Shown here piece by piece: positions 1-64,000 of a stretch of DNA of 64,000 nt. Source of the DNA: Balanoglossus misakiensis (taxonomy: Eukaryota; Animalia; Hemichordata); contig CM082588.2 of the NCBI GenBank assembly GCA_040954595.2, positions 8,354,844-8,418,843 of the forward strand. The letters run 5' to 3'. A program made the translations under genes and the position numbers. Below the pieces are notes generated by a model. That model was given only the letters and a program-made list of their open reading frames with translations. It was not told the DNA's origin and ran no database searches. How positions within the stretch are numbered: position 1 is the first letter of the stretch; each line of letters starts with the position of its first letter.

Positions 1-38
1 CAACGGATGGATGGATATGTTGCAGATAACTGCATTAC

Positions 39-3000
39 CTTCAATGTTTTTGTCTACAGGTGGCACAATTGTAGTTTTCGTTTCCTGAAGTTCATCGATA
101 GTCTGACGTAACTGTCGGACGTTGTCTTTCAGCTTGGTATTTGTCGTGAGTAGTTTGGAACTTTGAGTTTCACTGCTTTCCAGCATTTCCTTCAGAAGCC
201 CACGTGACTGCTCACTTTCTTCACTTTTCCCCTTAAGGATCGTATATTCCATCTTCTTGGATTGTAGCAGTTCTCGAATCTCCTTGATTTCGTTAAAGAG
301 CGAAGTGATGACAGAGAGATAGTTGTCTGTCGAGATTTGTTCCAAAACACGAGCAGCTCCTTCTTTTGAAAAAGATTCCGCCAGAATCTTGTCCGACTCT
401 TTCGTGCCAGTGTTCAAGATGTTGACGCCATTTTGATTGACGAGTCTCTTCAGTTCTGATGAAATGTTATTAAACATAGTTTATAGCAAAATGTTATTTA
501 TGATCTATGATGTAATCCCCTTTGCAATTAATTGGTCGGAGGCCGTGGAATGCAAATAAATGGGCACTATCTATTTTACTTCACGCTCGATGTGCAAATC
601 AATGGCAGAATTGTACAGACCTATCTTTAAAATACTTCAACAAGCAGCCAACTAAACCAAAACATTCCCTTTAGAACAAATTTCAGCAGCAAGCTTATTT
701 ATTCTGATTAGTTGAATAGACTATTGTTTGGCCAAATTCCCTGTCTAAATGTTTGTGAACACTAACCTTCTCTTTCATATCTGAATGTCTCTCCCTCTGG
801 TAAGGTGATCGAAGACATCTGTTGGCTATCCAAAATCAAACACCGTCTGATTCCAAGGACACCAAGAACTTCTGGCCGTTCATCCAACAACGAAGACAAC
901 TGTAGAGGGTGCTGTATTTTTATCAACAGGACGATTGGTGTCTGTGTGTCTCCCACATCAACATCTATCTCAGCTTCCAAAGTGCCGGAACCACCAAGTA
1001 GTTTTGATAAACCGATTCTGTTTTGGCGTGTGGCATAGACAGACCTGTCAGTCTCCACGGCAACAACTGCGCTCTTGTCATCTACATTCACAAACGACAC
1101 AGAGAAAGGCTCAATAAATGATATGTATTCTCATAAAAGAGAATTTTTCAACAGAATTGTTTCTCCTGCTTGAATTCTGAAGTGCCTATGAAAAGAAAAC
1201 TGCACACTCATAGCATGTCAGCTAGAAACAAAAGCAGTCACAGAAACACTCAACTTGAAAAATAAGTCTTGCCCTATGCTGTCATATCCATAAATAGTAA
1301 TTACCTTGTTTAGTCAACATTTCTCCAGGTTCTGTACACTTTTCTCCACACAAACCACAGACCTCAGAAGATTTCACTTCCGGTACATAGCCTATCAAGA
1401 TTAAAGTTACGAATTCGTCATCTCATGACATATATTCTTGATATTAATTTGCAATGTTAACAATGATCCATAAGAACTTGATTGTACAAGTGAAAAGTTT
1501 TATAAGGGGTCGGTTCGTTTTGGCTAAAGTGCAATGCATTTACATGAATCTCTTTCAAATAGGCCTTAGGCATGGATACAGGAACTTGCACGTACACGTA
1601 TTCTGCTGAAAAAAACACACAACACAGATACGAGTCTAGAACTGAAATAAACCAAAGGTTTCAGGTAAAATCCTTCAATTCAAACGAATACACAATGTTC
1701 GGCAACATTAACTAAATTGTTAAAATATTAGACTTGCCTTCCTTGAAGTACTTCAATTCTGCCAGACATAGTTGATATCTCCATGTCTCTATGGTTGTCT
1801 TCAGGTTAACGTCAGATACATTGAGTTTGTGGAGCAATTCGGGTGTGATCATGTCTGCCTTAAACAGATCTCCCAGTATCCCTTGCCTGTAGTCACGCCA
1901 TAGTCTCTCCACTGACTTTGATGTCTGGCAAGTCAATACAACATTTACACTACCCCGCTTAATTTCTTCAATTTGTATGTTTCCAACACTGTTGAGATGC
2001 TCTTTGACTTTTGGTAAATCGTTTCCAGAGCTGCTGTTGTTGATGATCTCGTTTTCGATGAGTTCAACCTGGTCTGGAGTCAAGGTTGGACCAGACACCT
2101 TAAGCTTGACTACGATTTCTCCTGAAATAACATACAATGAGTACATTGTATTAGAATTGACATGTGTTGTACAGGATTCGAAGCAAGACCAATCACAAAA
2201 TTTCAAGGACTAAATCCACATCCGCAATGGATGTTTTAATTGCCCAGATAAGAATTAAGCGAGTCCCTATTAACTTGATCTAAACACAACACACAAACAA
2301 TACAAACAAACAAACAAACAAACACAAAACAAAACAACACAAAACAAAACAAACGCATAGACGAACATTTCCATTGCTCAACATGTGGAGAGACATCCTC
2401 GGGTACAAATGTGTTCTTAATTCAAACCTCATTTTGTTTCATTACACAATTGTATTCTACATCATATATTGGCAAATGCATCATCCAATTATATGACGAA
2501 CGATACAATAACAAGTATACAGGGACGAGTGAATATGAGCAACTATAGTTCCGTGCGTTAGCTCTCTGTGCAGGGGCCACATGAACTATTTCATTTGGTT
2601 TCCAATTTGAATATTGAATGAATATTGTTTTATAAGGACAGACAAGTAAATTTCACTAGGCGTACAAATGTACCCAATCAGCACCCTTACCCAGATTCGA
2701 GTTGAGAGTGTGTTGAACTTCATGCGTCTGTCCACTGTCAGGATTTTGCTGGCCACCTTCACCATTATTCAGATCACCATTTTTGGACTCGTTGTTGCTA
2801 GGGACATCTTGAACCTGCTTTTCTGCTTGGCTGCCACCAGAATTCACGGTTTGTTGGTCTTTAAGTGTTTCCTCCTTACCTAGTGCATAATAAAAATACT
2901 ACAACTTACAAAACTTGATTTTAGCTGTAATTTATTTATAAAACAGACTATCAATTCACCCAACAGCTGTAATATTTCTTAAGGTGACCATCATTTATTA

Positions 3001-4365
3001 CACTGTTTTGATTCACTTTAACGAACACATTTACCGTAGCCGTTAACTGGCAACACGTGATTCTGTTATCTGTTACCCTTCTATCTATTTGCATTTACCT
3101 TTGGGGGGCTCTTCTACTGGGTCGTCACAATCCCCAGGACAAGCAACACAACCAATGAGTTTCGTTTGGTTGTAAGATATAACACCATCCTCTGCCGATT
3201 TATGGAGTGCTGACTGCAATTCCTGTGATGTTTTCTTGGCGCGACCATATTCACTCAGAATCTCCATGATAGCACGTGCCCACTTTTCACTTCCGCTGTC
3301 AACATTTTCGTTTGGGCCCACGTCACAGTACGGTACACCAAATAAGGGGAAGTGTTCTTTTGTGAAGTTTGCGAAACCTGATTGCCTTGGCTGTACAGTG
3401 GGCACACCAGCAGCGCAGGATAGAAGACCAATCACACCAAATGGGTCGCCTTTAGTTGTGAAGTTTACCAGGATGTCACACTGTTTCAAGTCTTTCTTTA
3501 ACTGGTCTATCGATGTGTCGTTTGGATATAAATTGATCACTAACCAATCTGACTTCGCCATCGTCTCCAGCTGCTGCTGAATCTTCTTACATGATGTAGA
3601 CACTAAAAGTCCTTTGAACTTCCACTTTATTTTTCTTGCATAAAAGCTGTTGATGTAAGCAACCTTCTCCATGCCACGAGCTGCTGCTTGGAATTCCTCC
3701 AGATCTTGTAGGTTTGAAATCGTGTGTACAGATAAGACTTCAATAGTCTTACTTAAGTCTCTTTTGTTGAGCGAAATCTCGTCTACATCTTTCTTCATCC
3801 AAGGGATGTACAGAACATTCTCCACTTGTGAGTCTAGCAGAGCTCGAATCTTCATCTTCAACTCCTCATGTACTGTTGGTCCAACAGATAAAATGACAGA
3901 GGACGTCTCTGCATATTCCAGCATTTCATCATCTTTTGCAGCCAAGTCTAAAGGATCAAGGTTCATGTTTTCCGGTGTGTCAGAATAGACAGGAACAAAG
4001 TCCGCAGATGGGAAAACATTCGCTTGAATACTCCTTGCTGTACTGGCAGTTCCATCCTTACAAGCAGTACCGTATATGGTCGTAATTGGGCGATATTTCT
4101 TTAACTGTTGAAAATAGTGTTCGTGTAAAATTAACCAATCACTTGTCGGCTTCCCCTCTTTGATTGGGAGAATCAGCTCCACTCCATGACGCCTTGCTTC
4201 TTCAACTTCTTTGTCAGAAGCCTGTAACGCCATGAAGTAAACCTGGTTGTTTCCACCAGCAAGATCGATGGCCAATTGTCTCTCAGTAAGACATGTTGCA
4301 ATATTGCGACTTCTCGGCCACCACTCCTCTCCGACAACCAACAAACGATTCTTCACCTTTGCCAT
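39..4365 (-). CDS. Array copy 1 (partial, C-terminus outside window): GT4-like glycosyltransferase - linker - TRADD-N-like - CxxC mini-exon - domain X - coiled coil
   Basis: Exons 4365-3099, 2879-2691, 2121-1738, 1391-1305, 1081-767, 455-39. All have AG acceptors and GT donors (one GC), with phase-1 junctions and internal lengths divisible by 3. Paralogous to copies 2-4. The last donor (G|gtaatg) splices beyond position 1. Confidence 0.8.
1738..2121 (-). CDS. TRADD-N-like domain exon, copy 1
   Basis: 'IQIEEIKRGSVNVVLTCQTSKSVERLWRDYRQGILGDLF...LHKLNVSDVNLKTTI...Y..C..EL' matches the invertebrate TRADD-N-like pattern (GS-hydrophobic strand, LW.DY..G.L). 384-nt phase 1-1 exon. Confidence 0.7.
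2282..2352. repeat. (CAAA/CAAAA)n microsatellite in intron
   Basis: Direct reading of aaacaaacaaac... tract. Confidence 0.9.
3099..4365 (-). CDS. GT4/GT-B glycosyltransferase-like domain exon, copy 1 (422 aa)
   Basis: N-terminal 'RLLVVGEEWW...QLAIDLA' beta-alpha unit and C-terminal 'CDILVNFTTKGDPFGVIGLLSCAAGVP', which aligns to the GT4 'D-x-x-V-x-P-S-x-x-E-x-F-G-x-x-x-x-E-A-M-A-A-G-V-P' signature. The ORF-track GTG start lies in the intron; the ATG follows the acceptor ctcaattag|AA. Confidence 0.8.
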
Positions 4366-4560
4366 TTCTAATTGAGAATAAAATATGTTCGTGTTTATAG
4401 AGTTATCGGGGAATATTTCCACGGCTCATAGAAAGAGGAATGCTATGGAAGGTACAATCATTATTACTGCAGACTCCTTGGCCTGCTACTCGGTGGACTG
4501 TCTGTCTCACAAAGCTCCGAGTGAGTGATAATATTTTGGATTCGCCGAAACAGTGGATGT

Positions 4561-4882
4561 TATAACACACCGTGCAGTGAGCCCTCCATCGTGATTCGTC
4601 AAAACACCGTCACGTGACCTTAGTCATTTCGAACTGTTCTCTAGGGCATCAGTTCGATCGGTTTCTGCCCGGTACTGTTGCCCCGTCTTTATATAATTCC
4701 GTGTTTGGTGTGTTACAAAACACATGATGACTGACATATTCGGGCAACAGTGTATTTTTGATGACCTCAGGACTGCCCTCGACCTATGCTCTCGGGAAAA
4801 AAAGACTGTTTTAGTTGTGACTAGCAGTGCCCTCGGACATCAAAATACACTGTTGCTCTCATTGTCAGTCATCATGTGTATA
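4561..4882. mobile_element. Two adjacent small inverted-repeat elements (MITE-like), about 4561-4717 and 4720-4880
   Basis: tataacacacc...ggtgtgttaca and acacatgatgactgaca...tgtcagtcatcatgtgt hairpins. The segment is absent at the paralogous sites near 16603, 36752 and 60601. Confidence 0.6.
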
Positions 4883-7800
4883 TTGTAATGGACATACGTG
4901 TTGATACACGAAACATTTAAAACCCAGCTTTTCTTAAATATGGTAAATGAATAGGAAAGGTCGCAGGGCACTATTTTGAGGTCTTGATATATTATAACAT
5001 GGCACTTTATAAGTCGCCTGTTCGTTTGTCTTAAATTCTACTATTAATAATTTTGTCAACCCATTTGGTAAGAATATGTGTTGCATGTGTAATGCCGTTT
5101 AAGTCGCTGTTGCCAGCAAAATAAAACTGGCATTTTCTCCAGGTGATATGAATATGAGATAAAATAGTCCCTGCTGAAAGAGTGTTAAAGTGAAGACTTT
5201 TCTTTTTTTTTGAATTCGCGTTTCTATCACGACCAATACTAAAAAACTGCATTGATACATCGCAGTACTGTGCGTTGTAAACACGTCACCGGTATCTTCA
5301 TGAGTACATATGCAAATGACAATAACATGGAACTACTTTCTACTTGTAAACATTGAACGCCATGAATGCTAGAGCAGTGCATTATGACCAGTGAAACGCG
5401 GTGATTATATCATTATTTGGTTTGTTATATGCTTGATCCTACCAACTCTCTTCAGTAGAATAACATATTTAGTTGTCGACCTTAAAACAACGAAGGTTAC
5501 TCGTTATCGCCAGTTTTCTAGAATTGCAGATGCAATCTCTCGCTGGCGACACAGAATAACTGACCCAAGATGACCTCATTTGCATACCAATGACTACGTA
5601 ACTTGGCTAAAAAAAACAGACCGTCGGCGGGTTGCTTATGACTGTTGCGTCAATCTACATAAAATCAAGATGAAACGATCGAAACTTTCAATTTTCGTCA
5701 ATTTTCGAGACAATAATAATAACAGACTTCCATGCCATCTGCATACTTTTTGTGTGGACGGTACAGAAGTGACTCGCTCTGCCAGTCCATATATATTTTC
5801 ACCATAGAAAACAGTAGCATTGAGGAGTGCAAGAAAAGTGCTGACTCAGCATTGTCCATAAGGTTTTAGACCATCTTATTTAAAACATGTTGCATAGGAA
5901 CACCCAATTTCTCTCTATTTTTGTTATAAAAATTCATTGATATAAAATATATTTTAAAAACAAGAAAATTACGATATTATAAAATATGGAAAATTAAGCA
6001 TCGGCGGCCATTTGAGTAAAACCTTAAAAAATTAAACATATCTGTTCCACAGATTTTGGTAGATTTTTAATATTTTATTAAGGAGATTCAATATTACAGA
6101 AAACCGTTGATAAACCTTTTGTTGCATTTTAGGGTAAGGTCCTTTTATTTCAAAAGTACAGCAAACTATTAGGACGGACGCAGTATTGTTGATTCAAATC
6201 CATACTCTGGTTCATTCGAGGTCACCACCCCCTAAGCGACAATGCGTCATCGACCTCCTGTGCAAACAACCAGAAAGAGGTCAGCGATATACACAAAAGG
6301 TTTCTCACTCAATTGTGGCATTACAAAAGTGAAAGAATGTGAAGTGAAAAAGAAGTCCAACGCTCGACTGTCAAATAGTAAAGAATGCGAACATTTATGG
6401 AAGACTCAGGTCCAAGGTCATTAGTATTACATTAGTAGCATTGCTCGAAATTCTGTCGATAAATTCACAGTGTGTACAACAAAATTGACGTCAATTTGTT
6501 GATTTAAAAGGTCAACTGAGTTCAGACCAACCTCCCACAAACAGAAAAAACTGTGCAGATCATGTTAATGACGAGGAAGTACAAAATTATATAACTTTCT
6601 TCAAGTCTTAAACGACCCTAAACTTCCAATTCCACATTTCAAACTAGAGGACAAGTAAGTTTACGTGTCCCCGGCAGTATACCATTAGTTGTATACGTTT
6701 TACCCAACATTGAAATGTATTTTACCCAACCGTTTGAAATGTGTTTCTCATTTCTTGAACTCAGTCGACACACATTGCAGCTACATTTTCTGTACTGAAA
6801 TCATATTGCACTCTCCCAACTTTAAGATTGTGAACGGCCTGGCCTTAAAAGTTTAGTTTCTCTTTTGCAGACTCATTGTCCAGGTTAGCTGTTCTGCCCG
6901 TAGGGGGGGGGGGTGCGAGACTTGCCACATTTCCTCCTCCCGGCGGAACAGCTGCGTTTTCACAGCTAGGTCCAGGTGTTACTTACCTGTCGATTTGCAC
7001 AGAATCGTGATTCGGTTTAATAGGACGTCCTCCCTTTGTGATTAAATGTTCCCAAGAGTGTCAGTCACATCAAGTGAACGCGAGAAATGTGATTCACGGG
7101 TGAACATTTACCGTGTTGTTGACTCGTACAGATTGCGGAAAAGAACAGAAACTAGCCCCGATATATAGCGACGCCATTGGTGCCAAGCCAAGTCTGACCA
7201 AAACGAGGCTGGTTGCTAGGTCACTCGTGACAGGGCATATCAGGGCGTTTGAAGCATAGACAGTAGATCTAGGGGTGGGGAGATGTCTATGTGTGAAGTC
7301 TTTTTTACAACAAGTGAATCGGACATGTGTGGGGGAGGTGAGCAAGGTAGAGAGGGTGGACGTTGACCGTGAGTTTCCCTTATTGTCTCCCCTTTGTGAA
7401 TCTCCAAATAAGGAGATTTGATATAAAATCTATAGGCCTATGCAACTCTGTATGAATTATGATCACTGTTTACGTCTTTTTTGTGGGATATTTCATGTGA
7501 AATATAGATCGATTCAATATATGAACTAAGTGAATAAATTTAAAACATAACGCAAACTGCGCAAAATAGTGGTCGTGACATTTTTATCTAAACCAATGAT
7601 ATTTATTTTACTTAAAATCATAAACGTTGTTTCTTTTACTAAAACATGCTGTATTGATAACACTTTACTAAGGTTTTTATCATATGGCTTGGGCACTTTC
7701 AACAAAAAGCTGCTTTTGATATATACAAGAAAAATAACAAGATGGGTAAACGTTATAGACCACAGCTAGATGAAATAAAATCTTTGATCATAAAACCACC

Positions 7801-9624
7801 TTGCTATTATGTGTTTACCTCAACATTGATTCTGTCGCCCAGTTTTGTTTACAAAATCTCAATCAATTTGACATCAGAGCAGAACGTTTTCTATTCTGTG
7901 TCATTAAATTTTACAAATATCATCAAATAAACGCATAATCTTATGACTGTACAAGAAATGGCGTGACATGAAAATTACATTACATTGTATTTGTTTTCAA
8001 ATTACATCACTGTATGAAAGAAAAGTCAAAAATTTCGCCATAGATCACCATGATTGTTTTATCACTATATAGAAGAAGTTCACATTTAGTGTTTATTGTC
8101 CTAACTGGATATCTTGAATAACATGAAAGTTTCTGTGCAAATAAATGCAATACAACAAACGCGACAAAACAAATAAGACAATACACCCTGCACCAGACCT
8201 CAAAATGAACCAATGACAATCGAGATATTTACTCTGAAAACCAATCATATCAAACTGTTGCCAAAACAGGCAATGAACAAATTGGTACTGCGACACTATA
8301 GTTTACACCACAAGAAAACTGCTGATGGTAGCTATGATGTGTCACACGGAAAACTCAATATGTCACACATCACATTCTTTAGTTATCTGAAATGTTCAAA
8401 TACTAGTAGTATGGTACAATGGGTATGACTGATCAAATACTTTACACTTGCGTGTCATTATCTTTTCAAACTTGAAAATCCCAATTACCGCCAGCCATCG
8501 AAATACACTCACTGAATTGTAAACCACCGATCGTTGGTCTACAGCATGTGGATAGAAAAATGTACAACATGGCAAAGAACAGTAAGGGCTTACAAGAAGA
8601 GTATACGAATCTGCAGAGGGCGCTATTTTCTCCTGTACCCAAACTCAACAAGAGTGGACACAGCTTTCCTTTCAAATGAGTCGTGATACCTTTTGTCATC
8701 TCTTTGTTCTTACATTTTGCTGAAAATGAAAATTTTCTGTGACAAAATGAATTTCTTTAAAGTAAAGTATTATTTTTTTTTTGCAATTTTTAAAACATAT
8801 GCATCATTCTAAAAATTGAAAAAACAACAACAGTTGAACACATTCTACAACTGTACGGACACAAAAGAAAACTATCTGCATATTGGCGAAATAAATCCAA
8901 AAGTAACGAACCGTGCAACCACAAAAAACTAATTCAAATTCATCTCCTGTAGAGCACACACGTGGTTATATGACAAACAATTTATATATCCACACACACA
9001 AAATTTACTGTGTTATAGGGAAAGCCAAATAACAAAGCCAAATAACAAACTGTAAATAATATATATATAACGCTTGGAAACATTGAAAGCTCGAATTGCC
9101 AGTTTTCAAGACAACTCCAAAATGTTGCGAACAGTCAGAATGAACATTTCAGGAAACATTTCTAAAATAACACTTTTCACTGCAGTGTATGCAATTGGTT
9201 GAAAAGTGACGTAAGCAACCACAAGATCATTACAAATAATTCGTAAAACACACGGTAATGACACATCCCTCCATTGTTGATAGAAAACGATGTATGCTCA
9301 CTAATTTGACTGACCAAGCCACTTTCCCCAGCTATACTCAAAGCCACATATGAACGTGCACATTATTGTGAACTTTCAATCTTTGAAGGATGGGTTTCGG
9401 TTGATTGGAACGTACAAAATTCATGACAAACATATTATTACTATGAACAAACAATATTAGGCAAAGTTACTGAAATGACATTCATTTTGCTGACGGAGGC
9501 CTGTAGTTGGTTATCATGCTTGAGGCTCTCAGGAAATCGTTCTTTTTTGGTATCCCTAAAAAAATTATTTCGTCACTTTCTAATCAGTAATTTTCTTTAC
9601 TGCTGATTACAAGTTAAATTAGTT

Positions 9625-9897
9625 TTATTCCTGTTCAGATAACCTTGCTTTGTCCTCCTGTGCATACTTGGCCCATTTATACTCCTGACCACAGGCTTCT
9701 GTTATGTTTAGGTATTTCAGTGCATTGGCAGAGTCAATTTGTGCTTGGTAAACACGGGCAAGACTATAACATGCCCATAGTATTTAATATAGGTCACGGA
9801 GGGTGCTGATCAGATGGGTATACATTTCACATGCATCACTGTAGTTATTCAATAATGTGAGGACATGAACCATGAAAAGAGATGCGATGGGATACAA
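9625..9897 (-). pseudogene. Degenerate tandem duplicate of the last TPRs of the IFIT-like exon
   Basis: Reads LYPIASLFMVHVLTLLNNYSDACEMYTHLISTLRDLY*ILWACYSLARVYQAQIDSANALKYLN..., homologous to about 9985-10210, with one in-frame TAA. Confidence 0.8.
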
Positions 9898-9910
9898 TTA
9901 GTAATTTTCT

Positions 9911-11581
9911 TTATTGCTGATTGCAAAATTGGACCCGTTTCTTTTGTTGAGGGGGCTTTGTTTTCGCTTCCCGTGCCATTTTAGCCGAGGCATACTCCAG
10001 ACCACACTCTTCTGCTTTGTTTAGGTATTTCAGTGCATTGGCAGAGTCGCCTTTTGCTTGGTAAACGTGGGCAAGACAATAACACGCCCATGATATGTAG
10101 AATGGGTCACGGAGGGTGCTGATCAGATGGGTATATATTTCACATGCATCACTGTACTGTTTCAAGTGTGTGAGGGCAACGGCCTTCAAGATAGAAGCAG
10201 TGGGATACAAACCACCTGCATATGCAACTGCTTTGTCGGAACACTCTATGGCTTTTAGCAGGCACTGACGATTGCTTTCTATCGGATTGTGTTCGTATTT
10301 GGCCGCGTATGTGACTCCTAGGTTCCACGCGAAATATGGATTGTCTGGATCTTGTGCCGCAGCATTGTGAATAACTCGCTGTGCTTTTTCGAAGTCTCCA
10401 ACATTGCTGTGGCAGTAATAAAGACGTGCAAAAACCACCGTGAAATTGGATAAAGGGGTTAATTCGAGTGCTTTCTGAATGAGTTGACCTGCTTCTTCAT
10501 AGCGACCTTCATCGAGTGACAGATTACTTAAAAGTGCCAAAGCATAGCTGTGATTGGCATTTTTCTTAAGAACTCTCTCAAGCAAATTTCTTTCTTGTGC
10601 CATTATTTGTAAAGCTTCCTGACATTTTGAATCTCCATAGACACGAGCACGTTTTGCTAAAAGAATGAATGCTTGCCAAAGCATCCAGTCTGTTTGTTCT
10701 GGAAGTTCTACTAAAGCACGATCAAAGCTATCAATTGCCTCATCACACGTTTTTTTGTGAAAATAAGCAAGAGAGACACCCTTGTGAGCATATACATACG
10801 CTTTCTGTTTCCCTGACAATTTCTCAAGTGACAAAGTTGCTATCAACTTAAGCAATTCATCAACTCTGTCCATCTCACCCGACATGAAATGAACCCATGC
10901 TTTATCTGCAAGAAGAACCAACTTATCACCAAGTGGACCATCGTCGTCACCATCACAGCTGTCAAGTTCTTTCTGGTTGTCGGTGAGGGCGTCATCAAAC
11001 CACTTCAAAGCGGCACTTGGATCTCTCTTGTCTTCCGATCTCAGTTTTGACAAGTACATGTAACCTTTCATGGCTTTATGGGGAACTGGAGAGAACACCT
11101 GGTTGTGATGTTTAAGTCTGTCGTCCAATCTGCACTGTAAGAACTACAGTACATGGAAAGGCATGTTACAGTGTCATGTGAAAACCCAGGTGCTTGTACA
11201 GATGCTTTGTTGGTATTTTATTGATTGTTAAAAAGGTAGCTAAAAACGATAAGATCTCACGTCATACGAGCGCTCACGCTATGTTCGGGCCTATACCCCA
11301 CTGACACATAAACGGATATTTTTATGTTTCAATTTGCGTCATTATTAACATCTGAGAGGAATACACATTTCTTTGGTTTTCGTGACATTTCAACAAGTCA
11401 GATACAGCTGCTATGAACCGCTTTAAAATTTCATAAACCTATACTTCAAATACGCAAATAAATGTCCTCACCTCAAGACTCTCATCACAAAATTCTTCGA
11501 GTTTCCAGGTAAAGTGGCAGGGAAACCTCTGCAGTATTTCTTCATAGGACTTTGCTGTATGCTTCAATCCCGTGTGTGTAA
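9911..11581 (-). CDS. IFIT-like (interferon-induced tetratricopeptide repeat family) TPR module, two exons
   Basis: Carries the IFIT hallmark 'LQRFPCHFTWKL' (vertebrate IFITs have CHFTW) and 'LVLLADKAWVHFMSG' (cf. LVTxGNxAWVYYHMG), followed by multiple TPRs (e.g. 'YEEAGQLIQKALELTP'). Confidence 0.8.
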
Positions 11582-14500
11582 CTGAAAATTCTATTGAATA
11601 GTAAAAACAAAGTTTGGGTGATAAACTGATTTTAATTTTAAATTGAGATTGGTCTATTGAAAAAAAGCCTAGGCTTTTTTTATTATGGTATTCCAACATT
11701 CTGGGAGAGAATTGGGTTATATCAACCGGTGAATGACCTACTATTAAGCGCCAAAGCGTAAATTGTCACCCAAAAGAAACTAAAACAACCAAAATATCCG
11801 TCGTCAATATTGAGAGATTTCGTTCCTTCTGCTTTTTGAAGCGACACCCCCTTCGGAAAATCAGTTGAAAGTGACATAAACTAATAATTTAGTTTTAAAA
11901 TAAATATGCCTGACCATGTTAAGTATAATGATTTTGCAAGGAATGTCTATTGCAGGAAAGAGAAAAAAAACTGAAACGGAAGGTTTTCAGACCGAACTCT
12001 GAAATTCACTTTTGCTCCTAGACACAAGATTGTAATAGAAAATAAATACGGCCTATAATCGAACTTGTTGGGAGCACATTTTGTTTATTTGGAGCAGATG
12101 ATATAACGGATGGATGGATATGTTGCAGATAACTACATTACCTTCGATGTTTTTGTCTACAGGTGGCGCAGTTGTAGTTTTTGTTTCCTGAAGTTCGTCG
12201 ATAGTCTGACGTAACTGTCGGATGTTGTCTTTCAGCTTGGTATTTGTCGTGAGTAGTTTGGAACTTTGAGTTTCACTGCTTTCCAGCATTTCCTTCAGAA
12301 GCTCACGTGACTGCTCACTTTCTTCACTTTTCCCCTTAAGGATCGTATAATCCATCTTCTTGGATTGCAGTAGTTCTCTAATCTCCTTGATTTCGTTAAA
12401 GAGCGAAGTGATGACGGAGAGATAGTTGTCTGTCGAGATTGGTTCCAAGACACGAGCAGCTCCTTCTTTTGATAAAGATTCCGCCAGAATCTTGTCCGAC
12501 TCTTTGGTGCCAGTTTTCAAGATGTTGACGCCATTTTGATTGACCAATCTCTTCATTTCTGATGAAAATGTGATTTAACATAGTTAGCAAAATGTTATTT
12601 ATGATCGATGTGATGTAACCCCCTTTGCAATTGGGTCGGAGGTCGTGAAATGCAAATAAATGGGCACTATCTATTTTACTTTACGCTCGATGTGCAAATC
12701 AATGGCAGAATAGTACAGACCTATCTTTAAAGAATACTTCAACAAGCAGACATCTAGACCAAACCATTCCCTTTAGAACAAATTTTAACAGCAAGCTTAT
12801 TTGTTCTGATTAGTTGAATAGAGTATTGTTTGACCAACTTCCCTGCCTAAATGTTTGTGAACACTGACCTTCTCTATCATATCTAAATGTCTCTCCCTCT
12901 GGTAAGGTGATCGAAGACAACTGTTGGCTATCCAAAATCAAACACCGTCTGATTCCAAGGACACCAAGAACTTCTGGCCGTTCATCCAACAACGAAGACA
13001 ACTGTAGAGGGCGCTGTATTTTTAACAACAGTACGATTGGTGTCTGTGTGTCTCCCACATCAACATCTATCTCAGCTTCCAAAGTGCCGGAACCACCAAG
13101 TAGTTTTGATAAACCGATTCTGTTTTGGCGTGTGGCATAGACAGACCTGTCAGTCTCCACGGCAACAACTGCGCTCTTGTAATCTACATTAACAAACGAC
13201 GCAGAGAAAATCTCAATAAATGATATGTATTCTCATAAAAGAGTATTTTTTCAACAGTATTTTTTCTTCTGGTTGAATTCGTAAGTGCCTATGAAAAAAA
13301 ACACTTCAAACTCATAGCCTGTCAGCTAGAAACGAAAACAGTCATATGAACACTCAACTTGAAAAATAATTCTTGTTCTATGCTTTCATCCATAAATAAT
13401 TATTACCTTGTTTAGTCAACATCTCTCCAAGTTCTGTACAGTTTTCTCCACACAAACCACAGACCTCAGAAGATTTCACTTCCGGTACATAGCCTATAAT
13501 GATTAAAGTTACGAATTCGTCATGACATATATCGTTGATATCAATTTGCAATTTTAACATTGATCCATAAGAAATTGAGTGTACAATTGAAAATTTAGAC
13601 ATGGTGTCAGTTAGTGCAAAGCATTCACATGAAATTCACATGAAATCACTTTGAAATGGGTATGAATACAGGAACTTGAAAGTACACGTGTTCTGCTTGG
13701 GGAAAACACATAACACAGATACGAGTCTAGAACTGAAAATAACCAAAGGTTTCAGGTAAACTCCTTCATTTCAAACGAATACACAATGTTCGGCAACATT
13801 AACTAAATTGTTAAACTATTAGACTTGCCTTCCTTGATGTACTTCAATTCTGCCAGACATCGTTGATATCTCCATGTCTCTATGGTTGTCTTCAGGTTAA
13901 CGTCAGATACATTGAGTTTGTGGAGCAATTCGGGTGTGATCATGTCTGCTTTAAACAGATCTCCCAGTATCCCTTGCCTGTAGTCACGCCATAGTCTCTC
14001 CAGGGACTTTGATGTCTGGCATACCAATACAACATTCAGACTGCCCCGCTTGATTTCTTCAATTTGTATGTTTCCAACACTGTTGAGATGCTCTTTGACT
14101 TTTGGTAAATCGTTTTCAGAGCTGCTGTTGTTGATTATCTCATTTTCGATGAGTTCAACCTGGTCTGGAGTCAAGGTTGGACCGGATACCTCCAGGCTAA
14201 TCTCGATTTTACCTGAAATAACATCACTATATTAGATTCAATGTTTCTGGCTCTTTTTCTAAGTTACTAATTCAGAGTTACTTTTTCGAAATGAAGGTAC
14301 ACAATATGCAAAACGTCTGTTTATACAGTTTTAAAACTTCAATTATTTCAACTTTAATAACCCCTATCTATTTCATCTTCTGAAATAAGAATCTCCATTC
14401 CCATGATAGTCAGGAATGCGAAGGTCTTCAGTTATAGAGGAGAACCATTTGATTTCTGGAAAGAGGGTGGAGTATGTCACCAGCTTGTTCAGTCACTGTA

Positions 14501-16407
14501 GTCCTACGGCAGTTTTTTCGATTGTCTGTCTACCTTTTACTTCAAGGCAAGCCAGAAGCAAGTTCATTTCCTCATCATCATCTACCAACAATTCTTCCTC
14601 CAAAAAACCCCATCGTACCCTAGAAATCAAACGATTCTCCCCTTATTTGATTAATTGAAATGGCCGTCAATTAAACAACAGGATCTAGCCTACCCAGCTT
14701 AGATTTGAGAGTGTCTTCATGCGTTTGTCCAGCACCAGGATTTTGTTGGCCACCTTCACCAGTTTTATTCAAATCACCACTTTCTGGTCTATTGTTACTT
14801 GGGAGATCTTCAACCTGATTTTCTTTTTCTCTTCTACCGGAATTCGAGACTCGTTGTCCTTGGTCACGAACTGTTTCCTCTTCCCCTAGGGACGGATGTG
14901 AAAAACTCAGTTTACTATCACATTCACACTAATTGCACAAATGCTTCACATTTAAATTGATTCTGGTAAACCATTCAATTGCTTTTGTGTATTAAAATGC
15001 ATTTTATGCAACGGTAAATCACTGAGAGGCAAACATGCCGCTGTTAATATGTTAATATATTGTCATATTGTCATAACTGTGTATTGTCCAAAGCAACGTA
15101 TACAGTGCGTGCAACATTCTCTTTATCTATCGCTATTTACCCTTGGAAGGCTCTTCTGCAGGGTCATCGCATTCTGTAGGGCAAAATACACATTCCAACA
15201 GCTTGGTGTGATGGTCAGCAATAACACCACTCTCAGTGGATATTTGTAGTGCAGTCTTCAGGTCTTGTGCCGCATTCTTTGCACGGCCATATTCACTTAG
15301 GATATCCATGATAGCGCATACCCACTTTTCTTTTCCGCTGTCAATACTTTCGCTCGGTCCCACGTCACAAGTTTGTACACCAATGGAGGGGAAGTGTTCC
15401 TTTAGGAATGTTGCCAGACCTGATTGCTCTGGATGTAGTGTAGGCACACCAGCAGTGCAGGATAGAAGACCGAATACACCAAATGGGTCTCCTTTAGTTG
15501 TGCAATTTATCACGATGTCACACTGCTTCAAATCGTTCTCTAACTGGCTTATCGATGCGTTGTTTGGATACATGTGGATATTTAATCGATCGGACAGTGT
15601 CATCCTCTCAAGCCTCTGTTGACATTCCTCACACGGTTCAGAGGATACATATCCTCTTAACTTCCACTTGATTTTCGTAGAGAAATACTTGTATATGTCA
15701 GCAACTTTCCCCATGCCACGCGCTACTGCTTCGAATTCTTCCAGATCACGCAGCCCTGTTATGGTATGTACAGATAGGACATTGATGGTTTTACGTAAAC
15801 CGGTTTTATTCACGGAAAGATTGCCGACGTCTTTCTTCATGCAGGGAATGTATGCAACGTGCTCCACTTGTGAGTTTAGCAAAGGTTGAATCTTCACCTC
15901 AAACTCCTCATATACTGATGGTCCAACGGAGAGACTAACAGAGCACTTTTTTGCATATTCCAGCATTTCATCATCTTTGGCAGCCAAGTCTGAAGGATCT
16001 AGGTTCATGTTTTCCGGTGTGTCAGAATAGACAGGAACAAAGTCCGCAGATGGGAAAACCTCTGCCTGAATACTCTTTGCTGTACTGGCAGTTCCATCCT
16101 TACAAGCAGTACCATATACGGTCGTAATTGGGTGATATTTCTTTAACTGTTGAAAATAGTGTTCGTGTAAAATTAACCAATCACTTGTCGGCTTCCCCTC
16201 TTTGGTTGGGAGAATCAGCTCCACTCTATGACGCCTTGCTTCTTCAACTTCTTTGTCAGAAGCCTGTAACGCCATGAAGTAAACCTGGTTGTTTCCATCA
16301 GCAAGATCGATGGCCAATTGTCTCTCAGTAAGACATGTTGCAATATTGCGACTTCTCGGCCACCATTCCTCTCCGACAACCAACAGACGGTTCTTCACAT
16401 GTGCCAT
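9911..16407 (-). CDS. Array copy 2: GT4-like - TRADD-N-like - CxxC - X - coiled coil - IFIT-like TPR fusion protein (about 1331 aa)
   Basis: Exons 16407-15141, 14885-14694, 14212-13829, 13493-13407, 13183-12869, 12558-12142, 11581-11472, 11134-9911. Total 3996 nt, with every junction phase-compatible (…ATC GAA G|TT ACA…; CTT GAG|TGC AGA). Confidence 0.75.
13829..14212 (-). CDS. TRADD-N-like domain exon, copy 2
   Basis: 384-nt phase 1-1 exon, paralog of 1738-2121. Confidence 0.7.
15141..16407 (-). CDS. GT4/GT-B glycosyltransferase-like domain exon, copy 2
   Basis: 1267-nt coding exon with 'CDIVINCTTKGDPFGVFGLLSCTAGVP'. Near-identical to copy 4. Confidence 0.8.
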
Positions 16408-16499
16408 TTCTAATTGAGAATAAAATATGTTCGTGTTTATTGAGTTATCGGGGAATATTTCCACGGCTCATCGAAAGAGGAATGCTATGGAAGGTACAA

Positions 16500-19400
16500 T
16501 CATTATTACTGCAGACTCCTTGGCCTGCCACTCGGTGGATTGTCTGTCTCACAAAGCTCCGAGTGAGGGGTAATATTTCGGATTCGCCGAAACAGTGGAT
16601 GTTGTAATAGAAATACGTGTTGATACACGAAACGCTTAAAATCCCAGCTTTTCTTAAATAAGGTAAATGAATAGGAAAGGTCGCAGGTCACTATTTTGAG
16701 GTCTTGATATTTTATAATATGGCACTTTATAAGTCGCCTGTTCGTTTGTCTTAAATTCTACTATTAATAATTTTGTTTAAAAATTTGCGTACGGACTGAC
16801 GTTGTTCCCCGCAAAAACTGGCATTTTCTCCACGTGATATGAATATGAGATAAAATAGTCCCTGTTGAGAGAGTGTTAAAATGAAAACGTTGCTCTATTT
16901 CAAATTTGCTTTGCCATCACAATCAATACTAGTAAAAACTGCATTCATACATCACAGTACGGTACGCTGTAAACTAGTAAAATAAATTTTTGTTTTCCAT
17001 GAGTACATATATGCAAATAAAAATAACATGGAACTACTTTCTACTTGTAAACATTGAATGCCATGAATGCTAGAGCGGTGCAGTATGACCAGTGAAACGC
17101 GGTGATTATATCATTATTTGGTTTGTTATATGCTTGATCCTACCAACTCTCTTCAGTAGAATAACATATTTAGTTGTCGACCTTAAAACAACGAAAATTA
17201 CTCGTTATCGCCAGTTTTCTAGAATTGCGGATGCAATCTCGCGCTGGCGACAATGAAGAACTGACCCAAAATGACCTCATTTGCATACTACGTAACTTGG
17301 TTAAAAAAACAGACCATCGGCGGCTTGCTTATCACTCTCGCGTCATTCTACTCAAAATCAAGATGAAACGATCGAAACTTTCAATTTTCGTCGCTTTTCG
17401 AGATAACAATAATAACGGATTTCCCTGCCGTCTGCACACTTTTTGTGTGGACGGTACAGTGACTCGCTGTGCTGGTTAAAGAACTGCCACAGAATGACAG
17501 CTTCACTCGTAAAAAAATACTATGACAACAGTGGTGATAAAGCCAGTATTCTGCTGTAGTTTTACAATGGCATTCACATGATAGTGTTTGTGTTTGTGAC
17601 TAATTCATTTACGCCTTCAGCCTTGGCTGTCACAGATATTAACCGTAGGTCATACAGTCCAAAGTACGGCCACTTGAGTAGTGCATAGTAGGCTGTGGCC
17701 ACCAACTGTGTATATAGCATCACATGTATGCATCAATAGAATCGAACTGCCAGTAGACAAGACAGAGTCATATCGGTTAAGTATATGTAAGGTCATTTCA
17801 GGTTTCAGTCATGCACCTAATGTATCAGGCTGTTCCATCTTATGCTGCTGTTGTTGCTACTTATGTGAAAACCAAACCAATGGTTGCAATTGGGACAAGG
17901 AATCCAGTTTAGACAACCACTCTCCTTGATCTCCAGTAACGACGGTAGTTTCACGACGATAACCGGTATAGAATCGAAACGTTCAAAACCCTTAATTGGT
18001 ACTGACGCGAGCTTTGATGACTGTCTGAACGTTGTCCACACACGCCCTCCCGCTCACATCTTTGTGACTAGATGACTTCCTACGACATCTAATGAAGTTG
18101 TTCAAGACTACATAAAAAGAAGACAGGTATTGATACGAAATGCGAAAACCTGAAAACAAAATATGAGACTTATTCCTCCTTCCTTATTGAAGCACCACAC
18201 GATCAGTATGCAAAGTTGTTTGATGCGACCGTTTTGCCTGCAGGTGCTCTCGTGAGAAAATACTCGCAACCAAAATCTAAATGACACTTCGCATCGCTTC
18301 TTTACCGCGTTCACCTTAAATATATCACAAATCACACTCTTTTTATACCGACAACTTTAAGAATTAATACTTATACCCCACCCACACCCATTTACGACTA
18401 GATTTATGGCTAAACAATTAACAACACGATTTATGCGAGATTTACAGAAAAACAAATTACATTAATATGATGAAGCGGAATGTGGAAACTTTACAGAAAC
18501 ATATTCACCTTCCTACATGACCGAAAATATGTCAATAAATAATTACACCTTGAGAATGAAAATCTCGGTCACTATAAAATATTTCTTAAATACCATATAC
18601 CTGGCAAATGATTCACTTTAACATTCATTAAAGCCTGACTAATTTGTCAACAGACATTAAGCCTGTATATTACTAAAATATCAATTCGACTGCCATCTTT
18701 CTACTTCTTGTATGACCGAAAACTTCAAGAATAAATACTTATACTCTACAAAATATATGGTTATTTTCTGGTATGCGTCTGTTAAAAGCAAGTCATCTCA
18801 TAACAATAAATCATTGTTCGTTCGTGTATAAATCGATCTCACGTGACAGATATACGCCCTTCAACCAGGTTTTACCTTACGCTCTGTACGTTTGCAAATG
18901 AAATGTTTACTGTTGTTTCAGAACCTGCCCCGTCCCTACGCATGGTAATTTCGAGTTGTGCAGACAACTGATTCTCAGAGCAGCTCATTATCGAATTAAT
19001 TCTAGCGACTAAGTTCTGTCGTGTATTTCGGTGATTCCTCACCTGTTGAAGAGTTTCGCCGTCTCTCTGTGTTCAACGATGGTCTTCGAAGATTCAAACC
19101 AGAGAGGCTACACAAACGTGTAAAAGACTTGAGTTACGAATAATCAGGTCTCTGCAGCATTTTCAACTCTTGCGGAACATAATACGTCACACCGCCATTT
19201 TGGTCGTCGGACAACAGACAAAAAATGGCCGGTGTGGTTGGTTATTACCACATCGAGGCTCACGCGGACTTTGAACGTTGGTGTAAATTCTTGTATTAAG
19301 GCACATCAACAACTCAGCAAATATACTTCTATTGGACAAACCAAGGTGGCAAAGTGTAATTCGCTGTATGTCAGTTCATATTGACATAGTGACAATCGGA

Positions 19401-20660
19401 AATTGTAGAAGATTGAGGAATCAGGAATGTATACCACTTCCCTATCGAATTCTCTAGGTTTTCATTTCCTTATACTGTTTTAGGAATTCCTAACCCTCTA
19501 ATATCTGTCAATTTCGTCACAATTAAACCAGTTGGGATCGTAGTTTTTCTTCTTCGTGTGTTTCGTATATGTTGTATGCGTGCAATACTGATCATACGAC
19601 ATAATGAGTACCTTCGTGTTATTTGTATGATTCGCATGTTGAACACAGCTGTCATTACCAAATGTTTTTTTCCCGCAAAAAATGCAGTACTAACAAACAA
19701 ACAAACAAACAAACACATTTAAAATCGTGGTACTCGTCGTGATCAAGCGCTGAACTGTACGATATTCGACATAATTCAAATCTACAAACATTCCGCAAAT
19801 GTTCTGTCCTCCAATAAATATCACTTCTTGATACCAGTGGGAAGTTTTTAAATTTGATAAAGAATATCAAGAATGTTTAGGTAGGGCATCCATTACTTAA
19901 CGAATGACATTTTCTGACATCACAAGAAAAAAGACAACAAAATCATCTGTGTGTTTAGTAAAAACACACGTCGAGCTAAAATGTCAATTACTGTATTTTT
20001 GTCATCTTGAATCACTTTTAAGTGGTGGCTTTGCTCAATAGCCCCAGGTGAAAAGGCAAAAGATTGTCCGTTCTAGGTCCTAGTTTGTGTGGACTCTGTC
20101 AGTAGAAGTCCAACCTTGGGAAGCAGAAGGAACTTTGTACTGGGAGTTAAATGAGTGGGCCAGAAATTGAGTACAAACCTGTTTGTTTCTTTGAGATACA
20201 ATGGTGAACTCCGATTTAAAGCGCCAACAGCTGCCAATTTTTGAATTAATTTAAGTTTTTTTCACACTAAGAAAGGTCCATATTAATGACCTAAATGTTA
20301 TTATGAACTTCTGATTGTTGATTACTTTGAAATATGAGCAAATTGAATAGGAATAGGTGCTGCACCCGTTTTTTCAGCCGCCAATCGCAAAAGTAAACAA
20401 ACACCGTGGCATGCGTGCATGGGTATTAAAAAAAACCACAGAGTCAAAATAGCGTCATTTATCGGCTAAGGATGAGGATCGGAGTATTTTAATGGATTAA
20501 ATTAGTTTCTATTAATGAAACGTACGGAAGTTGATCAAAAACCAGACACTTATCCCTTAGGTGAAAACAATATGTTGTGGGACATGTGAAAATGTTTAGC
20601 ATAGCATGTAATCTTTTTCGAATATGTGCGTAATTAAAGTTGTCCGCGCCAGGGCTAAAA
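16500..20660. repeat. Upstream non-coding block shared by copies 2, 3 and 4 (paralogs about 36650-40305 and 60500-64000; part also at 4890-5790)
   Basis: Long near-identical non-coding stretches readable in all three places, e.g. 18061-19000, 37741-38680 and 61900-62800. Confidence 0.9.
19043..19500 (-). promoter_or_regulatory. Putative promoter and non-coding first exon of copy 2 (paralogs end at 38713 and 62858)
   Basis: Strong donor CAG|gtgagg at 19043, YY1-type CCGCCATTTT at 19192, ETS-type CACTTCC at about 19435, GGAAATGAAAA (IRF/ETS-like, minus strand) at about 19460. The GT exon needs an upstream exon because an acceptor lies 2 nt before its ATG. Confidence 0.35.
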
Positions 20661-21203
20661 CAAGTAGGGTTGTGGCAAGATCGATTTGTCAAGTTCATCT
20701 TTATTTACATCATTTTGAGCGCTGAATGAGGTGCCTAAACACATATACTCCATGTGACCGGGTGTCTTGACACTGCCTTCTATAGGATTTGCATGACGGC
20801 GATTTTTTTATTAAATTGTTCATAACTTTGGTTTATTCATTGCCCGGTGTCACCAAAAACTAATTAGTTATTGCAATTCCAAAATAGAATCTGTGTACCA
20901 AAGCTAATCGAAATCTGATCAGTCGTTCTCTTGACATACGGTGCTAACAGGCAGACACAGACATATTGCAAACACATACACAGAGAACGCACGATAACAT
21001 CATCACTCACGTGAGGTAAACAAGGTGCGAGCTGTGTTAGAAGAAAATCTGGTCAACTAGAAAAGTAGGTTTTGCACTTAATTAGCATTAAGGGCTGTGG
21101 TAGCAGGAATGAAGTAAAACGTTACCATACCGAAAAATCCAATGGGGACAACCATTTGGAAAAAAAGTAGCAACAGGTACAAGATTGAGCTGTAGAACTG
21201 CAG

Positions 21204-23440
21204 ATGTCAGCGCCAAAACGCTTCAGTATTAATCCTTACAGGAAGTCAAATAAACCTTGGATAAATACAGGTATCAAAAGGTCAATTAAGCGAAAGCATA
21301 AATTCTCTAGGGTCATAAAAAGTAATTATAACCATGTGGTCCTAGAAAAATATAAAATTCATCGTAATATTCTTACAAATGTCCTGAAGATGGCTAAACA
21401 GAATTATTATTCTGAACAGTTTGAAAAACACTGTGGAAATATTAATAAAACTTGGGAAGTTGTCAATGATATTTTAGTCAAGGGGAAAAAGAAAATAGCT
21501 TTGCCCAATAATTTGGAAATTTATTCCCAAGATTCTGGTGCCACCATTAATGTTACTGACCAGCGTTCGATAATTGATGAGTTCAATAAATATTTCATTT
21601 CAGTTGGGGAAAAGTTAGCACAAGATACCAGCTATACAGGAAACCACAAAAAGTACTTATCTAACATTCCACCAAATTCTCTTTTTCTTCGTGGTGTAAC
21701 TAATGAGGAAGGTTTAGATATTTTAAATAGTTTGGATAAAAATAAAGCTGTTGGGATTGATCAAATTACCCCAAAACTTATTCTCTATGCTAAAGATTAT
21801 ATCTCAAGACCACTGACATAATTAATTAATTTAACACTTTCCACTGGAGTCTTCCCAGATGAGCTGAAAATTGCAAAGGTAAGTCCAGTCTATAAAAAAG
21901 GTGAAATGTCTGACCCAGGAAATTATAGACCAGTCTTTGTGTTGCCACAGTTTAGTAAAGTTTTTGAAAAAATAATGAACAGACAATTAGTATGTTATTT
22001 AAATAATTTTGATTTATTGTACTGTCATCAGTATGGGCTTCGAGAGAAGTATAGCACAAAACTTGCTATTGTTGATCTAGTCCAAAAAAATATCCGAAGA
22101 AATCGACTCAGGGAACACTGTTATTGGGATTTTCCTAGATTTAAAAATAGCCTTTGATACAGTAAACCATGAAATTTTAATCAGTAAATTAACATGCATA
22201 TGGAATACGGGGAATTATTTTGGACATTTTAGGAAACTATTTATGTAATAGAAAATAGTATACTACAGCAAATGGCATAGAGTCTACGAACCTACCAATA
22301 ACATGTGGTGTTCCTCAGGGGTCTGTTTTAGGTCCTTCATTGTTTTTGATCTGTGTTAATGATATTGCAAATTCAACAACTTTCTTTCATACACGTTTAT
22401 TTGCAGATGATACAAGTCTGTTTCACTCTTTTGACTCTCTGCTATTATTGACCCGGAACAAGTAAATGGTCAATTGAATTACATTGTTGACTGGTGTAAC
22501 ACCAACAAATTAACTATAAATACTAAGAAGACCGAATATATAATCTTTCAGGGGAAAAATACTTCAGTCTTTTCATAAAGGGAGAGCGTATTGTTGAAGT
22601 ACAATCCAAGACGTACATTGGGACTGTCCTGGATAATAGACTTTCATGGAAAGAACATATAGCTAAAATCAATAGAACTGTTAGCCAAAAGGCAGGCATA
22701 CTTTACATCATGAAATACATTGTTCCCCAAACTATTTTGTTATTACTTTACAACTGTTTCATCTTGCCTCATATATTATATGCTTTAGAAGTTTGGGGAA
22801 ATGCTTATAAATCCCATTTGAAGCTAATACATCTTACTCAAAAACGGGTAATACGTACACTCACACACTCAGAGAGACTCGAACATACACCTCCATTATT
22901 TAATAGGCTGGGAATATTTGATATATATAGGCAACATGAGTATCAAGTAGCACTATTTGTTTACCATTATATTCATACAAACTTCCCACTAACAATTCTA
23001 CAGTACTTTGTTAATATTGAACACATTTATCCAACAAGGTCAAAAGATAAAGGAAATCTTCCGGTTCCCAAATACGCCACAAATGTGGGTCAACATACAG
23101 TGAAATACTATGGTGCTCAAATATGGAATCAATTTCTGCAACATATCAAATCTGTTTCATCAAAGTCATGCTTTAAAAAAGAATTGAAAAAGTATTATTT
23201 ATCCATTTGACTGCTGTGTTTTTAGAAGTGAAACATACTGAATTTGGATTTTTATGTACAAACTCGCATTGTTATCGCCCTGTATTCTGCAATTGCATTA
23301 TGTATGGGGGACTGGACTCGACTAGTGTTACACTATTTTCTAGTCCCCTCCCATCTTATACCTATTGTATTCTTCATTCCTTTGTTAACTTTGTTTATTT
23401 GTATCAGAATAAGGGAAATAAACTTATTATTATCATTGTT
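21204..23440 (+). mobile_element. 5'-truncated, frameshifted non-LTR retrotransposon (CR1/L2/Jockey-group LINE ORF2)
   Basis: Motifs KPWI, KA.G.D.I, 'DPGNYRP', 'FLDLK.AFDTV.H', 'GVPQGSVLGP', 'LFADDT' spread over several frames. C-terminal 'LYNCFILPHILY..EVWG...QKRVIR'. Ends in AATAAA plus an (ATT)n-like tail. Confidence 0.9.
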
Positions 23441-24374
23441 ACAGGCTTGTCTGGCATCGAGGGCGTAGTATACGACTAGAAATTAGGTGTACTCGCTACA
23501 ACAGGGCCAACAACATCAGTGGTCTGAGAACAAGTGTGATGGATTTGAACACAAATTTCAACTACTTTCAGAACTCATAATGATTCCAATCAAGTCTGTG
23601 AATTTAACTGAACAATCCAAAAATGATACTATTTGCCTTCTATAGCAATGTCTGTTTTTCCTTATCCCTAATTTCCTACAAGGAAATAACTTCTAAAATG
23701 GCCACTAAAAGTGACCTCAGATGACCCCTGCACAGCCACAGAGATCAAATAAATAGATTCGCTGTTTGAATAGTTATTTTTGCAGCAAATCTGTTTAACA
23801 AGTCATGGTTCAAATGATTCTTTGTGCACTTATTGTTTATGTATGTCTAGAATTACAGCAGATTGCAGCAAAAAACACTTCTTTCATTTAAGAAAAAATG
23901 GTCGGAATCCTACCTGTCGTGAGTATCTCCACCTGTTGCAGTCTGTAAAACATTGACTGGATGTGATGCCCTCTACGGTAGCTTCTTGCGTTTATGTGGG
24001 TCAGGGTCGTTTGGTCCCTGGGACTTGATGTGGGTCCAATCGAAGCACTCCACTCCTCATTATGAAGAACTAATAAAACGACTTTTGGGTGTATTACCAG
24101 CTGGGACAAGTGGCACTGGGGGAGACATGTGCTTAAAAATTCATTTCTATATTTCTTCAATGTATTTTACAGGCAGTTTTCATTTGTCCTCAACAGTAAA
24201 AGACATGGTAAAAGCACAACTTTTAAACTGAACTGAAGTTGAAACTTTTTTTTCGATAATTTGAATAACACTCGATGAATTACACATCATAGAACTTGAA
24301 AATGAGAATTGTACAATAGCATCGACTTAGTAGCATTATAAAACAATTTCATAGTGGCATCTCATTATTAATAA

Positions 24375-24537
24375 CAGTAAAACCTGTGTAAACCTAAAAC
24401 CAAAGGGACTGAAGAAATTGTTCAGTTTGCAGAGCTGTCCCGTTTATGGAGTTCTTTTAATATGTGGTTATGGAAAATGTGTTTGGTATAAACAAGTTTC
24501 CAGATTAGACACAATTCGGTTTAGACATGTTTTACTG
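24375..24537. mobile_element. Tc1/pogo-type MITE (paralog about 41978-42153)
   Basis: CAGTAAAACCTGTGTAAACC ... GGTTTAGACATGTTTTACTG followed by TA. Confidence 0.6.
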
Positions 24538-24933
24538 TATTTAGGCTAAAGTAAGTAAATTCTTATGTTTTGCATCCATAGGTTTTCAGAGGTTTTAGAC
24601 AAAAACACACATAGAAATTTCCCACATCAAGGATATTGAGTTAAAAAAATAAGCCATGACTTTTCTACTGGTACTTCAGCAATAAACTTGTTTTTGTGAT
24701 TTTCTGGCTCTCGCCAAGTTCACGAAAATTTAACATATGCAAAAATCTACAGTAAAATATCCTATCTTTATCAATTATATACACATGAATATAAAGATAT
24801 AGATCTTTGTTCGTATGTGCTTCTATACATGTTGGTGTAGAAAACCTATATACATGAAAATGTTCAGTAACACTGAAAAACACATCTGTTGCTAGAAAGA
24901 TACATATAGCATTATTCATATTTTACACATTAA

Positions 24934-25177
24934 AGGGAAACGTTACCTTGCTAGTAAAGGGGTTCTTATGAAATCTGTGTAAAAAACTGGAGTGATATGT
25001 GTCAGATTTATTCACTTTCACTTATTGGTAGCAGTGTGGCGTTGTTCGAGGTATGCAGAGGTCACTTATATGCCACACTGCAACCGATAAATAAAGGTGA
25101 GCAAAACTGACACAGACCACTCCAGTATTTACACATATTTTATTACAAACCCTTTACTAGCATGGTAACGTTTCCCT
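24934..25177. mobile_element. Palindromic MITE, TTAA-flanked, Kolobok/piggyBac-like (paralog about 42558-42801)
   Basis: ttaa|AGGGAAACGTTACCTTGCTAGTAAAGGG ... CCCTTTACTAGCATGGTAACGTTTCCCT|caa, with long imperfect inverted arms. Confidence 0.65.
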
Positions 25178-25372
25178 CAATTCGGCTAACAATATGTTTT
25201 TGTCAAGAATTCCTCCTCTGGGGAATGAAAGCATAAGGTAGCTGCCAACCATAGATTAAGTGCCATGGGAGTCTTGGCATTTAATTAATTTGTACCTTTC
25301 ATGAGAATTCCGGTATTTCCCTTATCACCGCAACAGTCTGGAGATATGCGGCGAATGCATATGGTTCTTAAT

Positions 25373-25707
25373 CTATCTCTGAAAATGGCCTTTTATCCCA
25401 CGTCCCACGTCTGTTTGCAGTTCGTTTTCACACTCCTTCACCAATGAGACTAATGCTGGAAGTTCCATTTTTTGAAACAATTCTATTAGAAGTGTTAAAT
25501 CGTCATTGCTGATATGACCCTTCTCTTGCAAACAGTAAAATATATCTGAGGGAGATTTCAAATCATGTAATTCTCGTTTTGGTATGAAGTCTTCTCTTAA
25601 CAGGCCTCTGAGATCACGCTCATCATCACTTCTGTTTAAACGCTTCTCAAGTTTCATGAACAGGATCTTCAGTGGATTTAATTTTGTTGTTTTAAAACAC
25701 TGTGAGT
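25373..25707 (-). CDS. Death effector domain (DED) terminal exon, copy 3
   Basis: 'LKILFMKLEKRL...DLRGLLREDFIPKRELHDLKSPSDIFYCLQEKGHISNDDLTLLIELF..MEL..LV' follows the DED pattern (IP..L, D.F..L...G.IS..DL..L.ELF). Confidence 0.8.
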
Positions 25708-28700
25708 CTGTAATGATAATGTTAGTGTTAATGTTATATCATACTAAGGTAAACATAATATGCAAATTACAACTTTTTTTCTCAAATCTGATCTAATAGA
25801 CCATTTTGATATTCTGACATATGTAGCTTGTATGATTTTTTTTCCAGAGATTAAATCACATAAAAGTAGGTTTTAAAATTCCATGATTTAAATTAGTTAG
25901 TTTCATCCAAATTTCAGTGACCATTAAAGTTTATCCTCATAGATCTGCATAACTGTGAAACTGTCAAACCACAATTTGGAGTTGATACATATTGCAGTAG
26001 CATAACATCATGATACTTACCTCCATTCGAAGAGCTGCTACCAACTTGCCTCTCCTACATGAGAAAAAGAGACACCCAAGTCATAAATAACAGTGAAAGG
26101 GGAAAAAATGCAATATGTTTCAATTTTATAAAAAAAAATGTGCTTGAAAACTTTGCGGTTCTCATTACAGTGATTCCCCATGTCGGCCAAAACTGGCCAA
26201 TTATACTCAACCAAGTTGTTGAGTATTGAGACTTTCAGTAGTTGCCTAAACACATTCAATTCCAGATAAAATGCAAGACACTGGGTCTCCATGGGCAGGC
26301 AATGTACAGATTGGCACTGATAAAAGCTTAGCAATCATGGGTGAATAAATTGTGACGGGGCTGTGATGTGTGTGTGTGTGTGGGGGTGTGTGCACCAAGT
26401 GATTACAATGCATTACAATCACCTGGGCAATTGGCCACTGTACTAAGCCAACGACAGGAAAATGCACATACTCATGGTCCACATAAGATACATTGAAATG
26501 TGATAAATTGAACCCAAAACCTAAATTGAAAATTTTATGACTTGTAAGAATCAGATTACATGTACATGCTTTCTCTGCACTCACATCATACAGCACGGAC
26601 ATCTGTTTGTGGTACAACAATGTCATTTCAATTATTCACAAGCTAATACGTTTAGGTGGGTTCTTACATTTGGCATTGCGAATAACAGCTCAACAGTTGG
26701 TGGGTCATCATTTTTCTGAAACAGCATACGTCCTTGCAGACCACGACCTCCTGGCCTGGCTTTAACGACAACATCCCAGTGGTTATCACAAAATGGGTAG
26801 TATGGTCTCTTGTTCAGCACTGACTCCAGATCATAATTCCCTTCTGCGGGGACAGTATTTTTGACAACATCTCCGTATTTCAGCTCAATATCAGAACTGT
26901 ATGTTGTTCTTTTATCAGTGTATTGTTTATATTTCTCTTCAGTTTGTAATAAATCTGTAATGGATTCTTGTCCTTTGGCCTCCACCAAGTCACATCTTAA
27001 GACTGTTGCAGTATCCTTGTGCTCAAGAAGAAGAATCTTTACAATCTGATTTCCAGACTTCTTGAAGTCTGTGATGGTTGATAGCATGTAACAAATTCGT
27101 GGCATGACTTCTTTGATGTATCTTCCCAACGAATATCTGAAAACAATTCCAGACACTTTCAAGGAATGAAAATGGTGAAATGCAATTAGATGTTAATCAT
27201 AGATTACGGAAGGGGTGTGTTATATCACCATTACCTGTGGATACAATAACATCCAATCAAAGGAAGATTTCTTCCGTCAGAGCAATATCAACATAACTGC
27301 AGTCATTACATTGCATTTCCAAGACTATGATGGTGTATTTTTACAGAAGAAGACTTCAACCTACCCACTCAGTATCTGAGCGTGAAATTCCACCACATCG
27401 CGTTGTACAGTAAAAGAACAATCCTTGGTAACATCCTTCCAGTCACAATTACCATCTTCATCTTTAAGTATGCACAGTTCTGTATCATCAGATGCTACAC
27501 GTGGGATGTCTGGTGGCAGTGGGATGGTTACTTTTACAGGCTTCTTGAACTTCATTCTTTCCCTCTGGCCTCGATTGATATACACTATGGATGCGAAGGA
27601 CACATCGAGAGATTCTCCACCAGTTGGGAAGACACTATCAACTGTGTTATAGCGACAGTCATGGACCTTCAATACGAACAATAAGCCTCATTGAATGTTG
27701 TCACTATAGCAGTACATACATGGATACCTGGCTGAATTATCTCCTGTCTAAGAGTTTAACTGCTTATGGCTGCAATTTGGCACAATCAATCAATCAATCA
27801 ACTGATGCAGGCCCATGCAGCTCCTTCTTAATCCATTGTCATGTTAATCTCTATGTGGGGTAATACCAGGTATGGGTAAATGTTGGTGGTTGTGGGGATG
27901 ATGATGATATTTACCTCTAATATCATAGCCTTTTCATCTTCTACGGCATCTTCTGGAACAACGATGCTTATCCGTTCGTCTTTTTTTGAGGTAAATTTTC
28001 CACCTTCTTTGCTGATATCAAATGTGTCTTTATAAGGTCTTGAAATTGCGATGTAAAATGAAAAATGGCAGACTTCTACCTTGATATGATTGTCTTCCTG
28101 AATATGAATCAACATTTAATGGTAACACTTTTACTTTTTGTGTGTGGTCAGAATCTTCGTGAACAACTTATTAGCACTCCGAAGATTTAAACCAGAGAAG
28201 CTACACAAACGTGTAAAAGGCTTGGGTCAGCAGGTCTCCGCAGCCTTTTCAACTCTTGTGGAACATAAAAAGTCACACCGCCATTTTGGTCGTTGGACAA
28301 CGGACAAAACATGGCTGGTGTGGTTCCACATCGAGGCTCACGTGGAATTTGAATGTTGGTGTAAATCCTTGTATTAAGGCACATCAACAACAAAGCAAAT
28401 ATACTCCAATTGGACAAAACCAAGGTGGAAAAGTGTTATTTGTTAGAAACAGAAACATTTTCTCAGAGACGGTGTTTTGTTTTGCCAAATGGAAGGTCAG
28501 TAGGCTGCAATGACTGACAATTTACATGTCCATGGATACATACATGCACATACCTATACTAATATATATTTACTGAAATGCAATAATGGTCGAGTTATAC
28601 GTAGTAAAACTTCACTGTGTAGATCTGTGCTGTAGCATACTTACTTTGACAGTTTTCAACTCTTCCCATGTTTCACCAGTTTTGCTTGTCAGGATGATCT

Positions 28701-31700
28701 GTTCTCTCTCAAACGGCTGAACATTTAAACACTTCCTCACAAGGTAGACTGGTTTCTTTAGTGTAATGTGATCTGCCTTAATATCAAGGACATCTGACTG
28801 ATACCATTCAAAGTCTGCAAGAGGGACCTTGGTGACGTTATGGTTACATGTGACCGACAATGTTGTGTCTTCTTCCACACATGCTGGCGGGACCTCGAGT
28901 GAAAATCCACATGGTAATTTGTAGGAACGTCTTTCCTTTAATGGAAAAGGAAAACATTGCATTACAAAACCAGAAATGGGGCTGGAAATCACACCCCCCC
29001 CTCCCCATTGAAGGCTAAAATGTAACTAAATTCTGTCATAAAACTCGAATGCATTTGCAAGCAAAAGCGAAGCTCCAGAGACCAGATCTATTTTATATAA
29101 TATTTCAAGGCCTTAAAAATGAACAGTTTGAATAGAAAAAGCAATGCGTATACGCTAACCTGCCGGGTGCATGCACTGTTGCAAGCTGAAAATAGTACAT
29201 ATCATAGTTTCACAACTTGTAGATGTCCATTGAAAATTGTTTTAACCCATCTAGAATACTGTTTCAATACAATTTATCAACATAATCAGTACGTGTGGTC
29301 TGCATTGCAAACAACCTATTTAGAAAAAATACAAAATTATAAAAATACACCGATTTTAAGTCAATCATCATGCCTACCTCATTAGCAGCAATAAGCTGAA
29401 TCGATCTTTGGTCTTGAATATCCTCTGAAATGCAGATATGTTAGGGTAGTAGTTGTATTTACTAAGATGTGATTACTGTTCATGTTTTAACATAAATCAA
29501 GCTTGAAATTGTAAATTTCTCTGGTTTCAAGTCTCTGAGACTTACATGTTTTTTTACACTCGATATGCAATGACCTTCTACATATTTCTGCACATCATAA
29601 TACCCTATAGACTTTTTTATTATTTGCGAATTGATCTGTTAAAAATGCAGAATAAAACATCCACTTTTTGAAATAAACATTTCTGTAGTAATTACTGAGC
29701 TCAGAATCCCCTCAAAGTATATATTTTCAGAAAGATTAGATATAGGGAAACATTTTGGTTATTTCAGTGTGATCATTATTTTAACAACTATCACAATCAT
29801 AACAAATGGATTAGGCCGGATTAGAATATGTCAATACACAAAAGTGACTGGAATATACATCACATCACATCACATCGCATCATGTCACATCACATCACAT
29901 GTATAGCACAATTATTTCGCAATGAACTTAAATTACTGGCAAGAAAAACAAAGTGAAACGCAATGTTTTTGATTGACTCTGTACTTAATTTTTGCTCATG
30001 GACCCCACCGTATACTGTAATAGAAGAACACTCAGTTCCCAGCCTTCGATGGTCAAGTATATTGTCAGAATTGAAGATATAGGCAACACCAATCTGATTA
30101 AAATCAGATGAGAAGATACAATGTAGGCGCTAGTGATCGTTTTGGTTGTTCTATTCTCACGGATTTGGCTGTTCTGTTCTCTGCGTAACCAGTCTTGGCT
30201 ATTCTCGGGTGTACGCGCCATTCGAACAGAACAGCCAACCCTAGATCTACATACCTTCGATATTTCTAACTACGGGTGGCGCATTTCCATCTTTTAGTTC
30301 GATATTTGTCATTGTTTGTTTGTTTAGAACTTTGGTTTTCACTGCTTGCCAGCATTTCCTTCGGATGCTGACATGTATGGAAATTTAGGTACAGTTACCA
30401 TGGTAAACTTGAGATCTAGCCAATCACAGATTTTCAGTGGGTGGCACACTAAAAAAAAGAGCGCCACCATATATTCTTTAGAACGTTCAAATACACCATT
30501 TCAGCCATATATGGGCGTTTGTAAATTGGAGGTGACTGTATACCTTTATATTCCGTCTTCCTGGATTGTAGCAGTTCTCGAATCACCTTGATTTCGTTAA
30601 AGAGCGAAGTGATGACGGAGAGATAGTTGTCTGTCGAGATTGGTTCCAAAACACGAGCAGCTCTTTCCTTTGAAAAAGATTCCGCTAGAATCTTGTCCGA
30701 CTCTTTGGTGCCAGTGTTCAAGATGTTGACTCCACTTTGATTGATAAGCCTCTTCAGTTCTAATGAAGATAGTAACATGTGATTCAACATTGTTATCAAA
30801 ATGTTATTTATTCTCGATATGCAAATCAATGGGAGAATAGTGCAAACCTCTCTCTAAGATCATAATTCCACATGCAAGCAATTTTCCCAAAACAATTCAT
30901 TTAGAAGAATTTTCAGCAGTAAGCTTACTTAATTTAAAACTATTATGTTGGCAGTTTGTGGACCTATTTCAGTGAGCAAACTATCAGAGATCATTTTTTG
31001 AACGAAAGGTAAATATTCTAAATTTAACTACCAGCTACATGTATGTAGTGAACACAGCTTTGTAAATACATTGGTAATCAAGGAATCCAGGAGTCTTCAT
31101 CGTTAACAAGAGTTCATTCATTTGTAGAATGAACTATTGTTTGGCCAAATTCCCTGCTCTACGATTTTTCTGTTAAAAGGAATGTTTGTGAACACTGACC
31201 TTCTCTATCATATCTGAATGTCTCTCCCTCTGGTAAGGTGATTGAAGACAACTGTTGGCCATCCAAAATCAAACACCGTCTGATTCCAAGGACACCAAGA
31301 ACTTCTGGCCGTTCATCCAACAACGAAGACAGCCGTAGAGGGCGCTGTATTTTTACCAACATTACAACTGGTGTCTGTGTGTCTCCCACATCAACATCTA
31401 TCTCAGCTTCCAAAGTGCCAGAACCACCAAGTAGTTTTGATAAACCGATTCTGTTTTGGCGTGTGGCATAGACAGACCTGTCAGTCTCCACGGCAACAAC
31501 TGCGCTCTTGTCATCTACATTCACAAACGACGCAGAGAAAGTCTCAATAAATGATATGTATTCTCATTAAAGAGAATTTTTCAACAGTATTTTTTCTTCT
31601 GGTTGAATTCTTAAGTGCTAATGAAAAAAATCTTCAAACTCATGGCCTGCCAGCTAGAAACAAAAGCAGTCATACAAACACTCAACAATAATTCTTGCCA

Positions 31701-34700
31701 AATGCTGTCATCCATAAATAGTAATTACCTTGTTTAATCAACATCTCTCCAGGTTCTGTAAACTTTTCTCCACACAAACCACAGACCTCAGAAGATTTCA
31801 CTTCCGGTACATAGCCTATAATAATTAAAGTTACGAAATCGTCATGACATATATCGTTGAACGCATTTGCAATGTTAACATTGATCCATAAGAACGTGGG
31901 CGTACAATTGAAAAGTTTGACAAGGTGTCAGTTAGTGCAAAGCATTCACATGAAATACACATGAAATCACTTGAAATGGGTGTATGAATACAAGAACTTG
32001 AAAGTACACGTATTCTGCTGAAAAACACACACAACAAAGACACGAGTCTGCAATTGAAAATAACCAAATGTTTCAGGTAAACTCCTTTAATTCAAACAAA
32101 TACTCAACGCTTGGCAACATTAACTAAATTCTTAAACTATTAAACTTGCCTTCCTTGAAGTACTTCAATTCTGCCAGACATAGTTGATATCTCCATGTCT
32201 CTATGGTTGTCTTCAGGTTAAAGTCAGACACATTCAGTTTGTAGAGCAATTCGGGTGTGATCATGTCTGCCTTAAACAGATCTCCCAGTATCCCTTGCCT
32301 GTAGTCACGCCATAGTCTCTCCACTGACTTTGATGTCTGGCAAGTCAATACAACATTTTCACTACCCCGCTTGATTTCTTCAATTTGTATGTTTCCAACA
32401 CTGTTGAGATGCTCTGTGACTTTTGGTAAATCGTTTTCAGAGCTGCTGTTGTTGATTATCTCGTTTTCAATGTGTTCAACCTGGTTTGGACTCAAGGTTG
32501 GACTGGATACCTTAAGCTTAACAACGAGTTTGCCTGAAATAACAATATATTGGATCTAAATCAGTCGAACATACACATAGTCACATGTTCAGGTACGGCG
32601 CGACAAGTGTTTCAAAATTATTTATCATTATTTTATAGAAAATTGATGTCTTTTAACAAAAAAATACGTAAAAACACAAAAAACTGATTGGTGGTTTAAA
32701 AAACAACGAGTGTAAAAAGTAATCCATCGTGGAGTCAAAAAAAAAAAAAAAAAAAAAAAAAAAACTAACACACACAGAAGAAAATCTCACCTGTTGTCAA
32801 AAAAACCCCACCAAGCTTACCAAAAAAACCGTCCACAAGGCAGTTGCAAAAAAAATCACTTATTTTTTATTTGTCACAAAAAAACCACGCGCACATTTTT
32901 CACGAAAAACGCACACTTCACCCCCACAAAAAATAAACACACAAAGTATTAAAAAGAACACTCTTTGAAAAAAAAGAGAGACTACAACTTGAAAAAAATG
33001 CACACCCCCAGAACAAACAACACAGGCAAACATAGAAAAAACACGAACATGTTAGCCATAAAAAACGGAGATATTTGTCACCGAAAAAAACCCGCACTCA
33101 TGTCACCCCAAAACTAACTGGCCACTTTACAAAACGCAGATGCACTGAGGTTGCAAAAATAAGCACAGGCAATTTGAAAAAAAAAACGCACAGCAATTTG
33201 CAAAAAAAAAAAAAAAAAAATAGGAACATTTGTCACCCATTTTGCAAATGCTCTGCGTTTTTTTTTCAAAGTGCCTGTTTTTTTGGGTTACAAATGTTCC
33301 TATTTTTTTTTTTTTTTTTGCAAATTGCTGTGCGTTTTTTTTTCAAATTGCCTATGTTTTTTCGGGGGATTAAAAATGTGCTTATTTTTGCAACCTCAGT
33401 GCATCTGCGTTTTTTTAAAGTGGCCCGTTGTTGTTGTTGTTTTTTGACTCCACGATGGATTACTTTTTACACTAGTTGTTTTTTAAACCACAAATCAGTT
33501 TTTTGTGTTTTTTTACGTATTTTTTTGTTAAAAGACATCAATTTTCTATAAAATAATGATAAATAATTTTGAAACACTTGGCGCGCCGTAGTACCACACC
33601 TGAAAAAGTCATCGATTTTGGGTGTTTTTGGACGCACTCTTCCACCGGTATCGCTTCTTAGCACGACGAAAACCGAAAAAACGATCCGTCACACTGTGCG
33701 GAAGTGCGTTCTCAACAAGCAGGTCAAATTTGACTGGCGTACGTGGCCTATGAAAAAAGCCTTAGGGATTTTCGTGAACGGTACAAAATCTCTGTGTACA
33801 AAACATTGGATTTTTAGCGTTCGATCCAGTTACTGTGGTTACAGGACGCGCACGCTATCGCTGACCGCTGCTTTGCCGTATTAGCGTGGCGGCCTATGGC
33901 CGGGCGGTAGCTGCCGTAAACATACTCGGACAGGGGGTGTGCACACAATCGTGTGTATTTTTAACTAGTTACAAGCCCCTTGTCGGACGTTCATAACGGT
34001 TTCGATCAAAATTGAGTGTAGTGTCCTATAAAGGCCCATAGCAACGAGCAAAAAGATCCCGGGGACCCATCTTAAAACAGTCAACAGATCTGGCGTTGCG
34101 AATCACAGGCGGCAGCGAATTCCACAGAGCAGGTGCACAAACAGAGAATGCTCTCTGCCCATATGCCTTATTAAAGTTTCCACGAGGTGGCACCAACCGC
34201 AAAGAGTCAGCTGATCTGAGATCTCTGACAGGGGTGTAACTTTCAAGCAAATCGATTAAATAAAGTGGTGCAAAGCGATGAATGATTTTATAGATAGTTA
34301 ACAAAATTTTGAATTTGATGCGAGCTATGCCTACGCGCAGAACGCAAACTGGTAAACTGGGCGTATGTGTCTCTTCCCATGGGATTACATTTAAAATGGC
34401 TAGAAAACTTAATTTTACTATTGTCATTTTCATGATTTTTTTTCACATAGCTAAGTCAAGTAAAAATAAATTCATTTGTCAAATAAAATCGTATTGTCAC
34501 CGCACTGTTTTGAGATAAATTTATTGCATATTTTTTCCCATAGACAAACTATTTGTGAAAAAATGCTGACTCGGCAATTTTTTTCTATTATCGACTAAAT
34601 TCATGGCTCTGTATTTCAAAAACAAGCACGGTGATCCCTATATTTTATTACAGATTTTCATTATACACACAAAGGAGAATCCAGAAATCCAAAATTAAAA

Positions 34701-36554
34701 GAAAGGACTATACTTTAAATTCTACTGATCGTACATTGGTACCAATTTTAGAGTTGTTTGTAAAAGTCATATCAAGAAATTCATCTGTATAATAAGGACC
34801 AGGAATATGGAGGGGACGTATAGTCAAGTTACCCGGATTTAAGTTGAGAGTTTGTTGATCTTCCTGCATCTGTCCACCGCCGGGATTTTGCTGTCCGACT
34901 CCACCAGTATTCAGATCACTACTTTCGGACCCGTTGTTGCTAGGGACATCTTGGACTTGCTTTTCTGTTTGGCTGCTACCGGAATTCAAGGCTTGTTGTC
35001 CTTTGTAAGGAAATGTTTTCTCTTCTCCTAGTGACAGGTGTGAAATTAGTACTAGAATTTACCATCACCTTTCAATTTAATCTACATAAACACTTCAAGC
35101 GCAAATTGATTTTGGTAAAACCTTTAATAGCTCTTGTGTATTGAAATGCTTTTTATCACTACGCTGCAACAATTAATCTTTGAGTGGCAAAATAAGTCTG
35201 GCAATTTACTGTGTTTCGTTAAAAAGGATCGAATAATGTTTCTATAAAAAATATACATAATCGTCTCCTTTATGTATCACCACTTACCTTTGGAAGGCTC
35301 TTCAGCAGGGTCATCACATTCTGTAGGACAACGTACACTTTTCAAAAGCTTCTTGTGGTGCTCAGCAATAACACCATTCTCAGCAGATATGTGCAGTGCC
35401 GTCTTCAGTTCTTGTGCCGCATTCTTTGCACGGTCATAATCACTTAGGACGCCATTGACAGCACGTGCCCACTTTTCACTTCCGCTCTTCACGTTTTCGT
35501 TTGGTCCCACGTCACAGTAGGGTACACCGAGTAAGGGGAAGTGTTCTTTTGTGAAGTTTGCAAGACCTGATTGCCTTGGCTGTACAGTGGGCACACCAGC
35601 AGCGCAGGATAGAAGACCAATCACACCAAATGGGTCGCCTTTAGTTGTGAAGTTTACCAGGATGTCACACTGCCTCAAGTCTTTCTTTAACTGATTTATT
35701 GGTGTGTCGTTTGGGTATAAATTGACAATTAACTGATCTGACTCAGCCATCGTCTCAAGCTTCTGCTTACAAGTTCTGCTTACAAATTCTGACGCTATAA
35801 ATCCTTTGAACTTCCACTTTGTGTCTCTGGGAATATAACTGTACGCGTAAGCAAGTTTCCCCATGCCTCGAGCTGCTGCTTCGAATTCCTCCAGATCCTG
35901 TAGGTCTGATATTGTGTGCACAGATAAGACTTCAACAGTCTTTAAGTCTCTTTTCTTGAGCGAAATCTCGTCTACATCTTTCTTCATCCAAGGAATGTAC
36001 AGAACATTCTCCACTTGTGAGTCTAGCCTAGCTCGAATCTTCATCTTCAATTCCTCATGTACTGTTGGGCCAACAGATATAATGACAGAGGACGTATTTG
36101 CATATTGCATCATTTCATCTTCTTTAGCAGCCAAGTCTGAAGGATCTAGATTCATGTTTTCCGGTATGTCAGAATAGACAGGAACGAAGTCCGCAGATGG
36201 GAAAACCTTTGCTTGAATACTCTTTGCTGTACTGGCAGTTCCATCCTTACAAGCAGTACCGTATATGGTCGTAATTGGGTGATATTTCTTTAACTGTTGA
36301 AAATAGTGTTCGTGTAAAATTAACCAATCACTTGTCGGCTTCCCCTCTTTGATTGGGAGAATCAGCTCCACTCCATGACGCCTTGCTTCTTCAACTTCTT
36401 TGTCAGAAGCCCGTAACGCCATGAAGTAAACCTGGTTGTTTCCATCAGCAAGATCGATGGCCAATTGTCTCTCAGTAAGACATGTTGCAATATTGCGACT
36501 TCTCGGCCACCATTCCTCTCCGACAACCAACAAACGATTCTTCACCTTTGCCAT
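25373..36554 (-). CDS. Array copy 3: GT4-like - TRADD-N-like - CxxC - X - disrupted coiled coil - ZU5-ZU5-UPA-DED (possibly a pseudogene or rescued by a cryptic donor)
   Basis: Exons 36554-35288, 35027-34833, 32533-32150, 31815-31729, 31514-31200, 30759-(30544?), 29185-29160, 28935-28645, 28097-27915, 27666-27365, 27136-26668, 26054-26021, 25707-25373. The coiled-coil exon is interrupted by about 170 bp of foreign DNA and a 4-bp frameshift. Confidence 0.65.
26668..28935 (-). CDS. ZU5-ZU5-UPA (PIDD/ankyrin/UNC5-like) exons, copy 3
   Basis: ZU5 motifs 'GFSLEVPPACV...SDVLDI...TLKKPV', 'W.EL', 'VCHFS', 'GGKFTS...ISIVVPEDAV', 'FKKPVKVTIPLP...WKDVT', followed by a beta-rich UPA-like exon. Confidence 0.75.
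28178..28445. repeat. About 270-bp templated insertion copied from the array's upstream block (19087-19357 type)
   Basis: cgaagatttaaaccagagaag...ggacaaaaccaaggtggaaaagtgt matches 19087-19357 and 38757-39027. It is absent from the same intron in copy 4 (about 45845). Confidence 0.85.
29855..29900. repeat. (CACAT)n microsatellite; expanded paralog at 47289-47362
   Basis: Direct reading. Confidence 0.9.
32150..32533 (-). CDS. TRADD-N-like domain exon, copy 3
   Basis: 384-nt phase 1-1 exon, paralog of 1738-2121. Confidence 0.7.
32594..33590. mobile_element. About 1-kb foldback/MITE with roughly 140-bp TIRs and an A-rich/T-rich interior
   Basis: TACGGCGCGACAAGTGTTTCAAAATTATTTATC...CGTGGAGTCAAAA is inverted at 33441-33590. 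A second internal inverted pair lies at about 33120-33240 and 33290-33425. Confidence 0.8.
34026..34325 (-). mobile_element. 3' fragment of an L2/Crack-type LINE ORF2
   Basis: 'RIKFKILLTIYK...APLYL.DL...Y.P.R.LRS...GQRAFSVCAP.LWNSLP..IR' is a typical LINE ORF2 C-terminus. Confidence 0.8.
35288..36554 (-). CDS. GT4/GT-B glycosyltransferase-like domain exon, copy 3
   Basis: 1267-nt coding exon. The middle resembles copy 1 and the C-terminal tail resembles copies 2 and 4. Confidence 0.8.
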
Positions 36555-39500
36555 TTCTAATTGAGAATAAAATATGTTCGTGTTTATAGAGTTATCGGGG
36601 AATATTTCCACGGCTCATTGAAAGAGGAATGCTATGGAAGGTACAATCATTATTGCTGCAGACTCCTTGGCCTGCCACTCGGTGGACTGTCTGTCTCACA
36701 AAGCTCCGAGTGAGTGGTAATATTTCGGATTCGCCGCAACACTGAGTGTTGTAATAGAAATACATGTTGATACACGAAACACTTAAAAACCCAGCCTTCA
36801 ATAAATAGCAACGGGCGCTGGACCATTTTGATATTTTATAACATGGCAATTTATAAGTCGTGTGTTCGTTTGTCTTAAATTATACTGTTAATAATTTTGT
36901 TAAACAATTTGCGTATGGACTGACGTTGTTCCCTGCACAAAAACTGGCATTTTCACCATGGCAGGTGATATGAATATGAGATAAAATAGTCCCTGTTGAA
37001 AGAGTGTTAAAATGAAAACGTTGCTCTATTTCAAATTTGATCAATACTAGTGAAAACTGCATTCATACATCACAGTACGGTACGCTGTAAACTAGTAAAA
37101 TAAATGTTTTTTTCCATGAGTACATATATGCAAATAATAACATGGAACTACTTTCTACTTGTAAACATTGAACGCCATGACTGCTGGAGCTATGCATTAT
37201 GTCCGGCGAAACACGGTGATTACATAATTATTTTATGATTAATCCTACCAACTCTCTTCAGAAGACTAACATATTTAGTTGTCGACCTTAAAACAACGAA
37301 AACTACTCGTTTTAGTGTTTGTGTTTGTGACTAATTCATCTACACCTTCAGCCTTGGCTGTCACAGATATTAACCGTAGGTCATGCAGTCCAAAGAACGG
37401 CCACTTGAGTAGTGCATAGTAGGCCGTGGCCACCAACTGTGCATATAGCAACACATGTATGCATTAATAGAATCGAACTGCCCGTAGGCAGAGTCATATC
37501 GGTTCCATCTTAAGCTGCTGTTGTTGCTACTGCTAATGTGAAAACCAAACCAATGGTTGCAATTGGGACAATTCGGTATCCAGTTTAGACAACCACTCTC
37601 CTCGATCTCCAGTAACGACGGTAGTTTCACGACAATACCCGGTATACAATCGAAACGTTCAAAACTCCTATAATTGGTACTGACGCGAGCTTTGATGACT
37701 GTCTGAACGTTGTCCACACACGCCCTCCCGCTCACATATTTGTGACTAGATAACTTCCTACGACATCTAATGACGTTGTTCAAGACTACATAAAAAGAAG
37801 ACAGGTATTGATACAAAATGCGAAAAACTGAAAACAAAATATGAGACTTATTCCTCCTTCCTTATTGAAACACCCCGCGATCAGTATGCAAAGTTGTTTG
37901 ATGCGACTGTTTGGCTTGCAGTGAGAAAATACTCGCAACCAAAATCTAAATGACACTTCGCATTGCTTCTTTACCGCGTTCACCTTAAATATATCACAAA
38001 TCACACTCTTTTTATACCGACAACTTTAAGAATTAATACTTATACCCCACCCACACCCATTTACGACTAGATTTATGGCTAAACAATTAACAACACGATT
38101 TATGCGAGATTTACAGAAAAACAAATTACATTAATGTGATGAAGCGGAATGTGGAAACTTTACAGAAACATATTCACCTTCCTACATGACCGAAAATATG
38201 TCAATAAATAATTACACCTTGAGAATGAAAATCTCGGTCACTATAAAATATTTCTTAAATACCATATACCTGGCAAATGATTCACTTTAACATTCATTAA
38301 AGCCTGACTAATTTGTCAACATACATTAAGCCTGTATATTACTAAAATATCAATTCGACTGCCATCTTTCTACTTCTTGTATGACCGAAAACTTCAAGAA
38401 TAAATACTTATACTCTACAAAATATATGGTTATTTTCTGGTATGCGTCTGTTAAAAGCAAGTCATCTCATAACAATAAATCATTGTTCGTTCGTGTATAA
38501 ATCGATCTCACGTGACAGATATACGCCCTTCAACCAGGTTTTACCTTACGCTCTGTACGTTTGCAAATGAAATGTTTACTGTTGTTTCAGAACCTGCCCC
38601 CGTCCCTACGCATGGTAATTCCGAGTTGTGCAGACAACTGATTCTAAGAGCAGCTCATTATCGAATTTATTCAAGCGACTAAGTTCTGTCGTGTAATTAA
38701 GTGATTCCTCACCTGTTGAAGAGTTTCGCCGTCTCTCGGTGTTCAACGATGGTCTTCGAAGATTTAAACCAGAGAGGCTACACAAACGTGTAAAAGGCTT
38801 GGGTTACGAATAATCAGGTCTCTGCAGCCTTTTCAACTATTGTGGAACATAAAACGTCACACCGCCATTTTGGTCGTTGGACAACAGACAAAAAATGGCC
38901 GGTGTGGTTGGTTATTACCACATCGAGGCTCACGCGGACTTTGAACGTTGGTGTAAATCCTTGTATCAAGGCACATCAACAACTCAGCAAATATATTCCA
39001 ATTGGACAAACCAAGGTGGCAAAGTGTCATTTGTTGTATGTCAGTTCATATGGACATAGTGACATTTGGAAATTGTAGAAGATTGAGGAATCAGGAATGT
39101 ATACCACTTCCCTATCGAATTCTCTAGGTTTTCATTTCCTTATACTGTTTTATGAGTTTCCAGCTCTCTAATATCTGTCAATTTCGTCACTATTAAACCA
39201 GTTGGGGATCGTAGTTTTTCTTCTTCGTATGTTTCGTATACGTTGCATGCATGTAATACTGATCATACGACATAATGAGTACCTTCGTGTTAGTTGTTTG
39301 ATTCGCATGTTGAACACAGCTGTCATAATGTTTTACTCTTTCCGCAAAAATTGCAGAACTAACAAACAAACAAACAATCAAAATTTAAATCGTGGTACTC
39401 GTCGTGATCCAGCGCTGAACTGTACGATATTCGACATAATTCAAATCAACAAACATTCCGCAAATGTTCTGTTCTCAATTAAATATCACTTCTTGATACA

Positions 39501-40307
39501 AGTGGGAAGTTTTAAAATTGGATAAAGAATATCAAGAATGTTTAGGTAGAGCATCCATTACTTAACGAATGACATTTTCTGACATCACAAGAAAAAAGAC
39601 AACAAAATCATCTGTGTGTTTAGTAAAAACACACGAGCGAAAATGTCAATTACTGTATTTTTGTCATCTTGAACCACTTTTAAGTGGTGGCTTTGCTCAA
39701 TAACCCCAGGCGAAAAGGCAAAAGATTGTCCGTTCTAGGTCCTAGTTTGAGTGGACTCTGTCAGTAGAAGTCCAACCTTGGGAAGCAGAAGGAACTTTGT
39801 ACTGGGAGTTAAATGAGTTGGCCAACAATTGAGTGCAAACCTGTTTGTTTCCTTGAGATACAACGGTGAACTCGCCAACAGCTGCCAATTTTTGAATTAA
39901 TTTCATTGTTTTTTCACACTTAGAAAGGTCCATATATATGACCTAAATTTTGTTATCAACTTCTGATTGTAGATTACATTGAAATATGAGCAAATTGAAT
40001 AGGAATAGGTGCTGCACCCGTTTATTCAGCCGCCAATCGCAAAAGTAAACAAACACCGTGGCATGCGTGCATGGGTATTAAAAAACCCACAGAGTGAAAA
40101 TAGCGTCATTTATCGGCTAAGGATGAGGATCGGAGTATTTTTATGGATTAAATTAGTTTCTATTTGTACCGGCTGAAACGTACGGAAGTTGATCAAAAAA
40201 GACACTTGTACCTTTAGGTGAAAATAATATGTTGTGGGACATGTTAAAATGTTTAGCATAGCTTGTAATCTTTTTCAAATATGTCAGCGCCAGGGCTAAA
40301 ACAAATA

Positions 40308-41040
40308 GCTATTATTGACCCGGAACAAGTAAATGATAAATTGAAATACATTGTTCCCAAAACTATTTTGTTATTACATTACAACTGTTTCATCTTGCCT
40401 CATATATTGTATGTCTAAGAAGTCTGGGGAAATGCTTATAAATCCCATTTGAAGCCAATACATCTTACTCAAAAACGGGTAATACGTACACTCACATACA
40501 CCTCCATTATTTAATACGCTGGGAATATTTGATATATATAGGCAACATGGGTATCAAGTAGCACTATTTGTTTACCATTATATTCATACAAACTTCCCAC
40601 TAACAATTCTACAGTACTTTGTTAATATTGAACACATTTATCCAACAAGGTCAAAAGATAAAGGAAATCTTCCGGTTCCCAAATATGCCACAAATGTGGG
40701 TCAACATACAGTGAAATACTATTGTGCTCAAATATGAAATCAATTTCCGCAACATATCAAATCTGTTTCATCAAAGTCATGCTTTAAAAAAGAATTGATA
40801 AAGTATTATTTATCCATTTGACTGCTGTATTACAAACTAAATTTTGAGTTTTATGTACAAACTCGCATTAGTATCGCCCTGTATTATATTCTGCAATTGT
40901 ATTTTGTATGGGGGACTGGACTCGACTAGTGTTACACTATTTTCTAGTTCCCTCCCATCTTATACATTCTTCATTCCTTTGTTAACTTTGTTTATTTGTA
41001 TCAAAATAAGGGAAATAAACTTATTATTATTATCATTATT
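40308..41040 (+). mobile_element. Internally deleted paralog of the LINE 3' end at 22441-23440
   Basis: gctattattgacccggaacaagtaaatg jumps to gaaatacattgttcccaaaact.... It shares the 3' junction (…acaggctagtctggcatcgagg) with the copy at about 23440. Confidence 0.85.
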
Positions 41041-42998
41041 ACAGGCTAGTCTGGCATCGAGGGCGTAGTATACGTCTAGAAATTAGGTACACTCGCTACA
41101 ACAGGGCCAACAACAACAGTGGTCTGAGAACAAGTGTGATGAATTTGAATACAAATTTCAACTACTTTCAGAACTCATAATGATTCCAATCAAGTCTGTG
41201 AATTTAACTGAACAATCCAAAATACTAAAAATGATACTATTTGCCTTCTATAGCAATGTCTGTTTTTTTCCTTATCCCCAATTTCCTACAAGGAAATAAC
41301 TTATAAAATGGCCACTAAAAGTGACCTCAGATGACCCCTGCACAGCCACAGAGATCAAATAAGTAGATTCACTGTTTGAATAGTTATTTTGCAGCAAATC
41401 TGTTCAACACGTCATGGTTCAAATGATTCTTTGTGCATTTATTGTTTATGTATGTCTAGAATTACAGCAGATTGCAGCAAAAAACACTTCTTTCATTTGA
41501 GAAAAAATGGTCGGAATCCTACCTGTCGTGAGTATCTCCACCTGTTGCAGTCTGTAAAACATTTACTGGATGTGATGCCCTCTACGGTAGCTTCTTGCGT
41601 TTATGTGGGTCAGGGTCATTTGGTCCCTGGGACTTGATGTGGGTCCAATCGAAGCACTGCACTCCTCATTATGAAGAACTAATAAAATGACTTTTGGGTG
41701 TACTACCAGCTGGGGCAAGTGGCACTGGGGGAGGCATGTGCTTAAAAATTCATTATTTCTTCAATGCATTTTACAGGCAGTTTTCATTTGTCCTCAGCAG
41801 TAAAAGATAGAGTAAAAGCACAACTTTTAAAATGAACGGCAGTTGAAAGTTTTTTTTTAATAATTTGAATGAAACTCGTTGAATTTAACATCACACAACT
41901 TGAAAATGAGAATTGTACAATAGCATCGACTTAGTAGCATTATAAAACAATTTCATAGTGGCATCTCATTATTCATAACAGTAAAACCTGTGTAAACCTA
42001 ACACCAAAGGGACTGAAGAAATTGTTCAGTTTGCAGAGCTGTCCTGTTTATAGAGTTCTTTTAACATGTGGTTATGGCAAAGATATAGGAAATATGTTTC
42101 AGTATAGACAGGTTTCAAGATTAGACACAATTTGGTTTAGACAGGTTTTACTGTATTTAGGCTAAAGTTAGTAAATTCTTATGTTTTGCATCCATAGGTT
42201 TTCAGAGGTTTTAGAGAAAAACACCCACAAAGTTTTCTCTCAGAAATTTCCCACATCAAGGATACTGAGTTAAAAAAATAAGCCATGACTTTTCTACTGG
42301 TACTTCAGCAATAAACTTGTTTTTGTGATTTTCTGGCTCTCAAGTTCACGAAAATTTAACATATGCAAAAATGTACAGTAAAATATCCTATCTTTATCAA
42401 TTATATACACATGAATATAAAAATATAGATATTTGTTCGTATGTGCTTCAACATGTTGGTGTAGAAAACCTATATATATGAAAATGTTCAGTAACAATGA
42501 AAAGCGCATCTGTTGCTAGAAAGATACATATAGCATTATTCATATTTTACACATTAAAGGGAAACGTTACCTTGCTAGTAAAGGGGTTCATATAAAATCT
42601 GTGTGACAAACTGGAGTGATCTGTGTCAGTTTTATTCACTTTCACTTATTGGTAGCAGTGTGGCGTTGTTCGAGGTATGCAGAGGTCACTTATATGCCAC
42701 ACTGCAACCGATAAGTGAAAGTGAGCAAAACTGACACAGACCACTCCAGTATTTACACATATTTTTTTAGAACCCCTTTACTATCATGGTAACGTTTCCC
42801 TCAATTCGGCTAACAATATGTTTTTTGTCAAGAATTCCTCCTCTGGGGAATGAAAGCATAAGGTACCTGCCAACCATAGATTAAGTGCCATGGGAGACTT
42901 GGCATTGAATTTATTTTTACAATGACCTTTCATGAGAATTCTGGTATTTCCTTAATCACCGCAACAGTCTGGAGATATGCGGCGAATGCATATGGTTC

Positions 42999-43336
42999 TT
43001 AATCTATCTCTGAATATGGCCTTTTTTTCCCACGTCGTTTTTCTGATTGCAGTTTGTTTACACACTCCTCCACCAATGAGACTAATGCTGGTAGTTCCAT
43101 GTTTTGAAACAATTCCTTTAGAAGTGTTAAATCGTCATTGCTGAAATGACCCTTCTCTTTCAAACAGTAAAATATATCTGAGGGAGATTCCAAATCCTGC
43201 AATTCTCGTTTTGGTATGAAGTCTTCTCGTAACAGGCCTCTGAGATCACGCTCATCCTTTCTGTTTAAACGCTTGTCAAGTGTCATGAAAAGGATATTCA
43301 GTGGATTTAATTGTGTTGTTTTAAAACACTGTGAGT
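42999..43336 (-). CDS. DED terminal exon, copy 4
   Basis: Paralog of 25373-25707, with the basic tail KRRGKKRPYSEID. Confidence 0.8.
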
Positions 43337-45543
43337 CTGTAATGATAATGTTAGTGTTAATGTTATATCATACAAAGGTAAACATAACAATCAAATTACA
43401 GATTTTTCTCAAATCTGATCTAATAGACCATTTTGATATCCTGGCATATATAGCTTGTATGATTTTTTTTCCATTGATTAAACTACATAATAGTAGGTTT
43501 TAAAATTTCATAATTTAAATTACAGTTAGTTTCATCCCAATTTCAGTGACCATAAAAGTTTATCCTGATAGATCTGCAAAACTGTCAAACTGTCAAACCA
43601 CAATTTAGAGTTGATACATTTTGCAGTAGCATACCATCATGATACTTACCTCCATTCGAAGAACTGCTACCAACTTGCTTCTCCTAGATGAGAAAAAGAG
43701 ACACCCAAGTTGTAAATAACAGTGAAAGGGAAAATAATGCAATACGTTTCAATTTTCTAAAAACAATTGTGCTTGAAAACTATGCGGTTCTCATTACAGT
43801 GATTCCCCATGTCGGCCAAAACTGGCCAATTATACTCAGCCAAGTTGTCGACTATTGAGACATTCAGTAGTTGCCTAAACACATTCAATTCCAGATAAAA
43901 TGCAAGACACTGGATCTCCATGGGCAGGCAATGTACAGATGGGCACTGATAAAAGCTTAGCAATCATGGGTGAATAAATTGTGACGGGGGTGTGATGTGT
44001 GTGTGTGGGGGGGGGGGATGTGCACCAAGTGATTACAATGCATTAAAATCACCTGGGCAATTGGCCACTGTACTAAGCCAACGACAGGAAAATGCACATA
44101 CTCATGGTCCACATAAGATACATTGAAATGTGATAAATTGAACCCAAAACCTAAATTGAAAATTTTATGACTTGTAAGAATCAGATTACATGCTTTCTCT
44201 GCACTCACATCATATAGCACGGACATCTGTTTGTGGTACAACAATATCATTTCAATTATTCACAAGCTAATACGTTTAGGTGGGTTCTTACATTTGGCAT
44301 TGCGAATAACAGCTCAACAGTTGGTGGGTCATCATTTTTCTGAAACAGCATACGTCCTTGCAGACCACGACCTCTTTGCCTGTCTTTAACGACAACATCC
44401 CAGTGGTTATCACAAAATGGGTAGTATGGTCTCTTGTTCAGCACTGACTCCAGACCATAATTCCCTTCTGCGGGGACAGTATTTTTGACAACATCTCCGT
44501 ATTTCAGCTCAATATCAGAACTGTATGTTGTTCTTTTATCAGTGTATTGTTTATATTTCTCTTCAGTTTGCAATAAATCTGTAATGGATTTTTGTCCTTT
44601 GGCCTCCACCAAGTCACATCTTAAGACTGTTGCAGTATCCTTGTGCTCAAGAAGAAGAATCTTTACAATCTGATTTCCAGACTTCTTGAAGTCTGTGATG
44701 GTTGATAGCATGTAACAAATTCGTGGCATGACTTCTTTGATGTATCTTCCCAACGAATATCTGAAAACAATTCCAGACACTTTCAAGGATTACGAAAATG
44801 GTGAAATGCAATCACATGTTCTAGTCTGCTGACCCCACATTTAGAATCATAGATTACAGAAGGGGTATGTTATATCACCATTACCTGTGGATACAATAAC
44901 ATCCAATCAAAGGAAGATTGCTTCAGAGCAATATCAACATAACTGCAGTCATTACATTGCATTTCCATTTTTACAGAAGAAGACTTCAACCTACCCACTC
45001 AGTATCTGAGTGTGAAATTCCACCACATCGCGTTGTACAGTATAAGAACAATCCTTGGTAACATCCTTCCAGTCACAATTACCATCTTCATCTTTAAGTA
45101 TGCACAGTTCTGTATCATCAGATGCTACACGTGGGATGTCTGGTGGCAGTGGGATGGTTAGTTTTATAGGCTTCTTGAACTTCATTCTTTCCCTCTGGCC
45201 TCGATTGATGTACACTATAGATGCGAAGGACACATCGAGAGATTCTCCACCAGTTGGGAAGACACTATCAACTGTGTTATAGCGACAGTCATGGACCTTC
45301 AATACGAACAATAAGCCTCATTGAATGTTGTCACTATAGCAGTACATACATGGATACCTGGCTGAATTATCTCCTGTCTAAGAGTTTAACTGCTTATAGC
45401 TGCAGCCTGCCATTTTTTTCAACAAAATCAATCAATCAATCAATCAATCAATCTAGCAACTGATGCAGCTCCACCTTAATCTATTGTCATGTTAATCTCT
45501 ATGTTGGGTAATAACAGATATGGGTAAATGTTGGTGGTTGTGG

Positions 45544-45574
<31 letters not shown>

Positions 45575-48500
45575 ATTTACCTCTAATATTATAGCCTTTT
45601 CATCTTCTACGGCATCTTCTGGAACTTCGATGCTTATCCGTTCGTCTTTTTTTGAGGTAAATTTTCCACCTTCTTTGCTGATATCAAATGAGTCTTTATA
45701 AGGTCTTGATATTGCGATGAAAAGTGAAAAATGGCACACTTCTGCCTTGATATGATTGTTTTCCTGAATATGAATCAACATTTAATGGAAACACTTTTAC
45801 TTTTAGTGTGTGGTCAGAAACTTCGTGAACAACTGATTAGCACTTTTGATTGATGGTGGTATATCTGCTATTTTCTCAGAGACGGTGTTTTGTTTTGCTA
45901 AATGGAAGGTCAGTAGGCTGTAATGACTGACAATTTACATGTCCATGGATACATACATGCAAATATCCCATACAAATATATATTTACTGAAATGCAATAA
46001 TGGTAAAGTTATAAGTAGTAAAACTTGACTGTGTAGATCTGTGATATATGTACCATACGTACTTCAACAGTTTTCAACTCTTCCCATGTTTCACCATTTT
46101 TGCTTGTCAGGATTATCTGTTCTCTCTCAAACGGCTGAACATTTAAACACTTCCTCACAAGGTAGACTGGTTTCTTTAGTGTAATGTGATCTGCCTCAAT
46201 ATCAAGGACATCTGACTGATACCATTCAAAGTCTGCAAGAGGGACCTTGGTGACGTTATGGTTACATGTGACCAATAATGTTGTGTCTTCTTCTACACAT
46301 GCTGATGGGACTTCGAGTGAAAATCCACATGGTAATTTGTAGGAACGTCTTTCCTTTAATGGAAAAGGAAAAAATTATATTACAAAACCAGAAATGGGGC
46401 TGGAAATCACCCCCCCTCCCCATTGAATGCTAAACTGTAACTAAATTCTGTCATAAAACTCGAATGCATTTGCAAGCAAAAGCGAAGTTCCAGAGACCAG
46501 ATCTATTTTATATAATATTTCAAGGCCTTCAAAAATGAACAGTTTGAATAGAAAAAGCAATGCATATATGCTAACCTGTCGGGTGCATGCACTGTTGCAA
46601 GCTGAAAATAGTACATATCATAGTTTCACAATTTGTAGATGTCCATTGAAAATTGTTTCAACCCATCTAGAATACTGTTTAAATACAATTTATCAACATA
46701 ATCAGTACGTGTGGTATGTATTGCAAACAACCTATTCAGAAAGAATACTTTGTTGTACAAATTCATTAAAATACATCAATTTTACGTCAATCATCATGCC
46801 TACCTGATTAGCAGCAATAAGCTGAAGCAATCTTTGGTCTTGCATATCCTCTGAAATGCAGATATGTTAGGGTAGTAGTTGTATTTACTAAGATATGATT
46901 ACTGTTCCTGTTTTAACATAATTCCAGCTTGAAATTGTAAATTTCTCCGGTTTCAAGTCTGTGAGACTTGCATGGTTTTTTTCACTTGATATGCACTGAC
47001 CTTCTACATATTTCTGCACGTCATAATACCCTAATTGACTTGTTATTATTTGTGAATTGATCTGTTGAAGATGCAGAATAAAACATCCACTTTTTGAAAT
47101 AAACATTTCTGTAGTAATTACTGAGCTCAGAATCCCCTCAAAGTATATATTTTCAGAAAGATTAGATATAGGGAAACATTTTGGTTATTTCAGTGTGATC
47201 ATTGTTTACACAACTATCACAATCATAACAAATGGATTAGGTCGGATTAGAATATATCAATTCACAAAAGTGACAGGAATATACAGGTTCACATCACATC
47301 ACACCGCATCACATCACACCACATCACATCACATCGCATCGCATCGCATCGCATCGCATCACATGTATATAGCACAATTATTTCGCAATGAACGTAAATT
47401 ACTGGCAAGAAAACCAAAGTGAAACGCAATGTTTTTGATTGACTCTGTACTTAATTTTTGCTCATGGACCCCACCGTATACTGTAATAGAAGAACACTCA
47501 GTTCCCAGCCTTCGATGGTCAAGTATATTGTCAGAATTGAAGATATAGGCAACACCAATCTGATTAAAATCATATGAGAAGATAGGCGCTAGTAGACCAT
47601 GAGCCAGTAGGGGTTTACCCCCCCCCCCCCCGGGGGAATTTTTGAGACAATGTTTTTCTGAAAGCCTATCATATACTGAGTAAAATTCCCTTTGTTTGCC
47701 ATCTGGGCACCGGGGCGTTTTCGAGTTATTGGCTTCTAAATTATATTGGGTAACGTATGTAGAAAAGCCTAAAAGTGCATATAAATTGACGTAGGGGGTA
47801 AATTAGTCTTGTAAAATATTGTCTCTCTGAATGTATACCTTGAACAACAGGGAAGTATTTGGTATCAAAAGAAAGCTTAGTAAACAAGCTTTCCATTAAT
47901 TACAAAATAAAAGTGATATGACAAATCATGACATCATAGTGACGTCATAAGTCAAAATACCCTTACGAAAATGGTGTTCTGTTCACCTATAAATGTGAGG
48001 TTTTGCAAAACACGTCTCTGAGCAATTGTACTGTGATGTGTTTGGTATCAACAGAAAGCTGATTGAGTAAAGTATCTAATTATTGCAAAAAATTGATATA
48101 ATAATCAATTACGTCATCATTACGTCAAACTTCCAAGTACCCTTACCAATTAGTGACTATGATGACAAGTTATTACCCTAGGAGATAGGTGCCTTTAAAT
48201 AAAAAAAATTGGTAAGGAAGGTTTGTGAAGTCCATTCTATGTAAAAAATAGTGCTGATTCCAAAAAAGGCAGTCTTATTGACCCCACCCAAGACAAAATT
48301 GCCATTTTGGCACTTTTTAACCCAAAAAAGGTCATTTTTAGAACACACTAAAAACACACTGTTTTCGTCACATTCGAAGATCTGATGACATATGATATGC
48401 CTGTTCTATGTAAAATTTGGTTGATATTACGAAAAAAGCAGTCTGACTGACCCCAAACGAGACAGAATTGCCTTTTTGACCATTTTTTGCACAAAAATGT

Positions 48501-51500
48501 CATTTTTAGACAAAACTTAAAACACACTCTTCTCTTCATATTGATTGATTTGATGATATATGGAAAGTCAATTCTATGTGTAAAATGGTGACTATAAAAC
48601 ATAAAGCAGTCTTTTTGACCCCAATCAATACAAAAATGCCATTTTTGGCCACATTTTTGAGGTCAAAAAGGTCATTTTTACAAAAAAAACTAAAAACAAA
48701 CTGTTTTTTTCATATTCAGAGAACTGATTATGTATGAAAAGTCCATTCTATGTAAAAAAAAAATCTGATTGACCCCATTCTAGTCAAAATTGCGTTTTTG
48801 GCAATTTATTGCCTAAAAAGACCTACTAAAGACAAATTTATCATTTTAAACATTTTCTAGAAAAAAAATGTTTGCAACTAAAAATAAATAAAAGTCCATT
48901 CTATCTTAAAAGTAGCGATTTTTCCAAAAAAGCACTCTTACAGACTCCACAGAGGGAAAAATGCCATTTTGGCCACTTTGCTCAAAAAAGGTAACTGTTT
49001 GAAACTTCTTTCTTTATTTTCAGAGATCTTATGATGTACGGAGAAGGTCCAATTTTGTTGAAAGGGAGCCGATTCCCAAAAAATTCTTTTCAGCCCTACA
49101 AAATTGTCATTTTGGCCATTTTTGGTCAAAAAGGTCATTTCAAGAAAAAATGAAAACAAGCTGTTTTCTGCGTATTTAAATGTTTGATTATGAATGGAAA
49201 GTCCATTTTTTGCAAAAAATATGCTGATACCAACACAACAGTCTTATTAAGAACCCACTCAATACAAAATTGCCACTAAGCCATCTTCTAGTCAACAATT
49301 GTCTTTTTACGAAAACAACATAATAAATAACCTTCTCCGTACATCATAAGATCTCTGAAAATAAAGAAAGAAGTTTCAAACAGTTACCTTTTTTGAGCAA
49401 AGTGGCCAAAATGGCATTTTTTCCCTCTGTGGAGTCAGTAAGAGTGCTTTTTTGGGAAAAATCACTACTTTTAAGATAGAATGGACTTTTATTTATTTTT
49501 AGTTACAAACATTTTTTTCTCTAGAAAATGTTTAAAATGATTAATTTGTCTTAACTAGGTCTTTTTAGGCAATAAATTGCCAAAAACGCAATTTTGACTA
49601 GAATGGGGTCAATCAGATTTTTTTTTACATAGAATGGACTTTTCATACATAATCAGATCTCTGAATATGAAGAAAACAGTTTGTTTTTAGTTTTTTTTTG
49701 TAAAAATGACCTTTTTGACCTCAAAAATGTGGCCAAAAATGGCATTTTTGTATTGATTGGGGTCAAAAAGACTGCTTTATGTTTTATAGTCACCATTTTA
49801 CACATATAATTGACTTTCCATATATCATCAAATCAATCAATATGAAGAGAAGAGTGTGTTTTAAGTTTTGTCTAAAAATGACGTTTTTGGGCAAAAAATG
49901 GTCAAAAAGGCAATTCTGTCTCGTTTGGGGTCAGTCAGACTGCTTTTTTCGTAATATCAACCAAATTTTACATAGATTAGGCATATCATATGTCATCAGA
50001 TCTTCGAATGTGACGAAAACAATGTGTTTTTAGTGTTTTCTAAAAATGACCTTTTTTGGGTTAAAAAGTGCCAAAATGGCAATTTTGTCTTAGGTGGGGT
50101 CAGTCAGACTGCTTTTTTCGTAATATGAACCAAATTTTACATAGAATAGGCACATCATATGTCATCAGATCTTCGAATGTGACGAAAACAGTGTGTTTTT
50201 AGTGTTTTCTAAAAATGACCTTTTTTGGGTTAAAAAGTGCCAAAATGGCAATTTTGTCTTGGGTGGGGTCAGTCAGACTGCTATTTTCGTAATATCAACT
50301 AAATTTTACATAGAATAGGCATATCATATGTCATCAGATCTTCGAATGTGACGAAAACAGTGTGTTTTTAGTTTTTTCTAAAAATGACCTTTTTTGGGTT
50401 AAAAAGTGCCAAAATGGCATTTTTGTATTGATTGGGGTCAAAAAGACTGCTTTATGTTTTATAGTCACCATTTTACACATAGAATTGACTTTCCATATAT
50501 CATCAAATCAATCAATATGAAGAGAAGAGTGTGTTTTAAGTTTTGTCTAAAAATGACTTTTTGGGCAAAAAATGGTCAAAAAGGCAATTCTGTCTCGTTT
50601 GGGGTCAGTCAGACTGCTTTTTTCGTAATATCAACCAAATTTTACATAGAATAGGATGTCATCAGATCTTCGAATGTGACGAAAACAGTGTGTTTTAGTG
50701 TTTTCTAAAAATGACCTTTTTTGGGTTAAAAAGTGCCAAAATGGCAATTTTGTCTTGGGTGGGGTCAATAAGACTGCCTTTTTTGGAATCAGCACCATTT
50801 TTTACATAGACTGGACTTCACAAACCTTCCTTACCATTTTTTTTTATTTAAAGGCACCTATCTCCTAGGGTAATAACTTGTCATCATAGTCACTAATTGG
50901 TCAGGGTACTTGGAAGTTTGACGCAATGATGACGTAATTGATTATTATATCGATTTTTTGCAATAATTAGATACTTTACTCAATCAGCTTTCTGTTGATA
51001 CCAAACACATCACAGTACAATTGCTCAGAGACGTGTTTTGCAAAACCTCACATTTATAGGTGAACAGAACACCATTTTCGTAAGGGTATTTTGACTTATG
51101 ACGTCACTATGATGTCATGATTTGTCATATCACTTTTATTTTGTAATTAATGGAAAGCTTGTTTACTAAGCTTTCTTTTGATACCAAATACTTCCCTGTT
51201 GTTCAAGGTATACATTCAGAGAGACAATATTTTACAAGACTAATTTACCCCTTACGTCAATTTATATGCACTTTTAGGCTTTTCTACATACGTTACCCAA
51301 TATAATTTAGAAACCAATAACTCGAAAACGCCCCGGTGCCCAGATGGCAAACAAAGTGAATTTTACTCAGTATATGATAGGCTTTCAGAACAACATTGTC
51401 TCGAAAATTCCCCCGGGGGGGGGGGGGAGATAAACCCCTACTGGCTCATGGTCTATAGTGATCGTTTTGGCTATTCTGTTCTCACGGATTTGGCTGTTCT

Positions 51501-54500
51501 GTTCTCTGCGTAACCAGTCTTGGCTATTCTCGGGTGTACGAGCCATTCGAACAGAACAGCCAACCCTAGATGTACATACCTTCGATATTTCTAACTTTGG
51601 GTTCATCTTTTAGTTCGACATTTGTCATTGTTAGTTTTGAACTTTGGTTTTCACTGCTTTCCAGCATTTCTTTCGGATGCTGACATGTCTGCTCAGTTTC
51701 TTCACTTTTCCCCTTAAGGGTCGTATATTCGATCGTCTTGGATTGTAGTAGTTCTCTAATCTCCTTGATTTCGTTAAAGAGCGAAGTGATGACAGAGAGA
51801 TAGTTGTCTGTCGAGATTGGTTCCAAAACACGAGCAGCTTCTTCTTTTGAAAAAGACTCTGCCAGAATCTTGTCCGATTCTTTGGTGCCAGTGTTCAAGA
51901 TGTTGACGCCATTTTGATTGACCAATCTCTTCATTTCTGATGAGAATGTGATTCAACATTGTTATCAAAATGTTATTTATTCTCGACATGCAAATCAATG
52001 GGAGAATAGTGCAAACCTGTCTCTAAGATCATAATTCCATATGCAAGCAGATTACCCAAAACAATCCATTTAGAACAATTTTCAGCAGTAAGCTTACTTA
52101 ATTCACGGTTACTAGAAGAAGACGGTTAGGAAACTCTATTGTTCGGAAGGTGTGAACGAGGTGTTAGCTAGGAGAGTACATGTCCAAACCGCTATGTGGG
52201 GTTGTATTGGGGAACGTAGCTAATTTTTGAACCCCTTCATCTGCCCTTTTTCGTCAGAGTACAGCGCCACTTTTTTTGTACGAGTTCCATGTAGGCTTAT
52301 GGAGTGCACGGTCATAGTCTGTTGGGCTTGCGACACTCTACCATTGTTTCTTGGGTGGTTAACTTAAAATCCAGATTCAAATAGCGTCGAATTTTGAACC
52401 CCTAGAATTCAACCCTGATGGTCGCATTTCTGTTTTTTTTTTTTTAAATATATTTAGATATTTTACACCTTTTTGTATTGCATGGGCTATTTCGTTTATT
52501 CCAATTGGAATATTTCGTTGAGATTGCATACCCATTTCGATACAGTCGTTAACATTATCGATATAGCCTTTGGCGGCCATCTTGTTTGTTTTGGTTCGCA
52601 TCGAATCTCTAGGGCACAGTCAAGACAAAGAATGTATGGCTTCATCATGTCCTTGAAAGTTCAAAATTGTCATAAATGTGCTGTGACTTTATAAATTATC
52701 CACTCTCTGTTCTGTTTTCCTCAAATCTGGTGGTATACGTACTGTGCGTGCAATCAATTCCGTAAACATGAGTATGGTTTGCTTTGGATTGTAGGGGTAA
52801 TGACGTCATTTTGACCGAGCGGTCAGTTATTCTGTCTGTTTATTCGTATGGCCAGGCTCGTTAGCACCTGATATCTTTCGTTTACACTAAGTGTTTACCG
52901 AGGCGAACATCTAACAATGGAGAAAAAATAGTTTCCTAACCGTCTTCTTCTAGTAACCGTGCTTAATTTAAAACAATTTGTGGGCCTATTTCAGTGAGAA
53001 AAATATCGTAGATCATTTTTTGAACGGAAGGTAAAAAATTCTAAATTTAGCTACCAACTACATGTATGTAGTGAACACGGCTTTATTGGAGCTCTGTACA
53101 TACATTGGTAATAAAGGAGTCCAGGAGTCTTCATCGTTAACATGAGCGTGTTCATTTGTCCAATACAATATTGTTTGGCCAAATTCCCTGCACTATGAGT
53201 TTTATGTTGACTTTAAAGGAATGTTTGTGAACACTGACCTTCTCTATCAAATCTGAACGTCTCTCCCTCAGGTAAGGTGATTGAAGACAACTGTTGACTA
53301 TCCAAAATCAAACACCGTCTGATTCCAAGGACACCAAGAACTTCTGGCCGTTCATCCAACAACGTAGACAGCTGAAGAGGGCGCTGTATTTTTATCAACA
53401 GTACGATTGGTGTATGTGTGTCTCCCACATCAACATCTATCACAGCTTCCAAAGTGCCGGAACCACCAAGTAGTTTTGATAAACCGATTCTGTTTTGGCG
53501 TGTGGCATAGACATGTCGATCAACCTCCAAGGCAACCATTGCACCATTGTCATCTGCAGGCATAACATTGTATAAAGATCGATAATAGGCAAAATATCTG
53601 GAATTGTATGTATTCTCATTAAAATGAGCAAATGTTTTACTTAATAGTGCGGGAGTATACTTTTTATGGAAACATTTCAAACAAATTTATTATCAGCTAT
53701 AAGCATAAGAAACCTTTGAGTGATTTTGGTGTTTCGGTTTATTGAAGCGACATTCCCTTGGGAAAATCAGTTCAAAGTGATGCAAACTAATAATTTAGTT
53801 TTAAAATAAATATGCCGGACCATGTTAAGTATAATCATTTAGCATGGAATGTCAATTGACGGAAAGAAAAACAAAGCGAAACATAAGTTTTTTAGATCGA
53901 ACTCTGATATTCGCTTTTGCATCTGAACCCAACAAGTCTGTAATAGTAAATAAATCCGGTCTATAATCAAAGTTGTCAGGAGTACATTTTGTTTCATTTG
54001 GAGCAGATGATATAACGGATGCATGGATATGTTGCAGATAACTGCATTACCTTCGATGTTTTTGTCTACAGGTGGCGCAGTTGCAGTTTTCGTTTCCTGA
54101 AGTTCATCGATAGTCTGACGTAACTGTCGGATTGTGTCCTTTAGTTTGATGTTTTCATCCATGGTCGTACGTAACTCTTGATTTTCCTCTTTTACTTTGA
54201 TATTTATCATGGTTAGTTTTGAACTTTGGTTTTCACTGCTCTCCAGCAATTCCTCCAGACGCTGACATGTCTGCTCAGTTTCTTCACTTTTCCCCTTAAG
54301 GATAGTATATTCCGTCTTCCTGGATTGTAGTAGTTCTCGAATCTCCTTGTGTTCGTTAAAGAGCGAAGTGATGACAGAGAGATAGTTGTCTGTCGAGATT
54401 GGTTCCAAAACACGAGCAGCTCCTTCTTTTGAAAAAGATTCCGCCAGAATCTTGTCCGATTCTTTGGTGCCAGTGTTCAAGATGTTGACGCCACTTTGAT

Positions 54501-57500
54501 TGATAAGCCGCTTCAGTTCTAATGAAAATAGTAACATGTGATTCAACATTGTTATCAAAATGTTATTTATTCTCGACATGCAAATCAATGGGAGAATAGT
54601 GCGAACCTGTCTCTAAGATCATAATTCCATATGCAAGCAGATTACCCCAAACAATCCATCTAGAACAATTATCAGCAGTAAGCTTACTTAATTTAAAACT
54701 ATTATGTTGGCAATTGGTGGGCCTATTTCAGTGAGAAAAATGTCGTGGATCATTTTTTGAACGGAAGGTAAAAAATTCTAAATTTAGCTACCAACTACAT
54801 GTATGTAGTGAACACGGTTTTATTGGAGCTCTGTAAATACATTGGTAATCAAGGAGTCCAGGAGTCTTCATCGTTAGCATGAGCGTGTTCATTCGTCCAA
54901 TAAAGTATTGTTTGGCCAACTTCTCTGCGCTACGATTTTTCTGTTTAATGTTATGTTGGTGAATACTAACCTTCTCTATCATATCTGCATGTCTCTCCCT
55001 CTGGTAAGGTGATCGAAGACAACTGTTGGCTATCAAAAATCAAACACCGTCTGATTCCAAGGACACCGAGAACTTCTGGCCGTTCATCCAACAACGAAGA
55101 CAACTGTAGAGGGCGCTGTATTCTTATCAACAGTACGATTGGTGTCTGTGTGTCTCCCACATCAACATCTATCTCAGCTTCCAAATTGCCGGAACCACCA
55201 AGTAGTTTTGATAAACCGATTCTGTTTTGGCGTGTGGCATAGACAGACCTGTCAGTCTCCACGGCAACAACTGCGCTCTTGTCATCTACATTCGCAAACG
55301 ACACAGAGAAAGGCTCAATAAAGGATATGCATTCTCATAAAAGAGTATTTTTCAACAGTATTTTTTCTTCTGGTTGAATCTTTAAGTGCCTATGAAAAAA
55401 AAACCTATAAACTCATAGCCTGTCAGCTAGAAACAAAAGCAGTCATAAAAAAACTCAACTTGAAGAATAAGTCTTGTTCTATGCTGCCATCCATAAATAG
55501 TAATTACCTTGTTTAGTCAACATCTCTCCAAGTTCTGTACTTTTTTCTCCACACAAACCACAGACCTCAGAAGATTTCACTTCCGGTACATAGCCTATAA
55601 TAATTAAAGTTACGAAATCGTCATGACATATATCGTTGAACGCATTTGCAATGTTAACATTGATCCATAAGAACGTGAGTGTACAATTGAAAAGTTTGAC
55701 AAAGTGTCAGTTAGTGCAATGCATTCACATGAAATTCACATGAAATCACTTTGAAATGGGTATGAATACAGGAACTTGAAAGTACATGTATTCTGCTGAA
55801 AAAAAAACCATACAACACAGATACGAGTCTACAACTGAAAATAACCAAAGGTTGCAGGTAAAATCCTTCAAATTAAACGAATACACAATGTTCGGCAACA
55901 TCTAATAACTAAATTGTTAAACTATTAACTTGCCTTCCTTGATGTACTTCAATTCTGCCAGACATCGTTGATATCTCCATGTCTCTATGGTTGTCTTCAG
56001 GTTAACGTCAGACACATTGAGTTTGTGGAGCAATTCGGGTGTGATCATGTCTGCCTTATACAGATCTCCCAGTATCCCTTGCCTGTAGTCACGCCATAGT
56101 CTCTCCACTGACTTTGATGTCTGGCATACCAATACAACATGCAGACTGGCCCGCTTGATTTCTTCAATTTGTGTGTTTCCAACACTGTTGAGATGGTCTT
56201 TTACTTTTGGTAAATCGTTTTCAGAGTTGCTGTTGTTGATTATCTCATTTTCGATGAGTTCAACCTGGTCTGGAGTCAAGGTTGGACCAGATACCTCCAG
56301 GCTTACTTCGATTTTCCCTAAAATAACATCACTATATTAGATTCGTCAGTGTTTTCCATCTCTTTTCCGAAGTTACTGTTTCATAGTTACTTTTTCGAAA
56401 TGCAGGTACACAATATGCAAAATACCGATTTTCGATTAGACCGAACAGAGCTACTGATCGCCAATAAGCGATTTTTAAAAATCGTGACAAGTTGCATCCA
56501 TTCCTTCTTATATTGTGATTCTTGCAGTCAGATCGCACGGTACTCATTAACATATGTAAACGAAGGAAAGTACTTCAAACCATGTAGCCGTTAGAGTGGG
56601 CTCCGCTGACGGGTCGCGAAATAGGCCATTTTTTACTCGATATTATAGAGCTGTTTTCAGGCGATGTGGATTATTTTAAGACAAAACCGTGGATTCACTT
56701 GAAGGTAGGTATACTGGATTGTTACTGAATGATTTTTTGGCAACTTCTGTCGTGTAGTTTCTTTGTAATCACGAAATTTCTGACGACTGTGAAAAAACAC
56801 ATAGCGTTGACATCCTCTCGATTATTTTTAAGCTGACCGTTACACATGGATTTTACCACGAAATTTCAAACTTTTATCAAAATATAGACATCAAACTCCC
56901 TCTCTTTGAGTTTTCATTCACTTCCAAGCGTTGATAGTGACGATATGACCAGTTCAATTTTGTTTACCTTTCAACCTGTGAGCGCCATTTTGTTTACTTT
57001 TCAACCCGTGAGCGCCACTTCTTCTGCAAAATGGCGGGAGAAGACAGCATGCATGTGTACGTATATACGCTGGCGCAGACTTGATCCTGGGTTGTACCAG
57101 CTGCGTAGTTTTCCCTCCTCACTCGTGCGAAGAAATTTTGATTGCTGATATGTACTCCCGAGTTTTACTAAACCCTAACAATTATTTTATGAAAGTTTGC
57201 CCGTCAAGTAAACTCACTTTTTTAATTTTATGGTTCTTTCAGATTGACGAAGACTAATTTTTGTGGTTGTGGTGTTGCAGTTGACTGTTTTATTTTAGCT
57301 GTCTGAGTTGACAATTTATTCTGTATTTTATTGTATTTTTAACTCTTTATCCTGTATTTTGTAGTAGTATTTTGAACACTGTTTAATAAATAAATTACTA
57401 TTATTATTATTTATCGACCCAATGCAACGATGACAAATCGCTCGCCTTCAGACACAAATGTTGTATTTATTGCATATATCATCAGCGAATAAAGGGAAGT

Positions 57501-60404
57501 GGTTTCGAAGTTACACTTGGCATTTTCGAAAAGTCTACTTATATCCCACGATGCGGAGAGAAAAAAAATACAAAATACGTCAGCTGAGCTCCTCACGTAC
57601 GGTAAACCTGGCATGCTGTGCATGGGTAATCAAATATTTGTCTGTAGCCCAATGGTAGGCGTACGGCGTGGAGCACCCGGGCGCGGCACTCGTGCGATTG
57701 ATCGATGTTGTGTCGAAATCAGGCCAGTAATTAAGTTAAAACTTGGCTGATATGTTACCTTAGAGTGTTATACACTATCCAGTAACTTTCTCTTGACAAG
57801 TGTCTTTTAGAAACTGTTTTCCCCACGATAAACGTGTCGTTTCACGAGCAACGCAACACTTCCGTATTTACAAGCCTAACATGGAGAGGTCAACGTAGGG
57901 CCTATACTTCCGGGTCATGTCGTCGAAGTACATCGATTATTTTTAAGCTGACCGTTACACAGGCATTTCGAATTAATTTCTTTTCACGGATGTTGGGACC
58001 GATATTAGACCTATCTGTCACGAAAACTTGGTTAACTTCCGAGGTCGTCTTCAAATGATTTTTGGCACGTTTGTGGACGTCTCTTCCGAGGTCACCAACA
58101 TACCACCGAAAACACGCTAAAAACTACTACTATTACCGACAGATTCTCATAAAATTTACGTCTGCAGTGCATAATGGGAATCACTTTCGAAATTTATCGA
58201 GCTAGCATGGTATTTTATTGTACCACGGAGTGTAAAAATCAAGTTGAAAATCACCTTGAAAACTGGCCTATTGCCGTCTGTTTGAAAGTTAACGGTCGCT
58301 GGCTTGACGAACTTTCATATGCAAATGAGCACCGTGCGATCTGACTGTTGAAATATGTTAACTTTAATAACCACTATCTGAATTCATCTTCTGAAACAAG
58401 AATCTCCATCCTCATGATAGGCCGGTATGCGAAGGTCTTCAGTTATAGAGGAGAACCATTTGATTTCTGGAAAGGCGGTGGAGTATGTCACCAGTTTTTT
58501 TTCAGTCACTGTAGGCCTACAGCAGTTTTTTCGATGTCTGTCTACCTTTTACTTAAAGGCAAGCCAGAAGCAATTACATTTCCTCCTCATCATCATCTTC
58601 CAACAATTCTTCCTCCAAAAAACCCATCCACCCCTAGAAATCAAATGGTTCTCCCCTATTTGATTAGTTGAAATGGCAGTCAATTAAGCAACAGGATCTA
58701 GCCTACCCAGCTTAGATTTGAGAGTGTCCTCATGCGTTTGTCCAGCATCAGGATTTTGTTGGCCACCTTCACCAGTTTTATTCAAATCACCACTTTCTGG
58801 TCTATTGTTACTGGGGAGATCTTCAACCTGATTTTCTTTTTCGCTTCTACCGGAATTGGAGACTCGTTGTCCTTGGTCACGAACTGTTTCCTCTTCCCCT
58901 AGCGACAGGTGTGAAAAACTCAATTTACTATCACATTCACACTAATTGCACAAATGCTTCACATTTAAATTTATTCTGGTAAAACATTCAAATTAAAATG
59001 CATTTTATGCAACCGTAAATCACTGAGAGGCAAACATGCCGCTGTTAATATGTTAATATAGTGTCATATTCTCATAACTGTGTGTTGTCCAAAGCAACGT
59101 ATACAGTGCGTGCAACATTCTCTCTATCGCTATTTACCTTTGGAAGGATCTTCTGCAGGGTCATCGCATTCTGTAGGGCAAAATACACATTCCAACAGCT
59201 TGGTGTGATGGTCAGCAATAACACCACTCTCAGCGGATATTTGTAGTGCTGTCTTCAGTTCTTGTGCAGCATTCTTTGCACGGCCATATTCACTTAGGAT
59301 ATCCATGATAGCACATACCCACTTTTCTTTTCCGCTGTCAAGACTTTCGCTCGGTCCCACGTCACAAGTTTGTACACCAATGGAGGGGAAGTGTTCCTTT
59401 AGGAATGTTGCCAGACCTGATTGCTCTGGATGTATTGTAGGCACACCAGCAGTGCAGGATAGAAGACCGAATACACCAAATGGGTCTCCTTTAGTTGTGC
59501 AATTTATCACGATGTCACACTGCTTCAAATCGTTCTCTAACTGGCTCATCGATGCGTTGTTGGGATACATGTGGATATTTAATCGATCGGACATTGTCAT
59601 CCTCTCAAGCCTCTGTTGATATTCCTCACACGGTTCAGAGGATACACATCCTCTTAACTTCCACTTGATTTGCGTAGAGAAATACTTGTATATGTCAGCA
59701 ACTTTCCCCATGCCACGCGCTACTGCTTCAAATTCTTCCAGGTCACGTAGCCCTGTTATGGTATGTACAGATAGGACATTGATGGTTTTACGTAAACCGG
59801 TTTTATTCACGGAAAGATTGCCGACGTCTTTCTTCATGCAGGGAATGTATGCAACGTGCTCCACTTGTGAGTTTAGCAAAGGTTGAATCTTCACCTCAAA
59901 CTCCTCATATACTGATGGACCAACAGATAAAATGACCGAGGACATCGCTGCATATTCCAGCATTTCATCCTCTTTGGCAGCCAAGTCTGAAGGATCTAGG
60001 TTCATGTTTTCGGGTGTGTCAGAATAGACAGGAACAAAACTCGCAGATGGGAAAACCTCTGCCTGAATACTCTTTGCTGTACTGGCAGTTCCATCCTTAC
60101 AAGCAGTACCATATACGGTCGTAATTGGGTGATATTTCTTCAACTGTTGAAAATAGTGTTCGTGTAAAATTAACCAATCACTTGTCGGCTTCCCGTCTTT
60201 GATTGGGAGAATCAGCTCCACTCTATGACGCCTTGCTTCTTCAACTTCTTCATCAGAAGCCTGTAACGCCATGAAGTAAACCTGGTTGTTTCCACCAGCA
60301 AGATCGATGGCCAATTGTCTCTCAGTAAGACATGTTGCAATATTGCGACTTCTCGGCCACCACTCCTCTCCGACAACCAACAAACGATTCTTCACCTTAG
60401 CCAT
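42999..60404 (-). CDS. Array copy 4: GT4-like - TRADD-N-like - CxxC - (X - coiled coil)x2 - ZU5-ZU5-UPA-DED (about 1675 aa)
   Basis: Exons 60404-59138, 58898-58707, 56317-55934, 55594-55508, 55285-54971, 54518-54051, 53553-53239, 51936-51580, 46601-46576, 46353-46063, 45763-45581, 45296-44995, 44760-44292, 43683-43650, 43336-42999. Total 5028 nt, all phases compatible, no internal stop seen. Confidence 0.75.
44292..46353 (-). CDS. ZU5-ZU5-UPA exons, copy 4
   Basis: Near-identical to 26668-28935; HFS at 45725-45733. Confidence 0.75.
45545..45573. repeat. (ATG)n microsatellite in intron
   Basis: Direct reading; shorter in the paralog at about 27897-27908. Confidence 0.9.
47593..51455. mobile_element. 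3.86-kb non-autonomous foldback DNA transposon (Academ-like termini, tentative) in an intron of copy 4
   Basis: Termini TAGACCATGAGCCAGTAGGGG...CCCCTACTGGCTCATGGTCTA with a 3-bp TSD TAG. The empty site 'ggcgctagtgatcg' is at about 30126. Arms 47593-49048 and 49330-51455 are inverted, and the right arm has internal tandem duplications of about 170 bp. Confidence 0.9.
52104..52961. mobile_element. 858-bp non-autonomous TIR element, 7-bp TSD (P-element-like, tentative)
   Basis: 32-bp TIR CACGGTTACTAGAAGAAGACGGTTAGGAAACT with TSD CTTAATT on both sides. Empty sites 'agcttacttaatttaaaac' are at about 30922 and 54681. Confidence 0.85.
55934..56317 (-). CDS. TRADD-N-like domain exon, copy 4
   Basis: 384-nt phase 1-1 exon; the GS motif is changed to AS. 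Confidence 0.7.
56525..58347. mobile_element. 1.8-kb TIR element with 3-bp TSD (TTG), possibly containing a nested element (taggcca about 56622 ... tggccta about 58270)
   Basis: CAGTCAGATCGCACGGTACTCATT ... AATGAGCACCGTGCGATCTGACTG flanked by TTG on both sides. Absent from the paralogous intron of copy 2 (about 14315-14345). Confidence 0.75.
59138..60404 (-). CDS. GT4/GT-B glycosyltransferase-like domain exon, copy 4
   Basis: 1267-nt coding exon, near-identical to copy 2. Confidence 0.8.
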
Positions 60405-63400
60405 TCCTAATTGAGAATAAAATATGTTCGTGTTTATAGAGTTATCGGGGAATATTTCCACGGCTCATTGAAAGAGGAATGCTATGGAAGGTACATTCAT
60501 TATTGATGTAGACTCCTTGGCCTGCCACTTTGTGGATTGTCTGTCTCACAAAGCTCCGAGTGAGTGGTAATATTTCGGATTCGCCGCAACAGTGGATGTT
60601 GTAATGGAAATACGTGGCACTTTATAAGTCGTGTGTTCATTTTTCTTAAATTCTACTGTTAATAACTTTGATTAACAATTTGCGTACGGACTGACGTTGT
60701 CCCCCGCAAAAAAATGGCATTTTCTCCACGTGATATGAATATGAGATAAAATAGTCCCTGTTGAAAGAGTGTTAAAATGAAAACGTTGCTCTCCTTTAAA
60801 TTTGCTTTGCCATGACGATCAGTGCTAGTAAAAACTGCATTCATACATCACAGTACGGTACGCTGGAAACTAGAATAATAAATATGTTTTTTTTTCCATG
60901 AGTACATACATGCAAATAAAAATAACATGGAACTACTTCTACTTGTAAACATTGAACGCCATGAATGCTCAGGAGCTATGCATTTTGTCCGGTATAACAC
61001 GGTGATTATATAATTATTTTATAATTAATCCAATACCAACAATCTTCAGAAGAATAACATATTTAGCTGTCGACTTTAAAACAACGAAAATTACTCGTTA
61101 TCGCCAGTTTTCTTGAATTGCGGTTGCAATCTCGCGCTGGCGACAATGAAGAACTGACCCTAGATGACCTCATTTGCATACTAATGACTACGTAACTTGG
61201 TTAAAAAAACAGACCATCGGTGGGTTGCTTATCACTATCGCGTCAAACGGTGAAACGCTCGAAACTTTCAATTTTCGTCGCTTTTCGAGATAACAATAAT
61301 AACGGATTTCCATGCCGTCTGCACACCTTTTGTGTGGACGGTACAGTGACTCGCTGTGCTAGTTAAAGAACTGCCACAGAATGACAGCTACACTCGTAAA
61401 AATAACTATGACAACAGTGATGGTAAGGCCAGTATAATGCTGTCGTTTCATCTACGCCTTCAGCCTTGGCTGTCACAGAGATTGACGGTAGGTCATACAG
61501 TCCAAAGTTAGGACACTTGATTAGTGCATAGTAGGCTGTGGCCACCAACTGTGTATATAGCAACACATGTATGCATCAATAGAATCGAACTGCCAGTAGA
61601 CAGAGTCATATCGGTTAAGTATATGTAAGGTCATTTCAGGTTATCAATCATGCACCTTATGTATCAGGCTGTTCCATGTTATGTTGCTACAGCTAATGTG
61701 AAAACCAAACCAATGGTTGCAATTGGGACAAGGTATCCAGTTTAGACAACCACTCTCCTCGATCTCCAGTAACGACGGTACTTTCACGACATTAACCGGT
61801 ATAGAATCGTAACGTTCAAAACTTCTATAATTAGTATTGACGCGAGCTTTGATCACTGTCTGAACGTTGTCCACACACGCCCTCCCGCTCACATATTTGT
61901 GACTAGATAACTTCCTACGACATCTAATGAAGTTGTTCACGACTACATAAATAGAAAACAGGTATTGATACGAAATGCGAAAAACTGAAAACAAAATATG
62001 AGACTTATTCCTCCTTCCTTATTGAAACACCCCGCGATCAGAATGCCAAGTTATTGGATGCGACTGTTTGCCCTGCAGTGAGAAAATACTACCAACAAAA
62101 ATCTAAATGACACTTCGCATCGCTTCTTTACCGCGTTCACCTTAAATATATCACAAATCACACTCTTTTTATACCGACAACTTTAAGAATTAATACTTAT
62201 ACCCCACCCATTTACGACTTATGGCTAATCAACAACAGCAAGATTAATGCGAGATTTACAGAAAACAAATTACATTAATTTGATGAAGTGGAATGTGGAA
62301 ACTTTACAGAAACATATTCACCTTCCTACATGACCGAAAATATGTCAATAAATAATTAGACCGTGAGAATGATAATCTCGGTCACTATAAAATATTTCTT
62401 AAATATCATATACCTGGCAAATGATTAACTTTAACATTCATTAAAGCCGGACTAATTTGTCAACAGACATTAAGCCTGTATATTTATTACTAAAATATCA
62501 ATTCGACTGCCGTCTTTCTACTTCTTGTATGACCGAAAACTTCAAGAATAAATACCTACACTCTACAAAATATGGTTATTTTCTGGTATGCCTCTGTTAA
62601 AAGCAAGTCATCTCATAACAATAAATCATTGTTCGTTCGTGTATAAATCGAGATCTCACGTGACAGATATATGCCCTTCAACCAGGTTTTACCTTACGCT
62701 CTGTAAGTTTGCAAATGAAATTTTACTGTTGTTTCAGAACCTGCCCCGTCCCTACACATGGTAATTTCGAGTTGTGCAGACAACTGATTCTAAGAGTAGC
62801 TCGTTATCGAATTAACTCAAGTGACCAGTTCTGTCGTGTAATTCCGTGATTCCTCACCTGTGGAAGAGTTTCGCCGTCTCTCTCTCTTCAACGATGATCT
62901 TCGAAGACTTAAACCAGACAGGCTAACGCCACACCGCCATTTTGGTCGTCGGACAACAGACAAAAAAATGGCCGGTGTGGTCGTTGGTTATTACCACATC
63001 GAGGCTCACGGGGACTTTGAACGTTGGTGTAAATCCTTGTATCAAGGCACATCAACAACTCAGCAAATATATTCCAATTTGACAAACCAAGGTGGCAAAG
63101 TGTCATTTGTTGTATGTCAGTTCATATTGACATAGTGACAATTGGAAATTATAGAAGATTGGGGAATCAGGAATGTATACCACTTCCCTATCGAATTCTC
63201 TAGGTTTTCATTTCCTTATACTGTTTTAGGAATTCCCAACCCTCTAATATCTGTCAATTTCGTCACAATTAAACCAGTTGGCGATCGTAGTTTTTCTTCT
63301 TCGTATATCTCATATACGTTGTATGCATGTAATACTGATCATACGACATAATGAGTACCTTCGTGTTAGTTGTTTGATTCGCATGTTGAACACAGCTGTC

Positions 63401-64000
63401 ATAATGTATTACTCTTTCCGCAAAAATTGCAGTACTAACAAACAACCAAACAAACAAATAAACAATCAATCAATCAAAATTAAAATCGTGATACTCGTCG
63501 TGATCCAGCGCTGAACTGTTCGATATTCGACATAATTCAAATCTACAAACATTCCGCAAATGTTCTGTTCTCAATTAAATATCACTTCTTGAAGGGAAGT
63601 TTTAAACTTGGATAAAGAATATCAAGAATGTTTAGGTAGGGCATCCATTACTTAAGATGGGTCCCATCTTAACGAATGACATTTTCTGACATCACAAGAA
63701 AAAAGACAACAAAATCATCTGTGTGTTTAGTAAAAACACACGAGCGAAAATGTCAATTACTGTATTTTTGTCATCTTGAACCACTTTTAAGTGGTGGCTT
63801 TGCTCAACAGCCCAGGCGAAAAGGCAAAATATTGTCCGTTCTAGGTCCTAGTTTGAGTGGACTCTGTCAGAAAAAGTCCAACCTTGGGAAGCAGAAGGAA
63901 CTTTGTACTGGGAGTTAAATGAGTTGGCCAACAATTGAGTGCAAACCTGTTTGTTTCTTTGAGATACAACGGTGAACTCGCCAACAGCTGCCAATTTTTG

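Follow-up and report, generated by a model that had tools for sequence, protein, structure and literature searches.

The window, by which we mean the whole 64 kb stretch of DNA that was analysed, has a GC content of 38% and contains no N. Splice-site mapping revealed four head-to-tail copies of one gene unit on the minus strand (Table 1), with six exons common to all of them, and sequence comparison identified acorn worm proteins as the closest relatives of the array genes. The shared cassette encodes, in this order, a GT4-conflict glycosyltransferase domain (exon 1, 422 codons), a linker, a TRADD-N-like domain (exon 3, 128 codons), a CxxC mini-exon (exon 4, 29 codons), a ferredoxin-fold domain without a name (exon 5, 105 codons) and a coiled coil. 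All cassette introns are in phase 1 in the four copies, the exon-3 donor is GC in each of them, and exon 6 terminates in NIE+G/gt, again a phase-1 donor.

Table 1. Predicted features of the array, with positions counted from the first nucleotide of the window.
Feature	Position	Strand	Details
Copy 1 cassette	39..4365	-	exons 4365-3099, 2879-2691, 2121-1738, 1391-1305, 1081-767, 455-39
Copy 2 exon 1, GT4-conflict domain	15141..16407	-	Pfam PF20706, E 3e-34
Copy 2 exon 2, low-complexity linker	14694..14885	-	
Copy 2 exon 3, TRADD-N-like with GS turn	13829..14212	-	GC donor
Copy 2 exon 4, CxxC mini-exon	13407..13493	-	29 codons
Copy 2 exon 5, 104-aa domain	12869..13183	-	predicted ferredoxin/RRM-like fold
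Copy 2 exon 6, helical/coiled-coil	12142..12558	-	phase-1 donor at end
Copy 2 IFIT-like TPR tail, two exons	9911..11581	-	11581-11472 (CHFTW motif); 11134 or 11143 to 9911
Decayed tandem copy of the IFIT-like exon's final ~315 nt, past the stop	9582..9897	-	77% identity, in-frame stop
Copy 3 cassette	30255..36554	-	exons 36554-35288, 35027-34833, 32533-32150, 31815-31729, 31514-31200, 30759-30255
Copy 3 tail: mini-exon, ZU5-ZU5-UPA, mini-exon, DED; 7 exons	25373..29185	-	DED E 2.5e-10
Copy 4 cassette	51580..60404	-	exons 60404-59138, 58898-58707, 56317-55934, 55594-55508, 55285-54971, 54518-54051, 53553-53239, 51936-51580
Copy 4 tail, ZU5(HFS)-ZU5-UPA-DED	42999..46601	-	DED E 4e-11; exons 46601-46576, 46353-46063, 45763-45581, 45296-44995, 44760-44292, 43683-43650, 43336-42999
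Fold-back element, 3.9 kb, 168/169-nt tandem repeats	47593..51455	.	inverted arms 93-96% identity

In copy 1, an open cassette of 886 codons runs up to the left edge of the window, and the tail lies outside. In copy 2, the predicted join 12142->11581 is in frame and gives a protein of 1331 aa with zero internal stops; as a prediction from genomic sequence, the junction to an IFIT-like TPR module proposed in the initial annotation therefore reads open. A doubling of exons 5 and 6 (55285-54051 and 53553-51580) gives copy 4 eight cassette exons. Its cassette is colinear with the relative P0001 (residues 9-1119 versus 9-1114), and the predicted join 51580->46601 leads in frame into a seven-exon tail, giving 1675 aa, again with zero internal stops. 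The fold-back element sits in the copy 4 intron between the second exon 6 (exon 6b) and the ZU5 tail, is flanked by TAG on both sides, and is missing from copy 3. Exon 6 of copy 3 is broken: approximately 170 nt of foreign sequence (~30546-30380) including an in-frame stop stand in place of about 35 nt, and a 4-nt frameshift lies downstream of this insert. The stop and the frameshift put the NIEG donor at 30254 out of in-frame reach, and copy 3 is open (1367 aa) only via a cryptic phase-1 donor, AAG/GTATAC, at 30543. The initial annotation had described four head-to-tail six-exon copies ending in NIEG/gt. The array, the six shared exons, the intron phase and the donor stand, whereas the uniform exon count fails in copy 4 and the intact end of exon 6 in copy 3. 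Of the two ZU5-ZU5-UPA-DED fusions it had drawn, the one in copy 4 is open as predicted, and the one in copy 3 depends on the cryptic donor. Each copy is predicted to encode a single long protein with a probable role in immune signalling, in line with the initial annotation.

The GT4-conflict domains of copies 2 and 3 scored 119 and 114 bits against Pfam PF20706, far above the cut-off of 26. We then scored seven conserved GT4 active-site positions, comprising the Gly-Gly pair, a His, an Arg, a Lys and the EX7E motif. None of the seven residues is kept in any of the four window copies; all seven are present in 55 of the 152 relatives examined. In all four copies GG and His read RN and Ser, the Arg/Lys pair is Thr and Glu (with a gapped alignment near the Arg), and EX7E reads D-x7-L, its first Glu being replaced by Asp. 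The Gly-Gly loop and the His belong to the N-terminal Rossmann domain of active GT4 enzymes, and among the 152 relatives G, G and H are retained in 88, 103 and 106, respectively. The second Glu of EX7E is retained in none of 17 clade relatives. In GT4 enzymes EX7E is the donor-binding motif and the Arg/Lys pair binds pyrophosphate, although one EX7E Glu is dispensable in some of them (PMC8760489). Judged by these substitutions, the GT4 domains in the window are probably dead enzymes. Purifying selection still acts on the GT4 exon (dN/dS 0.32-0.46 in all six copy pairs). The damage to copy 3, the internal duplication of copy 4 and the loss of the GT4 active-site residues had all been overlooked in the initial annotation.

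Among the relatives, integrity of the domain went along with its position: four core residues were intact in 10 of the 59 GT4s followed by at least 150 aa versus 60 of the 86 C-terminal or lone GT4s, a count over 145 of the 152 proteins whose related sequences are not independent. In a quick tree of 88 of 156 rows, from which rows gapped at a scored site, short rows and 47 of the 87 better-conserved rows had been left out, the four window rows clustered with P0152 and P0001 (support 93) inside a degenerate group of 21 rows (support 98). The split between degenerate and intact sequences had a support of 71 and further degenerate groups were present, so the tree does not show a single origin of the GT4 loss.

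Exon 3 reached 21.4 bits against TRADD-like_N (PF20694), below the cut-off of 23.7, and matched XP_006811676.1 with an E-value of 4.8e-17, a protein tabulated as TRADDN-DEDD2 by Kaur et al. (2021, PMC8195603). The uS turn motif by which TRADD-N is defined in section 8 of that paper reads RGS in three copies and RAS in one. These matches predict a TRADD-N domain after GT4, the order that marks membership in the family. The CxxC that follows TRADD-N is also found in P0001, P0002, P0004 and P0152. For exon 5, a Pfam scan returned no family and an Atlas search no usable match. Its structural model (pLDDT 84, built from 8 sequences) has an RRM/ferredoxin-like topology, and a fold search gave generic matches to unrelated folds with a best Z of 7.2. 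Homologues of exon 5 occur in P0001 (twice), P0002, P0152 and P0012, the last of which was itself part of the search profile. The reading of exon 5 as a second TRADD-N gained no support: hhalign against exon 3 gave a probability of 0.1%, and TRADD was absent among the matches listed in two fold searches, 50 of them in one search. A longer exon 5 starting from the AG at 13288 was discarded, as all three frames are closed and the acceptor is at 13183.

The ten Atlas matches listed for the copy 2 tail were all IFIT clusters (0.96-0.97). A model of its IFIT exon had the highest TM-score with IFIT5 (0.62), compared to at most 0.49 for the other TPR proteins listed; by E-value, generic TPR proteins outranked IFIT5. 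The module matched P0001 with an E-value of 4e-99, and the tail of P0001 is colinear with residues 7-365 of human IFIT5 (E 4e-10), its best natural PDB match. An IFIT-type N-terminus followed by colinear TPR sub-domains is thus predicted for the copy 2 tail, and the IFIT-like identity given in the initial annotation agrees with the Atlas score of 0.97, the IFIT5 alignment via P0001 and the TM-score. The window module stops about one TPR before that of P0001. An extension of the IFIT exon into 9897-9582 was rejected, since this segment is a decayed duplicate beyond the stop codon. Mapping by hand via two alignments placed Tyr, Val, Phe and Asn at IFIT5 positions K150, R253, Y250 and Q288, and with 56 K+R versus 60 D+E the module has no basic character. 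K150 and R253 are the strongest RNA-binding residues of IFIT5 (PMC9677429). IFIT genes have been defined as two-exon genes with an ATG-only first exon (PMC3688568). The window module does not look like such a stand-alone gene, and it is fused in the models of three homologues. No ATG-donor candidate for a first exon was found in the 560-nt intron before the tail, whose first Met is at tail residue 59. An AATAAA lies 52 nt past the exon-6 donor of copy 2.

The tails of copies 3 and 4 share 93% aa identity over 507 codons. When the translations of the seven tail exons were scanned singly, Pfam ZU5 and UPA gave zero matches. The joined copy 4 tail matched the amphioxus protein P0124 (E 9e-23). 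This protein has a Pfam ZU5 match (E 3e-19) and aligns with the ZU5-ZU5-UPA region of ankyrin-3 (E 4e-25). By transitive homology via P0124, two ZU5 domains and a UPA domain are predicted in this tail. In both copies HFS follows the first ZU5 (residues 1245-1247 in copy 4), and the second ZU5 has ILS, without HFS. The dN/dS of the tail was 0.64 overall, with 1.5 for UPA and 0.85 for DED on few changes, which is consistent with relaxed selection, either on copy 3 alone or on both copies.

To place these fusions among related proteins, we used exon 1 as query in a full HMMER search. It matched 310 proteins, of which 150 were among the matches listed; 152 relatives were examined. The ten best of the 310 matches were looked up and all are hemichordate proteins, as are the 17 clade-level relatives looked up, whose tails are ankyrin, NHL, Bcl-2 or IFIT. 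The cassette-then-IFIT order recurs in three predicted proteins, namely XP_077977119 of G. talaboti, in which exons 5 and 6 are doubled as in copy 4, and XP_070569242 and XP_070568966 of P. flava, both with the same NIE junction as the window copies. These homologues are automatic annotation models, and such models can over-join, as illustrated by that of P0002, which continues into the next GT4 gene. However, the same order across three species makes a chance fusion unlikely. We are confident that the cassette-IFIT fusion predicted from the genomic sequence is real. As weak negatives, word-index searches returned zero matches of the GT4 exon among longer proteins, zero near-length matches of the IFIT exon, and only two proteins for the cassette region of P0002. 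Read-through beyond the five exon-6 donors tested extends over 2-70 codons and is not conserved.

For the other tail type, the cassette followed by ZU5-UPA-DED was found in 0 of the 152 proteins examined. This count would be expected if the cassette with its IFIT tail were the sole true gene, with the ZU5-ZU5-UPA-DED units being separate genes or decaying by-products and copy 3 a pseudogene. The broken exon 6 of copy 3 and the weak selection on the tail point the same way, as do four weak ATG-donor first-exon candidates in the 1069-nt intron before the copy 3 tail. Yet the frame of copy 4 stays open over 14 introns, and there is no early in-frame Met, the first being at tail residue 205 in copy 4 and 164 in copy 3. 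Both copies also retain a 26-nt adapter exon that leads from phase 1 to phase 0, and the intron before the ZU5 tail is homologous to the cassette's own. We regard separate units as improbable and think that the cassette-ZU5-DED fusion, likewise predicted from genomic sequence, is probably real.

The homology of these introns was assessed by alignment. The introns after exon 6 of copy 2 (IFIT) and copy 3 (ZU5) aligned with a score of 132.5, against a maximum of 117 in 300 shuffles, and none of five control introns aligned above shuffles. On this measure the intron ahead of the IFIT tail and the intron ahead of the ZU5 tail are homologous. Both tail types retain introns of their own. Different tails behind a homologous phase-1 intron, each with its own introns kept, point to exon shuffling at the DNA level and not to retrocopying. 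The cassette-IFIT form is inferred to be the older one because two further hemichordates have it. The ZU5-ZU5-UPA-DED tail would then have entered via DNA recombination within the phase-1 intron after exon 6, and gene conversion and unequal crossing-over may later have turned the copies into mosaics.

That the copies are mosaics is directly visible. Codons 1-150 of GT4 show low divergence in all pairs (dS 0.06-0.13), and codons 151-422 fall into two types with dS up to 0.71. Exon 6 of copy 3 resembles the first version of copy 4 at its start and the second version at its end. Part of the array might instead represent two haplotypes assembled in tandem, with fewer real copies. The GT4 types do alternate A-B-A-B along the array, copies 2 and 4 differ by a dS of 0.08 and tails 3 and 4 by 0.05, and introns are 92-96% alike. 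Such divergence nears the allelic levels of very polymorphic marine animals. Against tandem haplotypes, the front of copy 4 groups with copy 2 but its tail with copy 3, exon numbers and tails differ, copies 1 and 3 are separated by a dS of 0.23, and the window has no N gap. We consider an assembly of this kind very improbable and treat the array as a genuine tandem family.

The initial annotation did not recognise the family or its architecture as described. In fact, Kaur, Iyer, Burroughs and Aravind (2021, PMC8195603) reported GT4 ahead of TRADD-N with variable C-terminal modules in cephalochordates, hemichordates and cnidarians, so both the family and its modular principle were already known. 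The Figure 4 source data of that paper include GT4+TRADDN+TPRs, +DEDx4, +Ankyrin, +Bcl-2 and +TM+LRRs as well as TRADDN+ZU5+ZU5+UPA+Death, its supplement holds 149 GT4+TRADDN rows, and its table contains XP_006811676 and XP_006814349, two close relatives of the window GT4. The array conforms to that description, with variable C-terminal modules and a lineage-specific expansion in a marine invertebrate, and the proposed coupling of a constant GT4/TRADD-N front to different tails is borne out by the two tail types in the window. Among the supplement rows listed, IFIT did not occur as a name, nor did UPA+DED or coil+ZU5, and no mention of GT4 active-site loss was found in the listed passages of the paper on inactive or tandem domains. 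The literature searched yielded no other paper on the GT4-TRADD-N family. Three observations are thus new relative to these parts of the published account: the cassette-IFIT fusion in protein models from two further hemichordates, the GT4 active-site loss under purifying selection, with domains that are probably dead, and tails behind a homologous phase-1 intron.

A 2013 survey by Liu et al. (PMC3688568) reported IFITs from jawed vertebrates only and none from lancelet or acorn worm, and we found no report of an invertebrate IFIT in the literature searched, including PMC4887208 and PMC6723221. The occurrence of an IFIT homologue in three lineages of hemichordates challenges the published origin of IFITs together with jawed vertebrates and interferon. 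Some invertebrate proteins carry automatic 'IFIT-like' labels, and an earlier recognition is therefore possible.

Taken together, we favour, with some reservation, a tandem GT4-TRADD-N array of a hemichordate-type clade in which a pseudo-GT4 is predicted to cap an exchangeable immune-signalling tail, with a sensing or gating role. The full mechanism, comprising the cap, a relay, assembly and exchangeable outputs, has in our judgement an even chance of being right. The pseudo-GT4 would bind a ligand or an invader protein without turnover, the resulting change would be passed on by TRADD-N and the exon-5 domain, and oligomerisation would be the task of the coiled coil. PIDD self-cleaves at HF/S sites (PMC3210808), and on this basis release of a ZU5-UPA-DED fragment is predicted for the window tail: the copy 4 tail would act like PIDD1, cleaving itself at HF/S, and the exposed DED would recruit a partner of the FADD/caspase-8 type. 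In copy 2, the IFIT-fold clamp may bind RNA or protein, probably not via the triphosphate pocket of IFIT5. 

With the fusions being real, the roles could also be reversed. In that case the tails would be the sensors, IFIT for foreign RNA and ZU5-UPA-DED for the assembly of a death complex, and GT4-TRADD-N the common output, possibly with altered chemistry. However, a DED is an output adaptor, none of the seven active-site residues remains in the window GT4s, most intact GT4s stand alone or at the C-terminus, and the IFIT5 pocket residues K150 and R253 are replaced. The reversed roles would suit the treatment of GT4 as an effector by Kaur et al. (2021, PMC8195603), the RNA binding of vertebrate IFITs, the purifying selection on GT4 and the Asp at the first EX7E position; we judge them unlikely. 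The array suggests that a clade of proposed GT4 effectors consists of pseudo-enzymes, which would then serve as sensors or caps and not as attackers. The locus also offers a gene-level, testable view of how TRADD-N architectures of marine invertebrates diversify. A bolder reading, which we put forward tentatively and with considerable doubt, is that hemichordates possess a true invertebrate IFIT branch behind a clade-wide pseudo-glycosyltransferase sensor, with the phase-1 intron serving as a recombination socket for effector tails. If true, this would be an innate receptor system that is independent of NLRs and shuffled in the germ line, and IFITs would date back to the ancestor of deuterostomes.

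Compared with known systems, the array is closest to the GT4-TRADD-N DEDD2-clade (PMC8195603), with which it shares GT4-conflict followed by TRADD-N and variable C-terminal modules. It differs in GT4 domains without active-site residues, in the extra exon-5 domain, in the IFIT-type tail and in the order GT4-TRADD-N...ZU5-ZU5-UPA-DED. In section 11 of the same paper, diversity is proposed to stem partly from retro-copying, whereas the window tails keep introns. Like vertebrate IFIT5, IFIT1 and IFIT2, the copy 2 module has the CHFTW N-terminal motif and colinear TPR sub-domains, with IFIT5 as best fold match; unlike them, it follows an 887-aa cassette, has an intron after the CHFTW exon, and carries replacements at all four triphosphate-pocket positions mapped. 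The other tail resembles PIDD1, the ankyrin/UNC5 supramodule and the FIIND of NLRP1/CARD8 in its ZU5-ZU5-UPA followed by a death-fold domain, with HFS after the first ZU5. In contrast to these proteins it ends in a DED instead of a DD or CARD, its second ZU5 lacks HFS, and its N-terminus is GT4-TRADD-N in place of LRR or ankyrin repeats.

The copies resemble one another over 1-4 kb of upstream DNA, and an AG acceptor precedes their ATG; together, these features suggest that the upstream DNA probably holds a common 5' non-coding exon and promoter. The GC-AG intron 3' of the TRADD-N exon is likewise present in all four copies. The small deletion in the DED exon of copy 3 lies past the domain and alters the final residues relative to copy 4.

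Directly past the exon-6 donor, both copy 3 and copy 4b (the second version of exons 5 and 6 in copy 4) carry a MITE-like piece that has short inverted ends and is bordered by CTAG at each flank. The fold-back element at copy 4 is flanked on either side by TAG, and the corresponding site of copy 3 lacks it. Elsewhere, the inverted arms in copy 3 enclose low-complexity DNA. Three broken ORFs look by eye like ORF2 of a non-LTR retrotransposon; a Pfam scan of two of the three gave no match.

Positions of repeats and other features in the window
Feature	Position	Location or strand	Details
Conserved upstream DNA	4876-5786, 16595-20667, 36749-40308, 60612-64000	copies	
GC-AG intron next to TRADD-N exon	1737, 13828, 32149, 55933	copies 1-4	
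Stretch with small deletion	25424-25373	copy 3, DED exon	
MITE-like piece	about 30245-30130; 51570-51456	copy 3; copy 4b	~115 nt
Fold-back element	47593-51455		long inverted arms, 168/169-nt tandem repeats
Inverted arms	32594-33590	copy 3, intron 2	163 nt, 94%
Broken ORFs	21189-23207	+ strand	three; by-eye inspection

The unnamed domain encoded by exon 5 recurs outside the window. A more distant version occupies residues 717-811 of P0012 (P. flava XP_070546129), a GT4-TRADD-N protein with an ankyrin-like stretch at its end, and weaker matches than this were obtained in two further compared proteins, P0077 and P0031.

Follow-up and report, generated by a model that had tools for sequence, protein, structure and literature searches.

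Proteins in which a GT4 domain precedes TRADD-N have been described in hemichordates, where the C-terminal domains are variable and immune roles have been proposed (Kaur et al. 2021, PMC8195603). For the Saccoglossus GT4-TRADD-N proteins of that work, the tails are given as Bcl-2, TM plus LRR, ankyrin or none, and TTC28-like TPR and UPA-ZU5 are named among the TRADD-N partners; its main text holds no match to 'IFIT', and a GT4-TRADD-N protein with a TPR or a ZU5-DED tail is absent from its Saccoglossus rows, as far as the 30 of 60 listed for supplement 4 and all 11 of supplement 6 go. As for the origin of such architectures, the joining of exons between adjacent duplicated genes has been identified as the main route of domain gain, of which direct examples were rare as of 2010 (Buljan et al. 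2010, PMC2926785). Uniform phase-1 introns across a cluster of paralogs, a signature of exon shuffling, are likewise found for the sponge aggregation factors, which are extracellular and for which shuffling is described as deduced from the phase bias rather than from a mapped junction (PMC5400394). With respect to the tails, phylogenetic analysis is reported to have placed the IFIT-like TPR hits of acorn worms outside the IFIT family (Liu et al. 2013, PMC3688568).

The 64-kb window studied here (the whole stretch of DNA that was analysed; GC, 37.8%) contains a spliced gene cassette in four copies, all on the same strand, and resembles the lineage-specific expansions of invertebrate GT4-TRADD-N (DEDD2 clade) presented by Kaur et al. 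2021 (PMC8195603). The account given there is one of protein architectures, not DNA junctions, whereas here a junction can be read in the DNA: copy 4 is likely a fusion gene, the intron of which at 54050-53554 joins the introns of two paralogs at 53716/53711. The array is likely to consist of immune genes. Its main features, with gene models predicted from splice motifs and homology, are as follows.

39..4365 (-): copy 1 cassette, of CC-A type and with an open frame; the tail falls outside the window
12142..16407 (-): copy 2 cassette, matching PF20706 and, under its cut-off, PF20694
16407-15141, 14885-14694, 14212-13829 and 13493-13407 (-): GT4, linker, TRADD-N-like and small exon of the copy 2 cassette
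13183-12869 and 12558-12142 (-): D and CC-A exons of copy 2
25373..36554 (-): copy 3, with a single D-CC pair followed by X'
54051..60404 (-): 5' cassette of copy 4, with GT4, linker, TRADD-N-like, small, D and CC-A exons

The exon order in the cassette is GT4, linker, TRADD-N-like, small exon, D and coiled-coil (CC), and all introns from GT4 to the tail are in phase 1. The gene models of copies 2 and 4 are intact ORFs of 1,331 and 1,682 aa, which end in a TPR module and in a ZU5-ZU5-UPA-DED module (X'), respectively. The GT4 exon belongs to the GT4-conflict domain family according to Pfam (PF20706, E 3.6e-34; 118.8 bits with a cut-off of 26), and the TRADD-N-like exon that follows it gives a below-threshold match to PF20694 (21.5 bits with a cut-off of 23.7; E 2e-4). 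For the D exon, the ESM Atlas returned no usable match and Pfam only a weak, chance-level one, and D is treated as an unnamed domain. In all four copies the donor of the TRADD-N exon is GC (a GC-AG intron; positions 13828, 1737, 32149 and 55933). Upstream of copy 1, the match to the other copies ends at 5786, and the 3.8 kb from there to the IFIT end (5786-9582) are unique within the window.

The closest named relatives are proteins of the acorn worms Ptychodera flava (P0002 and P0011) and Glandiceps talaboti (P0001), so that the source is likely an enteropneust. The copy 2 intron leads to an IFIT-like TPR module, as the earlier note had it, which consists of two exons.

11472..11581 (-): IFIT-like exon 1, phase 1 in and phase 0 out, with a CHFTW motif; aligns with P0001, P0002 and P0011
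9911..11134 (-): IFIT-like exon 2 with the stop; TPR repeats (Pfam TPR_16, E 8e-16)

The combination of a TPR array with an N-terminal CHFTW motif is homologous to vertebrate IFIT. The best natural match is that of residues 1157-1520 of P0001 with residues 7-365 of human IFIT5 (3zgq; E 4e-10), an alignment that begins at CHFTW and extends for approximately 360 residues; the TPR exon of the window alone reaches only E 2.7e-4, with IFIT2. Vertebrate IFITs are stand-alone proteins encoded essentially by one coding exon in what is described as a two-exon layout (PMC3688568), whereas the tail of copy 2 is fused C-terminally, comprises two coding exons and has its TPR part split by an intron. By sequence, the label 'IFIT-like' is justified for this tail, and it is applied here short of membership in the IFIT family. 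A tandem duplication (9582-10210, 77% identical) affects the final approximately 315 bp of the IFIT-like exon, and the frame stop at 9911 makes copy 2 shorter than P0001.

In copy 4, the intron after the CC-A exon was thought at first to lead to X'. It leads instead to a second pair of D and CC exons, and X' starts at 46850, behind another intron.

51580..53553 (-): D' (53553-53239) and CC-B (51936-51580), which form the second D-CC pair of copy 4; each is phase 1-1
42999..46850 (-): X' of copy 4, in frame and colinear with the ZU5-Death/DED proteins P0013-P0017 and P0019
46850-46804 (-): short exon of X'
46353-46063, 45763-45581 and 45296-44995 (-): ZU5-like exons
44760-44292 (-): UPA-like exon
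43683-43650 (-): linker
43336-42999 (-): DED exon

The order ZU5-ZU5-UPA-death-fold emerges from colinear tblastn matches to P0013-P0017 and P0019, with Pfam ZU5 in five of these proteins; the DED was recognized in the corresponding exon of copy 3 (PF01335, E 4e-10), and 'UPA', which gave no Pfam match, is assigned by its position after two ZU5. None of eight relatives of the UPA exon matches any exon of the cassette: they are fronted by LRR, CARD or FN3, or are short (three of the eight, with 223-472 aa, which may be fragments). Thus, X' was likely captured from a gene with LRR, CARD or FN3 in front, as far as these sequence relationships can tell. The tail of copy 4 is colinear with LRR/CARD-ZU5-Death/DED proteins and in this recalls PIDD-like LRR-ZU5-Death proteins; both these and the vertebrate IFITs differ from the proteins of the window, in which the tails are fused behind GT4-TRADD-N-D-CC. 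The intron between CC-B and X' of copy 4 harbours a 3.9-kb foldback element (47593-51455), the arms of which measure 1.2 kb (93%) and enclose tandem repeats of 168/169 bp. Inverted-repeat elements are also found in the introns at 52104-52961 and 32594-33590 (32-bp perfect ends; 163-bp arms, 94%), the former being an 858-bp element between D' and CC-B of copy 4.

The introns that follow the first CC exon in copies 2 and 4 can be divided as follows.

11810..12141 (-): 5' part of the copy 2 post-CC intron, common to copy 4 (53716-54050)
11582..11809 (-): 3' part of the copy 2 post-CC intron, leading to the IFIT-like exons and probably unrecombined parent sequence
53716..54050 (-): 5' half of the copy 4 hybrid intron, of IFIT-type (CC-A) origin
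53711..53716 (-): junction, where the parent types, read by eye, agree at 6/7 bases
53554..53711 (-): 3' half of the copy 4 hybrid intron, from an intron preceding a D' exon

The homology between the two introns, on which the earlier note was built, holds: from their donors (12141 and 54050, respectively), 283/331 positions are identical (score 452), a score equalled by none of 300 shuffles. The divergence inside the intron is equally real, although it had been set at 11835 and the similarity actually stops at 11810/53716, about 25 bases further on, after softening in the final 25 bases before the end of the homology. Beyond this point, the resemblance between 11582-11809 and 53553-53715 is that of chance (251/300 shuffles score as high), and 11582-11809 of copy 2 has no other match within the window. 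By contrast with an ordinary unequal crossover, which was considered for the junction and rejected as the parents are non-homologous past it, the copy 4 intron is made of two parts with different parents and has the same phase (1) on both sides of the join, with the frame kept, as in exon shuffling; the long parental homology of non-allelic homologous recombination was not found there. The 3' half (53709-53591) exceeds shuffled sequences in three of four pairwise comparisons with ordinary pre-D introns (0, 1, 0 and 27 of 300 shuffles as high), and a profile of four pre-D introns finds in copy 4 only a 22-nt core (2.8 bits, with 3/500 shuffles higher), values that hint weakly at homology with ordinary pre-D introns.

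The two parent types were traced in contigs from three runs (X1, X2 and X3) of one public sample, which is possibly the window's own source; 20 of 295 contig pieces and 14 of 64 loose ends were listed for copy 4, and 24 of 3,217 pieces for copy 2. Among the matches listed, D' contigs leave copy 4 at 53711 in two of the three runs (X1 record 4 and X3 record 18), no more than 5 bases from the point at which the similarity to copy 2 stops, and their upstream intron differs from that of copy 4 beyond this position. Coming from the other side, listed loose ends at 53733 and 53737 run on, as read by eye, in copy-2-like sequence. The product itself is bridged by X1 record 5 (53515-53780, six differences) and X2 record 11 (53602-53780, no difference), each with more than 31 letters on either side of the junction. 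With regard to copy 2, X3 record 17 joins the IFIT exons to the post-CC intron. A contig about 90% like copy 2 carries the IFIT exons and the intron up to 11662, with rows of the same depth that reach 11870 at the right spacing, and likely crosses 11810 as copy 2 does. Loose ends at 53825, initially taken as a possible third type of tail, match the start of an insertion in the CC exon of copy 3 at 26/28 positions by eye and are read as a transposon insertion.

The D' side of the junction differs by approximately 4% from unjoined D' contigs (nine letters over 53485-53711; 19/419), the CC-A side by 15% from copy 2 and approximately 12% from two listed contigs, and the carriers of the junction among themselves by at most approximately 2%. 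The join is young relative to the 38% protein identity with Ptychodera, and closer donors may exist among the unlisted rows; 'recent', the word used for it before, is bounded by these sequence differences only.

The direction of the event can be judged from the outgroup proteins. P0001, P0002 and P0011 all have the order GT4, TRADD-N-like, D, CC and CHFTW-TPR, so that three of three proteins from outside the window with D-CC continue into the CHFTW-TPR module, a count biased to TPR tails as two of the three came from searches that started from the TPR exon. A single block of alignment between copy 2 and P0002 spans the CC-IFIT join (148-1105, 38.7%), and copy 2, P0001, P0002 and P0011 can be aligned residue by residue at the join itself, which is also present in the diverged paralog contigs and is not confined to copy 2. 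Longer GT4 proteins were not found among 5,210 candidates, in a search insensitive enough to pass over the existing P0001, P0002 and P0011; a further search able to reveal other tails also missed P0001. Since the layout of copy 2 is colinear with the Ptychodera and Glandiceps proteins, IFIT is likely to be the old tail and a stand-alone donor becomes unnecessary; and since the points at which the two parent types part from copy 4 lie within approximately 5 bases of one another, a single junction in copy 4 explains everything, while copy 2 needs none. By these comparisons, copy 2 is likely the parent type and copy 4 the recombinant, and the GT4-TRADD-N-D-CC-IFIT-like TPR layout would be older than the split of Ptychodera and Glandiceps from this species. 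P0001 (1,613 aa) has two D-CC pairs before its IFIT-like tail, 70% identical over 190 aa; together with copy 4, it suggests a recurrent or concertedly evolving duplication of the unnamed domain. The gene model of P0002 ends in the start of another GT4 domain (residues 909-1024), which suggests a tandem array in Ptychodera too.

The earlier note had thus seen a true intronic junction and ascribed it to the wrong copy. Read in that way, copy 4 would be the parent, and copy 2 would recently have gained IFIT from a stand-alone donor at about 11835. The sharp end of the homology and the 96% identity of the GT4 regions of copies 2 and 4, despite their different tails, would fit such a gain, which nevertheless appears very improbable by taking into account that two further genera have kept the CC-to-IFIT join, that contigs of paralogs, about 90% alike, likely run through the site in the manner of copy 2, and that the 3' half of the copy 4 intron has a parent of its own. 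The last point also makes it hard to believe that no recombination occurred and that intron decay, an indel or a transposon remnant merely ends the alignment. The introns of the array are indeed rich in insertions, and the softening of the similarity over the final 25 bases is what decay might leave, but the sequence past 53716 belongs before another exon and has its own unjoined counterpart. An assembly chimera of similar paralogs at 53716 is to be feared in so repetitive a family, for which two runs yielded 1,615 and 1,504 small contigs on 12 kb; that two contigs bridge the junction, that the frame stays open and that the join lies in non-homologous sequence, where switches by an assembler should be rare, leaves little room for it.

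The strongest rival, improbable as it also seems, is an old duplication of D-CC within one gene, by which the junction would be ancient and the CC-A intron would have been kept 85% like that of copy 2 through conversion from IFIT-type paralogs, stopping where the homology ends. Conversion is evident in the array, and three markers have a similar, old divergence (the 5' ends of D and D', identical at 45/59 positions; the pre-D introns, approximately 70-72% in local alignments; and the CC-A/CC-B intron, 94/123). The two D-CC pairs of Glandiceps P0001 point in the same direction, the protein being aligned with copy 4 in a single block (9-1119, 30%). However, the D' contigs have another intron upstream of exactly 53711, which would require a second event at the same spot. 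The D domains group by species in a tree, against an old duplication, although concerted evolution gives the same tree. Even with such a duplication, the junction would still be that of copy 4, not of copy 2.

For the favoured fusion of two paralogs in copy 4, the following course can be proposed. The 5' half of an IFIT-type post-CC intron would have been joined to the 3' end of a pre-D' intron by deletion or mis-repair between two paralogs on the same strand; if a deletion fused an IFIT-type gene to a D' gene lying downstream, exactly the observed structure would result. As long homology between the parents is lacking at the join, it would not be the product of an ordinary unequal crossover. 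The 6/7 common bases, read by eye from proxies of the parents (P = 0.0026, for one register and uncorrected), suggest microhomology-based end joining or template switching, with a short microhomology likely to have guided the joining. The fusion would have dropped the IFIT-like tail and brought in D'-CC-B-ZU5-ZU5-UPA-DED and, as both sides are in phase 1, the reading frame of the product is kept. Further mixing of the cassette is ascribed to gene conversion or unequal crossover.

Sequence comparisons within the array do indicate that segments are mixed between copies. At informative sites of GT4 and TRADD-N, copies 1 and 3 stand against copies 2 and 4 (130/135), while in the D-CC intron copies 1 and 2 stand against copies 3 and 4 (64/66), and copy 4 switches from copy-2-like to copy-3-like between 55943 and approximately 54930, in homologous sequence approximately 1-2 kb upstream of the junction. 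The cassettes of copies 2 and 4, previously regarded as near-identical, are so in GT4 (1220/1267, confirming their common subtype) and TRADD-N (96%), but not in the D-CC intron (146/236), the CC exon (372/417) or the post-CC intron (85%). Copies 3 and 4 do combine a common C-terminus (UPA exon, 463/469; ZU5a, 280/291) with different cassette subtypes (GT4, 1045/1264).

In copy 3, the CC exon is CC-A-like at 14/17 sites and then CC-B-like at 17/21, with the switch near 30554-30516, and this pattern makes a homologous crossover within the CC exon the likely origin of the copy. The exon has an excess of 148 nt and a frame stop at residue 852, X' itself being open. It is broken by an insertion with short inverted ends (approximately 30370-30520), a 4-nt indel is present as well, and the same element is present at 53825 in contigs of other paralogs; the insertion resembles a mariner-like MITE. 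The intron that leads to X' in copy 3 contains an older trace.

29898..30025 (-): stretch of the copy 3 intron before X', with homology to 12040-11915 of copy 2 (94/123; 0/300 shuffles)

From this match, the IFIT and ZU5 tails would have diverged earlier behind a common CC intron; past 11915, the old CC-A/CC-B intron similarity is at chance level in ten of ten tests (69-189 of 200 shuffles as high). Elsewhere in the window, ORF pieces at 21189-23210 (+) and 34026-34442 (-) resemble remnants of LINE reverse transcriptases, with no Pfam match for the two tested. Another sharp junction is found at the copy 4/copy 3 boundary (40308), which lacks approximately 1.8 kb that the boundary between copies 3 and 2 contains (20667-22441).

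With respect to what was known, the family and its variable tails have been described (PMC8195603), and the new element is a junction mapped to approximately 5 bases with both parent types traced; a literature search that took in few subscription papers found no account of this junction, nor of a fusion of GT4 with IFIT. The event shares with those discussed by Buljan et al. 2010 (PMC2926785) the gain of a terminal module after duplication, by recombination or deletion between neighbours. It differs in that recombination apparently made the new intron directly, a route judged there to be less likely than juxtaposition followed by splicing, and in that the junction can still be read. The case clearly illustrates a process that was known, as was the family in which it took place, and the surprise is moderate.

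Domain shuffling in the immune families of marine invertebrates has mostly been deduced from protein architectures, and here one event is readable in DNA. As the product is available together with both types of parent, the junction offers a marker of PCR size for the age, frequency and polymorphism of such fusions. By analogy, the predicted effect on the protein is that one and the same GT4 enzyme would be connected to an IFIT-like TPR sensor in copy 2 and to a PIDD-like death-fold signalling tail in copy 4. More speculatively, and with rather low confidence, the array may be a germline system of tail swapping, in which a constant GT4-TRADD-N-D-CC core is repeatedly rewired by means of a single family of phase-1 introns and two junctions (the old one from IFIT to ZU5 and the younger one at 53716) lie in layers, and the ancestral form of which would be an IFIT homolog older than the vertebrates, sensing viral RNA and directly gating a glycosyltransferase effector. 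At least three lineages have an IFIT-homologous TPR module attached to a GT4-TRADD-N protein, which bears, in turn, on the origin of the vertebrate IFITs.

Follow-up and report, generated by a model that had tools for sequence, protein, structure and literature searches.

A GT4/TRADD-N-like front end and a PIDD-like ZU5-ZU5-UPA module with a terminal DED in predicted genes of the acorn worm Balanoglossus misakiensis

Can a ZU5-UPA module end in a DED, and what might such a protein do? The modules of this type that are known carry a DD, as in PIDD1, UNC5 and ankyrin, or a CARD, as in NLRP1 and CARD8. We considered this question for a locus of Balanoglossus misakiensis within the window, a stretch of 64,000 nucleotides (contig CM082588.2, positions 8,354,844 to 8,418,843), for which a preliminary description had proposed a 'DED-PIDDosome'. 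The GT4...ZU5-ZU5-UPA-DED architecture is most likely real, and exon shuffling within a PIDD-like family of enteropneusts is its most likely origin.

Gene models and the GT4/TRADD-N-like front end

The relevant features, in window coordinates, are as follows.

Copy 4, exon 1, 59138..60404, minus: GT4 glycosyltransferase domain (Pfam GT4-conflict, 120 bits; aligned to P0001, and P0001 to GlgA)
Exon 2, 58707..58898, minus: low-complexity linker, phase 1-1
Exon 3, 55934..56317, minus: TRADD-N-like domain; GC donor
Exon 4, 55508..55594, minus: short linker, phase 1-1
Exon 5, 54971..55285, minus: 104-aa domain, with a second copy at 53239-53553
Exon 6, 54051..54518, minus: helical/coiled-coil region (weak coiled-coil-type Pfam matches only), with a second copy at 51580-51936
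Exon 7, 53239..53553, minus: duplicate of exon 5
Exon 8, 51580..51936, minus: duplicate of exon 6; its phase-1 donor leads to the ZU5 module
Foldback element in an intron, 47593..51455, no strand: 1171-bp inverted repeats, CTA target duplication
Exon 9, 46804..46850, minus: first strand of ZU5-1, phase 1-0; relatives match it from tail position 1-11
Exon 10, 46063..46353, minus: body of ZU5-1 (tblastn with P0004, P0006 and P0009, E of about 1e-14 to 1e-15; ankyrin-2 profile match)
Exon 11, 45581..45763, minus: last part of ZU5-1, including His-Phe-Ser (45733-45725; Ser1254), then the first part of ZU5-2
Exon 12, 44995..45296, minus: ZU5-2; second cleavage position Ile-Leu-Ser (Ser1402)
Exon 13, 44292..44760, minus: UPA-like domain (weak colinear match to the ankyrin-2 UPA region; Atlas model of P0003)
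Exon 14, 43650..43683, minus: 34-nt micro-exon, phase 0-1
Exon 15, 42999..43336, minus: DED (about 43292-43065), basic tail, stop
Copy 3, 25373..36554, minus: 13 exons, 1374 aa, GT4-TRADD-N-like-ZU5-ZU5-UPA-DED as in copy 4, tail frameshifted

Both models were read from genomic DNA, with splicing inferred. The 15 predicted exons of copy 4 (minus strand, 60404-42999) form a single open frame of 1682 aa in the order GT4, TRADD-N-like, coiled coil, ZU5-ZU5-UPA and DED, and the frame of copy 3 is likewise open. In the two copies, the acceptors are AG and the donors GT except for one GC. The micro-exon at 43683-43650 is needed to bring the DED into frame; it is kept in copy 3 (26054-26021) with consensus splice sites. 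An AATAAA/ATTAAA hexamer lies about 84 nt downstream of exon 15 of copy 4. The gene is thus longer than the span 42999..46601 first assigned to it, starting at 60404; the piece 46601-46576 was rejected as an exon, because its inclusion introduces a stop at aa 1172, and the upstream exon is instead 46850-46804. A candidate FN3 remnant in the intron (46891-47600) was also rejected, having neither Pfam nor tblastn support. The foldback element is absent from the corresponding site in copy 3.

The N-terminus had been described as GT/TRADD-N. Its GT part was recognised by Pfam GT4-conflict in all four copies, with 106-120 bits (cut-off 26); TRADD-like_N gave 17.1-21.6 bits in copies 1-3, all below the cut-off of 23.7, and no match in copy 4. 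Exon 5, a candidate second TRADD-N domain, had no Pfam match in any of five copies, and a profile comparison did not link it to exon 3. At the position of the EX7E motif, whose role in GT4 enzymes is described in part of PMC8760489, all four copies read D-x7-L, against E-x7-E in P0001 and GlgA. With these glutamates replaced, the GT4 domain is likely to be catalytically impaired, as judged from its sequence. None of the relatives found joins GT4 to ZU5-DED, a GT4 search for longer proteins returned one match, with GT4 at its C-terminus, and the full GT4/TRADD-N-like plus ZU5-ZU5-UPA-DED architecture was not found in print.

The ZU5-ZU5-UPA module and its terminal DED

The terminal exon (window:43002-43337:-) matched Pfam DED (PF01335) with 43.3 bits (E 4.5e-11; cut-off 35.9), and that of copy 3 with 40.9 bits against the same cut-off. 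Death, CARD and PYD families had no match in the terminal exons in a Pfam search up to E=1, and the DED assignment of the preliminary description therefore holds. It had also noted the lack of RxDL, the charge-triad motif of DEDs (PMC5580472, in part); the aligned position in PDB DED sequences indeed corresponds to ELPA. The best PDB sequence matches were the DEDs of caspase-8, FADD and PEA-15, all weak (best E 0.0024), with the engineered caspase-8 F122G/L123G at the top. A single-sequence model had six helices at low confidence (pLDDT 60), and its top Foldseek rows were DEDs with E 0.37 or worse. The FL motif of helix 2, aligned to F122-L123 of caspase-8, reads GL in copies 3 and 4, Phe being replaced by Gly. 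Caspase-8 F122G/L123G is monomeric and forms no filament by itself, yet still joins FADD; with FADD F25R, caspase-8 activation hardly recovers (both from PMC11074299). Because of the Gly, the window DED would use only some of its surfaces; it probably tunes or weakly seeds DED assemblies, forming no filament on its own.

Is the rest of the module truly ZU5-ZU5-UPA? Both ZU5 domains stand. Every window exon stayed below the cut-off of Pfam ZU5 (the highest score was 13.8 bits, in copy 3), relatives of the module do pass it, a profile of window exons and relatives matched ankyrin-2 (4d8o) in two stretches with E 2e-19, and the related family profile aligned to both ankyrin-2 ZU5 domains. The UPA part is less clear-cut. 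Its exon is colinear with ankyrin-2 383-576, a weak match (conditional E 3.4e-6, independent E 0.61), and the Atlas model of P0003 (residues 1-350 of 364) aligned to PIDD1, ankyrin, DTHD1 and UNC5 clusters with TM 0.30-0.45. Pfam UPA had no match in the window exons. AlphaFold modelled the UPA exon only poorly (pLDDT 51), and a Foldseek search found nothing at E 0.001; with this low-confidence model, VIA-align reached a best Z of 4.1 with no UPA among those listed, and the Atlas rows were bacterial, all sub-0.9. A UPA-centred four-row profile retrieved only DEDs from the PDB.

PIDD1 is cleaved at His-Phe-Ser after each ZU5, at sites 142 residues apart (PMC9162469; PMC3210808; both in part). 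In copies 3 and 4, site 1, which closes ZU5-1 and immediately precedes the strand aligned to the start of ankyrin ZU5-2, reads HFS; site 2, after ZU5-2, reads ILS, His-Phe-Ser having been lost. The two positions are 148 residues apart in copy 4. In PIDD1, the second self-cleavage produces PIDD-CC, the caspase-activating fragment. With site 1 alone intact, cleavage is predicted to yield a PIDD-C-like product (ZU5-UPA-DED) rather than a PIDD-CC-like one. The predicted C-fragment of copy 4 retains ZU5-2; the death folds of UNC5 and ANK2 are kept sequestered by the ZU5 attached to them (PMC9162469). A second HFS, inside the DED of copy 4, was set aside as a cleavage site, being absent in copy 3 and outside any ZU5.

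Eight database relatives of the UPA exon were found, of which three end in a DED, three in a DD, one has a CARD after UPA and one is truncated. The DED-ended relatives are Ptychodera flava RefSeq entries (XP_070536463.1, P0003; XP_070531668.1, P0006; XP_070547827.1, P0008), themselves predicted gene models. P0003 aligned in a single block over ZU5-ZU5-UPA-DED, across the UPA-DED junction (43% identity, E 3e-124), which, together with the in-frame predicted chain, upholds the predicted splicing of UPA to DED. In a tree of the ZU5-UPA region alone, a single branch set apart all five DED-ended rows (support 94/95, not starred; recovered in 92% of 200 bootstrap trees). P0006 has the layout CARD-ZU5-ZU5-UPA-DED with SF/S at site 2, the ZU5-UPA border; P0003 has HFC at site 1. 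P0004 and P0007, which share a subfamily with the window copies, are LRR-ZU5-ZU5-UPA-DD proteins. Word-index protein searches, which are weak, gave none of 275 candidates for the UPA exon and, for P0006 405-837, only P0006 itself among 7993.

Proposed action and divergence of the copies

What, then, might these proteins do? We give roughly even odds (about 0.5) to the view that copies 3 and 4 are two intact-looking paralogues whose GT4/TRADD-N-like front is spliced to a PIDD-like ZU5-ZU5-UPA-DED, making an innate-immune scaffold that cuts itself once and then binds DED proteins. By analogy with PIDD1, NLRP1 and CARD8, autoproteolysis before Ser1254 would split the copy 4 protein into an N-fragment of 141 kDa and a ZU5-UPA-DED C-fragment of 429 aa and 49 kDa, and the two would remain bound to each other. 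With its pseudo-GT4 and TRADD-N-like domains, the variable N-part may serve as sensor or bait, its disturbance freeing the C-fragment; UPA would then cluster the DED, allowing it to join assemblies of caspase-8-, FADD- or cFLIP-like proteins. A gene for such a partner was not seen.

It is rather unlikely, on our assessment, that the DED instead acts as a brake or decoy, capping or sequestering DED assemblies in the manner of PEA-15 or short cFLIP and so dampening caspase-8-type signalling, whether or not the protein is cleaved. Such a role would suit the Gly of the FL motif in both copies, the resemblance to caspase-8 F122G/L123G and the loss of the PIDD-CC-type site, and skipping of the micro-exon alone would give a DED-less form. 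However, this motif varies in the family (FL in P0003, DL in P0006, TL in P0008), and the rules of the human proteins may not apply; moreover, 11 of the 14 DED differences between the copies alter charge, which fits shifting partner specificity as well.

Within the ZU5-ZU5-UPA-DED module, the DED diverges fastest. Between copies 3 and 4, its nonsynonymous differences (16 of 229 sites) exceed those of ZU5 (17 of 609; p=0.009) and UPA (5 of 367; p=0.0004) and are close to the intron rate (114 of 2107; p=0.36). Are these merely young shuffled duplicates under relaxed selection, with a drifting DED and a fusion of little function, a by-product of birth-and-death in a tandem immune array? We regard this as improbable. 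In its favour are the dN/dS of the DED (0.88) and UPA (1.38), both from tiny counts, an insertion that truncates exon 6 of copy 3, the internal exon duplication and transposon of copy 4, the degenerate GT4 motif, and the tail frameshift that had been noted earlier, copy 3 being one base shorter after the DED, just before an A-run. The NLS-like KRRGKKRP of that tail, a motif only, is present in copy 4 and missing from copy 3. Against this, two long frames run without stops, dN/dS is about 0.4 in GT4 and 0.42 in ZU5-ZU5 (the latter from small counts), the changes in the DED mostly avoid its hydrophobic core, and the UPA-DED join recurs in three P. flava models. Separate transcription of ZU5-ZU5-UPA-DED, unspliced to the GT4/TRADD-N-like part, is still more improbable: the annotations of P0003 (472 aa) and P0008 (223 aa) include no long N-terminus, exon 9 has an in-frame Met (aa 1131) and a 4.7-kb intron precedes it in copy 4, but in neither copy do the upstream exons carry a stop or a terminal exon, donor and acceptor phases agree in both, and P0003, which starts mid-ZU5, is probably a partial model.

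Known systems and wider meaning

Of the 'DED-PIDDosome', then, the architecture and DED identity survive; the lost site 2, the Gly of the FL motif and the fast divergence of the DED weaken the case for direct caspase-8/FADD recruitment by copies 3 and 4. Like PIDD1 (LRR-ZU5-ZU5-UPA-DD; the PIDDosome), these copies have the order ZU5-ZU5, UPA-like, death fold and His-Phe-Ser ending ZU5-1; unlike it, they have a DED rather than a RAIDD-binding DD, no LRR, no site 2 and a GT4/TRADD-N-like N-terminus. With NLRP1 and CARD8 (FIIND, that is ZU5-UPA, then CARD), they may by analogy share a self-cleaving ZU5-type module before a terminal death fold and a variable N-terminus as a possible tripwire, but they have two ZU5 domains, a ZU5-UPA border without F-S, a DED instead of a CARD and no NACHT. 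Among solved structures, the family profile best matches the ZU5-(ZU5)-UPA-DD supramodule of ankyrin-B and UNC5 (4d8o), which differs in lacking the terminal DED and His-Phe-Ser and in having ankyrin repeats or a transmembrane part. P0003, P0006 and P0008 hold ZU5-UPA-DED or UPA-DED in one annotated protein and lie on the same tree side, although P0006 starts with a CARD and reads SF/S at site 2, and P0003 retains FL and reads HFC at site 1.

Expansions of GT4 with DEDD2-clade TRADD-N have been described in cnidarians, cephalochordates and hemichordates (Kaur et al. 2021, PMC8195603, in part). They resemble the window copies in their constant core of GT4 and TRADD-N (TRADD-N-like in the window) and variable tails, the tails listed there including TPRs, DED x4, Bcl-2 and ankyrin; the window copies differ in having lost EX7E. 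Supplement 4 of that paper, in part, gives TRADD-N+ZU5+ZU5+UPA+Death for corals, and the portion searched held no UPA+DED or ZU5+DED rows. Exons 2-8 of copy 4 are phase 1-1, and the acceptors of exon 9 and of the TPR tail of copy 2 are both phase 1, which fits with tail swapping. Death-fold domain shuffling is rampant in the immune expansions of marine invertebrates; therefore, the ZU5-UPA-DED combination is new but would not shock a specialist.

A tentative wider reading is that the ZU5-UPA platforms of acorn worms form a self-cleaving family in which both output fold (DD, CARD, DED) and cleavage site are exchanged, and that its DED-ended members bypass FADD and activate caspase-8-like proteases themselves. 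If true, an NLRP1-style tripwire would be connected to the caspase of extrinsic apoptosis; P0006 would be the cleanest example, and the GT4-pseudoenzyme versions in the window would be bait-carrying or inhibitory relatives. A natural DED-ended branch would mark ZU5-UPA as a launcher of general use, able to swap one death fold for another, and may offer a FADD-independent route to caspase-8-like enzymes. Because the family has natural site-1-only and site-2-only variants, the activity of PIDD-C against PIDD-CC, and any inhibition by ZU5-2, could be tested in it without engineering.

Gene models and the terminal domain

The window (GC ~37%) carries four tandem minus-strand genes, each beginning with a GT4 exon. 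For two of these, copy 4 and its paralogue copy 3, splice sites were picked by hand and the exon borders then checked by script:

60404-42999, minus strand: copy 4, 15 exons encoding 1682 aa in a single frame with one stop
36554-25373, minus strand: copy 3, 13 exons encoding 1374 aa
47593-51455: foldback DNA element in an intron of copy 4, 3.9 kb, with 1171-bp inverted repeats 95.6% identical
34029-34442, minus strand: ORF in an intron of copy 3

In copy 4 every acceptor is AG and every donor GT, apart from one GC donor 3′ of exon 3. The GC-AG intron after the TRADD-N-like exon is kept in both copies checked (donors 55934 and 32150 in copies 4 and 3). The exon 6 donor of copy 3 lies at an insertion edge, where the junction is less certain. 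The foldback element contains tandem subrepeats and has a CTA target duplication, and copy 3 has an empty site at the same place; the ORF probably represents the final portion of a retrotransposon's reverse-transcriptase protein. Copy 1 (1-480, minus strand) leaves the window after its coiled-coil exon.

The preliminary description began the ZU5-ZU5-UPA-DED region at 46601; inclusion of the 26-nt piece found there stops the frame at aa 1172, which rules it out as an exon, and splicing of 46850-46804 straight to 46353 agrees with the relatives. The DED can be reached only through a 34-nt micro-exon (43683-43650 and 26054-26021, minus strand), flanked in each copy by consensus splice sites; without it the protein ends at 1568 aa. 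DED-less isoforms, potentially dominant negatives, would arise if this micro-exon were skipped or the UPA donor read through.

The proposed terminal DED is borne out, in that the last exon matches Pfam DED above the cut-off in both copies and gives no Pfam match to Death, CARD or PYD in either. Its matches among PDB sequences are DED proteins, at weak scores, and its single-sequence model, of low confidence, leans to DED. The tail frameshift described between the copies is real, a single base located 3′ of the DED; the NLS-like basic tail of copy 4 is a motif only.

The ZU5 pair is evident from a profile of the family, which matches ankyrin-2 in both ZU5 domains (E 2e-19), and from Pfam ZU5 matches in the relatives; the window exons on their own do not reach the Pfam ZU5 cut-off. 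The putative UPA was assigned from its place in the protein, from a weak match, colinear with the UPA-DD region of ankyrin-2, and from an Atlas model of the Ptychodera flava relative P0003 (XP_070536463.1); a fold model of the exon itself had low confidence (pLDDT 51) and gave no Foldseek match at E 0.001. At the N-terminus, the GT part of the proposed GT/TRADD-N arrangement holds in all four copies (GT4-conflict); the TRADD-N part has TRADD-like_N scores in three of four, all under the cut-off. Characterised GT4s bind the nucleotide sugar through both glutamates of the EX7E motif (PMC8760489, in part); in 4/4 copies here D-x7-L stands in its place, so the enzyme is probably impaired. A 104-aa exon occurs five times (55285-54971, 53553-53239, 31514-31200, ~13181-12870 and 1079-768, minus strand), the copies being 87-94% identical to one another and none having a Pfam match.

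Predicted self-cleavage sites and fragment

PIDD1 cleaves itself at His-Phe-Ser behind each ZU5 (PMC9162469 and PMC3210808). Copies 3 and 4 share HFS after the first ZU5 (site 1) and read ILS where PIDD1 has its second HFS (site 2). Within the family the two sites show opposite distributions: Phe is present at site 1 in 3/3 covering rows of the window's subclade and 0/5 others, and at site 2 in 0/4 and 5/5, respectively. With site 1 intact and site 2 lost, cleavage is predicted to yield a ZU5-UPA-DED fragment of 429 aa, equivalent to PIDD-C. UNC5 and ANK2 keep their death fold sequestered through a ZU5 domain (PMC9162469, in part); by analogy, this fragment may still be partly inhibited.

The likeliest reading, at about even odds (roughly 0.5), is a self-cleaving scaffold whose N-terminal part would serve as sensor or bait, and whose freed ZU5-UPA-DED fragment would enter DED assemblies with limited nucleating power; all four of its elements (cleavage, trigger, partner and outcome) are inferred.

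The DED surface and alternative readings

Might the protein instead be a brake or cap? We regard this as possible, if doubtful. Aligned to caspase-8, both copies have Gly for the Phe of the FL motif, and the RxDL motif is missing, as previously described, the position reading ELPA. Caspase-8 F122G/L123G is monomeric and makes no filaments by itself, yet it does assemble short ones with FADD; FADD F25R barely restores caspase-8 activation (PMC11074299, in part). Human DED rules may not transfer to this family, because its relatives differ at the FL motif (FL, DL or TL).

Comparison of the DEDs of copies 3 and 4 shows 14 substitutions over 96 codons, 11 of which alter charge; ZU5-ZU5-UPA has 21 in 415. 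The nonsynonymous rate of the DED is higher than that of either ZU5 or UPA and no different from that of the introns. All these counts are small and could be distorted by gene conversion; the divergence of the DED would fit either relaxed constraint or shifting partner specificity. A duplicate in drift is an unlikely reading.

That two separate genes are involved is the least likely reading. The spliced tail aligns with P0003 in one block over ZU5, UPA and DED (201/465 identical, E 3e-124); this alignment independently supports the UPA-DED splice, although RefSeq XP models are themselves predictions.

Relatives, tail exchange and precedent

Among 1.84 billion representative sequences, the UPA exon has eight relatives, all enteropneust hemichordates (seven Ptychodera flava, one Glandiceps talaboti); three end in DED and three in DD, in one the UPA is followed by a CARD, and one is truncated. 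The DED scores are 35.2 bits for P0003 (slightly below cut-off), 48.6 for P0006 (XP_070531668.1) and 55.4 for P0008 (XP_070547827.1). In an 11-row tree of the ZU5-UPA region alone, with a very long outgroup branch, a branch (94/95, not starred) separates the five DED-ended rows and the truncated row from the others. The simplest reading, not proven, is a single DD-to-DED swap followed by changes of the N-terminus, to CARD in P0006 and to GT4/TRADD-N-like in the window.

Exons 2-8 are phase 1-1, the exon 9 acceptor is phase 1, and the same donor in copy 2 can join a TPR tail in frame. These phases fit the shuffling of tail exons behind an unchanging front end; Kaur et al. described such an arrangement for GT4-TRADD-N proteins (PMC8195603, in part). 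The TPR tail itself (11581-11472 and 11134-9911, minus strand), spliceable in frame to the GT4/TRADD-N-like front end, matches mainly generic TPRs in PDB, and IFIT2 at E 2.7e-4. It may carry an IFIT-like N-terminal motif.

The ZU5-ZU5-UPA-DED architecture is already present, unnamed, in RefSeq. A dog FIIND label presumably stems from an old NLRP1 alias; the sequence concerned, 47% identical to CARD8, is called a 'death effector domain containing' protein. This label appears in PMC3210808, which belongs, with PMC8195603, PMC11874512, PMC11508797 and PMC12909245 (each in part), to the mostly open-access full-text literature in which no description of the architecture was found. The rows listed in supplement 4 of Kaur (PMC8195603) include ZU5+ZU5+UPA+Death in corals and no UPA+DED or ZU5+DED.

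P0006 is a CARD-ZU5-ZU5-UPA-DED protein whose ZU5-UPA border reads SF/S. By analogy with the UPA-CARD of NLRP1 and CARD8, it could release UPA-DED, and it is the best candidate for a true DED-PIDDosome.
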